In this document: positions 1-64,000 of the stretch, in pieces
Layout of the letters: the number at the start of each line of letters is the position of its first letter
Position numbering within the stretch: the stretch's first letter is position 1
Position numbers and translations under genes: made by a program
The notes under the pieces: model-generated
Database searches by the model: none
What the model was told of the DNA's origin: nothing
What the model saw: the letters and a program-made list of their open reading frames with translations, nothing else
NCBI GenBank assembly: GCA_946407495.1
Contig: CAMJOB010000001.1
Location: 9,549 to 73,548 of the forward strand
DNA: 64,000 bases
Origin: an uncultured Bacillota bacterium
GTDB lineage: Bacteria > Bacillota_I > Bacilli_A > RF39 > UBA660
Reading direction: 5' to 3'

Positions 1-64
1 TATACCCATACATATTATAAATCCTAAAACTCCACATAGACGTTTACTGCTGAACTAACCATTT

Positions 65-286
65 TCAGCACTTAGCATTTCTCTAAACCAATTCATTTCT
101 TTTATGAGATATATGATATTTGTTACACACTTTACATAGATAAACTATGTAATCTTTTAAATTCATTTTCTTAATATATTTAAACGCATCTTTTTCAGTT
201 TCAAAAATTATCTTAGTTTTACCACGTTTATTATAATGACAACGTGGTTTCTTATTTTGTAGATTACTTCTTGGAGCTAATTTCAT
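65..286 (-). CDS. small basic Cys/His-rich protein (possible zinc ribbon); standard ORF 83..286 ends in TAG, frame continues 6 codons to TGA at 65-67
   Basis: ORF track 83..286; terminal codon on minus strand is TAG (plus 83-85 = cta); CxxxxH...CxxC..H..H spacing. Confidence 0.3.
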
Positions 287-528
287 AATTATTTCAAATT
301 ATATAATACCAATCATCTCTTTTCTTCTCATTATCTAAATCATATTTAATATAATTGCCATTCTGGAAGTATACACTCTAATTAGCATAGTCCCATTTAA
401 AATAACCAACGTAATTTGGTAATAAGGCTGTTTTTCCTGCTTTAATTAATTTTTCAATTTCGCTGTATTTCATAATTACGATAATAATACATATTTATTT
501 TAAAATAACAAAATTTAACATTTAAAAA

Positions 529-559
529 TTTGATTTTGAAATTTTAAGATATATATTTG
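529..559 (+). promoter_or_regulatory. Bacteroidetes-type promoter candidate (TTTG 529-532, 19-nt spacer, TATATTTG 552-559) upstream of gene 587
   Basis: match to TTTG-N19-21-TAnnTTTG consensus read directly in the AT-rich intergenic 287-586. Confidence 0.35.
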
Positions 560-586
560 ATTATAATTTAAAAATACAATTTATTT

Positions 587-982
587 ATGGACGTAGTTAG
601 TTTATTTAATTTGTTTTTTCCTGATTTCGATAATACAATCGAAAAAGACGGAAAGATTTACCGAGTAAAACTCGAAGAAATCGAAAAAGAAGACACAGTA
701 AACGTAGCTGATATTAAAAAAGATATTGATAGTTACGTTGAAGACATAGATGCAGAAATCTGGAATGATGCAACAGTTATTTTTTCAAGGAAATATAATA
801 TTGCTTATTTCGATAGATTGTTAAAGAAAGATGTTTTAACAAAAGAAGAATTTTCTCAACTTGTAAACGCATTTACTGCTCTTAAAGAGTGTGTAGCAAA
901 TGCAGCACAAGCAAGGATTAATTATTTAACCGACAAATATTTATCAAGTGATGCTTAGACAAAAGCTAAAGTTGAAGACTGA
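587..982 (+). CDS. acidic hypothetical protein; one in-frame TAG (956-958), stop TGA 980-982
   Basis: ORF 587..958 continues in frame through TAG to TGA; acidic, coiled-coil-like composition. Confidence 0.4.
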
Positions 983-1187
983 ATCACTGATTAATGATAT
1001 TAAGGAAGTTAAAAGAATTGCTTTAGAAAATAAATTAACAAATGAACAGTGGTTCATAGACTTTGAAGACCAACTTAATCAATTAAGTGGAATCGAAGTT
1101 ATTAATACCTGTATAGAGTTATTTCCTAAACTCACAGGTACAGCAGAAGAAAGATTAAACAAATGGATTCAATATAAAAACTATTGA
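948..1187 (+). CDS. hypothetical protein (79 aa), overlaps end of previous gene in another frame
   Basis: ORF track; TGA stop. Confidence 0.3.
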   Translation: MMLRQKLKLKTESLINDIKEVKRIALENKLTNEQWFIDFEDQLNQLSGIEVINTCIELFPKLTGTAEERLNKWIQYKNY

Positions 1188-1198
1188 ATCCTTAATAT

Positions 1199-1270
1199 TC
1201 CCTTATGGTGTAATGGTCAGCACAGGAGGCTCTAACCCTCTTAGTCTGCGTTCGAATCGTAGTAGGGGTA
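1199..1270 (+). tRNA. amber suppressor tRNA, anticodon CUA (reads UAG); short variable arm and mismatched 1:72 pair favour a Gln-type identity
   Basis: Manual cloverleaf: acceptor tccctta/taggggt (U1:U72 mismatch, A73), U8, D-stem gtgt/gcac with aatggtca loop (G18G19), anticodon stem ggagg/cctct, loop cTCTAac (U33, CUA, A37), 4-nt variable, T-stem ctgcg/cgtag with TTCGAAT loop; no encoded CCA. Confidence 0.8.
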
Positions 1271-1342
1271 CTTCTTCATACTTTTCACGTCACTAAGGTA
1301 TCGGATGACCTTATTGATTTTTACTGTTTTTAATCATGATAA

Positions 1343-1376
1343 AAGGCGGCTTCGTTGTGAAACGAGGTCGCCTTAA
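1343..1376. terminator. bidirectional rho-independent terminator between tRNA/+ genes and the minus-strand gene
   Basis: 12-bp stem aaggcggcttcg / cgaggtcgcctt (two G-U) with 8-nt loop, followed by aatttattat; also U-rich on the other strand. Confidence 0.55.
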
Positions 1377-1380
1377 TTTA

Positions 1381-2079
1381 TTATACATTTCTTGCAAATT
1401 TAAGTCTACTACCATAATTAGCATATCTTTTATCTGGACGTTCATAACCATCCATTACAACACGTGTTGCTTCTTCAATAGTTTTAGTCTTTTTAAGTTT
1501 TTCTAAAACCTTTGAATATCCATTATTTAATTCATGCCAAACATAATCTAATTGTTGTTTTTTAGATGGAGTATATGTTCCTGTAAAATTGCGAAGACCT
1601 ATTTGTCTATCTTTAGAAGTCCATTGTGCTAATCCATAACCTGTTATTCCATCTATTTTTAAACTACCTCTTTTACCACCTTGAATGATATTATGAATAC
1701 CACCTCCTGATTCGTGTAATAAATTACCAACTAAACCGCGTGCTTGATTATATGTTAGTCCTTTATTAACAAAATAATTAACCATATCATTATTTGAAAA
1801 TTTTTCCTCAACAGATGATTCTCGATTAACTATTTCATTTGGTAAAAACCTATCAAAATAATTAAAGCCTTCGTATTTAGAAATAGGATTATTTTCTTCT
1901 GGTTCTTGAAAAGGATTTTCAGTATTTTGATAACTTTTAAGTTTTAAATTATCTAAATTTAAATTAGGAGAAGATTCCATTAAAGTTGCTTCATTTATTG
2001 GAATATTCTCATATGGCATATTATATTCACCAGCTTCAACAGGATTATAATATACAAAAGGAACATCATTAACATTCAT
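1381..2079 (-). CDS. lysozyme-like peptidoglycan hydrolase domain protein (phage tail-lysozyme-like HESGG / GLAQWT motifs); no TAG codons
   Basis: ORF 232 aa; C-terminal half has GNLLHESGGG...GYGLAQWTSKDR motif block reminiscent of phage tail lysozyme family; only convincing minus-strand gene in window. Confidence 0.45.
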   Translation of the reverse strand: MNVNDVPFVYYNPVEAGEYNMPYENIPINEATLMESSPNLNLDNLKLKSYQNTENPFQEPEENNPISKYEGFNYFDRFLPNEIVNRESSVEEKFSNNDMVNYFVNKGLTYNQARGLVGNLLHESGGGIHNIIQGGKRGSLKIDGITGYGLAQWTSKDRQIGLRNFTGTYTPSKKQQLDYVWHELNNGYSKVLEKLKKTKTIEEATRVVMDGYERPDKRYANYGSRLKFARNV

Positions 2080-2164
2080 AATTTATAATTTTTATTTTTA
2101 ATTTTACTTTTTTACTTGTAGAATGATTCTAATTTGTATTTTAATTTTTATTAAACATTTTTAG

Positions 2165-2210
2165 TTTGATTTTTACAAAAATAAACATATCTTTGAATAT
2201 TACAAAATAT
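2165..2210. promoter_or_regulatory. divergent promoter region: + strand TTTG(2165-2168)-N19-TATCTTTG(2188-2195) and minus strand CAAAaaTA(2176-2183)/CAAA(2203-2206)
   Basis: both orientations of the TTTG / TAnnTTTG motif pair seen in the 2080-2258 intergenic between divergent genes. Confidence 0.3.
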
Positions 2211-2258
2211 TTATAAAATTAAAAATTATTTTAATAAACGTGATAATGTAAATGTTAT

Positions 2259-4172
2259 ATGGAAATTACTAAACAAAACGGAAATATATGTTTCGCAGAA
2301 AAAGAACATATATATTGGGATCAAACAAATCCTAATGCTAAATATGTATCTGTAACTACTTTGATACATAGTTTTACACAACCTTTTGATAAAGAATTTT
2401 GGTCAGCGTATAAAGCATTAGAAAAAATATTAGATGCAGAATCTTGGAAAATTTTAAAGAAAGAATTATTACAAACTAAGAAATTTACTAAAGAAATTCT
2501 TTCAAATTATGATGTTCAAGAAATTGAATTTAATAAAGTACAACAAGATATACTAGATGACTGGCAACAAGAGAATTTTAAATCTTGTGAACGTGGAACT
2601 AAAATACACGCAGAATTAGAAAATTCAATGTATGAAATGGGAGCTAATGTAACTCTTAAAAAATTCGGAGTAGGTGGTACATTTACTTGTGAAAAAAATA
2701 GAACAGCATTAGACTTAGAAAATGGAGTTTATCCAGAATATCTTATTTCATACGAATCTCCAGATGGAATATTAAGAATAGCTGGACAAATTGACTTACT
2801 TGTTAAACGTGGTAACAAAGTTATAATAATGGACTGGAAAGGACTTCCTTTAAACACAAATATTCCTACACCCGATGGATTTAAACTATTAAAAGATTTA
2901 AAAGAAGGAGATATTATTTATGATAAAGATGGAAATTTTACAAAAATTTTACATAAATCAGAAATTCATAATAATCCTTGCTATAAAATAATTTTTGATA
3001 ACGGTGATGAAATAGTCGCAGATCATGAACATCGTTGGGAAATTTCTTTTAAAACTCAACCATCTTCAAAATGGCATGGTGAGTATAGACAAGAAGTTAT
3101 GACTACTGAACAAATTGCTAATTATTTAAAGCAAATTAAAGATAAAAAAACTTCTTATAATATTCCAAAAATATTAAATGCTAAACCTATTAAAACTAAT
3201 AATATAGATTTACCAATTGATCCATATGTTTTAGGTTGTTGGTTAGGAGACGGATCAAAACAATGTGGAATTATAACAAACGAAACAAATAATGTTTTAG
3301 GAGAAATTCAAAGAAGAGGATATACATTAGGAAACGATATTTCTGGAGAAAATAGAACATCTTCTTATACAATATTAGGAATATATTCAGCATTAAAACA
3401 ATTAAATTTAATTAATAACAAACATATTCCAGAACAATATATATTTAAAGCTTCTTATGAACAAAGATTAGATTTACTTAGAGGATTAATGGATACTGAT
3501 GGTTATTATAATCCAAAACGAAAAAGATTTGTAATGGAAACATCGCAAGAATGGCAATGTTACGATTTTATAAAACTTTTAGGAAGTTTAGGAATAAAAG
3601 CTACTAAATTTGATATTATTAAAAAATTAAATGGAAAAGAATTTCATGAATATAGTATTAATTTTAGTACATTATCTTTAAATCCTTTTTTAATGAGAAA
3701 TCAAAATATTGAATTTCCTATTAAAGATAAATGTTCTTTTAGAAATATAGAATCTGTAGAATTATGTGAAACTATTCCTACTCAATGTTTAGAAGTAGAT
3801 AGTCCTAGTCATACATTTTTATGTACTGAAAAATTTATAGTAACACATAATACGAATAAGAAAATTGATTTAAAAGGAGGATTTAATACTCAAACTAAAT
3901 CTACAGCTAAAATGCAATATCCATTAAATACATTAGATGATTGTAATTATATGCATTATACAATGCAATTATCTACATATGCTTGGATGATTAATAAATT
4001 ATTTGGATTTGAAATAGAAGATTTAATTCTTGTGCATTTTGACCATAATGGAAATAAAACGGTATATCATTTAGATTACTTAGAAAAAGAAGTAGAAAAT
4101 ATGCTCAAATTCCACAAAAAGAATTTATTAAAAGAAATACAGAGAAATAAAAGAGTTCCTATAGAATATTAA
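2259..4172 (+). CDS. PD-(D/E)xK (RecB/Cas4/YqaJ-like) nuclease interrupted by an intein; N-extein 2259-2840, C-extein 3852-4172; no TAG codons
   Basis: extein motifs GQIDLL (D), IIMDWK (DxK) and QLSTY (QxxxY) flank a 337-aa Hint+LAGLIDADG insertion; single 637-aa ORF. Confidence 0.65.
   Translation: MEITKQNGNICFAEKEHIYWDQTNPNAKYVSVTTLIHSFTQPFDKEFWSAYKALEKILDAESWKILKKELLQTKKFTKEILSNYDVQEIEFNKVQQDILDDWQQENFKSCERGTKIHAELENSMYEMGANVTLKKFGVGGTFTCEKNRTALDLENGVYPEYLISYESPDGILRIAGQIDLLVKRGNKVIIMDWKGLPLNTNIPTPDGFKLLKDLKEGDIIYDKDGNFTKILHKSEIHNNPCYKIIFDNGDEIVADHEHRWEISFKTQPSSKWHGEYRQEVMTTEQIANYLKQIKDKKTSYNIPKILNAKPIKTNNIDLPIDPYVLGCWLGDGSKQCGIITNETNNVLGEIQRRGYTLGNDISGENRTSSYTILGIYSALKQLNLINNKHIPEQYIFKASYEQRLDLLRGLMDTDGYYNPKRKRFVMETSQEWQCYDFIKLLGSLGIKATKFDIIKKLNGKEFHEYSINFSTLSLNPFLMRNQNIEFPIKDKCSFRNIESVELCETIPTQCLEVDSPSHTFLCTEKFIVTHNTNKKIDLKGGFNTQTKSTAKMQYPLNTLDDCNYMHYTMQLSTYAWMINKLFGFEIEDLILVHFDHNGNKTVYHLDYLEKEVENMLKFHKKNLLKEIQRNKRVPIEY
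2841..3851 (+). mobile_element. intein (Hint domain with LAGLIDADG homing-endonuclease core) inserted in the nuclease DxK motif; atypical Gly at position 1
   Basis: block A-like GLPLNTNIPTPDG...GDIIYDKDG, block B DHEHRW, LAGLIDADG motifs LGCWLGDGS and LRGLMDTDGYY, block F/G ...HTFLCTEKFIVTHN followed by +1 Thr. Confidence 0.75.
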
Positions 4173-4271
4173 TCTGAGTAGATATATCGTAACTTTATAT
4201 TTTAGAGTATTGTAATTTTAAAAATCAAATACTAAAAACAACATTAATTAAAATCGAAAGGATTAATATTT

Positions 4272-4559
4272 ATGGGAATTATAAATCAAAGTAAAAATAT
4301 AATACAAGGACATATAAATGAGTGGTTTAATTTAAGTGAAGACCTTTCAAGTAAAAGAATAGCCATTTGTAAGAAATGTCCATTATACAGACAGAATACT
4401 CCTGGACTTGGTGAAACTTGTGATAGGAGAAAGTGGTTAGATCCAAAAACAAACGATGTGTCTTTAGAAAAGAAAGACGGTTATATTAGAGGATGTGGTT
4501 GTAGATTGCGGGCTAAAACCACACTTCCTGAAACAATGTGTCCCGCATTTAAATGGTAA
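4272..4559 (+). CDS. Cys-rich small protein (CxxC...C...GCGC...C), possible Zn-binding
   Basis: ORF track 95 aa; TAA stop; no TAG. Confidence 0.35.
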   Translation: MGIINQSKNIIQGHINEWFNLSEDLSSKRIAICKKCPLYRQNTPGLGETCDRRKWLDPKTNDVSLEKKDGYIRGCGCRLRAKTTLPETMCPAFKW

Positions 4560-5158
4560 TATGTAATATGAATAATCTTAATAGAACAACTTTAACAGAA
4601 CAAGAAAAATTCGCATTAAACGTAGCAAAAGCAAATGGACTCTCAGGAGACCTTTCAGTAAATAATCAAGACCTTAACGTAATAGTAGATCGTGAAGCTC
4701 GTGCTAAATTCAACGATGAAGTAGATAAATTTAACGAAGCTACTATTGATTATGAGAAAAAGATTCACGAAGCTAATGAAAGGCTTTCTAAAGATATGAA
4801 CAATATTGAGTGTAAACCTTTATTCCAATATATTCATGTTGTACCTTATGATACAAACCCATTCCAGAAATTGGAAAAGAAAGGAAATCTTATAATTCCA
4901 ACTTATGAACCTACACATTTCAGTAATGAAACAGGTAAAGAAGAGAAAGATAAACCTTATATTATTGTAGCTGATGTTGTAGAGATTGGACCTGAGGTTA
5001 AATTTGTAAAGCCAGGTGATGTAGTAATGTATCTTAGAATAAATGAACTCCCAGTTCCTCTTTATAATACAGGAATTAAGTGTGTTCAAGAGCGTAGTGT
5101 TATCGCTGTTATTAATGAAGGATTAAGTGAACGTTTTAAAAATATAACAAACAACTAA
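4553..5158 (+). CDS. GroES-like (Hsp10 fold) protein with N-terminal coiled-coil extension; start among ATGs 4553-4568 uncertain
   Basis: C-terminal ~100 aa follows GroES pattern: KPLFQYIHVV / KKGNLIIP / IIVADVVEIGPE / VKPGDVVMY / ERSVIAVI; no TAG. Confidence 0.4.
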   Translation: MVICNMNNLNRTTLTEQEKFALNVAKANGLSGDLSVNNQDLNVIVDREARAKFNDEVDKFNEATIDYEKKIHEANERLSKDMNNIECKPLFQYIHVVPYDTNPFQKLEKKGNLIIPTYEPTHFSNETGKEEKDKPYIIVADVVEIGPEVKFVKPGDVVMYLRINELPVPLYNTGIKCVQERSVIAVINEGLSERFKNITNN

Positions 5159-5159
5159 T

Positions 5160-5381
5160 ATGGAAGAAAAAATATATTTCATGCCAGGAGACATAGTAAG
5201 CTTGAAGTAGGATATTCCTAACAAGCCTACTATGCTTGTGGTTAAAAAGGAAACCTATATCTTTAAAAATCAAAAAGATAAATAGGATAATGGTTTAATG
5301 GGAATTCGTTGTAGATGGTTCGCAAATGATGGAACTCTACAAGAAGCAATTTTTAATACAAAAGATCTTATAAAACTATGA
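5160..5381 (+). CDS. DUF2158/YodC-like small protein (73 codons, two in-frame TAG at 5208 and 5283)
   Basis: MPGDIVSLK-x-DIPNKPTMLVV ... GIRCRWFANDGTLQEAIFNTKDLIKL matches YodC family pattern; ATG overlaps upstream stop, TGA overlaps next ATG. Confidence 0.55.
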
Positions 5382-7120
5382 TTAACTATTTTCAACAAGG
5401 AGGACAAGTTGCTGATGAAAAGCAACAAATGCAAGAAATGTTTATGCAGTATCTTGCAGAAAAATATCAAACAGAAGATATAAACGCATTAGTTTAGCAA
5501 TTATAGTCAGAACCAGGTGAAACAGGTGAAACTAAATTAGAAGATGAATTAATCTCATTTCAATAGATGTTACAACAAGGTGGACAAGCACCATTAATGG
5601 CAGAAAAAGGAGCAAAATTAGATTATATTAAATCACTTAAAGGATTTTGTCCAGACGGAACACAAGTTGAATATTATAAAAATGGTAAGAAAATTTGTGG
5701 TAAGTGTATTGCTAAACAAGAAAATGGTGCTAAAATGAACCAGAAGAAATTCTTTACTCCAGCTGATGTTCCATCTGCTTGTAAAGGAGGAAAAGCTAAG
5801 AAATCTTGCAATGGTGCTAAACTTACTAAGAAATGTAAAACAGGTGGAACCATAGAATTTTTTCAAAAAGGAGGAACTCCTAAACTTCAAACTATAACTG
5901 TTGATGGTAAACAATATGGTCGTTATAAAGCTGGACAGCAATGGAGAGAAGTAAATAATGGTAAATTAGGTTCTGCTAAATACGATATTCGTAATGGTAA
6001 AGCACAAATCTTATTAACTAAGGCTGCTAAAGAGCGTGAAGCAAATGAATCAACTGTAGTAAAAGCAAGTGGTGCAAATGCTAAAAACGCTAAATATGGT
6101 AAAACATATAGAGGTGGAGTTTATGCAAATGCTGCATCTCAAGCTGAAGCTGAGAAACGTGCTATTAACGATAAAGTACAATATTACGATTATAACGGTA
6201 AAGTTTATAAAACTAAGTGGAATGATACTCCAACTGCACAAGGTGTAATTGATAATAGAGTTGAAATGGCTGGTCTTTACGGAAACGACTTAGGTTGGCG
6301 TAATTCTGGACGTTATAATGCTAAATCTAGACAGCATCGTAATAATGAAAGAATTTCTGCAAACGGAATGTCTGATGCACAATTTAATGCACAAATTGAT
6401 GCACAAAGACAACAACAATTTGCTGATCAACATAACGCAGAACTTGCAGATAGAGATTTAGCAAAACGCGCAATTGCATCTGAACTTATGGATGCTTCTA
6501 CAGCAGGTTTAGCACGTGGATTTAATCCATTCGGATATACAAATGATATAGTTAATGGAAATTATGGTTCACTTGCAGGTAGAGGTGTTGAAGCAGGTCT
6601 TACTCTCGCTGGTGGATCACTTATGCCTAAGATTCCTGGTATGCACAGACTTGGAAGATATTCTGATGTATTAAGACTTAGTTTAAATAAAGGATTTGAC
6701 AAAGTTGATAATTTCTTATGGAATGGTGTTCCTCAAAAAATTGTAAGTTGGGGTGGACGTTATATGCCAAAGAATAATGGTGGCTTTGTTAGAACTTATT
6801 TTGCTGAACCTTCAATGAGAACAGGTTTAGAAAATGCTAATCCTGTTGATTTAACAGTTAATATTGGAGGTAAGATGGCTAAAGGTGCTGTTGAAGGTGC
6901 TAAAAATGCTGGTAGCAAGATTGGAACAAGTCTTTCTGAGTTTGGACAAGATGTTGGTGCATTAGGTAGACAAATTGGACAAGGAGTTAGTAACACTGGT
7001 GCTAAAGTTAAAAACGCTTGGGTTAATCATCCTGATGATGTTATGTTAGGTGCTGGAGTTATAGTTCCTTCAAGTACAGCAGTTGGAATAGCTGGATATA
7101 ACTATTTTAATAATAAATAA
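5378..7120 (+). CDS. hypothetical Gly/Lys-rich protein (580 aa) with three QQGG-type motifs and Cys pairs; 3 TAG in first 80 codons, none after
   Basis: frame 2 continuous from ATG 5378 through TAG 5537, 5546, 5603 into ORF 5567..7120. Confidence 0.5.
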
Positions 7121-7127
7121 TTGAATT

Positions 7128-7712
7128 ATGCAAAAGATCTTTGTATACAATAATGGAACAGGACAAATTGAATTAAACATTCCTGAAATAATTTTAATTG
7201 ATGAATTTCATGCTTTGATGGATAATAAGAGAAATGTTTGTAAAGAAGATCCTGAAGGTATTCAACATTTAAGAGCATTTAGAGAATTTACTTATATTTG
7301 GTTAGCTATTGATTGGTTAAGTTTATATAATGATTATTCTAATCAAGAAAGACACCAAGAAGCATTAAGAGATTCTCAATTAACTGAAGAAGAATTTAAT
7401 GATCCTATATTTAGAGCAGCTTGTAGAAAATATCGTGAATTACAAAACTCAACACGATCAATTAAACTTTTACAAGCTGCTCAATTAACAGTAGATAAAT
7501 TTATTGACTACTTTACTAATATAGACCCAGAAGAAAGAGATCCTCAAACTGGAAAACCTATATTTAAAGTAAAAGACATTATGGCAGAAATGTCTAACCT
7601 TAGTAAAGTGTTAGAAGAATTGAAAATTTTAACTGACCAAGTTAAGAAAGATACACAAGCTGAATCTAAAATTAGAGCAGGAGCAACAGAAGGATATACT
7701 CCTAATTTTTAA
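7128..7712 (+). CDS. hypothetical protein directly upstream of TerL (terminase small subunit candidate by position only)
   Basis: ORF 194 aa, no TAG, TAA stop 2 nt before TerL ATG. Confidence 0.3.
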   Translation: MQKIFVYNNGTGQIELNIPEIILIDEFHALMDNKRNVCKEDPEGIQHLRAFREFTYIWLAIDWLSLYNDYSNQERHQEALRDSQLTEEEFNDPIFRAACRKYRELQNSTRSIKLLQAAQLTVDKFIDYFTNIDPEERDPQTGKPIFKVKDIMAEMSNLSKVLEELKILTDQVKKDTQAESKIRAGATEGYTPNF

Positions 7713-7714
7713 TT

Positions 7715-10117
7715 ATGAGTGAAATTAAATATAATAAAGATGGAAGTATTGCTAAGAAAAGAGGACGTCCTAAAAAGTAGAAACCTGAAATTCCAATAGA
7801 ACTTCCACAAGAAGTACAAGATATAATTAAAAAGGCTACTGAAGAAGTTCCAAAAATTACTGAAGTTCAAGAAGATCCATTAGCTAAAGTAAAAGAAGCT
7901 GTAAGAGATTCTTTTAATGGATGGGATGTTCCTAAAGAAGAACGTATTACACGTTTTGATAAAAGACTTTCTTATGAACTTACTGGATATAAACCAATTA
8001 CTGCAACTAAAAGTTTAGACTTTAGACCAGAATGGTTTACAGAAGCCAGAGATACCTTTTTAAGAACAGGTAAATATTGTAGTTATCCATTTCGTTCTAA
8101 AGCATACGATGACTTTTGGCATGAAGAATATGTAAGATGTAGAGATGGATATACTGTAAATGGTTATACACTTACAGGACCAAACTATTATTATCTTAAC
8201 TATTATCAATTACCTAATATTGATGTAGAGAAAGCGGGTAGTGGACGTTTAGCTGTATTTCCAAAATTCTTAGTATTTCAATATGAGTTCTTTCATTATT
8301 TTGAAATATGTAGAATACTTAAAAAAGATGTATGTTTGATGAAAGCTCGTGGAGTAGGATTTAGTGAGATTAACGCTGCCATTTGTGCTTGTATTTATAA
8401 TTGCTTTAGAGAAAGTAACTGTATGATAACAGCACAACTTAAAAACTATCTTGATAAATCATTAGATAAAGCATGGAACGCTTTATCTTTTACAAACGAT
8501 AATACAAGTGGTGGTATGTTCAAACTTACACAAGTGCATAACACTCAATATTATAAAAAATCATCTTGGTACAAAAAAGAAAACGGACAAGATATTGAAA
8601 CAGGTTGGAAATCACAAATCGTAGGAATTGTAGCAGATACTGATGCTAAGATTCGTGGTGATCGTGTTGACTTACTTGTTTATGAAGAGGCTGGATCAAA
8701 TACAGCTTTACGAAAATCTTATATTAAGGGTAAAGCCTTAATATATATTGGTGGTAAAAAGTTCGGAATAAGAATGTGTGGTGGTACAGGAGGAGACCGC
8801 GGTATTGCACTTGCAGACCTTGCAGATATGTATAATGATCCTGAGTCTTTTGATGTATTACCATTTTATCACAATTATACACCGTCTGGAGATTGGATTG
8901 AAACTGCTTATTTCATTCCTTCTTATATTGGAGCTGTAACAGAATACGGAGAAGATGCTGATGGTGTTAAAAGAAGACTTCTTGATGAAAGAGGTTATTG
9001 TTTTTGGGAAAATTACAAAGAACAATTAGATTACGATAGATCCAAAATTAAAAATCCTAAAGCATTAATTGAACATTGCGCAGAGTATTGTTATACTGCT
9101 GATGAAGCCTTTGCACTTGAGGGTGAAAATAAATTTAATAAAGTTTTATTAACAGAACAATTAATGCGTATTCGTGTTTTAAAACAAGCACCTAAATTTG
9201 ATTATGGTGTACTTAAATTTAAATACGAGTCTGGAAAACAACATACAAGTGAAAACGTAAGAGGTGTAACTTGGCAATCTACCGCTAAAGGTCCAGGAAC
9301 AATCAAGATTCTTGAGCATCCTTTATGGGAATGTCAACCTAAGAAAGATGAATCTGGAATGATAATCTGGAATCCACCTGATAAACAAGCTAATTTATAT
9401 GTAGCTGGTTGTGACGGTATTGACTTAGGTAAACAAGATACATCTGAATATACAAAAGACCCTTCTGATTTTTGTCTTGTTATTTATAAAAGACAATTTG
9501 GATTAAGTGATCCACAGATTGTTGCTATTTATAAAGATAGACCACAAGACATAAGAGAAGCACATGAAACCGCAGTTAAATTAGCAATGTATTATAATTG
9601 TTTAATTAACATAGAGGCTTCACGTATATCGTTAGTCGGATATTGTAGAGACCGTGGATGGTTAAATTATTTAATGAAACGTCCAAGTATGTGTTTTTCT
9701 GATGTTACAAGAAAACATAGAGCAGGTTTACAATATGGTGTTCCTGCTACTGTAGCAAACATTGACCACCATACCGATTTAACAAGAGATTTCATAAATG
9801 ACTATTCACAAGGTATTTGGTTTGAAGAGTTCTTAGTAGAAGCTACCAAATATAGTGATGAAGAAAAACGTAAATTCGATATTATTGCTGCTACAGGTAT
9901 GGCACTTATGGGTAATGAAGAATTAGGTTCATTAGTTCCTAAAACAGTTGCACCTGTAGAAGTAAGACATCAAGATATTGGATATTATACAGATGATAGA
10001 GGAATTAAACGATTTGGTGTTATTCCAGATAAATACGCTGTTAAACTTAAAATAACACCTCCAACTAAAACATATGGATATGGAAGACAAACTAACCCAA
10101 GATATAGAGACTATTAA
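7715..10117 (+). CDS. terL: terminase large subunit (TerL); one TAG at codon 22 (7778-7780)
   Basis: Walker-A-like KARGVGFS, ATPase core DRVDLLVYEEAGS, C-terminal RNaseH-like nuclease region (YVAGCDGIDLG); frame 2 continuous from ATG 7715 into ORF 8336..10117. Confidence 0.85.
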
Positions 10118-10361
10118 ACAAGAAGTTATTGATATAGTTGAAGAATTATATGAATGTAAATTTATAGGTAAATTAAAAGTTACAGCATTAGATCCTGTTG
10201 GATATTCTGTAGCAATTGATTTATTATAGGGTGAAGATCCCATATTTATCACTGCAGAATTTCCTCATGATAAATTCTTAAAATTCTTATGTGAAGAATT
10301 AAGAATGAGAACTTTAGATAGAGTACAATTATTTGGTTTATATAAAGTATTTCCTAAATGA
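10074..10361 (+). CDS. small hypothetical protein (95 aa) overlapping TerL 3' end in another frame; one TAG (10227); TGA overlaps portal ATG
   Basis: frame 0 ORF from ATG 10074 through TAG to TGA 10359-10361; acidic helix-rich. Confidence 0.3.
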
Positions 10362-12553
10362 CTGCTGAAGACGAAAGATTAATAGAATTAACAAACAGAA
10401 CGATTTCTGATTTAGTATACGAAAAGACGGAACTTCAGAAAGCGTATAACATATATAATGGAAAACGCGACAAAGAGTAGTATAAGTATCTTGAAGATAA
10501 TTTCGGAATAGGTACACCTACCTCTGTCGAGTTTACTCCATTAGTAAGAAAGCACGTTGATGCTATGGTAGGTGAGTTTTTAGGAACTCCTATATTACCA
10601 AAAATTACGTGTAAAGATAAAGAAACAATAAGTAATATACAACGTGAAAAGCAACTTAAAATAAATGCTGAAATTGTAGATTATTTAAAGCATCATTTAC
10701 AAAATTAGATTTTAAGATTTATTACAGGAAAAGCAATGGATGATACTTCTGTTAAAAATAAACTTCAACAAATTGTAGAAGATTTAGATGAAGATTTTAT
10801 TTCTGAATATGAAGTTGCTGCTTAGAATGTAATACAATATATTTTACAAAGTAGAAGAACTGATTTATTAACTAAATTAAAGTTAATTTTACTTGATTTA
10901 TTTATATCAGGATATACTTTTTATAGAGCTAAACCTTCTACTGCAAAAACTAATGTTGAAGTAGAAGTTTTAGATCCAAGAAATACATTTATTGATAGAA
11001 ATCCAGAATCTCCTTATGTAAAAGATTCATATAGAGCTGTAGTTAGAAAATGGTTGAGTAGACCAGAAATATTAGCTCGTTATGGAAAAGATTTATCAAA
11101 AGAAGATGTTGATAAATTAAGAGAAGAATTTGAAGGATTAGATCAAGGTGGAAGTTTTTATAGAAGAAGTCTCGAAGGTGTTCCTTCTCCAATGTCAGAA
11201 GGAATACAAGCAAGATTTGAAGGAACAATAGGTCTTGATGCTGAAAGTAATGCAAATTATAGACTAATTCCTGTATATGAAGTAGAATGGATAGAAACCG
11301 ATGAAAATTTTGTAATGCAGAGATATGAAACAATTCGTATTGGAGATAACCAATCAGAAGATAGTTTCTTTATCTTAAAAGGAAAGAATGAAAATGTAGT
11401 TCGTTCTAAAGATGATCCTGCATTTTGTACATTATCAATAAATGGTTTATACTTTTTAAATAGAAACGATGAACCTTATTCTTTAGTTTTAGCTTGCGCG
11501 CATCTTCAAGACAAATATGATATACTTCACTTTTTCAGAGATAATCTTATTGCAAATAGTGGCACTGTTGGTGATTGGATCGATGTCTCGCTTATTCCAA
11601 CATATTTAGGACCAGAACCAACAGAAAGACTGCTTAAATGGATCAGTTACAAAAAATCAGGAATAGGATTAATTGATACAGCTCAAGAAGGTAGAATTGC
11701 TTCAGGACAAGCTCCACTTAATCAAACTTTTAGTGGCTTTGATGATACTATTAAAGCTCAAGCAATTCAATCTATACAATTAGCAATAGAAGATGTTGAA
11801 AATAACTGCTCTTCTATTACAGGTGTATTTAGAGAAAGACTTCAAGGTATAGAACAACGTGATGCTGTTACTAATATTAAACAAGGTGTTCAAAACTCGT
11901 TTATTGTAACTAAGCAATGGTTCCATCAAATGGATACTATTACTGCAGAATTATTAATTGATTCTTTAAATGTTGCTAAAGTTGTTTATAAAAAAGGACT
12001 TACAGGAACAATTATTCTTGGTGATAAAAGACAGAAAATATTTACTGCTTTACCAGAATATTTCACAGTAACTGATTATGATATAAGTGTTGTTACAAGT
12101 TCTGAATTAATTCAAGACTTGGAACAAATAAAAGCAGTAGTTCCAGAATTTATTAAATCTGGACAATTACCTGCTGATATATTATTTGAAATTATAACTT
12201 GTAAGAGTCCATCTGATATTAAAATAAAAATCAGAAAAGCCTTAAAGAAACAAAAAGAAGAAAATAATACAATTCAGCAATTACAACAACAATTACAAGA
12301 AGCTCAACAACAATTACAACAATTACAAAATGAAAATTCTCAGCTTAAATCTAAGGTTGAAGCACTTAATGAAAAGAGACTTCAATTAGATGCTCAGAAA
12401 ATTCAACTTGATAATAAAGTTAATATGTTTAAAGCTCAAACTGATAGAGATTACAAAACAATTGAAGCACAAGTTGATCAAGATAAAGTTAAGATAGAAC
12501 AGGCTCAATTATACGATAATAATCCATATAATGATAAAATTAGAATGTCATGA
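10358..12553 (+). CDS. portal protein (call by size, position after TerL and C-terminal coiled coil); 3 TAG codons
   Basis: frame 2 continuous from ATG 10358 through TAG 10475, 10706, 10823 into ORF 11054..12553; 731 aa. Confidence 0.55.
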
Positions 12554-15500
12554 ATAAAAAGTTATCAAGTTTCGAAAGTATATCTACCTCAGAAATAAAT
12601 GATAGTTCAGTTTATGTATCTGCTGTTTAGAAATTAAAAGATGGTAGTTATAAAAATATTAATATTCCTATTTCTCAACTTTCTGGTTTATGGAATAACG
12701 ATGTTCAACTGGCTATTGCTAATGCAGATTTTGAGGGAGGTGCAATTGATGCTGAAGTAATTCATCAGGCTGCTTTATAGGCAGTAGATGCTGCATTAAC
12801 AGAAGCAAGACAGGCTGTTAATGCAGCTATCGCTGCTGCAAATGATTTTGCAGGAGATGTTGCTACAGGTAATACAGCAACATAGAAAGCAATTGCTGAT
12901 GCTCAACAGCAATTAAATCAAGCTATTCAAGATGGACAATCTGTAGTAGCTTAGATGCAAACTATGTATGCACAATATTTTGGAGATAATGGTGAAGTGC
13001 GTCAAGCATTAAACGAAGCAAATAGAGATTTAAATACATCTAGAGCACTTTTAACTTCAGCACAAGAAGATTTACAAGCATTAGCAAATGGTGAAATTAC
13101 TCCAGAAAGTTTACATGAAATCGAAAGAACTGTAAACGGAATTAAAGAAATGTGGGGAATTGAAGGTACTTATGTTAATTCAGAAGGTACTGTTGCAAAT
13201 AAAGTGTTAGAATATGTAGACATGGCATTAGCACAAAAGAATTTAAAAATGACTAACATTAATGGTGAAACTAATAATGTTACATCATTTGAACAACTTG
13301 TTGATGCTGCTAATGGAATGTACACAACTACATTAAATAGAATGAATACTGCTGAACAAAAAGTTACTCAAATGCAAGAAGAGTGGGATGTAACAAAAGG
13401 TGAAATGTCAGAATATGTAAAAACTTCTGACTTTAGCGATCCTACTAAAGCATCACTTAAATCAGCAGTAAAATCAATGACTGATAGTTTAATTAAACAA
13501 ACAGTTAGAGATACAACTTTAGATGTAATCACAACAATAACTATTCCTATTAACTCACCTCAAGGTTATACAGTGAGAGTTCCAAATATTGAAAAAGAAA
13601 CTTTCTATTATATGTCTTGGGATGATGCAGAAGGTGATAATGCAATTCCTTTAAATTATCAATTTAAAGTAGTTGCAAGTGGTAATGCTGTCCCATCTGC
13701 AGATAATAATAGTTGGAGTCCTTTAACTTTAGATGGAGTTAATTCTCCTACTGTTGTAGCCTATGACAATGAAAATGTTATTCCAGATACTAATGATAGA
13801 TATTTATTCATTCAGTATAATGGATTAGGACCAGCAACTAAACAAATTGATGTAAAAGTATGTATTGAAAAATACTTATCACAAACACAAATATAGCAAA
13901 CAGCTAATGCTATTGTTTTATCTGCAATTAATAGTTTAAAAGAAGGAGGACAATTAGCATCTAGTTTAACTCTTACAGACGACCAAATTAGTACAGCTGT
14001 AAGAAGATATTTTAATAGTATTAATTTCAATGCAACTAGCATAAAACAAACTGCCGATCTTATTCAACAAACAGTATTAAGTTTCTTAGACGAAGGAAAC
14101 AACAATTATAGAACATTACAATCTGTAATTAAATCTGCTAAAGATTCTATTGAACAATCTGTTGAAGATTATACTTTAACTTTATTAGAAGAATTTAAAA
14201 ATAGTGCTCCTAATACTGACCATAAAATAAATACTGATTATAGTATTGATAATAGTGGTTCAAGTATCACATTTAAAAATAGAAGAAGAATTATTTCAAA
14301 TCTTGAACAAGGACATACATATTTTATAAAATGCGTTGCTTTATCAAAAATTTATTATAAGTACGGAACTTATAATTTTGCAAATGTAAACGTAGATGTT
14401 GCTTTCCTTGAAAATGAAAATAACGGATGGACTAAAGTTGTAACTCCAGATTCTATTAAAGTAGATGTTCCTAGTGATGCATCTTGGAGTACAATTACAT
14501 TCTTCATAGAATGTGCAAAGAATAATGCTAATCCACCTCAGTATTTAGCAAATAATGATTTTTCTGTTCAAGTATTTGAAACTGCAACATCAAAAGCTGC
14601 TAATTTCAAAATTACTCCTGAAATGATTAAAGAAACCATTAGTGGTGATACAGGAGCTGATGGAATTATCCATTAGATTTATCAAAGACTTGCTCGTCCA
14701 AGTGGAACTTCAACAACATGGGGAGAAGTAGGTGGTGGATTCTTAAATCAAGCACAAGTTGATGAGAGTGCAGAAGAAATATGTAGAACATTAATGGGAA
14801 TGAGTACAGGAGATGCTTCTACTGATCCTATTGTTAGATCAAGTGAGTTAAAACAATCTTTAGATGAAATAAAATCAGATGTAAGTAAAATTCAGTATTT
14901 AGCTCTTAAAAACGAAGGAGATGATGCTCTTTCATCTGAATATTTCGGAATAAGTAATAAATCTGGATTTAATTATTTAAATGGTATATCACAATATTAG
15001 AAAGGTCCAGAATTTGATATAACTCCAAATGCAGATGCTTTTGGATATTTTAAAATAAAGGTTCCTTATCCAAATACAGACTATACTCTTCTTTTAGTTG
15101 ATTTAGATAAATATAATTTTGGAGAAGTTCACTTTGTAAATGCTGAAACTCTTAATAGCATTACAGAAAATAACTTCAAACAAGATAAATCACATACATC
15201 TTGTGTTTATACACCTGATACTAATTATCCAACTAAAAATAAATTAAATCCATTACATTTTGAAAGTGTAACAACAGGATATTTATCATTTAAAATAATT
15301 AGAGCTGCTGGCAATAACAATACTTTAAATGCTACTTATTTTTAGAACAATCCTGTTCATGTAAAATTAGGTATTCCTACAGATGTTGCTGTTAGTAACA
15401 TTAAACAAACAGCGGATTCTATAACAGAACAAGTAAGTAGTTTAGAAGAAACATGGGGTCCAAATGGAGAAAAAGCTCAATCATTAAATACAGCTTTATA

Positions 15501-18054
15501 GAGTATTACACCAAATGCTATAGAGTCTGTAGTAGCAGAAGAGATTGATGGTAAATTAACTGGTTACTCTACAATAGAACAAACTAAAGATTTTATTGCT
15601 TCTACTGTTGGTGCAGCTGGTGCAGTAACTAATAAATTCCATGATCCTTTATTTAAACATGATTATAGTTATTGGCATAGAAGATATAGTAATTATCCAA
15701 ATTATTCTAATATTGCAAATATAGTTAGTCCAGCTGCTAACGTATATAATAAATATTATGATAATAACAATAATTATTATCAAATAAACTCTTCAAATAT
15801 ATTAGAAAAAGATCTTAAATCATTTATAATATATGATAATAATACTTTAAATATTAACGGTTTAAGTGCTGAAGATAGAAGACATATTTATGGATTATAT
15901 ACAAATTTAAAAGTAATATCTGGTAATAAGTATACAGCATCATTTTATATTAAATTACCTGCAGTTTTTAGTTCAGGATATACATCACTTATCGATGTTC
16001 CTAATTCAAATAACAAATTTAGATGTTCTTTCCAAAATCTTATGTTAAATGTAGGATTTGTAGATGAATTAGCAAAATTAACTCCTAATTTTTATATTAC
16101 TCTTCTTTCTACAGAAAATTCTCTTGAAGATATAGAAAATACAGAATATACTATTGTTGATGGAGAAGAAGTTGAAAATTGGAGTTCAGAAACTCTTTAT
16201 AATACTCAACATAAAAAAGCATATAAGTTTAATAATCAAGGAAATTTAACAGGAAATGGATTTAATAATGGATCAGTTGATCTTGATCAATTTGGATTAT
16301 GGATTAAATTCGGATAGGGTAATTTATTAAATTATTTAAATAAAGCATTTACTATAAGTCTTGGAGATGTTGATAATTCTGGTATAAATATAGAATAGAA
16401 TATAAGATATAGATGGTTTAAAATATGGTTTACATTTACTGCTGATAATAAGCATATTGTTAAAAATTCCGATACTTCATTAACAAATATTGTGGATGAT
16501 CGTGATAGAGCATTTTGTTTTGAACCTTGGACTAATATTTATTCAAATAAATATTCAAGAATATTCTGTGAATTTGCTGCTCCTATGTTAAATTCTGGAA
16601 CTACACCTTTAAAGTTTAGTTCTCAAGAAAAATCTGATGAAGTTTATAGTGTAATTAGTCAAACTAAAAATGCAATTGATTTATCTATAAATAATGTTAG
16701 ACAAGGATTAGAAAAAGTAGGAATAACAATAGATGCTGAACATCCAGAAAAAAGTAAAATAAAACTTAATGCAGATGTATTAGAAGCTGATTTAGCTGAA
16801 GCTACATTTACAGGAAATATTAAAGCAAAAAGTTTTGAAGTACAACCAGAAGGTAGTGATAGTTCTATTTCATTAGTTATTTATAATCCAGACGATACTA
16901 GTTTTGTTCATAAATATATAACTGATCACAATACAACTTTAAAAATAAGTGCGGGAACTCCTGTTTTAGTTTCAACTGTAGGTGAGGATGTATATTTAAT
17001 AAACTTAACTAAGATTAATAAAAATGGAGACATTACATATTATTTTAAAATACGAACAGATATTCCTATTACAATAAAAAATATAGGATATTCTGAAGAA
17101 TCTGGAAGTACTATATCTACATTTAAAATTAAACCAGTAAAATACTTTTTAGATAATGTTTATAATATATATTTAGAGAAATATGTAGCAGAATCAATTG
17201 TAGATACTTAGAATAACACAATAACACTTGGTAATGTTACTTCAAATTCTTTCTATAATAGTCTTAATTGTAGTGGTTTTACTTTTAAGTATTCTACAAA
17301 TGAAGGTGATAAGTCATTAACTTTTGACGGTAATGATAAACCATATATAAAATCTACAGGAGTTTTAAAATACAAATCTATAAATTTAAAACAAGTTGCA
17401 CAAAACATTAGAGATATTAATTATTTTTCTATTAATAGTCCTGTATTTTCATTAGATTATTCAAGGGGCGGCGATATTTATGATATGCCAATATACAGAC
17501 ATAATTTTAGTCAACCAGGTAATTCTGCTTATGATTCAGCTGGAAATCTTCATGTTACAAATGAAGGTTCATTAAGAATGTTTAAAGTATATAAAAACAT
17601 AAATAGTTCAGGAACATTAATTGATTTAACTCACTTTGAAAATAATAAGCGTTCTGATGATAAATATTGTTATGCTATAGAATCTAAAGATCGAACAACA
17701 GGAGAGATTTTCTATCAAATCTTAGGATTTTATAATATTACAACTTATTTTGGAGATCTTACAAATAATAATCGTTATTATGGTGATATTTATGATGTTG
17801 AACAAGGTGATGGTTCAAAATGTTTTTCAATAGCAGAAAATATAATTAATAATTGTTTTGTAATAGGATGTTTTATTAGTAAAAATCTTAATGAAAATAC
17901 ATTAACTGATAATAATAATAGCTATAGAGTATTTTTCAATGAAGATGAATGTACTAGACTTAATGACAGATTATCACGTGGTTATGCAGGAGCAATAGGA
18001 AAAGCTAATAATTCTTGGAATAGTAAAAAAATTATAGTAGATAAGTACAATTAA
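12550..18054 (+). CDS. giant virion-associated protein (1834 aa) read through 12 TAG codons; function unknown (head/tail fibre or decoration-like)
   Basis: single frame (frame 1) with no TAA/TGA for 5.5 kb; joins ORF fragments 12955, 14794, 16042, 16492, 17485; ATG overlaps portal TGA (ATGA). Confidence 0.55.
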
Positions 18055-18064
18055 TAAAATTAAA

Positions 18065-18105
18065 ATGGAAGGGAATGATTCTCTTCCATTTTTTATTTAT
18101 TTATA
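18065..18105 (+). terminator. rho-independent terminator after the 1834-aa ORF
   Basis: 11-bp stem atggaagggaa/ttctcttccat with 3-nt loop followed by ttttttatttatttat. Confidence 0.6.
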
Positions 18106-18168
18106 AAATAAATTTTGAAAATTTAAATATTTAGTTTACTTTTATAAATAATCAATAAATATGTAATT

Positions 18169-18975
18169 ATGAATACATTAATAGACCTTTGTAAAAATCA
18201 AAATTGTGAAATAATAGTTACAGGAAAAGAACTCGATTAGAACTATTATGCTTAGGAATTATCAACAGAAATAGGTTCTTTTCGATATATTGACACAGTA
18301 ACTATTAATGTATTGTATAAAGTTAATTCTAATAATGAAGAAACTTTAAAAACTATGCAAATAGTTCAACATTTACAAGAAAATGTAAACGGAGAGATTA
18401 TAAATAATTTAGATAAAACACAATTTCAATTAGATGAAGACGGATTATATAGAATAGCTCATATTATAATTCCTACAAGAGAGTGGTTTGATCTTATGAT
18501 TTCTAATTATGGAATTGAAAATATTCCTTATGACAATATTTATGTATATGATAATTTAAAGATATATAAATATACAAATAATGAATTTATACAAGTTCCT
18601 TATTCTGAAATATTTGAACATGACTCAGAAGGATCAAATATTGAAAATTCTACATTATCTTTTACGTGTAATGAAACTTTTTCATTTTGTCATACTAAAA
18701 AATGTTATACCAAAATTGCAACAAAGTTATTAAATAAATATTGTCCTTTAGATTGTAACCTTGAATCATTTAGGGAATTAATATATAAAAGGGATTTACT
18801 TTGGATGGTAATGAATGTTATAACTTATTTACTTGAATTAGGAAGTTTCTTAGAAGCACAAAGAATTATAGAACAATTTACACATTGTAATGATTTTTGT
18901 AAAGAAGAATTAAAAAGTAAAGGAGGAGTTAGCTGTGGATGCGATACGAATAATGAAAAACTCGGTCATTTCTGA
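18169..18975 (+). CDS. hypothetical protein with Cys-rich C-terminus; 2 TAG near 5' end
   Basis: ATG 18169, TAG at 18238 and 18250, continues into ORF 18313..18975 (TGA). Confidence 0.4.
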
Positions 18976-19109
18976 TTTTCAAAAATTACTTAAACGATTA
19001 AATGTGGGTTATTAGGACGATTATCAAAAGATATTGACTAAAATAACTTTTATAGAAGTGGCAAGTTAGTTAAAAAATCCTTACTCAATTTATGAAAAAT
19101 TATTAAGTT

Positions 19110-20456
19110 ATGAATGATACTTTTGTAAAAAATTGTTGCGGATCAGGAATATACGGAAGTCCTGGACATTCAATAGATTTTAGTGGGAATGGTGGAAACA
19201 ATAATGGAAATAATGGAGGACAAACTCCTGTTACCATTGATGATTCAAACTATTTTAAAATAACTAAATTATTTTAGGAATTAGATACTGAACTTAAAAA
19301 AAGACAAGCAAGATAGAACTTAGGAATTTTATTAGAAAATTTCGCTACTACTGAAGATTTATTAGAATATTTAAGAATTAGTGATATTGATTTAACTCAG
19401 TTTTTAACACAAGCTGATTTAGAAAATTATATCACAAGAGAAGAATTTGAAAATTCTGAATCACATTCTAATAGTAGATTAAAAATGGAGTGGAGTAATG
19501 ACTTAGGTAAAATGAAAGCCACTCTTGAAGATGGAGACGTTTATGTAAGTAGTGCTTGGGAAAAACTTACAAAACCTCTTTCACCAACTATTGCAAATAG
19601 TTATTTAAATCATACAGTTAATACAGGTAGTGTTAAAATAGTTGTTACAAATAGACAAGTAGGTGCTGCCGTATATTATTCTGTAGATAATGGAGCATAT
19701 CAACCATTAAATAATAATTCTTTTACATTAGATAGTGGATTCCTTAATGATAACACTAATACTGCAAGAACATTTGTTGTAAAAGTTAAATGTTATTATA
19801 ATGGTATACAAAGTGATGAAGCAACTTATCAAATTGTAGTATCTCCTAAGTGTAATGCTGGTGTTATAACAATTAACAAAAATGGAAACGATAACGATTT
19901 CTCAACTAACGCTACTGTTATATTAACACCTTCTAATACAAAATGGGTTAATAATCAATATTCACTCGATGGTGGAGTAACTTGGTTTAACTTTAATAAA
20001 AATCCAAGTGACAACACAGATATTCCATTTGTTGTTCAGAATGTTTCACAATCTCAAAATGCAGGTAAATATCAAATTAGAAGTACATATCCAGGCTATG
20101 AAAGTGCTTCAGTAAGTAGTCCAGCGTTTATATTAAATGCTAAAAAGACTTATTATGGTTGGAGTACTAAAGAAAATATTACTACATTAAATGAAATTGT
20201 AGCATTTGGTACATCTGTTGAAGCATCTGGTTTGCAACCAGGTTCAATTGCTGGAACTTATCCATTAGGAGTTCCTAGTGCTCCATCTTATTTATGGGTA
20301 TTCCAAACAGATTATTTACGTCCTTCTCAATTCTTTACATCTGCCGATGACCAAATAGGTTGGGGTATGATACAAATGGAAAGTGTTGGAGGATATAATT
20401 GTTATCGTAGTGAAGTATTACAGAAAAAAGAAGCTAATAATATTTATATAAAGTAA
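19110..20456 (+). CDS. putative tail fibre/receptor-binding-like protein (448 aa); TAG at codons 65 and 77
   Basis: ATG 19110 frame 0 continuous into ORF 19485..20456; Gly/Asn-rich N-term then beta-rich domain. Confidence 0.4.
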
Positions 20457-20457
20457 T

Positions 20458-22503
20458 ATGGCATACAAATTAACTTAGCAACTAACTAGTGGTATGTATA
20501 ACAGAGGTGTTCTTAATACCACAGATGTAGACGATATAGATTCAAATGGAGTAAGAAGAACACAAAGAGAAATAAATGCCGATATTTATTCTAAACTTCC
20601 AAGTTCAGATACTGCAATAGCAGGTATAACAAAGGCTTTGTTTGATTCTGAAACAAATGAAATTAAATTTACAAACAATGATGATACAGTAATTTGTACT
20701 TTAGATGCTACACCTTTTTTAAATGATATAGCTATTGATGATATAGCTGTAGAAGATGCAGTAATAGACAATGAAACTGTAAAATGTCTTGTTTTTAAAT
20801 TTAATGATGAAAATAAAGAAAATATAAATATTCCTTTAGAAGATTTATACATTCAATTACAACCTCTTCTTACTGAACTTCAGAATGATATAAATAGTTT
20901 AAAGGATAGTCGTTTATTTAGAGAATAGAACGGAGGACTTAAAACATCTGAAGTTCTTAGAGCTTTCGGAAAAGATTCTTTCGCTGAAGGAAAAGGTATT
21001 TACAAAGCATTTGAACTTCGTGAAGATTATATTCCAGAAACTAATTATGTTTTCTTACTTGTAGAAGATAATGTTGGACAAAATATAACAATAGGTTCTA
21101 AATTATATTATCCTAAGAAAGTTGAAACTACAACTATACTTTCAAAATCATTAAAAGAAATTTATGAAGATTCTTTCTTAACATTAGAACTTGAATCTGC
21201 ATTTGTAAAAGATATAAGTGCTGGTGAAAACGTTTATGTAAAGATTGATAATAAATATGTTCCTATTGAAGTTGTAGATGATTATACAGCTGGAGATACA
21301 GAAATTAATGTTAACGAAAATGCTTTCTATAATATAGAAGATGGAGCAACTCTTTATGCAAATGTAACTGACGATCAATACGCTACAAAAATCGTTACTA
21401 ATTTAGAACATTATCATGGAGATAATGATTATGAAGCAATTAAAGTATATTTTGATTCAGCTATAGAATATAATTTAAATACAACTGATACAATTTATAT
21501 TGAATCAGGAATTGCTTCAGGTGAAGGCTCTCACGCAGAAGGACTCGGAAGTATTGCAAAAGGAGATTTCTCTCACGCATCTGGAGTATTCACAAATACT
21601 ACAAATGAAGGAGAATTTGCTTGTGGTAACAGAAATGTATCTACTCCAAATGTAACATTATTCTCAGTAGGAATAGGTGGTCAAGAGCAAAAAAAATGTG
21701 ACCATTTAAATGCTTTTGAAATAAACAAAGATGGAGATTTATATATAAAAGGAACAGGTGGTTACGACGGAACAAATATAACAGGAACAGGAGTTAAATC
21801 AGTACAAGAAGTTCTTTCTGATGTTGGAAACAATGCAGCATTAGAAGCAAGAGTTTCAGCAATAGAAGCAAGATTTGTACAAGAAATTATTGATAAGATT
21901 ACAGGTGGTATCAGTTTCACATTAGGAAACTTATACGCTGGTTATCCTAAAACAGTTACTGCAACAGGTACGATTTCTCTTCCTTCAGAAGTTACAGTTG
22001 ATAAAATTACTTCTATTAAATTAGTAGGTAATGGACAAACTGTAGAAGAGTCAGGTCAAACTTCTGTTAATATTCAAAATAGTGTAACTGCACCTCAAAC
22101 CTATACATTAACTGCAACAATAGCAGCACCATATACTAAAACAATTAGTAAATCTGCTACTATTAATCAAGTTTGTCCTATTTATATAGCACTTGTTGAT
22201 TCTAACATTGATACAGCAGCTAAAGTAATTACAGAAATTGCGAAAGTAGATAATCTTTACTCTCCAAATTCTCCTCTTAGTAATATTAAATCAATTACTA
22301 ATAAAGCATTTACTTATGCAGCTAATCAAAGATTAGCATTTATTTGTGGACAAAGTGGAATAAGAGTTAAACAAGTAGGAGGTTTAGCAGATGATCCTTA
22401 CACAGTTAATGGAGAATCAACTACAATTAATGGAATGACTGCTTATGTATATTTAACAGGTACACAACAAGCAGGAACAAGAAATATAACTTTTAACCCT
22501 TGA
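20458..22503 (+). CDS. tail fibre-like protein with repeated SHAEG motifs (681 aa); TAG at codon 7 and 20926
   Basis: GEGSHAEGLGSIAKGDFSHASG motif block typical of phage fibre/tailspike proteins; frame 1 from ATG 20458 to TGA 22501-22503. Confidence 0.45.
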
Positions 22504-22509
22504 TAAAAT

Positions 22510-24279
22510 ATGAATATAAATAACGGAAAAACAGGAAACGTAAACATCCCTGGAGCACTTCATTCTACAGGTGGCGATGGAGATGGTCAAGTAGGTGGAG
22601 TTGTAGCTTATGCTGGAGATATTTACGATGAAACTCTTGGGAAGAATCAAAAAGAAATTAACCAAACACTTTTAGATGGAAGTGCAGATTCTAATGTTAT
22701 AGTTGTTGCTTTAAATGATTTAAATGAGAAAGTTGAAGAACAAGAAAAAGTTACTTCTGAAGCATTAAATGATTTAAATGAAAAAACAGATAATTTAAAT
22801 AAAGATATTGAAGATTTAGAAAAAACTACATCTTCTTCATTAAACGATTTAAACGATAAATTAAATAATTTAGATAATAATGAAACAATCACATCTATTT
22901 CATTAAATGATTTAAATGAGAAAGTAGATGATTTAAATGATAAAACAAATAATGATGAATTAGTTACAGCATCTGCTTTAACTGATTTAAATGATAAATG
23001 TATACAAAAAGATGAAGATGGAAATGTAATTATTTAGAAAATTAAATTAGATGTATCAAAACCACCTAGACAAATAAATGAAAGAATAAAAATACAATTT
23101 ATAGATGATATAGATTTATTTGTTTCTCAATATATAAAATTACTTAAAATTATATACGAATCTGAAATATCTAATCTACCTGCTGATTAGGTAAATGAAT
23201 TTTGGAATGAACAAGAACAATCAATTCGTGAAAGACAAGAAAATTATAAATTATTTATAATTAATAATGATAAATATAAAAATTTAATAATTTCTGAAAT
23301 TTATGATGCTAATAATAATTTAGTAGAAGAAGTAGAAGGTGAAATTCCAGGATTGATTATGATTCCTAAAGAATCTTCTATTGTAGCTAATACTGATTAT
23401 TATCTTAATAGTTTTCATGTAATTGATGAAGAATTTATAACTATTTTTGATTTAAAAAGATCAGGAAAACTTTATTTACAAGGAGTAGGTAATTATGGAG
23501 AATCTAATTCTAATGAAGAATCAGATGAAGAATCAAGTGAAAATTCTGAAAATCCTAAATCAGTACAAGAAGTAATTTTTGATTTAAAAAATAATTTACA
23601 AAATCTAAATTTAGATTTTAAAAATAATTTAAAAATAGACAGTCAAGGAAATTTAGTTGTTCATGAAATAGGAACTTACGAAAAAGAAACACATGGATCA
23701 TCTGGCTTTCATTTATCAGATGATTATGAAAAAATATATACAGCTTTAACTTATGATCCAGATTCTTCTACTACTCCTCAATTGGATGTTTATACTCAAG
23801 AAGAGTTAAAACAAAAATTAGTACAAGATAATTTAATTAATCCTGATTATTATTATTATGTAGTAGTAAATTATGATGGATCACCATATTTAGCAGGTGA
23901 TAGTTTTTATAATCCAAATAATATTGATGGTTTTTCAAAATTTGTAAGAATAAGAATGAATGACGATTATGTTGAGTTTTCTGATTATATTGAAAAACGT
24001 AATAATGATGATATTATTGCTTATATAGTAATTGGATTAGAAACAGAATTTTCTGGAGATCTTTCAAATGTACTTTTAATGTATGACCATTATCCTAAAT
24101 TTGATAAATATATAAGTAAAATCAATTTAAATGATGGAAAGTTATATTTATCAGGAATAGGTAATTATACACCAACAAATCCTTCTTATAATGGTATTCT
24201 TAGTCTTTAGGAAGTAATTGCAAATTTAACAAGCAGAATTGAAACATTAGAAAATCAATTAAATGGAGGAAATTCTTAA
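22510..24279 (+). CDS. fibre-like protein with coiled-coil LNDLNEK repeats (589 aa); 3 TAG
   Basis: frame 1 continuous through TAG 23035, 23188, 24208 to TAA 24277-24279. Confidence 0.45.
22708..23000 (+). repeat. tandem ~14-codon repeats encoding (S/A)LNDLNEK, six or more copies
   Basis: gcattaaatgatttaaatgaRaaa-type units repeated in frame. Confidence 0.6.
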
Positions 24280-24297
24280 TAAATTTTAACGTATTAT

Positions 24298-24330
24298 TTT
24301 TGTTAGTTAAATTAATAAATTGTATATTTG
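24298..24330 (+). promoter_or_regulatory. Bacteroidetes-type promoter candidate (TTTG 24298-24301, spacer 21, TATATTTG 24323-24330)
   Basis: motif pair about 35 nt upstream of ATG 24364. Confidence 0.35.
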
Positions 24331-24363
24331 TTTATATTTTATTAATTTAATTAACAATGTAAT

Positions 24364-24735
24364 ATGAACGATATACGAAAAACTTTAATGTTATTAAAAA
24401 ACATAAACAAATACGGAATATTCGCATTAACTTTAATATGTATTATATATTGTGGTTTAATGTATTTTGGATATGATTATTTTGGTATCCATTTAGCTTT
24501 ATTCGGATTTGCTTTAGGTTTAAGACTAACTTTATCAAAAGTATTTGGTTTATGTTGGGTACATAGATTATGTATTATTTATATATTTCTTATATCATTT
24601 TGCGTAGCAACATTAAGACATAATATATTTAATATATTAGGCGTAGATATAAAATTAATAGAAGGTTTGTTATTTGGAATAGGACTATTACTTATTCCAT
24701 TAACGTTTTGGAAACTTAAAAACAAAAATTGTTAA
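24364..24735 (+). CDS. small polytopic membrane protein (about 4 TM, 123 aa), GtrA-like flippase candidate
   Basis: hydrophobic segments; KYGIFALTLICIIY ... LSKVFGLCWVHR loosely resembles GtrA-family pattern; size matches. Confidence 0.3.
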   Translation: MNDIRKTLMLLKNINKYGIFALTLICIIYCGLMYFGYDYFGIHLALFGFALGLRLTLSKVFGLCWVHRLCIIYIFLISFCVATLRHNIFNILGVDIKLIEGLLFGIGLLLIPLTFWKLKNKNC

Positions 24736-24738
24736 ATT

Positions 24739-25536
24739 ATGAATAAATATTTAAAACTTTTCGAAACAGAAGACGATTTTAAAAGTTGTCTTGAAGCTAA
24801 AATTGGTGGTGATAATACCGAAATGGGATTTCCAAATGTATCTGTAATAGGAGTAGAAGATAGTAATGGAAATTTTTCAGCAAGTGACGTTTTTTATATT
24901 AAAGATCTTAATAAAGCTGAAGCTGTTCGTGAGTATTTACGTTTAAACGGTAGTCGTTGGATTAATCCTACTGATATAAATATTGTATCATCAGAAGGAC
25001 ACGAGATAAAAACATTAAGTGTAACTATTAATAATCATATGGGTTATAATGGTTATCCTGAAAATTGGGCTGTTGTAAGATTTCAACCATATGATTGGTA
25101 TGATAAAAAAACTAATACTACATATTATGCATTTATAAGTAACGATGCTTATAAAAATATCACATATAGTACTGGAAATATAAATGTTCTTGATGGAAAT
25201 GATATCGCAATAAATCTTGTAAAAGGTTATAATGGATATGGGCCTAATGAACGACTTTCAAGTTATAATCCTCCTGATAATACTGTACCTCCATTTCATG
25301 GAAAAATCATATATGTAAAAGATTTATCAGGACATACAAGTTATAACGATACACTTCATGAAATTTATGAAAGAACATTTAATGTAGATGCACAGAGTAA
25401 TCTTACATTTAATGATGATATAAAACCATTTGAAGCTGATGGTGCTAGTTATCATGGAGTATATTATTCTAATTCTTATAATAATGCAATTGAAGGTTAT
25501 ATTGATTCAGGTTCTGGCTCAGGATCTGGTAATTAA
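24739..25536 (+). CDS. hypothetical protein (265 aa) ending in GSGSGSGN linker
   Basis: ORF track; TAA. Confidence 0.35.
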   Translation: MNKYLKLFETEDDFKSCLEAKIGGDNTEMGFPNVSVIGVEDSNGNFSASDVFYIKDLNKAEAVREYLRLNGSRWINPTDINIVSSEGHEIKTLSVTINNHMGYNGYPENWAVVRFQPYDWYDKKTNTTYYAFISNDAYKNITYSTGNINVLDGNDIAINLVKGYNGYGPNERLSSYNPPDNTVPPFHGKIIYVKDLSGHTSYNDTLHEIYERTFNVDAQSNLTFNDDIKPFEADGASYHGVYYSNSYNNAIEGYIDSGSGSGSGN

Positions 25537-25552
25537 TATTATTAATATAGAT

Positions 25553-25590
25553 AAGTTTGCTAGTATTTCTAGCAAACTTTTTTAATTTTA
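25553..25590 (+). terminator. rho-independent terminator
   Basis: perfect 11-bp stem aagtttgctag/ctagcaaactt, loop tattt, then ttttttaatttta. Confidence 0.55.
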
Positions 25591-25597
25591 TATATTT

Positions 25598-27970
25598 ATG
25601 AAAAATTGTATATTAACAGTAATTAAAAATGAACATGAATATCTTGATGAATGGATACAATATCATTTAAATTTAGGAATAGATTATATTTTCATATTTG
25701 AAGATATAGATAGTGATTCACATAAAGAAATCACAGATAAATACGATAAAGTATTTTTGAAAAACATAACATTCTTATTTAATGAAAAGGAAATTAAAAA
25801 GATAAAGGAATCAAAAATATCAAAAACACAAGGAAATATACAACATATGTATTATAAAAGTGGTATTAGTTATATTAAAAAACAATATAATTTTGATTGG
25901 TGTTTTGTAATAGATGACGATGAATTTATCACGCTTGAAAAAGATAAAAATTTAACTAATGTTTTATCTTTATATAATAATTATGATGCTGTTATATTAC
26001 AATGGAAATGTTATGGTGCAAATAGATATGTAAATAAACCAGATTATAGTAAAGGAACTATTGAAACATTTACAAAAGAAATTACAGGAAAATTACCTGA
26101 CCGATCTAAATCTTTAGTTAAAACTTGTTATAATTTAAATAAATATAAAGAAGGAAATCTTTCATCTCAACATTTACCTTCATTAGATTCTAATTGGTGT
26201 AAAACAGATTTTAGTAAAAATATAGAAATTCCTATTTATAACAATATTTTTATAAGACATTATGTAACAAGGTCTTGGGAAGAATGGATTTGGAAAACAA
26301 AAACAAGAGGAAGTTTTTGGGGAGAAACAAGACATTTAGATACATTCTTTGAAATAAATCCAGATATGGAATATTTAAAAAAGGATTTAATTAATGATTA
26401 TAAAAATAACATAACAAATTGTATTTTTACAATTATTAAGAATGAGCAAGAATATTTAAAAGAATGGATTGATTATCATTTGAATTTAGGTATTAATTAT
26501 ATATTTATATTAGAAGATTTCGATAGTACAAGTCATAAAGAAATTACTGATAAATATTCTAATGTAAAATTAGTTAGAGCTGAAGAATTTCTTACGAAAG
26601 AACAACTTCAAGAAGCAATCGAATTAAAAAAGAAAACAGCTCCTCAAAATTTTTATCTTAAACTTGCTCTTAATCATATTAAAAAATGTCATTCATATAT
26701 AGATTGGTGTTTTATAATTGATAATGATGAGTTTTTAACATTAGAAGAAAATAAAACATTACAAGATATATTTGTAGAATTTCAAAGTTACGATGCTTTT
26801 ATAATGCATTGGGAATGTTACGGAGCAAATAATCTTGTATTTAAACCCGATTATTCTGAAAAAGGAGTTGTTGAAACATATACAAAACCAGCAAGAGGAA
26901 GATTATTAAATGAAGATCGATTAAAAGTTAAAACTTGTTATAATATGAATAAATATAAAGATGGATATTTATTTAATATGCATACTCCATCTAATATTTG
27001 TTCTAATAAATGTAATACAAATCATAAAACTAATTTCTTAAATGAAACATATAAAAATATTTATATTAGACATTATATAACAAGATCTTTAGAAGAATAT
27101 CTTTGGAAAAAAGAATCACGAGGACAACAAGAAAGGCGTGATGATAATTTATCAATGTTTTATTGGATAAATCCAGAAATGAAAGATAAAAAAGAAGAAG
27201 ATTTAAAATTATTAAGACCAGAAACTTTAGTAATTTTACCGTATGTTCAAACAGGAGCACAAGGTAATGAAATTAGATTGTGTTTAAACGCTTGGAAAAA
27301 ATTCTGTACTTTTGAATATAAATTTATTGTAGTAGGAGAATTTTCAGATGATTTAAAAACTGAATATTCTTGGGTTGAATTTATGCATTTCTCTAAAATG
27401 AATGATACTAAAGGAGAATATACTCCACATCTGGATATATTTAATAAAATGTTTATATTAATGAATAAATACTATTCACATCAAAACTTTATTTATATTA
27501 CAGATGATGAATATGCAATTAAACCTTTTACTTTAGAAGATATTACAACTACACATTATTTAACTAAAGAAACAAAAGGAAATCCTAATTCACCTTCAAA
27601 TTATTGGTCTAATAATTTATGGAAAACTAAAAAATATTTATTAGAACATAATCATCCTGTTATTAATTATGTAACTCATTATCCTGTATATTTTAATATT
27701 GATAAATTATTAGAACTTGAAAGAAAAATCAATTTAAAAAAGAATAGTTATGTATTAGAAAACTTATATTTTAACATATTCCCTACAAAAAATATGATAC
27801 AAGTTGATTCTATAAGATTAGGTATTTGGGATAATGATATTTTTAGAGATAAATTTAAAGATGCTATAAATAATCCAAATATTAAATTTGTTTGTAATAG
27901 CGTAAAAGGTTGGAGTAAAGAATTAGAAATTGAATTAAATAAAATAATAAACGATGGAAAAACTAACTGA
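25598..27970 (+). CDS. multidomain glycosyltransferase: two tandem GT92-like (DUF23-type) domains plus a third DDE(Y)-containing C-terminal domain (790 aa)
   Basis: repeats NEHEYLDEWIQYHLNLGIDYIFIFED...DWCFVIDDDEFI and NEQEYLKEWIDYHLNLGINYIFILED...DWCFIIDNDEFL; single ORF without TAG. Confidence 0.5.
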   Translation: MKNCILTVIKNEHEYLDEWIQYHLNLGIDYIFIFEDIDSDSHKEITDKYDKVFLKNITFLFNEKEIKKIKESKISKTQGNIQHMYYKSGISYIKKQYNFDWCFVIDDDEFITLEKDKNLTNVLSLYNNYDAVILQWKCYGANRYVNKPDYSKGTIETFTKEITGKLPDRSKSLVKTCYNLNKYKEGNLSSQHLPSLDSNWCKTDFSKNIEIPIYNNIFIRHYVTRSWEEWIWKTKTRGSFWGETRHLDTFFEINPDMEYLKKDLINDYKNNITNCIFTIIKNEQEYLKEWIDYHLNLGINYIFILEDFDSTSHKEITDKYSNVKLVRAEEFLTKEQLQEAIELKKKTAPQNFYLKLALNHIKKCHSYIDWCFIIDNDEFLTLEENKTLQDIFVEFQSYDAFIMHWECYGANNLVFKPDYSEKGVVETYTKPARGRLLNEDRLKVKTCYNMNKYKDGYLFNMHTPSNICSNKCNTNHKTNFLNETYKNIYIRHYITRSLEEYLWKKESRGQQERRDDNLSMFYWINPEMKDKKEEDLKLLRPETLVILPYVQTGAQGNEIRLCLNAWKKFCTFEYKFIVVGEFSDDLKTEYSWVEFMHFSKMNDTKGEYTPHLDIFNKMFILMNKYYSHQNFIYITDDEYAIKPFTLEDITTTHYLTKETKGNPNSPSNYWSNNLWKTKKYLLEHNHPVINYVTHYPVYFNIDKLLELERKINLKKNSYVLENLYFNIFPTKNMIQVDSIRLGIWDNDIFRDKFKDAINNPNIKFVCNSVKGWSKELEIELNKIINDGKTN

Positions 27971-28175
27971 TAAAGATAAGCTCAAACATTTTGGTGCTTG
28001 TGTATTAATTTCAACTTTACATCCTTATTTAGCAATCGGTGCTTCATTAGGAAAAGAATATGGAGATAAAAATGCTGCTGGTAATCATTGGTGTTGGTTA
28101 GATTTAGCAGCAGACGGAATAGGTACTTTAATTGGAATGATTCCTCATTATATTATTTTTGGCTCATGGATTTAA
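27954..28175 (+). CDS. small hydrophobic/membrane protein (73 aa)
   Basis: ORF track; two hydrophobic stretches. Confidence 0.3.
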   Translation: MEKLTDKDKLKHFGACVLISTLHPYLAIGASLGKEYGDKNAAGNHWCWLDLAADGIGTLIGMIPHYIIFGSWI

Positions 28176-28429
28176 AAAGAATATTAGCACAATATTTAAG
28201 AGAGACTGCTGATAAAATAGAATAGAATACTTGTAGTTTAACTGATTCTGAAATAAAACATTTACTTAGATATATAATGCACGAAGAAATGAATAAGCAA
28301 CAAGCTGCTGATTATTTAAATATATCTACAAGAACATTTGATAGATATATAGAATCTGGTAAATTACCTCAAGGTATTCATGTAAGAGGAAGTAAAAACT
28401 TAATTTGGTATAAAGACGAATTAATATAA
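28166..28429 (+). CDS. helix-turn-helix DNA-binding protein, Xis/AlpA (HTH_17)-like; one TAG at codon 21
   Basis: QQAADYLNISTRTFDRYIESGKLPQGIHVRGSKNLIWYKDEL matches excisionase-type HTH pattern. Confidence 0.5.
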
Positions 28430-28430
28430 T

Positions 28431-28967
28431 ATGTTAGGCTCACATAACTCATTTACATATAAAACTTCAAAATGGTTAATATTTGATTTATTTTCTCATT
28501 TTTGGAGATGTCAAGAAAAAACTCTTGATGAACAATATGATTTAGGAGTAAGATATTTTGACATTAGAGTTAGAAAAATAGAAGATGGTTATCAAATTTG
28601 TCATGGAATAATAGATGTTAAAAAGAAATTTATTTCATTAGATGAAATATGTTATTTCATGGGACTAAATTATCCTAATTCTACATTTAGATTAGTTTTA
28701 GAAAGAGGTGACAAATCTGAATTTTTAAGAGATGTTGAATTTATTAAAAGTTTTAAAAATTTAGATGAAGTAATTATTAAAAAACCTTGGGAAACAATTT
28801 ATAAAAGAAAAGAAGCATTACCTATTATAGAATATTCTTTTGAAGATTGGACTTGGAAGAATCTTTTTAAATGTATTTATAAAAATTTAATAAAGAATAA
28901 AGAAAAAATTTCTATAGAGGATGCTTTAGAAGATAAGTCTACTATTCATCTTATGGATTATGTATAA
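28431..28967 (+). CDS. PLC-like phosphodiesterase (PI-PLC X-domain-like), 178 aa
   Basis: LGSHNSFTY ... LGVRYFDIRVRKIEDGYQICHGI reproduces catalytic His / R-x-F-D-I-R / HG motif arrangement of PI-PLC X domains. Confidence 0.45.
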   Translation: MLGSHNSFTYKTSKWLIFDLFSHFWRCQEKTLDEQYDLGVRYFDIRVRKIEDGYQICHGIIDVKKKFISLDEICYFMGLNYPNSTFRLVLERGDKSEFLRDVEFIKSFKNLDEVIIKKPWETIYKRKEALPIIEYSFEDWTWKNLFKCIYKNLIKNKEKISIEDALEDKSTIHLMDYV

Positions 28968-28973
28968 AATTAA

Positions 28974-29012
28974 AAGCTGAGACCAAATAAGGTTTCAGCT
29001 TTTATTATTTTA
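28974..29012 (+). terminator. rho-independent terminator
   Basis: stem aagctgagacc/ggtttcagctt (one G-U), loop aaataa, then ttattatttt. Confidence 0.55.
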
Positions 29013-29116
29013 AAAAATATGTGTCTAATGATATTGCACTCATATTATTAAATTTATATTTGTATAGATATTTAGATAGCGCGCTAATTATTATTAACCT
29101 TTTAAATTTTTATATT

Positions 29117-29905
29117 ATGAGTGACACAGTAGACAGAATTATAATGCCAGATAGCAATAATGCTGCAGAAACTATGGCATTAATGAATAATAATAACTGG
29201 ATGAATAATCCATTTATGTATTTAATTTGGTTAGCTTTCTTCGGAAACAATGGATTTGGAGGATTCGGCGGAAATGGTCAAGGAATTCAAAATTCAGAGA
29301 TAATGTCTTAGATTAATGCTTTAAGAAGTCAGATTGCTGAAAATCAGAATACAAATGGATTACAAGCAGCAATAGGTTCTAACCATGAAGCATTACATGG
29401 AATCAATAACGGATTAGGTTTAGGATTTGCTAATACTGCATCTAATATAAACAATGCATCTATGGCAAATGTTTTAAGTCAGAAAGATATTCAAGCACAA
29501 CTTGCAGGAAGTTCTTCTAATATAATTGCATCAATACTTGGACAAACTAATGATATACAGGCACAAGTTGCAGCAAATAACGCAGCAAATGCACTACAAG
29601 CTTGTCAAAATAATAGTGCAATACTAAGTAGAATTGATGCTCAAACAAATGCAGTAGAATCTCAACTTGCTCAAATGAGTTATGCTTTAGCAACAGGAAA
29701 AGGTGAAATTGTAAATCAGAATGATAGAAATACAAATGCTATTCTTCAAGGACAATTAGCACAGACACAGACTATTGTTAATACATTAAATAACCATTGG
29801 CAAGAAGAATTAGCTCAGAAATATCAGGATGCTAAATTAGAGCTTTCACAACTTAATCAAAACGCTACATTGATTGCGGCGCTTAAACCTACAACAACTG
29901 CTTAA
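29117..29905 (+). CDS. hypothetical protein with one TM segment and Gln/Ala/Asn-rich helical region (263 aa); 1 TAG
   Basis: ATG 29117, TAG 29309, continues into ORF 29462..29905; upstream TATATTTG at 29055-29062. Confidence 0.4.
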
Positions 29906-29907
29906 TT

Positions 29908-30270
29908 ATGATTATTATTTATAAGAAACCAGATTATTTTTCTAAATACGGAAAACATTTCAATGAAAAACTCTGTAAATATGCTATATCTTTAATGGAA
30001 CATCATAAATAGCCTTTAAATAAAGAATAGATAGATAGAATATTAAATAACAAAATTCCTGAAAATAATAAACTTTGGGATTATGTATTTGTTGCTAATA
30101 TGGCATATAATGATTTTTATAACAGTTCTATTGAAGATGAAAGACATTTAGCATTATATATAAAAGATTATATTGATGATGAAGACGGATATGAAGGATT
30201 ACCATTTTGTAGATGGTACGCAGATATTAAAGCAAAAAATATAGATGTAGATTTAAATGATATGATTTAA
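29908..30270 (+). CDS. hypothetical protein (120 aa); TAG at codons 36 and 41
   Basis: frame 1 from ATG 29908 to TAA 30268-30270. Confidence 0.35.
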
Positions 30271-30276
30271 AAAATT

Positions 30277-30320
30277 AAGTCGGGAAGAATTATCTTCTCG
30301 ACTTTTTTATTTTTATTTAA
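30277..30320 (+). terminator. rho-independent terminator
   Basis: 12-bp stem aagtcgggaaga/tcttctcgactt (one G-U), loop atta, then ttttatttttattt. Confidence 0.6.
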
Positions 30321-30325
30321 AAAAT

Positions 30326-30355
30326 TTTGATTTTAATAAAAATTAACATACATTT
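30326..30355 (+). promoter_or_regulatory. Bacteroidetes-type promoter candidate (TTTG 30326-30329, spacer 18, TACATTTG 30348-30355) for lysis cassette
   Basis: motif pair about 40 nt upstream of holin ATG 30397. Confidence 0.35.
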
Positions 30356-30396
30356 GTACGAATACTAATAAAACATAAATAACTAACAAAATAGAT

Positions 30397-30810
30397 ATGT
30401 TTAAAACATTTGATTTTTCACATTTGTAGGCAGAATCCGGTTGGATTGTTATAATATATATAGCAGTACTTATTGCAATGATTTTGGATTTCATTACTGG
30501 AGTTCATAAAGCAAGTTTAAGAGGAGAAGCTACTACAAGTCGTGGATTTAGACGTACAGCAGAAAAAGCATAGCAATATTTTTTACCTATGATATGTTTA
30601 ACTGCAATTGATGTTATTGCATCAAATTTTTTAGATTATCCGTATTTAACGGCTGTCATAGGTGCTTTTAATATTTATATTGAACTACGTTCTATTTGGG
30701 AAAATACACATAGCGTAGAAGAAACTAAAAAGCAACAACAGCAAGCAGCTCAATTAATAGATTTTATTGAAAAGAATCGTAAAGAATTAAAATTTATATT
30801 AGACAAATGA
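30397..30810 (+). CDS. holin, phage_holin_4_1 (toxin-secretion/phage-lysis holin) family; TAG at codons 11 and 51
   Basis: GWIVIIYIAVLIAMILDFITGVHKASLRGEATTSRGFRRTAEK pattern; TM segments; immediately upstream of endolysin. Confidence 0.65.
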
Positions 30811-31223
30811 ACTTTACAGTAAATGAATTATGTAAAAGTAAAACAGCAACTCGTAAAGGAATTAATAATACACCAACTCCTAAAGTAAAGGAGAATCTTG
30901 AAAAATTAATTAAAAATGTATTACAACCTTTAAGAGATAAATTTGGAGAACCTATTATCGTAGATAGCGGTTATCGTTGTCCAAAATTAAATACGGCTGT
31001 GGGTGGAGCTAAAACTTCACAACATTTATATGGACAAGCTGCTGATATTAGAACAGTATCTGACACAGTTACTGATAATAAAAGATTATTTGATACAGCT
31101 AAAAAGATGATAGACGATAAAGAAATTATCGTAGGGCAGTTAATTAATGAGTATAATTATAACTGGGTTCACATTTCAATTCCAGATGAAAGACATAAAA
31201 ATCAAATTATAGCAATAAAATGA
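30807..31223 (+). CDS. endolysin, peptidase M15 (L-Ala-D-Glu / D-Ala-D-Ala peptidase-like, Peptidase_M15_3)
   Basis: DSGYRCPKLNTAVGGAKTSQHLYGQAADI zinc-binding motif block; start overlaps holin stop. Confidence 0.7.
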   Translation: MNFTVNELCKSKTATRKGINNTPTPKVKENLEKLIKNVLQPLRDKFGEPIIVDSGYRCPKLNTAVGGAKTSQHLYGQAADIRTVSDTVTDNKRLFDTAKKMIDDKEIIVGQLINEYNYNWVHISIPDERHKNQIIAIK

Positions 31224-31519
31224 TGAATTGGGAACCAGGATTTGGAATAACTTATAAAAATGCAAATGGTGGTAGAACCGCCATTATTAATAATACAAAT
31301 AAGTTTAACAAAGAATTGTTACCTACTTTTGATAAAACTCCAATTACAGGTGATGATGTAATTTCTTCGGGAAATCTTAAACGATTTTTAGAAAAACAAA
31401 GTCCTGGCTTTTATTATTATTCTGAAGAAGAAAAAAATAAAGCTAAACAAGGTGACGTAGGACTTTATTTATTACTTGGTGATAAGAGTATATTGAAATT
31501 GGGTAATGATTTTATTTAA
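31220..31519 (+). CDS. hypothetical protein (99 aa) following endolysin
   Basis: ORF track; overlapping start ATGA. Confidence 0.3.
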   Translation: MMNWEPGFGITYKNANGGRTAIINNTNKFNKELLPTFDKTPITGDDVISSGNLKRFLEKQSPGFYYYSEEEKNKAKQGDVGLYLLLGDKSILKLGNDFI

Positions 31520-31531
31520 AATGTAAAGAAA

Positions 31532-32665
31532 ATGGCAATAGGAATTGATGAATTAGACGACGATTTTGAGTTTCAGAATCAAGATCCAAACCCAAATCCA
31601 GATGGCGATGAGGGTGGAAATGGTGGAGAAGGTAATCAACCAGATCCAGATAACAATGATGGAAATGGAGGTGCCGAAGAAAATGAAGGAAATGAAGGAA
31701 ATGAAAATGATGGAGGCGGTAACGAAGATATTGATAACGCCACATATGCTTTCCTAAAAACAAAAGGCATTGATGATCCATCCAAAATTAAGTTTGAAAA
31801 CGAAGATACAGGTGAAATCGAAGAAGTAAGTTGGGAAGATTTATCTGAAAAGGATAAATTAGGTATTCTAAACACTTCTAATGTAGATCCTGATAGAGAA
31901 TTAGAAGATCCAGAGATTGCACTAATTAATAGTATTAGAGAAAGCGGTTTGAGTATTGAAGATTACGTACAGGCTATTAAACAGTCTGGTATCGAAGAAG
32001 CTCGTAAGCAATTTGAAGAAAGTAATCCTCCAACTCAACAGTTTGAAGTAGATAACATTCCTGATGATGAATTATATCTTTTAGATTTACAACATAAATT
32101 AGGAGACAATGCTACCGATGAAGAATTATTAAAGGCTCTTGAGATTGAAAAACAAAATCCTGAATTTTTTGCGAAAAAGGTGAACGGATTACGTCAAGAA
32201 TATAAAGCTCTTGAGGAACAGCAACGTAATTTAATTGCTGAACAAGAAAAACAAGAGTATGAAGCAAAATTTGCTAATTTCCAAAACAATATATTAAATG
32301 AGATTCGTTCATTTAATAAAGTCGGTAATTTAGATATTGAGTTAGATGTTAACGATATGAATGAAATCGCTAACGTAATTTTATCAGATGATCCAGCTGG
32401 TGTAAACTATTTACAGAAAGCATTAAGTAGTCCTGCTAATTTAGTTAAAGTAGCATGGTTCTTAACAAAAGGAGAATCTGCATTTAAAGATATTAATGAT
32501 TACTATGCACAGCAGATTAAAGAGGTTTCTAGAGCACAATACAAGAGAGGCTTAGAAGATGGTAAAACTGGGAAAACTTCTAGTCCTATAAGCAAACCTC
32601 ATGTGGTAAAACAACCATCCCAGAATAATATTGTTAAACCAAAGTCAATTGATGACTTAGATTAA
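31532..32665 (+). CDS. putative scaffolding protein (highly acidic D/E/N/G-rich N-terminus, helical C-terminus) upstream of capsid gene
   Basis: composition and position immediately 5' of the capsid gene; 377 aa. Confidence 0.4.
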   Translation: MAIGIDELDDDFEFQNQDPNPNPDGDEGGNGGEGNQPDPDNNDGNGGAEENEGNEGNENDGGGNEDIDNATYAFLKTKGIDDPSKIKFENEDTGEIEEVSWEDLSEKDKLGILNTSNVDPDRELEDPEIALINSIRESGLSIEDYVQAIKQSGIEEARKQFEESNPPTQQFEVDNIPDDELYLLDLQHKLGDNATDEELLKALEIEKQNPEFFAKKVNGLRQEYKALEEQQRNLIAEQEKQEYEAKFANFQNNILNEIRSFNKVGNLDIELDVNDMNEIANVILSDDPAGVNYLQKALSSPANLVKVAWFLTKGESAFKDINDYYAQQIKEVSRAQYKRGLEDGKTGKTSSPISKPHVVKQPSQNNIVKPKSIDDLD

Positions 32666-32679
32666 AAATTAATTAAATT

Positions 32680-34098
32680 ATGTTAATAGCAGAATTTGTA
32701 ACAAATAAACAAAACATGAGTGAAACACGTACCTACGAAGATTTCTATACTTTCCTTGGTACTAATCCTCATAGAATGGGAGTTATCTCTCGTATGTATC
32801 CACACTTAACAGCTACTTATCTTCTTGAATCACTTAAGAATATTTTCTATCAAGACGTTAAGGGTGCTGAGAAACATCAGTCAATTAATTCAATGTTCTT
32901 CGAGTGGGAAATTGAATCTAATCAAATTAAGAGAATACCTTTCGCAGCTGAACCAATTGGTGATGGTAAAGGTGGATCTGAAATTCAAATGTTCTTTACA
33001 GAACGTTACTACGAACAGAATGATATTTTCAAGGTTGATGAAACCTTCCAGCAATTCTTCGTTGTAACAGAACCTACACGTACTCGTGATAATTACTGGT
33101 GTTATATTGTTCGTCTTATCGACGAAGACTATAAGGGTGAACTTGATCGTTCTGGTACTTATGTTGGTGCTACTACACGTTTCCAATCTAACGCATTCCC
33201 AGAACTATCTGAAAAAGGTTTCACAAAGTATCAGTCAAATATCGCTCGTATGCGTAACTATATGACAACTTTCCGTAATGATATTGATTATTCTTCACTT
33301 TATGCAGCACACGAAGAAAACTTCATTAAGATTTCTAAGGGTGAGGGTAACGGAAAGCTTTCTGAAACCATCTATAAGATGGATAAAGCTAAGAAGGTTC
33401 TTCTTGAGAACCACATGTATGCTAAGAACTCTGGTTATTTATTTAACCGTTCTAACATCGATAAGAATGGTCGTCCTACTATCGTAGATGCACAAGGTCG
33501 TCCTGTTTATATCGGTGCTGGTATAATTCCACAAATTGAGAAGTTTGCATCTAAATATGTTTATAGTAAGTTCACAATTAACGTACTTCGTACTGTTATT
33601 GCTGAAATGAATGATAAGGCTGATTCTCCAACAGGAAACAACTATATGTTCATTGTTTCTGAACCACTTTGGAATCAAATGCAGGGTGTTCTTTCAGCAC
33701 ATCTTGCTGCTTTCCAAACAGATGGAACTTATCTATATTCTAAGGCTGCTAACGATTACGTAAAAGTTGGTGCTACATTCAATTCTTACGAGTTCGGTGG
33801 AAATAAGATTACATTCAAAGTTGATCGTACATTAACTCGTGAATACGGTAGTGAAAAGGGATTCGGTGTATGTATTGACTTAACAGCTGATAAGACAAGT
33901 AACGCTCCTGCTCTTGGTCTATTCACATTTAAGGGTGGTGAGTTCATTCAAGGTACACTTGAAGGTCTTGGAGGACTTGATGGACTTTCTTCAGGTAAGA
34001 TTTCTTCTCCTGTAGCTGGTTCTAAACTTGCTGTAATGAGTTACGGTGGTGTTGCAGTATTTAATCCTTACAAGAGTTACATTATTACACAGGCATAA
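32680..34098 (+). CDS. major capsid protein candidate (472 aa)
   Basis: size, position after scaffold, and marked shift to highly-expressed codon usage (cgt, ggt, ctt, gct) relative to neighbours; hairpin after stop. Confidence 0.55.
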   Translation: MLIAEFVTNKQNMSETRTYEDFYTFLGTNPHRMGVISRMYPHLTATYLLESLKNIFYQDVKGAEKHQSINSMFFEWEIESNQIKRIPFAAEPIGDGKGGSEIQMFFTERYYEQNDIFKVDETFQQFFVVTEPTRTRDNYWCYIVRLIDEDYKGELDRSGTYVGATTRFQSNAFPELSEKGFTKYQSNIARMRNYMTTFRNDIDYSSLYAAHEENFIKISKGEGNGKLSETIYKMDKAKKVLLENHMYAKNSGYLFNRSNIDKNGRPTIVDAQGRPVYIGAGIIPQIEKFASKYVYSKFTINVLRTVIAEMNDKADSPTGNNYMFIVSEPLWNQMQGVLSAHLAAFQTDGTYLYSKAANDYVKVGATFNSYEFGGNKITFKVDRTLTREYGSEKGFGVCIDLTADKTSNAPALGLFTFKGGEFIQGTLEGLGGLDGLSSGKISSPVAGSKLAVMSYGGVAVFNPYKSYIITQA

Positions 34099-34126
34099 TT
34101 CAGATAAATTTTATATACAATAGATT

Positions 34127-34157
34127 GTGAGAGAGCATTAAGACTCTCTCACTTTTA
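34127..34157 (+). terminator. hairpin / partial terminator after capsid gene
   Basis: perfect 9-bp stem gtgagagag/ctctctcac, 8-nt loop, followed by tttt. Confidence 0.45.
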
Positions 34158-34175
34158 AATGATAATACGAAATAA

Positions 34176-35021
34176 ATGGCTAAGGAAATGAATCAATTTG
34201 AAGCAAGTAATAAAATAATACTTCGCTCAGTATACGGAAAAACAGAACAAAAATATTGGATAGCTCCAGTTAAAGATCCTAAAACAAGACGTTATCCAGA
34301 TTGTGTAAAAGAAGTAGATGATCGCGGAAATCTTATAATGACAGATGCAGAAAGAAATTCTGGTAATGTATTTCTAAGTGCTGATGAACCTATTATGGTT
34401 CAAGACGGTAAGATTTTCGATCTAACTAATCCAGTTGATGCAGCAGAATGGGAAGCTATTAAAAATAGTTTTTTAATTGCATCAGATAGATATGCTACAG
34501 ATGAAAACGGAAACTCTATTATAGATGGACATATTGATAGAGTTACTCATATGCCTACTTACGGTAGAGCAGAACTTTATGTTTATAAACCAGGTGAAGC
34601 AGCTAAGAATAAAGTTTCAAGAGCTAAACTTAAGAATACTGCTATAACTTATATTATTGAAGATTCACTTGAACATCAAGTACAAATAGCAAGATTACTT
34701 GGTAAACATATGGAACACGTTCATCACGCAGATTTAGAAAATTATCTTATTGAAACTGCAGAAAGAGATCCACAAAAGATTATCAACCTTTATCGCGGTA
34801 ATGATACAGAACTTAGAATTATGTTCTATGAAGCTGTAGATAGAAAAATTATTGAGATAAAAGATGGAATTTACGTATACGATGGTTCTATTAACTTAGG
34901 CGGAACTGACGACTCTTCTATTTCTTGGCTTAAAGACGCTAAGAATAAAAAGTGGTTAGATCGTATTACTGAAGAGGTTTATCCAGAATTTGCAAAGAAA
35001 AATAAATCAAATAAAGAATAA
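34176..35021 (+). CDS. hypothetical head-module protein (281 aa)
   Basis: ORF track, no TAG. Confidence 0.35.
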   Translation: MAKEMNQFEASNKIILRSVYGKTEQKYWIAPVKDPKTRRYPDCVKEVDDRGNLIMTDAERNSGNVFLSADEPIMVQDGKIFDLTNPVDAAEWEAIKNSFLIASDRYATDENGNSIIDGHIDRVTHMPTYGRAELYVYKPGEAAKNKVSRAKLKNTAITYIIEDSLEHQVQIARLLGKHMEHVHHADLENYLIETAERDPQKIINLYRGNDTELRIMFYEAVDRKIIEIKDGIYVYDGSINLGGTDDSSISWLKDAKNKKWLDRITEEVYPEFAKKNKSNKE

Positions 35022-35028
35022 TTAAAAT

Positions 35029-36339
35029 ATGACTGCACGCTAGATATTTGAAGCTATGTTAGTTGAATTAAATAACACTAGTTCACCTAGCTTGCTTTTA
35101 GACGATTATAACTATTTTATCAATAAGGCTGTTGATATGTATATCAATAAGCGATATGCAAATTATGATACCACCCAACAAACAACTGACGATTTAAGAG
35201 TACTTAAAGCAACTGCAATTTTACCTGTTAATAAAAAGGTATTTAGTGATGAAAACACAGAATTTCATGACGCAAAATTACAGGAACTTGTTGATCTTAT
35301 TAAACAAGACCAATCATTTAATGCTATGGCAGAAGTAATTCTTCCTTCTGATTATATGCATACTCTTAATTGTACTTGTATTTATAAAATAAATAAACAG
35401 TCTGGATGTTACGATGGCGGAGACGTTGCTAAATATGCAGCAAAACGTCTTACTGCGGATTCTTGGAGTATCATAATGAATGATTATTACAATCGTCCTA
35501 CACCAAAAAATCCTTGGTATTATATACACAATATAAATACACAAACTGAACTCCCAACTAATCCATTAAATGATAAAGATGACGGAACAGATCCTTGGGA
35601 TTTAAGAAAATCTTTTACAGAACTTGAAAGACAATACGCTAAATATATTGAAGATAGTATAAAAGCTAATGTTTTAATAGTTTCAACTACAGAAAATGAT
35701 GTTTTAAAAACATCAGATGGTTCTTACTGTAAAGTAGTTAAACTTGAAAATGATGCATACACATATGTACTTGTAAATGATATTGCTTTTGCAACAGTTT
35801 ATAATAAGTATGGAATTTATAATGAATTTGACCTTTATTCTGTTAATTATAGTTCAGATATACAAGGTGTTTATTCAGCAGGAACTAAGATAAAAACAAT
35901 TAAAAAAGAAGACTTCACAAAAGATTTTCCAAGAGAAATTAAAATTGGAAATAAAGTTATAGGAGTTAATAACGTAAATACAAGTGTCGTAGAAAAAACT
36001 GCTGGAGTTCGTTATGGAAATGCATCTAAAGTTCGTATGGAAATTAGATATGGACAGGCAGATGTATTTGAATTAAAGGGAATCGCTATTGATTATATTA
36101 AAGCTCCACAACATATTAGATTAACTAAAAATCAGATGGATTTAACTGAAGATACTTCTCAGATTATTGAATTCCCTGATTATGCATGTCAAGAGATTAT
36201 AAATCAATTGGTTGCACTAGTAATGGCGAACAATGCAGATCCTCGCATACAAACTACTGTACCAATTTCTCAGTCTATTAGTGATCCTAGTCAACAACAA
36301 GCTGCACAAGCTCGTAGACAAGCTCAACAATAGGCTTAA
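35029..36339 (+). CDS. hypothetical head-module protein (436 aa); TAG at codon 5 and two codons before the TAA stop
   Basis: ATG 35029, TAG 35041, continues in frame 1 through ORF 35056..36333 and TAG 36331 to TAA 36337-36339. Confidence 0.45.
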
Positions 36340-36367
36340 TATTAACTTTTTAACAATTATTTAAATT

Positions 36368-37486
36368 ATGTTTAATTTTACAACTAACGTAATTATTAAT
36401 AGTGCTGATCAGATTGCACTTCTTGATGCAACAGGCAATGCTACTACAGCATCAGCAACAGGTGCATCTGCTCCAAAATTATTTAGAATTAAGAGATATC
36501 GCGACTTCAAGATTGGTGATCCAACTGAAGTAGTAAAAGGTGCTTATAAAGCAGTAGGTTACAACAAAGTTCTTTCTAAAGCTACTATCAATGAGGCTGC
36601 TCTTACAGCTCTTGTACCAGCAACAAGCGGTGCAAAGAATCTTGCTCGTCTTAATCTTTATGTAAAACTTCAAGGTTCTAACAATCCTCTATTCGCTAAT
36701 CCATTCGTTCAGAAAGGTAAGCCTTTTGGATTCGAGTTTGTTGTTAAGTATGGTGATACTGCTTCTGATGTTGCTGATAAACTTATTGCTTCATTAAAAA
36801 AAGTTCAATCAATGCTTCTTAATGACGACATTGTAACTATTGCTAAGGTTACTACACCTGGTGCTAATAGTACAACTGTTACTTCTGTTGAAATTACAGC
36901 AGTAAATGAGTTTGAGAAGTTTACAAATGTAGATCTTGAGCTTTATGTTGAAGATCCTACTTTCAAGGATGGTACATTTGAAAATTCTTCATATGTAGAA
37001 AAAGTAACAAACATTGATCCACGTACAGGAACTGTTTCAGCTACAGCGTCTTATTTCAGTGATCGTAATGTAAAAGGTTCTTCTACTATTGCTACTCCTA
37101 AAATTGTTGTAGCACAGGGTATCGAAGGATTTGGTACATTTGAGCATCTAAGAAAAGACTATCGTCTTCCAACTGCTGAAAACGGACGTTGGCTAAGAAT
37201 TGATGAAGATAATTATCCTATTAAGGGTACTATCTACAATCAGTACACAATTAAGGTTGAAACTGATCGTGGTATTACTGGTCAGTCTGTAATTGGACAG
37301 CCTGGTACATCTATCACAACTCACATTTTCTGGGTACCACAGTCTTTAGCATCTACTTTCGAAGCAGGTCTTGGACTACTTGGATGGACAGGTAATGTTG
37401 CTGCTGGTCTTGGAACTAACACTCCAGTTGCTCCATCAACAGACCACATTGCAGATGATACAGAACTAGCTGCAGCAGGTAAGTAA
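36368..37486 (+). CDS. abundant virion structural protein candidate (372 aa; auxiliary capsid/decoration or tube-like)
   Basis: same highly-expressed codon bias as capsid gene; followed by strong terminator. Confidence 0.4.
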   Translation: MFNFTTNVIINSADQIALLDATGNATTASATGASAPKLFRIKRYRDFKIGDPTEVVKGAYKAVGYNKVLSKATINEAALTALVPATSGAKNLARLNLYVKLQGSNNPLFANPFVQKGKPFGFEFVVKYGDTASDVADKLIASLKKVQSMLLNDDIVTIAKVTTPGANSTTVTSVEITAVNEFEKFTNVDLELYVEDPTFKDGTFENSSYVEKVTNIDPRTGTVSATASYFSDRNVKGSSTIATPKIVVAQGIEGFGTFEHLRKDYRLPTAENGRWLRIDEDNYPIKGTIYNQYTIKVETDRGITGQSVIGQPGTSITTHIFWVPQSLASTFEAGLGLLGWTGNVAAGLGTNTPVAPSTDHIADDTELAAAGK

Positions 37487-37505
37487 TTTATTAATAATTA
37501 AATAT

Positions 37506-37538
37506 AAGGCGGAGGGCGCAAAGCCTTTCGCCTTTTTT
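37506..37538 (+). terminator. GC-rich hairpin plus T6 terminator
   Basis: aaggcggagggcgcaaagcctttcgcc followed by tttttt. Confidence 0.6.
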
Positions 37539-37542
37539 GCTT

Positions 37543-38223
37543 ATGGAATTTAATCATTTAGACAAATTAGCATCAGCTATTCGCAATGATATATACAGTG
37601 GATTACAAGGCTATCATACTAATTTATCTTTAAACGTAGAGCAATTAAAAGATGATATTGTTGATGAAAGATTACAAATTATTAAAGAATTTGCTTTAAA
37701 AGGAACTCTTCCTTATAAAGATTTATTAGTTGCTTTAAATTGTGTTCCTGTAGATTGTAAAAATATTGAAAAATGTCGTTGCACATCTGATTACGGAACT
37801 CCAACTGCACATTTTGAAATACCATAGATTGTTAATGATTTTGATGATTTATTAATAGATTATATTGGAACTATTGATAAAGAAACAGAATTTGTTTTAT
37901 ATACATCTTTAAATAATAAAAGACTACATAAATATAAAAGAAGAAATAACATTAAAAAGCCATTTGTTTGGATTGATGTTACTCCAAACGAAAATGGAAT
38001 GTACGATGGATTTATTTTTAATGCTCCATTAATAAAAGTTCTTTCTATAGTTGCTGTATTTAAAGATATTAGATAGTTAGAAAAATATGAGTGTTGTATG
38101 CTTAATGGCGAAAATATATCATTCTTAGATAATGAAATTAAAAAGAGACTTACTCAAAAGAAACTTATGTATTATCGTCAGTATTCTGCACCAATAAGAC
38201 CAAACGATTAGGCATATGAATGA
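37543..38223 (+). CDS. hypothetical protein (226 aa); 3 TAG
   Basis: frame 1 from ATG 37543 through TAG 37828, 38074, 38209 to TGA 38221-38223. Confidence 0.4.
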
Positions 38224-38911
38224 TTTAAGAAACATACACACCGCTCAATATCAAGCTAAATTACTTTACGGCGCTGATATTAAAGATGATGATTTTGAGG
38301 AACTTGCTTTAGTAGCATTACCTCAAATTGGAAATCATCATACTGAATTAAAAAAGATAAGAGTTAAATTAGATGAAAACTTATGTGTTAAACTTCCATG
38401 TGATTGCAAATTGATAGAATCTGTAACATATGATTTTGAAGATCCGTATCTTAGTAGTAATATACATGAAAATGGAGATTATTTTAAGACACATACTGAA
38501 CATTACATAGAAGATCGTAAACACTTTCAAGATGCTTATTATGAAAGAGGAAGATTAGTAAATTACCAACAAATAGGAGATACATTAAAATTTGAAAGAA
38601 ATTACGGACCAATTACAATTGAATATCATGCTGAATTACAGGATGAAGATGGACTACCTTTAGTAAACGATAAAGAAATTAACGCGATAGCTGCATTTTG
38701 TGCATATTACGTTCTTTACAGAAAAGGCTTAACAACAAGTAATCCTAATTTCTTAAAATTATCAGAACAGCCTCATAGAGATTGGATTAATTTCTGTAGT
38801 CAAGCAAGAAATCCAGAATGGCTTAGTCAAAATGATGTTGATAAAATACTTAATAGTAAATCTTCTTTTGATAGAAAAGTATATAATAAAAGTTATAAAC
38901 CTATAAAATGA
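38216..38911 (+). CDS. hypothetical protein (231 aa)
   Basis: ORF track. Confidence 0.35.
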   Translation: MNDLRNIHTAQYQAKLLYGADIKDDDFEELALVALPQIGNHHTELKKIRVKLDENLCVKLPCDCKLIESVTYDFEDPYLSSNIHENGDYFKTHTEHYIEDRKHFQDAYYERGRLVNYQQIGDTLKFERNYGPITIEYHAELQDEDGLPLVNDKEINAIAAFCAYYVLYRKGLTTSNPNFLKLSEQPHRDWINFCSQARNPEWLSQNDVDKILNSKSSFDRKVYNKSYKPIK

Positions 38912-39348
38912 ATTACGCTACAGGTCATTGTTTTAATGTTGATGATATGTTTTATAATTTTGATTATTCAAAATTAAAAATGAATTGTAAAGATTGCGAG
39001 AAAATAAATAACGATCCTCATCGCGATATACTTGTTAAAAAAATTTTTCGAGCTGGAATGAAATATGTTCTCAATGACATAGTTGAAAATAACAATACAT
39101 TTGTATTACCTACAGGAAGTAAACGTGCTGAAATTCACGTTAAAAGAACATCAGGTGAACAATTTAAAAAGTTGAGAATTAACGGTAAATGGCAAGATGT
39201 TGATTTATTTAGTTCTCATTTCTCTGGTAACGAATTAGTATTAGAAATGTACGGATCTGGTCGTTGTCGTACAAAACCAATCTATGTTGATAAAAACATT
39301 AAAGATAAAATTACAGAAAATACTAACAAAGGTATGCAATATTGTTAA
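38908..39348 (+). CDS. hypothetical protein (146 aa)
   Basis: ORF track. Confidence 0.35.
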   Translation: MNYATGHCFNVDDMFYNFDYSKLKMNCKDCEKINNDPHRDILVKKIFRAGMKYVLNDIVENNNTFVLPTGSKRAEIHVKRTSGEQFKKLRINGKWQDVDLFSSHFSGNELVLEMYGSGRCRTKPIYVDKNIKDKITENTNKGMQYC

Positions 39349-39350
39349 TT

Positions 39351-39929
39351 ATGGAAATTAAAAGAAGCTCGAATTATATTGAAGCAATAAATTAGCTATT
39401 TCCTGAAGTTTCTAAAAATGATATAAAAAGAATTATGGAATATGGATGGAAATAGCTATATTTATTAAATAGTTATGGTGGAGATACACTTATTACAAAC
39501 AATGGTTTTTGGATGTATACAGGAGCATTAACACCTGATTCTTTATATTATATGAGATATTATTGCAAAAAATTAGCACGAAAGATACGCATTTTATACA
39601 AAAGAAAGAAAAAAACTTGGGATGGGTATTATTATTTTGCATTAACAACAGCTCAATATGAAGAATATTTAAAGTAGAAGAAAAAGAGAGGTCGCCCTAA
39701 GAAACATTTTAAATATGGAAACATATTTTTATATAAAATAAAAGATGAATGTAAAGTTTCTTAGTGGGGATGCACACATATATTTAGAGTTCCTTATATC
39801 TCAGATTTTGGATATAAAATATATAAAGAAGATTATAATACAGATAATGCGGAACTAATTGAAGAAAGAGAAGTTCCTAAATTTAAAGATATTTTAATAA
39901 CAAACAATAATTACGAAGTACTAAAATGA
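39351..39929 (+). CDS. hypothetical basic protein (192 aa); 4 TAG
   Basis: frame 0 from ATG 39351 through TAG 39393, 39444, 39675, 39759 to TGA 39927-39929. Confidence 0.4.
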
Positions 39930-42900
39930 ATTAGGCACAAAATACATTTGAAAATGGATTACTTATGGATTTTCATCCATTGACTGTTCCTAATACTGCG
40001 GTTACTAATTGTTTAAATGGAACATTTCTAACTTATAATGGAAATGAATTTGTATTACAGAATGATATGGGAAATGGTAAAGTAGAAACAGCAGCTTTAC
40101 CAGCAGGTTATATTCCTTTAGGAACTACTTCTTTTGGAGGAATTATTTACATAGTATCTTATAATCCATTAAAAGATGTATGTCAAATAGGATGTTTTCC
40201 TAGTCCAGAACGTAATTTTTCTTATGAAGAATTAACCGAAGACGGATTTCAAATTCATAGTATAACTAATTCAGACTTTAAAAATGGTGATAATATCATC
40301 AATTTTAAAACTAAAGTTGAATTAACAAAAATAACTTTAAATCCAGGTGATAAGTTTTTAATTACTTCCGATTTAGCAAATAATGCTGATAGAATTACTG
40401 ATTATAAAAGCAGTAGTAGAAGAATAGGCGACAATCCTAAATTCTTAAGATTACACGTTGCAACTAAAGATTCTTCTGGAAGATTAGTTTATCTTGATTC
40501 TTCTTTAAAGTGGTATAAATTTGAACAAAATAAATACTATTATATACCAAAAGATAGCACAATTGAAGATACATTAGTTGCATCTAAATATTCTATATTT
40601 AATAGTAAACTTAGTGGTAATCTTTATTTAATTGCTGAATTAGAAACAATTAGTATGTTTTCATCAACATATACCATTACAGCAGATAATGATGATTATT
40701 ATCTTACATTAAATTTAGAATGGAATAGTGATAATTGGAATGAAACACAGCAAGGTATTGATCCTAAAGCTATATTATTTAATTCTCCAGCAAGTGACCA
40801 ACAAGTTTCTTTAATACCAGTTGGTTCTACTGATGAATCTTCAGAATTTTCTATTGATGTATATAATTCTGAATTAGATACAATTGATGGAACTAAAGAT
40901 GTTTCACAGAGATATAAAGAAAACGGTGGAAACATTAATATAGATTTACAAAATAAGGTAAATACTATTTCTGTTTTATGTGGTAAAATTCCACAACACT
41001 ATATTGATGAAAAAGAAAATATAAATAGAAACTTCAAATTAATTCCAGCAATGGAATTTGGAGCATTGCCAACATTTGAAGTATCACAAAATATAAACTT
41101 TGCACAAATTGGAACAGGAAATACTATAATTGATGAATGGAGATATTTTAAACAAGATGATTCTCTTATTCTTACTTATGGTTTCCAAGATTATCCAAAA
41201 CCTTTCTATAAAACATTTGAAGTATCTTTACACTTTATGTCATTAGACTTAAAAGAGATATTCCAAATAAAGAATATAGGAAAAATATCATACGCTGGAT
41301 CATTTACAACAGAACTTGAATTTGATTCATTATTTGAAGAAAATAATTTATATATTATTAAAATAACAAAGAAATCTGCTTTAGCAAATTCTGAAGATAT
41401 AACAGAAATTCCTGAAGAAGTAATAGGATATAGACTTTTATATACAACAGATTTCTTTAATGAACATTATATATCTGATGTAGAAGATTATTCAACTTTA
41501 AATTTACCTGATGGTATTTTAAGTAGTGGACTTTCAGTATCAAATACAAGTTTATCTGAAACACAAACAAATAAACTTTATAGTGATTCTGATTTACATA
41601 ATGAAACAGAATATTCTTCTGAAAAATGTCTTGTTAGAGCAACAGAAAATACACCTATCTATAATTGTGCTATTTCTAAAAAGACAACAAAATGGATAGG
41701 TATTACAGCAAAAGCAAACATTTCATCAGATTATCCTTTATTCAATACTTTTGAATGTTTATATAAACCATCTGGACCTGTTATTACTAAAAAGAGCGGA
41801 AGCGGAACTTATAATGAATTAACAAGGTCTCTTGAAATGGAAAATACACTTAAATTAGCATGGAACGGATATACAGAAGAAACCGTACAATATCAACATG
41901 GTTTAGTTCCACTAATTTATGAATTACAAGATACAGGATATTATAATTTATCTTTTGATTCTATTCAAAAGCACTTTGTATTCAACAATTTCTCATTCCT
42001 TACAAACTCTGGTGGAATAAGAGAAGGTGGAATTGAATATCATAATGGAACCTTTACAGATGATGATCAATCAGAGAATATTAGTAATTCTCAATATTGG
42101 TTTATGGAACCATTTGTAAAAGATCATGTAAATTATCATAGACACAATGGTAATCAATGTTATCCAGGTTCTGATTTCCAAAAGAATTTCAATGAATATG
42201 CTAAAACAAAAGAAAACTTTATTCCATTAACTTTTGTTAATAGTAATTATGATCCAAGTCACAATGATACTAGTCATAGAGACAGAAATGCAATGGACTG
42301 GATTGATAGTATAACAGGTGCTGATTTCTATTGGAAAGGACATTCTAATGGTGTTCATATTGCAGTAGGTAAAAATGGAGATAAAGGAGATAGTGTAAGA
42401 AAAATGCCAAATGGAAAAGGACGTATGTTATATTCTGATTATATTGGTTTTTATGAAAAAAAGCATGGTATAGAACAAGCTCCGTTCAATTATAAAATTG
42501 AGGCAAGAAGTGATAATGGAAATCCCGTAACAGAAAATAATTTATTTGAAGCTAATGGAAACTTTAAATTCAATAATTCAGCTTATAATTACGATGATAT
42601 TCCTGTTGTAAGTATAATGATGAAAGCTGTTGATAGAAATGGTGATTCATTACACTTATTTACAAATAACTTCTCTTTTATTTCACCATATAAACATTAC
42701 ATACAACCATTACCAACAAATATAGAACTATCTTTTGGTGACTTATTTGGAATGTTTATGATGCAAACATATAAATATGTTACAGAAGATTTAGAAGAAG
42801 ATATGAAATGTCCTGACGGTATAGAAGCAATAGATGATACCGATAAACCATCTAGTTGTATTTTTAATGTTAAATCTGAAGTTAAAATATTAGACTTTAA

Positions 42901-43507
42901 AATTAGGGATAAACAAAGAAGTGATTTAGAAAATACTCTTAAAACATTAGGTATTCCAGTAAATAATATCAAATTTAAATCAGAAACTAATCTTTCTGAA
43001 TATTTAGAGATAAATGATTCTGTTACTTTTAGTACACAAGTTGATAATGTTGTTAGAGAAGGATTAGCATTAAAATCATTCGATAAAAATATTTTAGTTA
43101 AAACTTGTCAAGGTTTGGTTTATACTTTACCTAAAACTAAATCTTTAAATGAATCACATATTTATGGAATTAAGAATAATTCTGAGTATACTGATTTATC
43201 AGCAATCCATTTAAGTAATTATGATGATTATTATAAGATTTTAAATAACTTATCTTATAATGAGCAAAACGGAGTAATTAATTATTCTGGATATTTATCT
43301 GAAAATGGAAATAACAATCTAAGTCCTTCTTATATAGATATATTAAAATTAGATGAAGATAAAACATTAGTAATAGACCTTGATAAATATAGACGTATTG
43401 CAAACAGAAGTTGGGATATTAACAACTGTGGTCGATACAGTGTAACTAGAATACAAGGAATATCTAGTAAGTTCTCATTCTCTAAATTATTAAATGTATT
43501 ACGCTAA
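39926..43507 (+). CDS. large tail-associated structural protein (1193 aa); single TAG at codon 3
   Basis: ATG 39926 overlaps upstream TGA (ATGA); atg aat TAG gca...; continuous with ORF 39965..43507. Confidence 0.5.
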
Positions 43508-46500
43508 TGAATTATAAATAGATATTAAATGAACCATTAAATTTTAAATTCCAAGCTAAGACTTTACCTACTAAGGGAGTCTTAGCATGGGAATATAATC
43601 CATTTAGAAATTATAGACTTACTAAATGTAATAAATTTAAATATAATGATAAATATTATACTCTTGAAGAAATAGAAGATATTCTATCTATAACTATTGG
43701 TGGTGATACTAATCTTAAACCAGAATTTGGATATAATAGAACTAGACATAATGTAGAAAATACCGATCCTCAAAAATGGTATACTTGTGAATTATCGGAA
43801 GATAAAAATCATACTACATTATTAAATGAAGTTCAAGATGTTCTTGATATTGAGTTATATGAAAAAGGACAATTAGTAGATTTTGAAACGGATGAATTAG
43901 AATTTGATTTAAAACATCCTGTTGATATAATCGCTCAAGAGTCTTATGATAATTCAGTAAATCTTATAATTAATGATGGAAAGAATATACCTAGATTAAT
44001 TAATTCTCGTTTTTCTCCTACTGAAAAGAATCATTATCAAATAGTAGATAGAAAAGGAGATAATGATACAAACATATATGATTAGGGAGATCAATTTGAT
44101 ATTGATACTTCTCTTTATAAACGTACTATTAAAATACCAAAACTAAAATTTGATGGTGTTTACCCTGGTGGTAACTTAGGAGTTGGAAACTATCATTTCT
44201 TTTTTAAATATATTGATTCTGATGGTAATGAAACAGATTGGATTGCAGAATCTGGTTTAGTTTCAGTATTCTTAGGTAATACTCCACAAAGTATTGATAG
44301 TGGTTTTGGAAATTAGAATAGTAAAAAATTAATTAAATTTACTTTAACTAATATTGATTCTGCTTATAATTATGTAAAAGTTTATTATAGTAAAGAAACT
44401 TCTGGATTTAATCAAGAAGCACAAACAACTTGTTATGAAATTGAACATAAATATATAGTAGATAAAAACAATACTTGTAATATAACAATATCTGGATTTA
44501 TTAAGGATATTGAAGTTTCAGAAGATGTAATTAATATGCAATATCAACTTGTATCATCTGTTGAAACACAAACAGTTTGTAAAAATATGTTATTTTTAGG
44601 TAACGTTAAAAAACCAGAAATTCCATATAAAGAACTTACTGATTTATCTTTAAGATTTTTACCAAAACGTTCACTTATTGATTATAATTTAAGTATTGAT
44701 TCTCAATATAATATCAATAGTAGTTCAGAAGGATATTATGATCCTGAATACATATATAATTATACAGGTTATTGGAATGATGAAATATATAGACTTGGAA
44801 TAGTTTATATTCTTCCTGATAATTCATTATCTCCAGTATTTAATATAAGAGGTGGATATAATATTGATGAAAATTCAAAATATTCATATGAACCTCTTTA
44901 TAAAAATGGAGTTAGAAATTATTTAACAATATCAGAAGATAATTATTCTATAATTTCGTCTAATAAGAATCCTATTAAGTTAGAAAATGCTAAAGGTGTT
45001 ATAACCTTAAAGACATATGATTCAAATAAAGGACCAAATGAAGAACAGCCTTATAAAATATATGGTATTAAAATAGAAATAGATAAACTACAAAAAGAAG
45101 AAGTTTTAAACGAACTTAAAAAATATACTAAAGGATTTTTCTTTGTAAGACAAAAAAGAATCCCTACAACATTATGTCAAGCTATATCTATTGCAACTGA
45201 TAAGCATAACTATTTACCTGTATTTCCAATTGGAAATAAGAAATCGTTATTTGTTAGTCAACTAACAGGTGTTTCTTACACTCAACCTAAAGAAACAAAA
45301 CTTAGTATATTTAAACAATTAACTGATGTTGGAACTGAAATTATAGATCCATACACAGGAACTACAAAACGTATTGCAGGTTCAGATAAAAACTTGGCTG
45401 AAGTTAGTTTAAAAGAAAATACAGAATATTATCTTGCTGAGTCATTTATTGATTCAAGAGATAGATATATAACAAATGATTTCTTTAGTAGAATTAGACC
45501 TATAGAATCATCTAAAGTAAAAGTTAATGCTGCGCTATGTCCAGAATTTGAACTTGATTAGACATTCTATGCTAATTTATTTACAGGTGACCAATTTGTA
45601 TTAAAGAAATCAGATATGCAACCACAAGGTTCAAGTCTATCTTGGAGTCAAGATGAAGAACGTAATTTCTATGTAGGAAAATACGTATATGCTAATGATA
45701 CAGTAGAATATAAATCTAAAATATTAGCTGTTCCAGATAGTTCTAAATTAATGGCTATTGATAAAGATAATTATAAAGGAACTGCTGGTAATTCAACAGA
45801 TGGTTGGAGATTTGATTATATAGCAAAAGAAAACAAAAAGACAGAAGCAACAAACTTTATTAGAGGTAATTGGGGACCATATTTAGGTGTTCAAAGTGCT
45901 ACTAAAAATAAAGTTTTAACACAATATGATATTAAAATTCCTGGATATAGTAAAAGTAAAATTCAAGAATACTTTAATGTTAGATATAGTGATAATTCTT
46001 CATTCTATCCTATTTCAGATAGATTAGAAATAAATGATTTTGGAGACAATTTTGTTTTATATAGAGGTGACTGTTACATATGTCAATTTACACATAGAAT
46101 GAACCGTAATTTCCAAGATCCAGCTGCACCTACTAATGATGATATTGTAAATCCTAAATGTTGGAAAGAAAACTATTCTGTTAAAGACGGAGTAATTGAA
46201 AAACATAAGTTTGCTAATATTAACATTGGTGATTTAAATGCAGTAAGATTAGGAACATGGGTTACATTTACAGTACGTTCTACTAAGAATTTATGTATAC
46301 GTGGTGTAGATGATAGTCATTCTGATGAAAAAGCATTAATAGGACACGGTCGTGGTTTTTATCCTCGTTATAAAATAAACTTAGATGGTTCTTATAAAAC
46401 ACCAGAATCTTCATACTTTAATAAAGGATTTCAAAAGGAATTTGGTGTTAAAAAATACATAGAAGCTGCTGATGTACCTGCAGAAAAGAATGAATTTTCA

Positions 46501-48777
46501 AGTAGAATTTTATATTCAAACCCTGCATCAAATGATTCTTATACAAATAACTTTAGAGTATTCGAATTAGGACACTTTAAAGATTATTCTAAAGAATATG
46601 GTTCTATTACTAAATTAGTAGAATCAAATGGTTCAATACTTATTGTATTTGAACATGGAATAGGTAGTCTTGCAGTTAATGAAAAAGCATTATTACAAAA
46701 TATTCAAGGTGATGATGTTTATATAGGAGCTAATAAAGTAATTGGTGAACCAAGAATTATTTCTGATAAATTTGGTAGTCAATGGAAAGAAAGTATTGTT
46801 AAAACTCCACATTACATTTATGGTGTTGATACAGTTGCTAAGAAAATATGGAGAGTTGGAATAGATTCTCCAAATGTAGAATGTATTTCTGATAAACGTA
46901 TACAACAATTCTTAAATCAAAATATTATATTAAGTGAACGTGAATTAATTCCTATTATTGGAATTAGAAACGTTAAATCTCACTATAATGGATTTAAAAA
47001 TGATGTATTATTTACATTCTATGATAATCTAAGAGGATTTGAAGAAAAAGTATGGAATATATGTTGGAATGAGATTACTTAGAATTGGACAACTCTTTAT
47101 TCATGGGTTCCTTCTTATTCTGAAAACATATTTAATCAGTTCTTTACTTTTGATAGAAATACATCTAAATGGATTGCTAAATTAGGAATTAGTAATTGTA
47201 ATTCTGATTTTGCTGATGGTATCACTTTAGACAATAATATTATTGATGATAGTTCAGAAAATTACCAAAATTTGGCACTTTACAACAGAGATGGAATCGA
47301 ATCTGAAGAAATCCATGTTGGACTATTAACTTTATCAAATAGGGACTTAGAAGACGATTATATAGTAGAATATACATTAGAAAGAGATCCATTCGGTAAC
47401 TATAAATATTTCGCTGTAGATGATGGTACAATTCACATTATTGACGAAACAGGAAGAAGAATATTAACTGAAGATTATATTGGTGATACTTATGATGAAG
47501 AAACAGGAGATAGTGATTTAATTACAGAACCTGTTGATTTAACACATGGTAAACCTTGGGCAGTTGTTCAAAAATATAAACTACCAGATGATTATCCTTA
47601 TCCTGTAATATTACTTAATATTTCAGCAAAAGTTGTATCTGCTAAAAATGAAAATAAAACATTATTAAATAGCACATTAGTAAAAGAAAATTATTATAAT
47701 AATACTATTGCTATTTGTTTAAAATCTGTTTATGATAATGGAAATACAGTACCTTATGATGAATCTAAACCATCATTAATGAGTGCTTTCTGGAGACATG
47801 GACAAGCTGGCTTACAAGATATTGCTGAAAAAATTAAACCTTGTCATTGGTATGGTAAACAACATCCATTTGAATTTGAATTCTGTGTAAATGAAAACCC
47901 AGAACTTCAAAAAGTATTTGATAACTTACAAATTATATCAAATAATGCAGAGCCTGATTCATTCCATTATGAAATAATAGGAGATGGTATAGAATTTGCT
48001 AATGACAAAAAGAATATGTATATTCGTCAAGAATCTACAAAAGAATTATATCAATATAATGGAAGTGATATTCTTTACAACGATGATTGGAAAGAACTTG
48101 AAAAAGATGGAGTAAAACAAAATCCGAAATCTACAATCTTACCACAAATGTATGAAGCACGTCAAGATACATTTAATGAGATTGAGGATCAATATAAGAA
48201 AATTACTTCATCTAATAAAAACTATGATGAATTAACAGGAACCGAAGTTACTTATGATAAAGTAACTGGAGAATATGGTTTATGGGTTCATAGTAAAGCC
48301 ATTGATGTAAATAGTGGATCTGGAAATAGATTAAGAGGTAATATGCAGTATAGAAATGATAATTGGAAAGTTCAAATCTCTCCTATTAATTTCGTACAAA
48401 AGAACGAAAATGAAGGTTTAGACGAACAAGGAAATATCATAAATTCAACTTGGAAGAATGGTAAAGTACCTATTAGTATTGCTAATATTCCAATTCCTGC
48501 CAATATTACTAATTATGATTTAGATATTCCAGAATCTTTAAAAGATAAAGAAATAGATGTTGATTCTTGGGGAGATTTACCTATAATTCAAAATGTAGAA
48601 CGTAAATCTAATGATGGAAAAACTACTTATACTTATGAAGTTGGAAATCCTGACTCAAAATGTACGAGACAGCAAACTAAAATAAGAGATAAATATGTGC
48701 GAATTAGAATACGTTATTCAGGTGAAAAACTTGCTTTAATTCGTAAAATAATCACTATATATTCACAATCATTATAA
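43507..48777 (+). CDS. giant tail-associated structural protein (1756 aa); TAG at codons 5, 193, 270, 685, 1192
   Basis: frame 1 continuous from ATG 43507 (TAATG overlap) through ORFs 44536, 45616, 47272 to TAA 48775-48777. Confidence 0.5.
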
Positions 48778-48778
48778 T

Positions 48779-51466
48779 ATGAATGATAGATTAAACATAA
48801 ATGGGAGAAATCCTTGGGTTTCTCCCAATTATAACCCTTGGCTTAATTCTGATTATAGTTGGATTGATTTTTAGCAATTTAATGATGTAACTAATAATTT
48901 TGATGCAATCCCAAATTATTCTTCTTATTTTGATGAATTAGAAAAATCTAACGAAATAGGAAATTCAATTGCAAATGTTGGATAGACTATTGCTGATTAT
49001 TTAAAAAAGAATCAAGAAAAGAACACACCTTTAGTTAGTTCTGCACCTAAAATTGATATATCTAAATCTTCATTAAAGAACTTTGATGAAAATAACTTTA
49101 ATGGAGTTAATGATTTTAATAAACGTGCAAATGATAGAGGTGTAGTAAAACAACAATCAGATGTTATTACAAACCCATCAATGTTTAATGTTGGATTTAC
49201 TCCTAATAAAACCGATACTTTTAAACCTAAATTAAGTGGAGGTGATATTAATAAAATGATAGTAAATCCTAAATCAGCAGCACCTATTAATGGAACAATT
49301 AATCAAACTAATAATGGAATAACTGAACAAGTTAATACACAAATTGATTAGGTTGGTCCAAATAAAGGTATGCTTAATGGTAAATATATTGGTGTAGGTC
49401 TTGAAGCAGCTAAAGCAGCAGGAGTATCATTAGGAAATGAAACCGCAGATGGTATTGTTTCTTCTGGTATTAATAACTTAAGTAACGGAATAAACGGAGA
49501 TAGTTTATTAGATACAGGTATAGGAGCTGTAAGTAGTATGCTTGGAACATCTGATAATTCAGTAGTAAGAGCTGGTGGATAGCTTTTAAGTTCTGGTAGA
49601 AGTGCTTTAGAAAGTGTTAAAGCACTTAAAGCTATAAATGCTGCTAAAAAAGCTGGAGATGCTACTAAATTAGCAAATCTTGGTGGTAATATGGCTAAAG
49701 CAAGTAATATTGCTAATATAGGTGGTATAGCCGCTGGTGTTTTTGATACTGCATTATTTGGAAATAGTACACCTTCTGAATATCAAGGTGTAAAAGGTGG
49801 TATTACACAAGGTCTTGATACAGCATATGATGCTATACAAGCAGGTGTTAGTACATTAGGACCAGTTGGTACTATTGTTTCTGCGGCTATGGCTGCATAG
49901 AAATTAGGAGGACACGCACTTAAATCAATAGGTGGTGGTACAGATGGTATGACAACTATTGATGCTATTCTTGGTTCATCTTTCTTACAAGGTACTCCAT
50001 TAGGAGCCATTAATGGATTTGGTGGTAGTTCTACAGCAAGGTTTACTAAAGATTCAGATATATTTAGTAATATAGGTGGATCTTATTTAGGTTCTAATGC
50101 TTTAGCAGATGAAGTTGAGCCTTACGCTGGTAAGAAGTTTGGATTATTCTCAAGAAGTCAAAGAAATAAATGGGAAAATAAAATTCAAGATATTATTGGA
50201 CAACAAAGAATACTTGCGAGTATTTCTAAAGAATCAGAAAGAGCTAAAACATTGCAACAAACAATGTCAGGAGCTGAAGCTCAATCTCTTAATAATTTAC
50301 TTAATGGCGGTTATAGAGATATAGTATTTAGTAAAAAAGGTGGTTTATTAAATTTATTTGGAGATAAATTAAGTAGAGCACATAGAATTATTATACAAAA
50401 GACTATAATAATTGAGCCTAAAGAAGAGAAAAAAGAAAATAAAACTGAAAACGTAATTCCAGAAGGTGCTTTACACGCTAATCTTCATCATATGGATGTA
50501 AAGAACATTACTAAAAAAGGTGTTCCTGTAGTTGATACAGATGGAGAATAGCAAGCAGAAATAGAGCGTGATGAAATTATATTTAGATTAGAAGTAACAA
50601 AATTACTTGAAAAATTAAAAGCGGATGGAAGTGATGAAGCAGCTATTACTGCAGGTAAGCTACTCGCTGAGGAAATATTATATAACACAGAGGATAGAAC
50701 AGGACTTCTTGAAAAGTTTAAACAAGGAGGAGAGATTTAGATTGCTTAGGAAGGAACTAAATTAAATCCTAAATCTATTGTAGATTTCGATTCTTTCCAA
50801 AAATATTTAAAAGAAACGGGACGATTTGCTCCTGATTTCGATTATCAAGGATTTTATGATGATGAAGAATTAAGAGCAAGATGGTTAGAAGAAGAATTAT
50901 CTAATCCTGGTAATGCTCATATGAATGATTATTATAAACTTCCTCAACATCATACTTATTCTAAAGAATCAAAAGGTGGTAAAGATTTTGGTGGAGAATG
51001 GTTAGGAAATGATGAAGTAGGTTGGATGTTTAAAGCATCTCCATTTAATATGGCTCAACATTCATTTGAAGATATGAAGAAATATTGGGATAATAATGAA
51101 CCAGAAGCTGTATTATGGTATGGAAATGATTTTTACAAAGCTAAACCTAAGCAAGAAATAGAAACTCTTGAATTTAAACAAGGAGGTTCTTTAAATGTAA
51201 TACCAGATGGTGCTCTTCATGCAAGATTACACCACATGGATATAGATAATATAACTAAGAAAGGTATTCCAGTTATAGATAATGACAATAATCAACAAGC
51301 TGAAATTGAATTAAATGAAATAATCTTTAGACTTGATGTTACTAAGAAACTTCAAGAACTAAGAGAAAAGAATACGGAAGAAGCAGAGATCGAAGCTGGA
51401 AAATTATTAGTAGATGAAATTTTAAATAATACAGATGATAGAACAGGTTTAATACAAACAATTTAA
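48779..51466 (+). CDS. Gly-rich virion/ejection-like protein (895 aa) with C-terminal tandem GALHAxLHHMD domain repeats; 8 TAG
   Basis: frame 2 continuous through ORFs 49370, 49691, 49949, 50921 to TAA 51464-51466. Confidence 0.5.
50452..51463 (+). repeat. protein-level tandem duplication of a ~95-aa domain (K[KQ]GG.LN.IP[ED]GALHA.LHHMD..NITKKG.PV.D...QAEIE..EIIFRL.VTK...EL......EA.I.AGKLL..EIL.NT.DRTGL)
   Basis: two copies, 50452-50735 and 51170-51463, diverged at DNA level. Confidence 0.55.
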
Positions 51467-51482
51467 TTAAAATTAATAATAA

Positions 51483-51935
51483 ATGGCTAATAAATTAAAA
51501 TTAATTCCAAAAGCATAGAGAGGAGCAGTTATTCCTAATGGAAGAGAAACTTTACCAGCAGGATTAACTTTAGAACAGTATCTTAACGCAAAAGATCAGT
51601 TAATGAAACTTTACGGAGCATCTGAAATGAATCCTATTTATGGTTCTCGTAAAGGTGATGATACTATTGAACAAGCTGTTAACTTTATTGGAAGACAAGC
51701 TCCAGCTGCAGCTCCAACAACACCAACACAGCCATCAGCAACTGTGCAGACTCCACAAAGTAATAGTAATCTTCTTAATTCATTTAAATTAATTGCACCT
51801 AAATTTGCTGAATTAAAAGGAACAGACGCTGCTCCAATTCAAGCAAGACCAGGTGGAAATCAAGAAAATGATATTCAGCGTGAAGCAAGATTAAGAGCAC
51901 AAAATTCTGAACTTGGAAGATTCTTCACTCATTAA
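51483..51935 (+). CDS. hypothetical protein (150 aa); TAG at codon 12
   Basis: ATG 51483 frame 0 continuous into ORF 51603..51935. Confidence 0.4.
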
Positions 51936-51943
51936 TAAAAATT

Positions 51944-52534
51944 ATGATAAACATTAAAATAGGCAATAAATCCTATAAGGTTGAAGAATGTAAAACTGAA
52001 GAGGAAAGAGAAAAAGGTTTACAAAATGTAAAAGAATTACCTGAAGACGAAGGTATGTTATTTTATCACAATCCTCCAGAGGATGTTGCTTATTGGATGG
52101 AAGATACATATATACCACTTGATATAGTTTTTATAAATGATGATCAAGAAGTAATAAGTGTAAAACAAGGTAAACCTCTATCTCTTGATTATATTGAAGA
52201 AAAAGATGTAGCATACGTACTTGAAGTTAATGCAGATTCCGGAATTAAACCAGGAGACGAACTAAAATTTGAAGGAGATGAAGTAGAAGGTATCATGAAA
52301 GTTCTTGCACCAGATGGTTCAGTTCAAATGTGGCTTCAAGGCGGAGAAAGAATCGTATCTCGTAGAGAAACAAAAATTCTTATCAAAAAGGCTAAAAAAG
52401 CTGATAAAAGTAAAGATGACAAGGATTACAAGGCTCTCGGTAGATATATGTTCAAAGTTTTAAAAGGTCAAGATGAAAGACCTATAGAATATGTAGAATC
52501 TAATAACGAAGATGGTAAAAAATCGGAAGAATAA
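51944..52534 (+). CDS. DUF192-family protein
   Basis: GMLFYHNPPEDVAYWMEDTYIPLDIVFINDDQEVISV...AYVLEVNADSG matches DUF192 (COG1430) pattern. Confidence 0.5.
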   Translation: MINIKIGNKSYKVEECKTEEEREKGLQNVKELPEDEGMLFYHNPPEDVAYWMEDTYIPLDIVFINDDQEVISVKQGKPLSLDYIEEKDVAYVLEVNADSGIKPGDELKFEGDEVEGIMKVLAPDGSVQMWLQGGERIVSRRETKILIKKAKKADKSKDDKDYKALGRYMFKVLKGQDERPIEYVESNNEDGKKSEE

Positions 52535-52643
52535 TCTATATATTTTATTATTTAATTTAATTAATTTTATTTTTTGATTTTACTTAAATATTATTTATAT
52601 TTGAGTATTAAAAAATTAAAGTTTAAATTTAAACAAATTTATT

Positions 52644-52973
52644 ATGAAAATATTATTTACAAACGGTAACAAAACTAAGAAATTCCAGCAAGGTGGAGAA
52701 GTTGCACCAGAAGCAGGTGGTGCACCAGTAGGAGCACCAGAAGGAGGAGCACCACAAGGTGGTGGAGAAGATCCAATGATGCAGATTGCTCAAATGGCTT
52801 TACAAGCATTACAAACACAAGATTGTAATGCAGCTATGCAAGTATGTCAAGTATTTGTTCAACTTCTACAGCAAGCACAAGGCGGTGGAGCACCTGAAGA
52901 AGCACCTGCTGAGGAAATGGGAGAACCTGTTTATCGCAGAGGTGGAACATTAGTAAAGAGAATTAAGAAGTAA
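52644..52973 (+). CDS. small protein with N-terminal KFQQGG motif, GGAP low-complexity and Gln-rich helix
   Basis: ORF track 109 aa; followed by terminator. Confidence 0.4.
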   Translation: MKILFTNGNKTKKFQQGGEVAPEAGGAPVGAPEGGAPQGGGEDPMMQIAQMALQALQTQDCNAAMQVCQVFVQLLQQAQGGGAPEEAPAEEMGEPVYRRGGTLVKRIKK

Positions 52974-52981
52974 TTTATTTT

Positions 52982-53015
52982 AGGAGCGCACACTAACAAT
53001 GTGTGCTCCTTTTTC
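52982..53015 (+). terminator. rho-independent terminator
   Basis: 11-bp stem aggagcgcaca/tgtgtgctcct (one G-U), loop ctaacaa, then ttttt. Confidence 0.6.
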
Positions 53016-53022
53016 ATTTAAT

Positions 53023-56000
53023 ATGGCTCAAGTAAAGAAATTTTAGCAAGGTGGTTCCGTTAATTCTAACCTTTTTGACATAGGAGGTAGAAATGTAAAT
53101 AAAAATGATTTTATTTACTTAGCTAAAAAGAATTGGAACACCTTCAAATCAAATTATAATATCTCAGGCGATGATGCTGTTGATGCTGATAATGCTTTTA
53201 ATAAAGTATTACAAAGTATCGAAAGAGGAGATATTAGTTCAATGGGTGAAAATGGAGAATTATTCGATAAGACAGGTACATTATCAAATAATTCAGACCA
53301 GAAAAACTCTTACGGTAAAGCAGCTCAATATTTATGGGAACTTGGCGTAGGAATGGACACCTATCAAGAAGATAATAAAAAGAAAGGACTTAAATACGAA
53401 GATACAAGAGGAGCTTTAGGTAATATCATTAATAATAGTTTTTATGGTGGTAATTATACAGGCTCTGACCAAGATATTAAACTTTGGCTAAATCAAGATG
53501 CTGTTGATGCTAACGGAGTTCGTTCTAGAGTTAATAGAATGAATGCTTTAGCTAATTATTTAGAAAAATTAAAAGCAGATGTAAATACACAAGATATTGA
53601 TTATGAAGGAAGTAAATATAAAGATAAAAATGAAAGACTTTCTCATATTGATAATGCTATATCTCTTCTTAAAAAAGGAGAATATAACGATAATGTATTA
53701 CGTGCTTTAATGGATGTTGGTGATATGACAAGTACTCAAGCAATGTCATGGTTAGCTGATGGTACAGAACAATCAACTCAACAAAATCCAGAAGAACCTG
53801 CTCAACTTTCTGATGATGACAAAATAAAAGTACTTGCTAAACAATTAATGCAAGAAAGACCTGGTGTTTCATTAGAAGATGCTACTTCTTTAGCAACAGC
53901 TAAATTCAATCGTGATAAACAACAATCTCAAGCTCAAATCAGAAAAGAAATTCAAGACATCAACTTTAATAATTGGTTTGATGAAGTTTCTAAAGATTTC
54001 CAAGCAACTAATTTTAGTTTACACGATCCAAAATATAGTTTAAACTATTATAAAAATACTGATGCACCAAATTTCGGAATACACGATACTATCATTGATA
54101 AGTATGAACAATTAATGTCAGGTAAGAATAGATCTTTTATTGACTATTATAAAGTGGCAAATTCAGGTGTTAAACATAGACTTAGAGCATTACTTGATAT
54201 AGAATCTGAACGTGCCGAAAGAGATGGTTTTACAAAAAATCTTAGAAAACTTGGAAACGGTTTATATGCTTTAAGAGGATATACTCGTTATAATAACGGA
54301 TATGCTTGGGTATATAATAGTAGAACAGGTGATTTAAATAAAATACAAACTAAATCAAATCCATATTTGTTTGAAGAAAACGAAAAATGGTGGACTACTA
54401 ATAATGCTAAATATAAGCAAGGTGGTATTCTTTTTGCTCAACAAGGTGCAAGTATTAGAGAAATTCTCGCAGAAGAAACAAAAAATGCTAGACAAGCAAG
54501 ACAAGATAAAATTAAAACTGCATCAAAAGCTCAAAATAGACCAGAAGAAGCAGTAAAGAATGGTTCTAAGAAAGCGAATAGTTTAGGTGAAGCATATGAT
54601 AATATGAACACTGCAAATAAAGTTAGATTCTATTCTGCTGTTGGTGATTTAACAGGTGCTGTTGCTTCTTTTGTACCAGGTTACGGAAATGCAATTTCTT
54701 TAGGTCAAGGTATTATATCTGATGTTGCAAGAGCAGGTGCTGATATTTCAGAAGGATATTCAGCAGGTGATGTAGCTTGGAATTTTGCTAAAGGTTTAGG
54801 AATGACTGCTATTGGAGCTATTCCATTAGTAGGTACAGGAACTAAATTATCAAAAGCATGGAAAGCAACAAGAGCATTTGTTCCTTGGGCACTTAGTATT
54901 GGTGCAACAATGGGTGATGTAAGTGCTGCAGAACAAGCATATAAAAATATAGAATCTGGTAAAGGTACAGTTGATGATTATATGGCTATGGTTAAATTGC
55001 TAACAAGTGTTTCTAATACAACAAAACTTGGAAGTAGTACACTTAAAGCAAGAGCTATTAAAAATGCCACAAAAACTAATAATACTGAAATTACTATTAA
55101 AGGTAAAAAAGGTAACATTAAATTAAATCAACAGCAATTAGACAAATTAAAAACAGCTAAGACTCAAGATGAAATGAACCAAATGATTAAATCAATGGGA
55201 CATAATGATGAAATAGCATTTAGTCGTAATGTATTTGGTGAAAATCTTAAGCCTACAGATGCTGGTCGATTTGGAAAATCAGCTAGAGTAACTAAATCTC
55301 CAGTATATGATTTTAGTTTAGTTGCTAATAATTCAATATATAGAAAAGGTCCTGTTTCAGAAGTCGGAATGATGCAAATGAATGTAAATCGTCCATCTTG
55401 GTTACATTTACCATCAATTGGTTATAAACCTACTACTGTTACAAAATCTGCAACACCTGTTGTAGCACCTAGTGTAACACCTACAAGAGTTGCAGCTTTA
55501 CCTAATTCTCCATTACGTTCTAATACTCCATCACCAATTCCTCCAGCAACACGAATGATAGGAAGAAATAATAAACTAACAATTGGTGGATATAAAAAAG
55601 GAGGACGTATAGAACGTCTAATTGAAAAATATCAAGCAGGTGGTAAAACAGTAAAACAATATGGTTTACCAACAGATGATATTTGGAACGCTGTAATATA
55701 TGATTTAGATAATCGTTATCGTAATAACTTTACAAATGATACTGATTTTGATTATGTAAATCGTAATATTGATGTTACAGATAAAGTAAGTCCTAAAAAC
55801 AATCTTTATGATGTAGAAGGAAATAAACCTTATACAGATCCTAAACAATTAGAACTTTATCATAATCAAGGTAAATTAGTTGAAGATAGAAATAAAAACT
55901 TTTATAAACAATTATTAACAAACCCTGTTCTTGCTGAAAAGTGGGCACGTGATTATTTAAAATATAATCATTCTACTACTCATGGTAAAGAATGGTTTGA

Positions 56001-57423
56001 AAAGAATAACATTATTAAAGACGGCATTTTTAATTTTGGTAATTTTGTAAATGCTAAATATAATGGAAATCGTTTATGGGAAGACCATTTAAATGCAACA
56101 GGACATGATGTTTATAAAGGTAAAGTTTATTATATTGAAGGACAAGATGGTTATTATGGAGATAAATTACCAGAAGGATATAGGATTGATCCTACTGATC
56201 AAGGTATTGATGTTGAAAATGGATTAATAAGAAAGTATAAACTTATTAAAGATCCAACTCAACCACAACCTAATCCACAACCTACTCCACAACCTCAAAA
56301 CAAACAGTCAGTAATAACTCCTCCTACTAAGGAAGAAGTTCAACCTACTACAACAAATCCTTCAGTAGTTCAACCTAAATCTAATTTTGATCCAACTCGT
56401 TTAGGTGCTGATGCACTTGCATTAAGAACAGCACTTGATACTATTAGAACTAATAATTTATTAGCTGATAGAGCTTTAGGAAAACAACTTCCTTTAAAAA
56501 ATCCTAATAGTATGGTTGCTCCAACTGCTGATGTTTATAATATCTTAGCAAATGGACAACAAAACGCTGGACAAATTAATACACAAGGTCGTCAAGCACA
56601 AAATAGTGTTGCTAATACAGAAACAGGTCTTTTAGCAAGACTTCATGCTGCAAGAGATGCTACTAAAGTAAAACAAGAAGCAGGTCTAAAAGCAGATGAA
56701 AAACGTCAAGCATATGCTGATAAGGCTGTTGAAGTTGGAAATTACAATCACGCTCAAGAAGTTGAAACAGGTAATTTTAACAACGGTCAACTTGTTAATA
56801 AAAAGAATATGGACATAGATATTCTTAACGGACGTGATGCAGCTAATTTACAAGTTCGTTCTGCATTAAGTGATAAATATGAATTAGATTTAAGACAAAA
56901 ACTCGCTAAGGCTGAGGCTAAACGAGATATGGAAGAGCAAAAAGCTGAGTTAAAGAAAGAACAAATTGCTGATATGCAAGAACAATGGAATCAAAGACAA
57001 GTTCAATTGTTAACAAATTATCATATGAATGTTGATCCAGCTTATGTAAAAGCACGTAGAGGTTATGAAGAAGCTGTTAAAAATAAAGACACAGCAAATG
57101 CTTCTAAATATAAAGCGGATATGGATGTTATTGCAAATAAGTATAAAGTAGATGCTTATAATCAAATGGGACGATATAGTGCTAATAGATATGGAGTAAA
57201 TTGGAATGATTTACAAATATCTAAAAATCCTTATTCATATTCAATGCCTACTAAGAAAGCAAAAGGTGGAACAATTTATGATAATATATTCAAGGCTCGA
57301 CTTGATGACAATAGAAGATTTGATAAAAGAATTTCAGAATCTATAAAAACTACTTAGAAAGCAATTGGAGATAGCAGTGCTATCACAAAAGCTATTCTTA
57401 ACAAGTTAATGAGTAAGTGGTAA
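53023..57423 (+). CDS. giant virion/cargo-like protein (1466 aa) with N-terminal KFQQGG motif (Q encoded by TAG at codon 8)
   Basis: ATG 53023 frame 1 continuous through TAG 53044 into ORF 53242..57357, through TAG 57355 to TAA 57421-57423. Confidence 0.5.
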
Positions 57424-57424
57424 T

Positions 57425-59332
57425 ATGATAAAATTTTTACAATCTGGAGGTGGTTTACCACCTTTTCAATATTATAGACCAGTAACGGTCACAACTCCTA
57501 GTGGATCAGTAGCACAACCTCAAAGTGCTACTGCATCTACAAAGGAAACAAAATCTGATGCGTTAACTGATAAAGATGTTCTTAAAGCATTAGATAAAAT
57601 AGATGGACTTCCTTCAGATATGTCCGTTCTTAAATCAGGTTTAGTATCTGCATTAGGTACAGATTCTGGTTTTAGTATATTCGGTTCATCTGATAGTCTT
57701 TTTGGTAGTATCAATCAAATTGCAACTCAATATGCTGATACTTTATTAGGAATTAAAATTGCTAATTTTAGTAAAAAGAAATATGATGATATTAAAAAGA
57801 CACTTGACCAAAATGGCGGATTGAATGAAATTGCCGTTACAGATTCTGGAGGAGTATTAGTAACAGATAGGGACGGAGAAATATCTCAAATTTCTATAGA
57901 TACTTATTTATAGAATAAACACAGATACAAGGCTCTTACTAATTCAAATATTCTTTATATGAGAGCCTATAATCCAGACTATGCTAACAATGATGCTTTA
58001 ATGGATATAGCATCAAATGGTATTGGTCTTACTGAAATTAATAAACAAATTAAAGGAGCACTTGGAAGTCTTGGTCACGATGATAATACAAGAGAATCTT
58101 ATACTGTTATAAAAGGTGTAGAAGCACTTAAAGAAATATATAATAAAACAGGTGAAATAAAACCTGAAGGATTATATAAAATTAAAAATGCTACATCTAC
58201 TCAAAGAGATCAAGCACAAGCAGCTATCAATTATATATGGAATATGTTACCTGAAAACTCTAAAGCAGTTCTTAAATTGAAGTCAGGTAGTGAACAAGAT
58301 GCTAAACTTCTTGTTGCTAATTTTGTTGCTTCTGGAACTACAAGCAAACAAGATTATGGAGAAAGCTATATTCTTGATGCTGAGGGTAACAAACCAGGTG
58401 CTAAGAAAGAAGGCGAAGGTGGTGAGAAAAATGAATACAAACCAGGAGTTGTTTCTAATTTCATTAGAGGTAACGGTAAGCCTTCATCTTTTGTAATAAT
58501 GAATGGAACTACAGATGGTTTAGTTGTTCAAGGTATAACTTCATCATTAACAAATAATTCTGGTAAAATATTAGGAGCTTCAAGTTTAGCTACTATTAAT
58601 AAAGGTGGATATAATGGAGTTCTTGATTGGAATAATGTTAGTATGGGTGGAGTACCTATATCAGAAGCACATTTATCTGAATTAATGTGTACTGATGGAC
58701 GTATAACTTCTATTGATTTTCCTATTGATATAGCGGAAAAACAAAAAGGAAATATTGTTCCTAATTATGAAATGTTTGCATTAAAAGAAAAAGCTGATAG
58801 AGAAATAAAGGCTGCAAACTTAGAAGAAAAACAAGATTATGATTCAATTAATGCTATATATGCTAAATACAATCTTCCTACTAAATATGATGCAAGTGGT
58901 AATTTAATTACAACTCATTGGGCAAGATTTGGAGTTATGCAAGGTGTTGCATTAAGTAAAGCATTTGATGATGATCAATCATTTAATGATTTATTAAAAG
59001 AAGTTTCAGATAATGAATTAGAAAGTTACTTAAAGTTATTCAATAATGAAGCACACATTAGCGGTTCACAACAAGAATTAAAAGGAAAAGATATTGAATT
59101 TGATAAATCAAGTTGGTGGGATAAAATGTGGGGTAACGGACAACATTGGTGGTCTACACATGATCAAATGTTTAAAGGTACTATATTTATTCCAATTGTT
59201 GTTGATGAATTTGCTGCTATGGCGGGTGATGATAGTCATACCAAAATAGATGAAAATGAAAGAATAGCTGGTTTACAACAAGATCACGATTTACAAGAAA
59301 CAACTTAGTTACAAGGTCGTCTTGATGAATAA
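57425..59332 (+). CDS. virion/cargo-like protein (635 aa) with N-terminal KFLQSGGG motif; 2 TAG
   Basis: frame 2 through ORFs 57425 and 57959, TAG 57911 and 59306, TAA 59330-59332. Confidence 0.45.
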
Positions 59333-62300
59333 TGGAAAAGAATTATGATTTAATTTTAAATATGACTGCTAATCCTGGACTGTCTTTAGGTAATCTAAAG
59401 ACAGTTGGATTAACAGCTGATAATACTGCTTTAGAAAGTGAAGACAAGTATTTAAATTCATAGAAAATTCAGAATATGAGCATTTTTAAAGATGATGAAG
59501 GAAACTTTAGTAAAAGTAAATTTCATGATTTTTATAAAGTAGCTCAATCAACATATAATATAATGGCTAGTGACGCATATACAGATGACGTCGCTAAGAA
59601 AAGTCGTACCTATCACAGAGATAATATTTTTGCACCTCTTGAACAAAGAAGAAAAGGTCCAGAAATAAATTGGGTAAAACAAAGTAATCCATTTAAATCT
59701 ACACAAAGTATTGTTCGTTTAGGTAAGGTAGAAGATGGAAAATATACATGGGATGAACTTGCACAAAGAGAAAAAGTTCTTGCAAATCCTAGAGAGGCAA
59801 CAAGACCTGATGGAACTATTGATGAATCTAAAGCTATTTGGCAAGATGCACCAAATGATTCTTGGTTTAGTAATTTCTGGGAAACTCGTGTAGCTGCACA
59901 ATGGGATGAAGACGGTGAACATTTAAATCCTGTTACAGGTGAAAAAGAAACACATAAAAAAGGAGATTTAAAACTTAATTCTTCTGGTAATTTCTATTAT
60001 GAAAATCTTGATGGACGTGATGTTTACGGACGTAGAGTTCTTAATAAAATGAACACTTTAACTACTGATGGATCTGAATTTAATAAATATGATTTCTTTG
60101 ATTCTGATGGTAAAGATAAAAGTGTTGGAGGAACTATACTTAAAAATGCAGCCTTAGTTGGTTCTATGTTTATTCCTTATATTGGACCTGTTGTAACAGG
60201 ATTAGGATTAGCATCACAAACTGCTGGTTTACTTGGAACATTAGGTAAAATGGGAGCAAATTTTGCTAATGATAATCTTGGTACTAACATAAACAATTCT
60301 ATATTTTCTGAAATGGAAGGATTTAGTAAATCTGTAGGCAGAAATGCAGTTTCAGAATATTCTCAGCAAAATATGTGGTCTGCTGAAAATTTAATTGGTT
60401 TAATAGGTGATGTAATGGCTCAATTTAAAGAGCAACGTTTCTTATTTGAAAAAGCACCAATTATTTTTAATAATAAATATGGAATTGTAAATAATGGTAA
60501 TTATCAAAGTAAATTAGCTGAATTAGAAAGTCAAATTGCTAAATTTGATAAAACAAGAATTGATGATTTAGTAAAATCAGGAAAAACTATTACTGATATT
60601 CAAAGAGCCGCTAAAGAACTTGCATTAGTAAGACAAGAAAGAGCGGTTACTGAACTTGATTCTTATATTAAAGGATACAATAAGATAGGAGAAATCTTAT
60701 CTAAAACATATATGACAGGTCTTGTTGTAGGTGATACCTATGGTGAGGCTAAATTACAAGGAGCATCTGATAATGAAGCATTATGGCTTACACTTGGATA
60801 TGCTTCAGCCGAAGCCGCATTACTTAATACAGGTGTTGGTGAATGGCTATTTCCAGAACTTCGTTATAATAAACTACATCAAAAAGCTATTGGTGAAGCA
60901 TTAGTTAAAGCTAAAAACGAAACAGCAAAACTCGGTGAAAGTTTAACAAGTTCTGCAATAAAGAAAGGTGAAAAAGAGGCAAAGAAAGATTATGTTAAAA
61001 GACTTTTTAATCTTGGTAAAAAAACTGCTGAAGATTTATATACAGCTAATAAATCAACTGGAGACAAGACTATAAAAGCAGCATTTGCTAATGCTCTTGG
61101 TGAAGGTACTGAAGAAGTAACAGAAGAATTTTTAGCAGATTTCTCTAAATCTTGTTTTAATGCAATAGGATGGTTAAGAGGAGATAATACTCGTTTAGAA
61201 GCATTTGACAATTTTAATTGGCAAGATCTTCTTAGTAGATACTCTATGAACTTCTTAGGAGGTTTTATTGGAGGTGGAGCCGCTGGATTTAGTTTAGATA
61301 ATATGCGTAATATGAAAAAGCTTGACCATATGGAATTCGATCAAGCTATTCAAGAACTTGCATATATTGTTCGTAATGGACAAACTAAGGAGTTCCTAAA
61401 GACTGTTGATGAAATGACTTTAGGCGATAGACGTAAATCTGCAACTCAATTTACTAAAGAAGGTGATAATTATGTTTGGGCACAAGGTACTGATGAAGAT
61501 AACCAAGATCTTGCAGCTAAAAATGCAATTCGTGCACAAATACAATTATTTGAAGATATACTTTCAAGCGAAGGTATTAAAATGAGTGATGATTCATTCT
61601 TATCAAAAAATGTTGATTTACTACCAGATATTAAATTTGGTCTATTAAAACAATCTTCTACAGCAGGTCGTTTCCTACAACAATTTAACTCTTTAAGTAC
61701 AAAATTAATTGAAGCAAATGCTTCATTACTTGCAGCTAAAGGTAAATTGACTGAAAATTCAGAGAATAAAGAAACAGGAAACGCACAAGTTGATATTGCT
61801 GATAATCAAAAACAATTATTACAACAACAAATAGCTCAAATAGAGCAACAATTACAAACTGCATCAACTGAAGAGCAAGTTGCTTTAAAAGAAAGTCTTA
61901 AAAATCTTAAATCTCAATTAGGTAATCAACAAAACGGAGCAAGCGAAGTTCAAAGATTAGAAAGACAATTAAAAGATTTAAGACAACAAAAAGAAGACTT
62001 AATTTCTGGAAAACGTGCTAATGAATTTTTACAAGATTCATTATATGAAATGACTGATGCTATTAATAATAACTTTATTAAACCATCATTTATTCGTTAC
62101 GCAGAATATAAAACTAAAAAGAAGTTTAACGAAATTCCAGAAAATCTTTTAGGTAAACTTCAACAAGAATGGAAAGCATGGGGAGAAATGGACAGAGCAG
62201 AACAAGTACACCAATCTGCTGAGATATTCAAAAATGTACTTGTTAATTCAATGCCTATTTTAACTCAAAATGTTGCAAAATATGAAGAGTTACTTCAATC

Positions 62301-64000
62301 ACAAGATGTTGCTAATTTACAAGAAAACTTTGCTAATTGGTTAAATCTTTATCAAGATATATCTAATGTTAGAAATTCTGATAATTGGATAGAAAAAGTA
62401 TCTGCATCATTATCTAGTTTATATCAAGGAATTGGTTTAGTATTTTCTGATGAAACTTTTAGAAATAACTATAGTAAACTTGTAGAAGATGCTATTAAAT
62501 TAGAACAAAAGTTTAATGAGCAACGTGCTGAAATAAAAGGTAAAATTAATGATGCTAATATTAACACAAGTTTATCTCAAGATGAAAAGACTCAATTAAT
62601 TGATGATCTTAATTTACAATTACAAGCATTAGAAAATAATTATAAAAAGGATTCTAATGAACATAGTAAAAAACTTGATTTTGCAGTGTCTGACCAACTT
62701 GTTAAATCAGTTGAAGATTTAGTTAATCCTTATATCAAACAAGGATTTATTAATTCTGAAGTAAAACACGCTTTAAAAGAAATTTTAACTCAGGCTCAAT
62801 CTGTTTTAAGACAACAATCTAGTCCTTATCATACAACATTAGCAAATCTTAGATGGAAAAAGCGTTCTGATGAGGAAGAGAAACAACTTAAAGAAGCAGA
62901 GGAAAAAATAAAAGAAAGTAACGGTCATAGAGACAGATTTAAAGAAATACAAAAACAATTAGATACTTTAAGTTCTTCACCTATTGAACAAATACTTGAT
63001 CAATTTACTACATCTGTTGGAAGTGATATTAAAGTTTCAGCTTTATTAAAAACAATTAATGATATTTTAGATGGTGTTAAATCTGATGTTACTCAATTCT
63101 CATTAAGTAAACCATTATCAGATCAAATTGTAGAAGCATTAAATCTTATTGATTTATTAGGTTCTGTAATTGAAGCATCTAAAGTAGATGAAGGTAACAT
63201 TGATCATATTTATGGTTATACTAAAGTATTAAATGAAATTAACCATAAAGTTGGTAACTCTAAATGGGTTGATTTAGCAGAACTTAAATCTTCAACAGCT
63301 GATGTGTTAAAACAAGATTTATCAATTATAAGAAATAAACTTAATTTCTTATATAATCTTTATGCTATTTCTTCTGGACAAAAATTTGCTGAACAAAAGA
63401 GAGTTTCTTTAAATACAAATTATTTATTCTATAATAGATTAAATCAATTTGTTGCTGCCATCCCTGATGATAATGAATGGGAAGGTTTAAGTGAATTAAA
63501 GAATAAACTTAATTCATTAGCAACTTTAAGTAAAAATGCTCCAACAAGAAATTTAACACTTAGCACAGAAGACCAAAATAAAATAGACGAAGAGGTAATT
63601 CAAATGGAAGATGCTATTTATGATTTCTTCCAAAAGAATATCGAAAACGTAAAAGATAAACAAAAACTTGCTAATTTACTACATAAAAATGTTAATCTTT
63701 ATCAATTACCTACTGAAACTTTAACAAGTAAACTTGAGGCAATAGATGATAACTCATTTGTTTGGTGGTTAGCAACTCGTGGTGCACTTAAATCTACAGA
63801 CTTCCATAAAGAATATGCTGCTATCATAGACGATAAGATAGCACCTATTCCTACACAAGAAATTGCAACTTATGAGAACTATGCATCCATTGTTAATAAA
63901 GATTTCTTTACTGATTTTTATAATGGATTCAGACAAGCAATTAAAGATGATTGGAGTACTTTAGATGAAGATGGAAGACTTGAAATTATCAATCAACAAA
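59332..64000 (+). CDS. giant coiled-coil-rich protein, 5'-partial in window (more than 1555 codons, runs off the window end); 1 TAG at codon 44
   Basis: ATG 59332 (TAATG overlap); frame 1 has no TAA/TGA to position 64000; not in ORF track because it has no stop within window. Confidence 0.5.

What the first reader, a model, noticed from the sequence alone, without database searches (positions are those of the whole stretch)
39926..64000. Run of giant ORFs downstream of the head module, the last running off the window
The block consists of 39926-43507 (1193 aa), 43507-48777 (1756 aa), 48779-51466 (895 aa), 53023-57423 (1466 aa), 57425-59332 (635 aa) and 59332 to beyond 64000 (more than 1555 codons, coiled-coil rich). 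They are chained by ATGA/TAATG overlaps and separated by only one terminator, at 52982. This matches the crAss-like pattern of tail/muzzle proteins followed by packaged cargo proteins that include the virion RNA polymerase. I did not spot a DxDGD-type double-psi beta-barrel catalytic motif by eye inside the window, so the RNAP, if present, is probably further downstream or in the truncated ORF.
Basis: inference. Interest (0 to 1): 0.55.

Follow-up and report, generated by a model that had tools for sequence, protein, structure and literature searches.

The report
Recoded crAss-like phage tail and cargo genes
This is the tail-tip ("muzzle") and injected-protein gene block of a Zeta-group crAss-like gut phage that reads the stop codon TAG as glutamine; it is a further example of a known arrangement, and its virion RNA polymerase gene lies just beyond the window.

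Summary
The six giant ORFs sit at the stated coordinates, but only if TAG is read as sense. They contain 19 in-frame TAGs, and standard code breaks the block into 14 fragments. Recoding is well supported: a CTA-anticodon tRNA lies at 1199-1271, TAG aligns with CAA/CAG in 94-98% identical relatives, and every ORF ends in TAA or TGA.

The crAss-like reading holds. The capsid, ring-1 and muzzle proteins match Pfam crassvirus families, and g2 (43507-48777) is the muzzle protein. The truncated last ORF (g6) extends to window-equivalent 68598 (3088 aa). It is not the RNA polymerase: it is a helical N-terminal domain followed by a RecD-like SF1 helicase core. The polymerase is the next gene, g7. It has D[FY]DID at about residue 2190, and its profile matches the catalytic regions of the phi14:2 and crAss001 polymerases. 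In relatives an insertion carrying a LAGLIDADG gene splits that motif (shown to be a group I intron in one).

Gene order and sizes match the published Zeta crAss-like phage Lera gene for gene. g1 and g3-g5 have no detectable homologs in reference crassviruses. A K[FY]xxGG motif and a widespread orphan 100-aa domain mark g3-g5.

Verdict: new member of a known kind; low-to-moderate interest.

The parts
1199..1271 (+). Suppressor tRNA with anticodon CTA, which reads TAG
   Evidence: ARAGORN. TAG aligns with CAA (4 times) and CAG (3 times) in close relatives, so it is read as Gln.
32680..34098 (+). Major capsid protein (context: the head module)
   Evidence: Pfam Crass_capsid, E 1.1e-19; phrog_11589; 58% and 53% identical to MT835470 and MT835492, about 22% to Suoliviridae.
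38216..38911 (+). Tail ring protein 1
   Evidence: Pfam CrAss_Ring_1, E 1.9e-7. Same position as ring protein 1 in phage Lera.
39926..43507 (+). g1, 1193 aa (1 TAG): lineage-specific protein between the ring proteins and the muzzle; probably an exposed tail appendage
   Evidence: More than 2000 unnamed homologs. The N-terminal ~100 aa are nearly invariant and the rest is variable. The AF2 model is beta-rich and matches only generic Ig/FN3 sandwiches. No Pfam, PHROG, PDB or reference-crassvirus hits. Equivalent to the 1104-aa hypothetical protein in Lera.
43507..48777 (+). g2, 1756 aa (5 TAG): muzzle protein (MUZ, also called tail stabilization protein)
   Evidence: Pfam crAss_MUZ E 3.9e-23 and crAss_MUZ_C E 2.5e-7. 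BLASTP to crAss001 gp44 (1.6e-9, 7e-7) and phi14:2 gp082 (2e-10). tblastn hits the 'stabilization' proteins of many Crassvirales.
48779..51466 (+). g3, 895 aa (8 TAG): Gly/Ala-rich putative ejection/cargo protein, in the position of crAss001 C1
   Evidence: Conserved position after MUZ in L009, L010, L011 and Lera. 10% Gly. No similarity to crAss001 gp45.
50423..50716 (+). g3 conserved domain, copy 1 (NVIPEGALHxxxHH..ITKKGIPV..AEIE)
   Evidence: The two copies are 64% identical, E 8e-42. Domain HMM E 2.8e-45.
51164..51463 (+). g3 conserved domain, copy 2, preceded by FKQGG
   Evidence: Domain HMM E 7.7e-48. 1464 representative clusters carry the domain, mostly at the C-terminus. No PDB or Pfam relative.
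51483..51935 (+). 150-aa ORF (1 TAG), poorly conserved
51944..52534 (+). DUF192 protein, 196 aa, conserved in this position
   Evidence: Pfam DUF192, E 4.6e-24. Same position in L009-L011 and Lera.
52644..52973 (+). 109-aa protein with N-terminal KFQQGG and C-terminal GEPVYRRGGTLVKRIKK
   Evidence: Alignment of four orthologs; motif scan.
52982..53015 (+). Intrinsic terminator-like hairpin (11 bp stem) plus T-run
53023..57423 (+). g4, 1466 aa (2 TAG): putative ejection/cargo protein with repeated K[FY]xxGG motifs and a P/Q/T-rich linker
   Evidence: Conserved synteny. Motif at residues 7, 464, 870 and 1412. No family, PDB or reference hits.
57425..59332 (+). g5, 635 aa (2 TAG): putative ejection/cargo protein with N-terminus MIKFLQSGGG
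   Evidence: Orthologs of 594-632 aa share the conserved N-terminal motif. No family hits.
59332..64000 (+). g6, first 1556 of 3088 aa: helical N-terminal domain of a giant RecD-like protein. The helicase core starts about 120 nt past the window end.
   Evidence: Extension in L001, which is 100% identical over the overlap. AF2 gives long helices with no fold match. All SF1 motifs are invariant in alignment A1. Best PDB match is RecD. Homologs hit Pfam AAA_30/AAA_19 and TIGR01447 recD weakly. Lera annotates the equivalent as 'RecD-like protein'.

Best explanation
Window 39926-64000 is the distal-tail and ejected-protein (cargo/transcription) gene block of a Zeta-group crAss-like phage of about 181 kb. 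Its mRNAs are translated with TAG read as glutamine, using a phage-encoded CTA-anticodon tRNA.

Shown:
- g2 is the muzzle protein.
- The upstream genes are a crassvirus capsid protein and a ring protein.
- TAG is decoded as Gln.
- g6 is a 3088-aa protein whose C-terminal half has a complete SF1 (RecD-like) motif set.
- The next gene, g7, carries the crAss-type catalytic motif D[FY]DID and matches the catalytic region of known virion RNA polymerases.
- The whole order is conserved in relatives at 25-40% identity and in the published phage Lera.

Inferred:
- g1 is an exposed tail appendage attached through its invariant N-terminus.
- g3, the 109-aa protein, g4 and g5 are packaged and then ejected through the muzzle ahead of the DNA, like crAss001 C1/C2 or the T7 and P22 ejection proteins. 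They would form the trans-envelope conduit. They share a K[FY]xxGG element.
- g6 and g7 follow into the cell. The helicase would open or translocate the incoming DNA for the polymerase, which in phi14:2 transcribes only single-stranded or denatured templates in vitro.
For: Recoding:
- 19 in-frame TAGs, with TAA or TGA as the only terminators.
- tRNA with anticodon CTA.
- TAG aligns with CAA/CAG in relatives.
- In-frame TAG is strongly depleted relative to the other frames.

Crassvirus identity:
- Pfam Crass_capsid, CrAss_Ring_1, crAss_MUZ and crAss_MUZ_C.
- BLAST and tblastn hits to MUZ orthologs.

Extension and synteny:
- L001 is identical to the window over the overlap.
- The order MUZ, g3, DUF192, ~100-aa protein, g4, g5, g6, g7 is conserved in L003, L006, L009, L010 and L011 and in Lera Table S1 (PMC12386605).
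- A 181,348-bp contig carries the same region.

g6 helicase:
- Invariant Walker A, Walker B and motifs III-VI.
- Best PDB match is RecD.
- Homologs hit AAA_30/AAA_19 and recD.

g7 polymerase:
- DYDID and DFDID at about residue 2185 in uninterrupted relatives.
- Profile hits to phi14:2 gp077 residues 1314-1663, crAss001 gp50 residues 1440-1700 and the cr53_1 polyprotein, at domain E of about 1e-5.
- Pairwise alignments are in register with the motif.

Cargo character:
- g6-N is all-helical and g3-g5 are Gly/Ala-rich.
- The K[FY]xxGG motif is confined to 48779-59332: 7 strict hits against 0.6 expected.
- The C-termini of orf109 and g4 resemble the crAss001 gp45 C-terminus.
Against: - No sequence or profile similarity of g1, g3, g4, g5 or g6 to any crAss001, phi14:2 or cr53_1 protein. 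There are no PDB hits, and no Pfam or PHROG hits apart from the sub-threshold AAA_30 match for g6.
- Packaging of these proteins is not shown for any member of this lineage.
- A RecD-like helicase could instead act in replication or recombination.
- Our own g6 falls below the Pfam AAA_30 cutoff (16.4 against 27 bits).
- Only the first 238 codons of g7 were seen for this genome itself. The catalytic motif was read in relatives.
- Assignment to the Zeta group rests on synteny with a published table and on genome features, not on a phylogeny.
Confidence: 0.85

Rival explanations
1. The giant ORFs are an artefact of reading through genuine TAG stops, and the real genes are the 14 shorter table-11 ORFs.
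For: Table 11 gives fragments of 109-1371 aa. Public gene calls on the same contigs are fragmented. TAG supplies only 5.6% of Gln codons.
Against: - A CTA-anticodon tRNA is present.
- TAG aligns with CAA/CAG in relatives.
- The similarity to crAss001 gp44 and the Pfam MUZ and MUZ_C matches fall on g2 segments separated by in-frame TAGs.
- The TGA-recoding relative L010 has the same genes uninterrupted, with no TAG.
- Every frame terminates only at TAA or TGA, with tight ATGA/TAATG coupling.
- In-frame TAG is about ten-fold rarer than in either of the other two frames.
Confidence: 0.03
2. g3-g6 are not ejected cargo. They are external tail components (fibres or tape-measure-like proteins), and g6 is an intracellular replication or recombination helicase that merely sits next to the polymerase gene.
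For: There is no detectable homology to crAss001 C1/C2 or the RNAP-associated proteins. The g6 helicase core is RecD-like. Lera also annotates an 'exonuclease V' downstream.
Against: - The position between muzzle and virion polymerase is conserved across relatives at 25-40% identity. In crAss001 and phi14:2 that position holds virion-packaged proteins (PMC10172136; bioRxiv 10.1101/2020.03.07.982082).
- The proteins have helical or Gly/Ala-rich low-complexity character typical of ejection proteins.
- There are no beta-rich fibre-like predictions for g6-N.
- The genes are translationally coupled to g5 and g7.
Confidence: 0.15
3. The window belongs to a crAss-like lineage outside the described Zeta group, that is, a new family-level clade.
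For: MCP is only about 22% identical to classified Crassvirales, and only two unannotated GenBank genomes are close. No Zeta sequence was available locally for direct comparison.
Against: - The gene-for-gene match to Lera includes its idiosyncrasies: DUF192, the giant RecD-like protein, and the RNAP split by a homing endonuclease.
- The 181-kb genome, the TAG/TGA switching among relatives, and the introns and inteins all fit the published Zeta description (PMC7886860).
Confidence: 0.1

Closest known systems
Zeta crAss-like phage Lera (PV725988; proposed family Echekviridae; Babkin et al. 2025, PMC12386605)
   Same: Lera has the same gene order and similar sizes. The Lera sizes, in order, are:
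- MCP 470 aa
- 280-aa hypothetical
- ring protein 3
- capsid protein 379 aa
- ring protein 2
- ring protein 1
- 333-aa hypothetical
- 1104 aa (equivalent to g1)
- muzzle protein 1524 aa (g2)
- 517 aa (g3)
- DUF192
- 107 aa (the 109-aa ORF)
- 931 aa (g4)
- 628 aa (g5)
- RecD-like protein 2781 aa (g6)
- 2106 aa, then a homing endonuclease, then RNA polymerase 876 aa (g7)

The genome size is also similar (about 180 kb).
   Different: - Lera recodes TGA to Trp, whereas this phage recodes TAG to Gln, and only lightly.
- g3 (895 aa, with a duplicated C-terminal domain) and g4 (1466 aa) are much longer here.
- No sequence-level comparison was possible because the Lera record is not in the local collections.
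Bacteroides phage crAss001 virion module (gp39-gp50; Bayfield et al. 2023, PMC10172136)
   Same: Crassvirus capsid, ring and muzzle proteins are followed by large proteins that include a two-barrel virion RNA polymerase with a DFD[IV]D motif. crAss001 gp45 has a lysine-rich KKAKGG C-terminus like those of g4 and orf109.
   Different: - There is no detectable homolog of C1 (gp45), C2 (gp46), gp47 or gp49.
- An extra 1193-aa protein (g1) lies before the muzzle.
- DUF192 and a 109-aa protein lie inside the block.
- A RecD-like helicase is fused into a 3088-aa protein, whereas no Walker A motif occurs in crAss001 gp43-gp50.
- The catalytic motif lies at about residue 2190 rather than 1483.
- All genes are on one strand.
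Cellulophaga phage phi14:2 gp66 virion RNA polymerase (GenBank gp077; PDB 6VR4)
   Same: The g7 profile matches residues 1314-1663 around 1361-DFDID-1365, with Ile at motif position 4.
   Different: - g7 is outside the window.
- It has about 800 extra N-terminal residues.
- Overall identity is undetectable outside the catalytic region.
- In close relatives the gene is split within the motif by an insertion carrying a LAGLIDADG gene (a group I intron in L010).
Stop-codon recoding (TAG to Gln, code 15-like) in crAss-like and other gut phages (Yutin et al. 2021, PMC7886860)
   Same: A phage suppressor tRNA is present, TAG occurs at Gln positions in virion genes, and neighbouring branches use TGA instead.
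   Different: The TAG load is low (5.6% of Gln codons, against 32% in relative L009). MCP and several structural genes are TAG-free.

Membership tests
Crassvirales virion module | Crassvirus-type major capsid protein | tested here: met
   Pfam Crass_capsid, E 1.1e-19, 70.6 bits against a cutoff of 27.
Crassvirales virion module | Tail-barrel ring protein | tested here: met
   Pfam CrAss_Ring_1, 31.2 bits against a cutoff of 27.
Crassvirales virion module | Muzzle protein with crass domain | tested here: met
   Pfam crAss_MUZ 82 bits and crAss_MUZ_C 31.5 bits, both above the cutoff of 27. BLASTP to crAss001 gp44 and phi14:2 gp082.
Crassvirales virion module | Large virion RNA polymerase with a DFD[IV]D catalytic motif | tested here: met
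   This feature lies outside the window. DYDID (L003, 94% relative) and DFDID (L009) were read in relatives. Profile hits to the catalytic regions of phi14:2 gp077, crAss001 gp50 and cr53_1. For this genome itself only the first 238 codons of g7 were read.
Crassvirales virion module | Homologs of cargo proteins C1 (gp45) and C2 (gp46) | tested here: not met
   No BLASTP or HMM similarity was found. These proteins are not universal: gp46 is reported missing in the delta and zeta groups (PMC10172136).
Zeta crAss-like group (proposed Echekviridae) | Gene order of the structural and transcription block | tested here: met
   Gene-for-gene match to Lera Table S1.
Zeta crAss-like group (proposed Echekviridae) | Genome of 145-192 kb | tested here: met
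   A 181,348-bp contig is 99.8-100% identical over window 1-13090. Relatives lie on contigs of 146-178 kb.
Zeta crAss-like group (proposed Echekviridae) | Alternative codes that differ between branches, with many introns and inteins, including in the RNAP DxDxD motif | tested here: met
   TAG-sense in L009 and L011, TGA-sense in L010. A group I intron with a LAGLIDADG gene lies inside GSD|YDID in L010, and L006 is interrupted at the same site with a LAGLIDADG gene downstream. An intein-like in-frame insertion lies at window 2841-3848.
Zeta crAss-like group (proposed Echekviridae) | Phylogenetic placement by TerL, portal and MCP | not tested
   No Zeta reference sequences were available in the local collections.
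SF1 helicase, RecD-like (g6 C-terminal half) | Walker A, Walker B and motifs III, IV, V and VI | tested here: met
   Invariant GxxGxGK, IDE, GDxxQ, R, GxE and YTxxxRxxxG in 14 sequences.
SF1 helicase, RecD-like (g6 C-terminal half) | Significant match to a curated helicase family model | tested here: inconclusive
   - Our sequence: AAA_30 at 16.4 bits, below the cutoff of 27.
- Homologs: precomputed AAA_30 and AAA_19 hits, and TIGR01447 recD at E of about 1e-5 but far below its cutoff.
- PDB profile: RecD at E 0.002 over the P-loop only.
SF1 helicase, RecD-like (g6 C-terminal half) | ATP-dependent DNA unwinding | not testable with these tools
   Needs biochemistry.
TAG-to-Gln recoding (code 15-like) | Cognate suppressor tRNA, and TAG at conserved Gln positions | tested here: met
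   tRNA with anticodon CTA. TAG aligns with CAA 4 times and CAG 3 times.

The most novel reading that the evidence does not exclude
g6 may be a virion-packaged, ejected protein in which a ~1500-aa helical cargo domain is fused to an active RecD-like SF1 helicase. The helicase would melt or reel in the entering genome for the co-ejected two-barrel RNA polymerase, which in phi14:2 needs single-stranded template in vitro.

In the same reading, the K[FY]xxGG element and the ultra-conserved ~100-aa 'FKxGG-NVIPEGALH...TKKGIPV...AEIE' domain shared by g3, orf109, g4 and g5 would be a common signal that sorts or docks ejection proteins in the capsid, portal or tail barrel.
Probability: 0.25. Interest if true: 0.6.

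Novelty: new member of a known kind. Interest (0 to 1): 0.27.

Why it matters
Zeta crAss-like phages are abundant in the human gut, uncultured, and almost unannotated. This window is a clean, lightly recoded example. The whole muzzle-to-polymerase block can be read without frameshifts, so it is a convenient reference for annotating that group.

Standard-code annotation shreds these genes. Intein-containing PHROG families also mislabelled a nuclease gene as a terminase.

Two features could guide experiments on how crassviruses package and eject proteins and start transcription: the RecD-like helicase embedded in a giant protein next to the virion polymerase, and the shared K[FY]xxGG/100-aa domain signature of the putative ejection proteins. 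Both are hypotheses here, and the general architecture is already published.

Tried and rejected
- Megablast of the block against GenBank phages: no match.
- Exact 51-mer from the window end against IMG/VR: no match.
- PHROGs on g1-g6: only two weak 'virion structural protein' hits, both on g2.
- Pfam on g1 and g3-g6: nothing, apart from a sub-threshold AAA_30 match for g6.
- Pfam on crAss001 gp47, gp49 and gp50 and phi14:2 gp076 and gp078: no families exist, so no Pfam route to 'cargo' identity.
- Single-sequence PDB searches for g1, g4, g6, g7 and a g2 fragment: nothing meaningful.
- Five-sequence HMMs of g3, g4, g5 and g6, and a 138-sequence HMM of the g3 domain, against all ORFs of crAss001, phi14:2 and cr53_1: nothing significant.
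- Idea that g1's invariant N-terminus is a detached muzzle ring-joining domain: no support.
- Zincin HExxH motif (the phi14:2 gp65-type protease): absent from g1-g7.
- Foldseek of g6-N against PDB: best E 0.13.
- Foldseek of g1 against PDB and BFVD: generic Ig/FN3 folds and uncharacterised homologs only.
- PDB profile search with the g3 domain: nothing.
- Recovering full g7 through a homology search with its N-terminus: only two short fragments returned.
- Fetching Lera PV725988: not in the collection.
- My early reading of ORF 2259-4172 as TerL was wrong. The 'terminase' hits fall on an intein-like insertion.
- The idea that TAG recoding is confined to the + strand virion block is not supported. 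A 553-aa ORF with 18 TAGs lies on the other strand upstream of the window.

Full report
**1. Observation**

Under the bacterial code, 38-64 kb holds 14 + strand ORFs of 100 aa or more, not six giants. Translating the six claimed frames shows every internal stop is TAG (1, 5, 8, 2, 2 and 1 per ORF). None is TAA or TGA, and the five complete ORFs all end in TAA. With TAG as sense, the claimed ORFs appear at exactly the stated coordinates.

Each ORF is far beyond chance: P(no TAA/TGA) runs from 1e-20 to 1e-55. In-frame TAG (19) is strongly depleted compared with the random expectation (about 156) and with the two other frames (390).

The gene junctions are ATGA or TAATG overlaps, or 1-nt gaps. 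The hairpin at 52982-53010 plus its T-run is the only strong + strand terminator in 44-64 kb. An alternative g4 start at 52999 lies inside that hairpin, so 53023 is preferred.

**2. Recoding**

A tRNA with anticodon CTA lies at 1199-1271. In relatives at 94-98% identity, TAG positions align with CAA (4 times) and CAG (3 times), so TAG is read as Gln. TAG supplies 5.6% of Gln codons here, against 32% in g6 of relative L009. Relatives L009 and L011 are TAG-sense and L010 is TGA-sense.

All of this matches Yutin et al. 2021 (PMC7886860). That paper reports suppressor tRNAs, TAG-to-Gln or TGA-to-Trp recoding mostly in late genes, and code switching between Zeta branches.

**3. Which phage**

Pfam identifies the following:
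- a crassvirus major capsid protein at 32680-34098 (E 1e-19);
- ring protein 1 at 38216-38911;
- crAss_MUZ (E 3.9e-23) and crAss_MUZ_C in g2.

g2 also aligns to crAss001 gp44 and phi14:2 gp082 and to the 'stabilization' proteins of many Crassvirales.

At sequence level the lineage is remote. MCP is 53-58% identical to two unannotated gut genomes (MT835470, MT835492) and about 22% identical to Suoliviridae. g6 and g7 hit only those two genomes.

Exact-protein look-ups found the region in two ENA contigs. One, of 100,524 bp (L001), is 100% identical over 16,042 bp of overlap. The other, of 181,348 bp (L013), is 99.8-100% identical over window 1-13090.

Supplementary Table S1 of the Zeta crAss-like phage Lera (PMC12386605) lists the same order with similar sizes:
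- MCP;
- a 280-aa hypothetical protein;
- ring protein 3;
- a capsid protein;
- ring protein 2;
- ring protein 1;
- a 333-aa hypothetical protein;
- a 1104-aa protein (equivalent to g1);
- the muzzle protein;
- a 517-aa protein (g3);
- DUF192;
- a 107-aa protein;
- a 931-aa protein (g4);
- a 628-aa protein (g5);
- the 'RecD-like protein' of 2781 aa (g6);
- a 2106-aa protein, a homing endonuclease and then the 'DNA-dependent RNA polymerase' of 876 aa (g7).

I therefore assign the window to the Zeta group. That assignment is an inference from synteny and genome features. No phylogeny was possible.

**4. The truncated ORF and the polymerase**

In L001, g6 runs to window-equivalent 68598: 3088 aa, 6 TAGs and a TGA stop that overlaps the next start as ATGA.

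The in-window 1556 aa are predicted to be long helices plus a small beta domain (pLDDT 69.8), with no fold match. Just past the window end begins an SF1 helicase core. In a 14-sequence alignment, Walker A, Walker B and motifs III-VI are invariant. Supporting matches are weak but consistent:
- The profile's best PDB match is RecD (E 0.002).
- Homologs carry Pfam AAA_30 and AAA_19 and weak TIGR01447 recD hits.
- Our own sequence is below the Pfam cutoff.

No reference crassvirus cargo protein has a Walker A motif.

The next gene, g7, begins at window-equivalent 68595. In uninterrupted relatives it reads LQGSDYDIDAV (L003) or LQGSDFDIDTV (L009) at about residue 2185. This is the crAss-type motif: DFDID in phi14:2 gp66, with Ile or Val at position 4 in all crAss-like RNAPs (bioRxiv 10.1101/2020.03.07.982082).

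A five-sequence g7 profile hits three targets among 90 reference ORFs:
- phi14:2 gp077 residues 1314-1663 (domain E 6e-5);
- crAss001 gp50 residues 1440-1700 (8.5e-5);
- a fragment of the cr53_1 polyprotein (1.4e-5).

Pairwise BLAST is in register with the motif.

In L006 (98% relative) and L010, the ORF breaks inside the motif and a LAGLIDADG gene follows. The L010 insertion matches Rfam group I intron (E 2.4e-7 and 2.3e-5). The gene call for this genome (2120 aa) implies a stop right after GSDY, so it is probably interrupted too. That is an inference. Yutin et al. already noted disruption within DxDxD in Zeta phages. The window itself has no DxDGD or D[FYW]DxD in any frame.

**5. The other giants**

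- g1 (1193 aa) has more than 2000 unnamed homologs on 100-206 kb contigs. Its N-terminal ~100 aa are nearly invariant and its remainder is variable.
- The g1 AF2 model is beta-rich (pLDDT 55.8 overall, 70-90 for residues 110-680). It matches only generic Ig/FN3 sandwiches and uncharacterised gut-virome proteins.
- g1 shows no relation to reference crassvirus proteins. I read it as an exposed tail appendage, with low confidence.
- g3, g4 and g5 have no Pfam, PHROG, PDB or reference hits. They are Gly/Ala-rich, and their positions are conserved in all relatives.

**6. Shared signatures (noticed here)**

A K[FY]xxGG element is conserved in orthologs at these positions:
- the N-termini of g4, g5 and the 109-aa protein;
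- internal sites in g4;
- immediately before g3's C-terminal domain.

Strict matches number 7, against 0.6 expected, all within 48779-57423. g5 carries a variant at its N-terminus (MIKFLQSGGG), which extends the element's range to 59332.

g3 ends with a ~100-aa domain (FKxGG-NVIPEGALHxxxHH..ITKKGIPV..AEIE..), duplicated here at 64% identity. The domain is present in 1464 representative clusters at 60-70% identity, usually at the C-terminus. It has no PDB, Pfam or reference-crassvirus relative. Some carriers contain inteins.

The C-termini of orf109 (GEPVYRRGGTLVKRIKK in this window; [FY][KR][KR]GG across orthologs) and g4 (TKKAKGG) resemble the crAss001 gp45 C-terminus (TKKAKGGKVRTKKKK).

**7. 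Mechanism**

The steps shown are the muzzle identity, the recoding, the helicase motifs, the polymerase motif and profile match, and the synteny.

The rest is inferred by analogy with crAss001 (PMC10172136) and phi14:2. In this model g3-g5 and orf109 are packaged and ejected first to build the conduit. g6 and g7 follow, and the helicase may provide single-stranded template, or DNA translocation, for the polymerase. Packaging is untested.

**8. Verdict**

This is a new member of a known kind, the Zeta crAss-like phages. Interest is low to moderate.

Noticed in passing
window 2259-4172 (insertion at 2841-3848): The 637-aa ORF is a ~300-aa PD-(D/E)XK-like protein carrying an in-frame 1008-bp insertion that contains LAGLIDADG_3, so it looks like an intein. 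The insertion is absent from a 99.8-100% identical 181-kb contig (L013). PHROG 'terminase large subunit' hits fall on the insertion and are misleading. By Lera synteny, the real TerL is probably 7715-10117.
   Followed up: partly
window 48779-59332 (g3, 52644-52973, g4, g5); L009, L010, L011, L003: A short K[FY]xxGG element is conserved at the N-termini of g4, g5 and the 109-aa protein, at internal sites in g4, and in front of g3's C-terminal domain. There are 7 strict hits against 0.6 expected, none elsewhere in the window; g5 carries a variant. The C-termini of orf109 and g4 resemble the crAss001 gp45 C-terminus.
   Followed up: partly
window 50423-50716 and 51164-51463: An orphan ~100-aa domain (NVIPEGALHxxxHH..ITKKGIPV..AEIE) is duplicated in g3. 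It occurs in 1464 representative protein clusters at 60-70% identity, mostly at the C-terminus. It has no PDB or Pfam relative. Some carriers contain inteins.
   Followed up: partly
L006 16040-16584; L010 23480-24410; L011 14540-16007: Insertions carrying LAGLIDADG genes split the RNA polymerase gene exactly within the catalytic GSD|YDID codons in two relatives that are only about 25% identical to each other. L010's matches Rfam group I intron; L006's gives only a chance-level Rfam hit (E 0.98), and that locus is cut off at its end. A similar insertion splits g6 between its N-terminal domain and its helicase part in L011. The gene-call length suggests this genome's g7 is also interrupted.
   Followed up: partly
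L009, L011 versus L010: Relatives with the same gene order use different recodings. L009 and L011 read TAG as sense (43-47 TAG per giant gene) and L010 reads TGA as sense. This phage is only lightly TAG-recoded, and its MCP, ring-1 and DUF192 genes are TAG-free.
   Followed up: yes
L013 12198-13859 (upstream of window position 1, opposite strand): A 553-aa ORF with 18 in-frame TAGs lies among small TAG-free ORFs. TAG recoding is therefore not limited to the + strand virion block.
   Followed up: no
window 25598-27970: A TAG-free 790-aa ORF with two Glyco_tranf_2_4 stretches (E 9e-27) sits inside the structural gene region.
   Followed up: no
window 12550-18054: Another giant ORF (1834 aa, 12 in-frame TAGs) lies upstream of the head genes and outside the finding. 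By Lera synteny it is probably one of the tail or baseplate-like proteins.
   Followed up: no
window 51944-52534: A DUF192 (COG1430) protein is strictly conserved between g3 and g4 in every relative and in Lera. Its role in a cargo block is unknown.
   Followed up: no
window 1381-2079 (- strand): A 232-aa TAG-free ORF with precomputed Pfam Phage_lysozyme2 lies next to the suppressor tRNA and is transcribed divergently from the virion genes.
   Followed up: no
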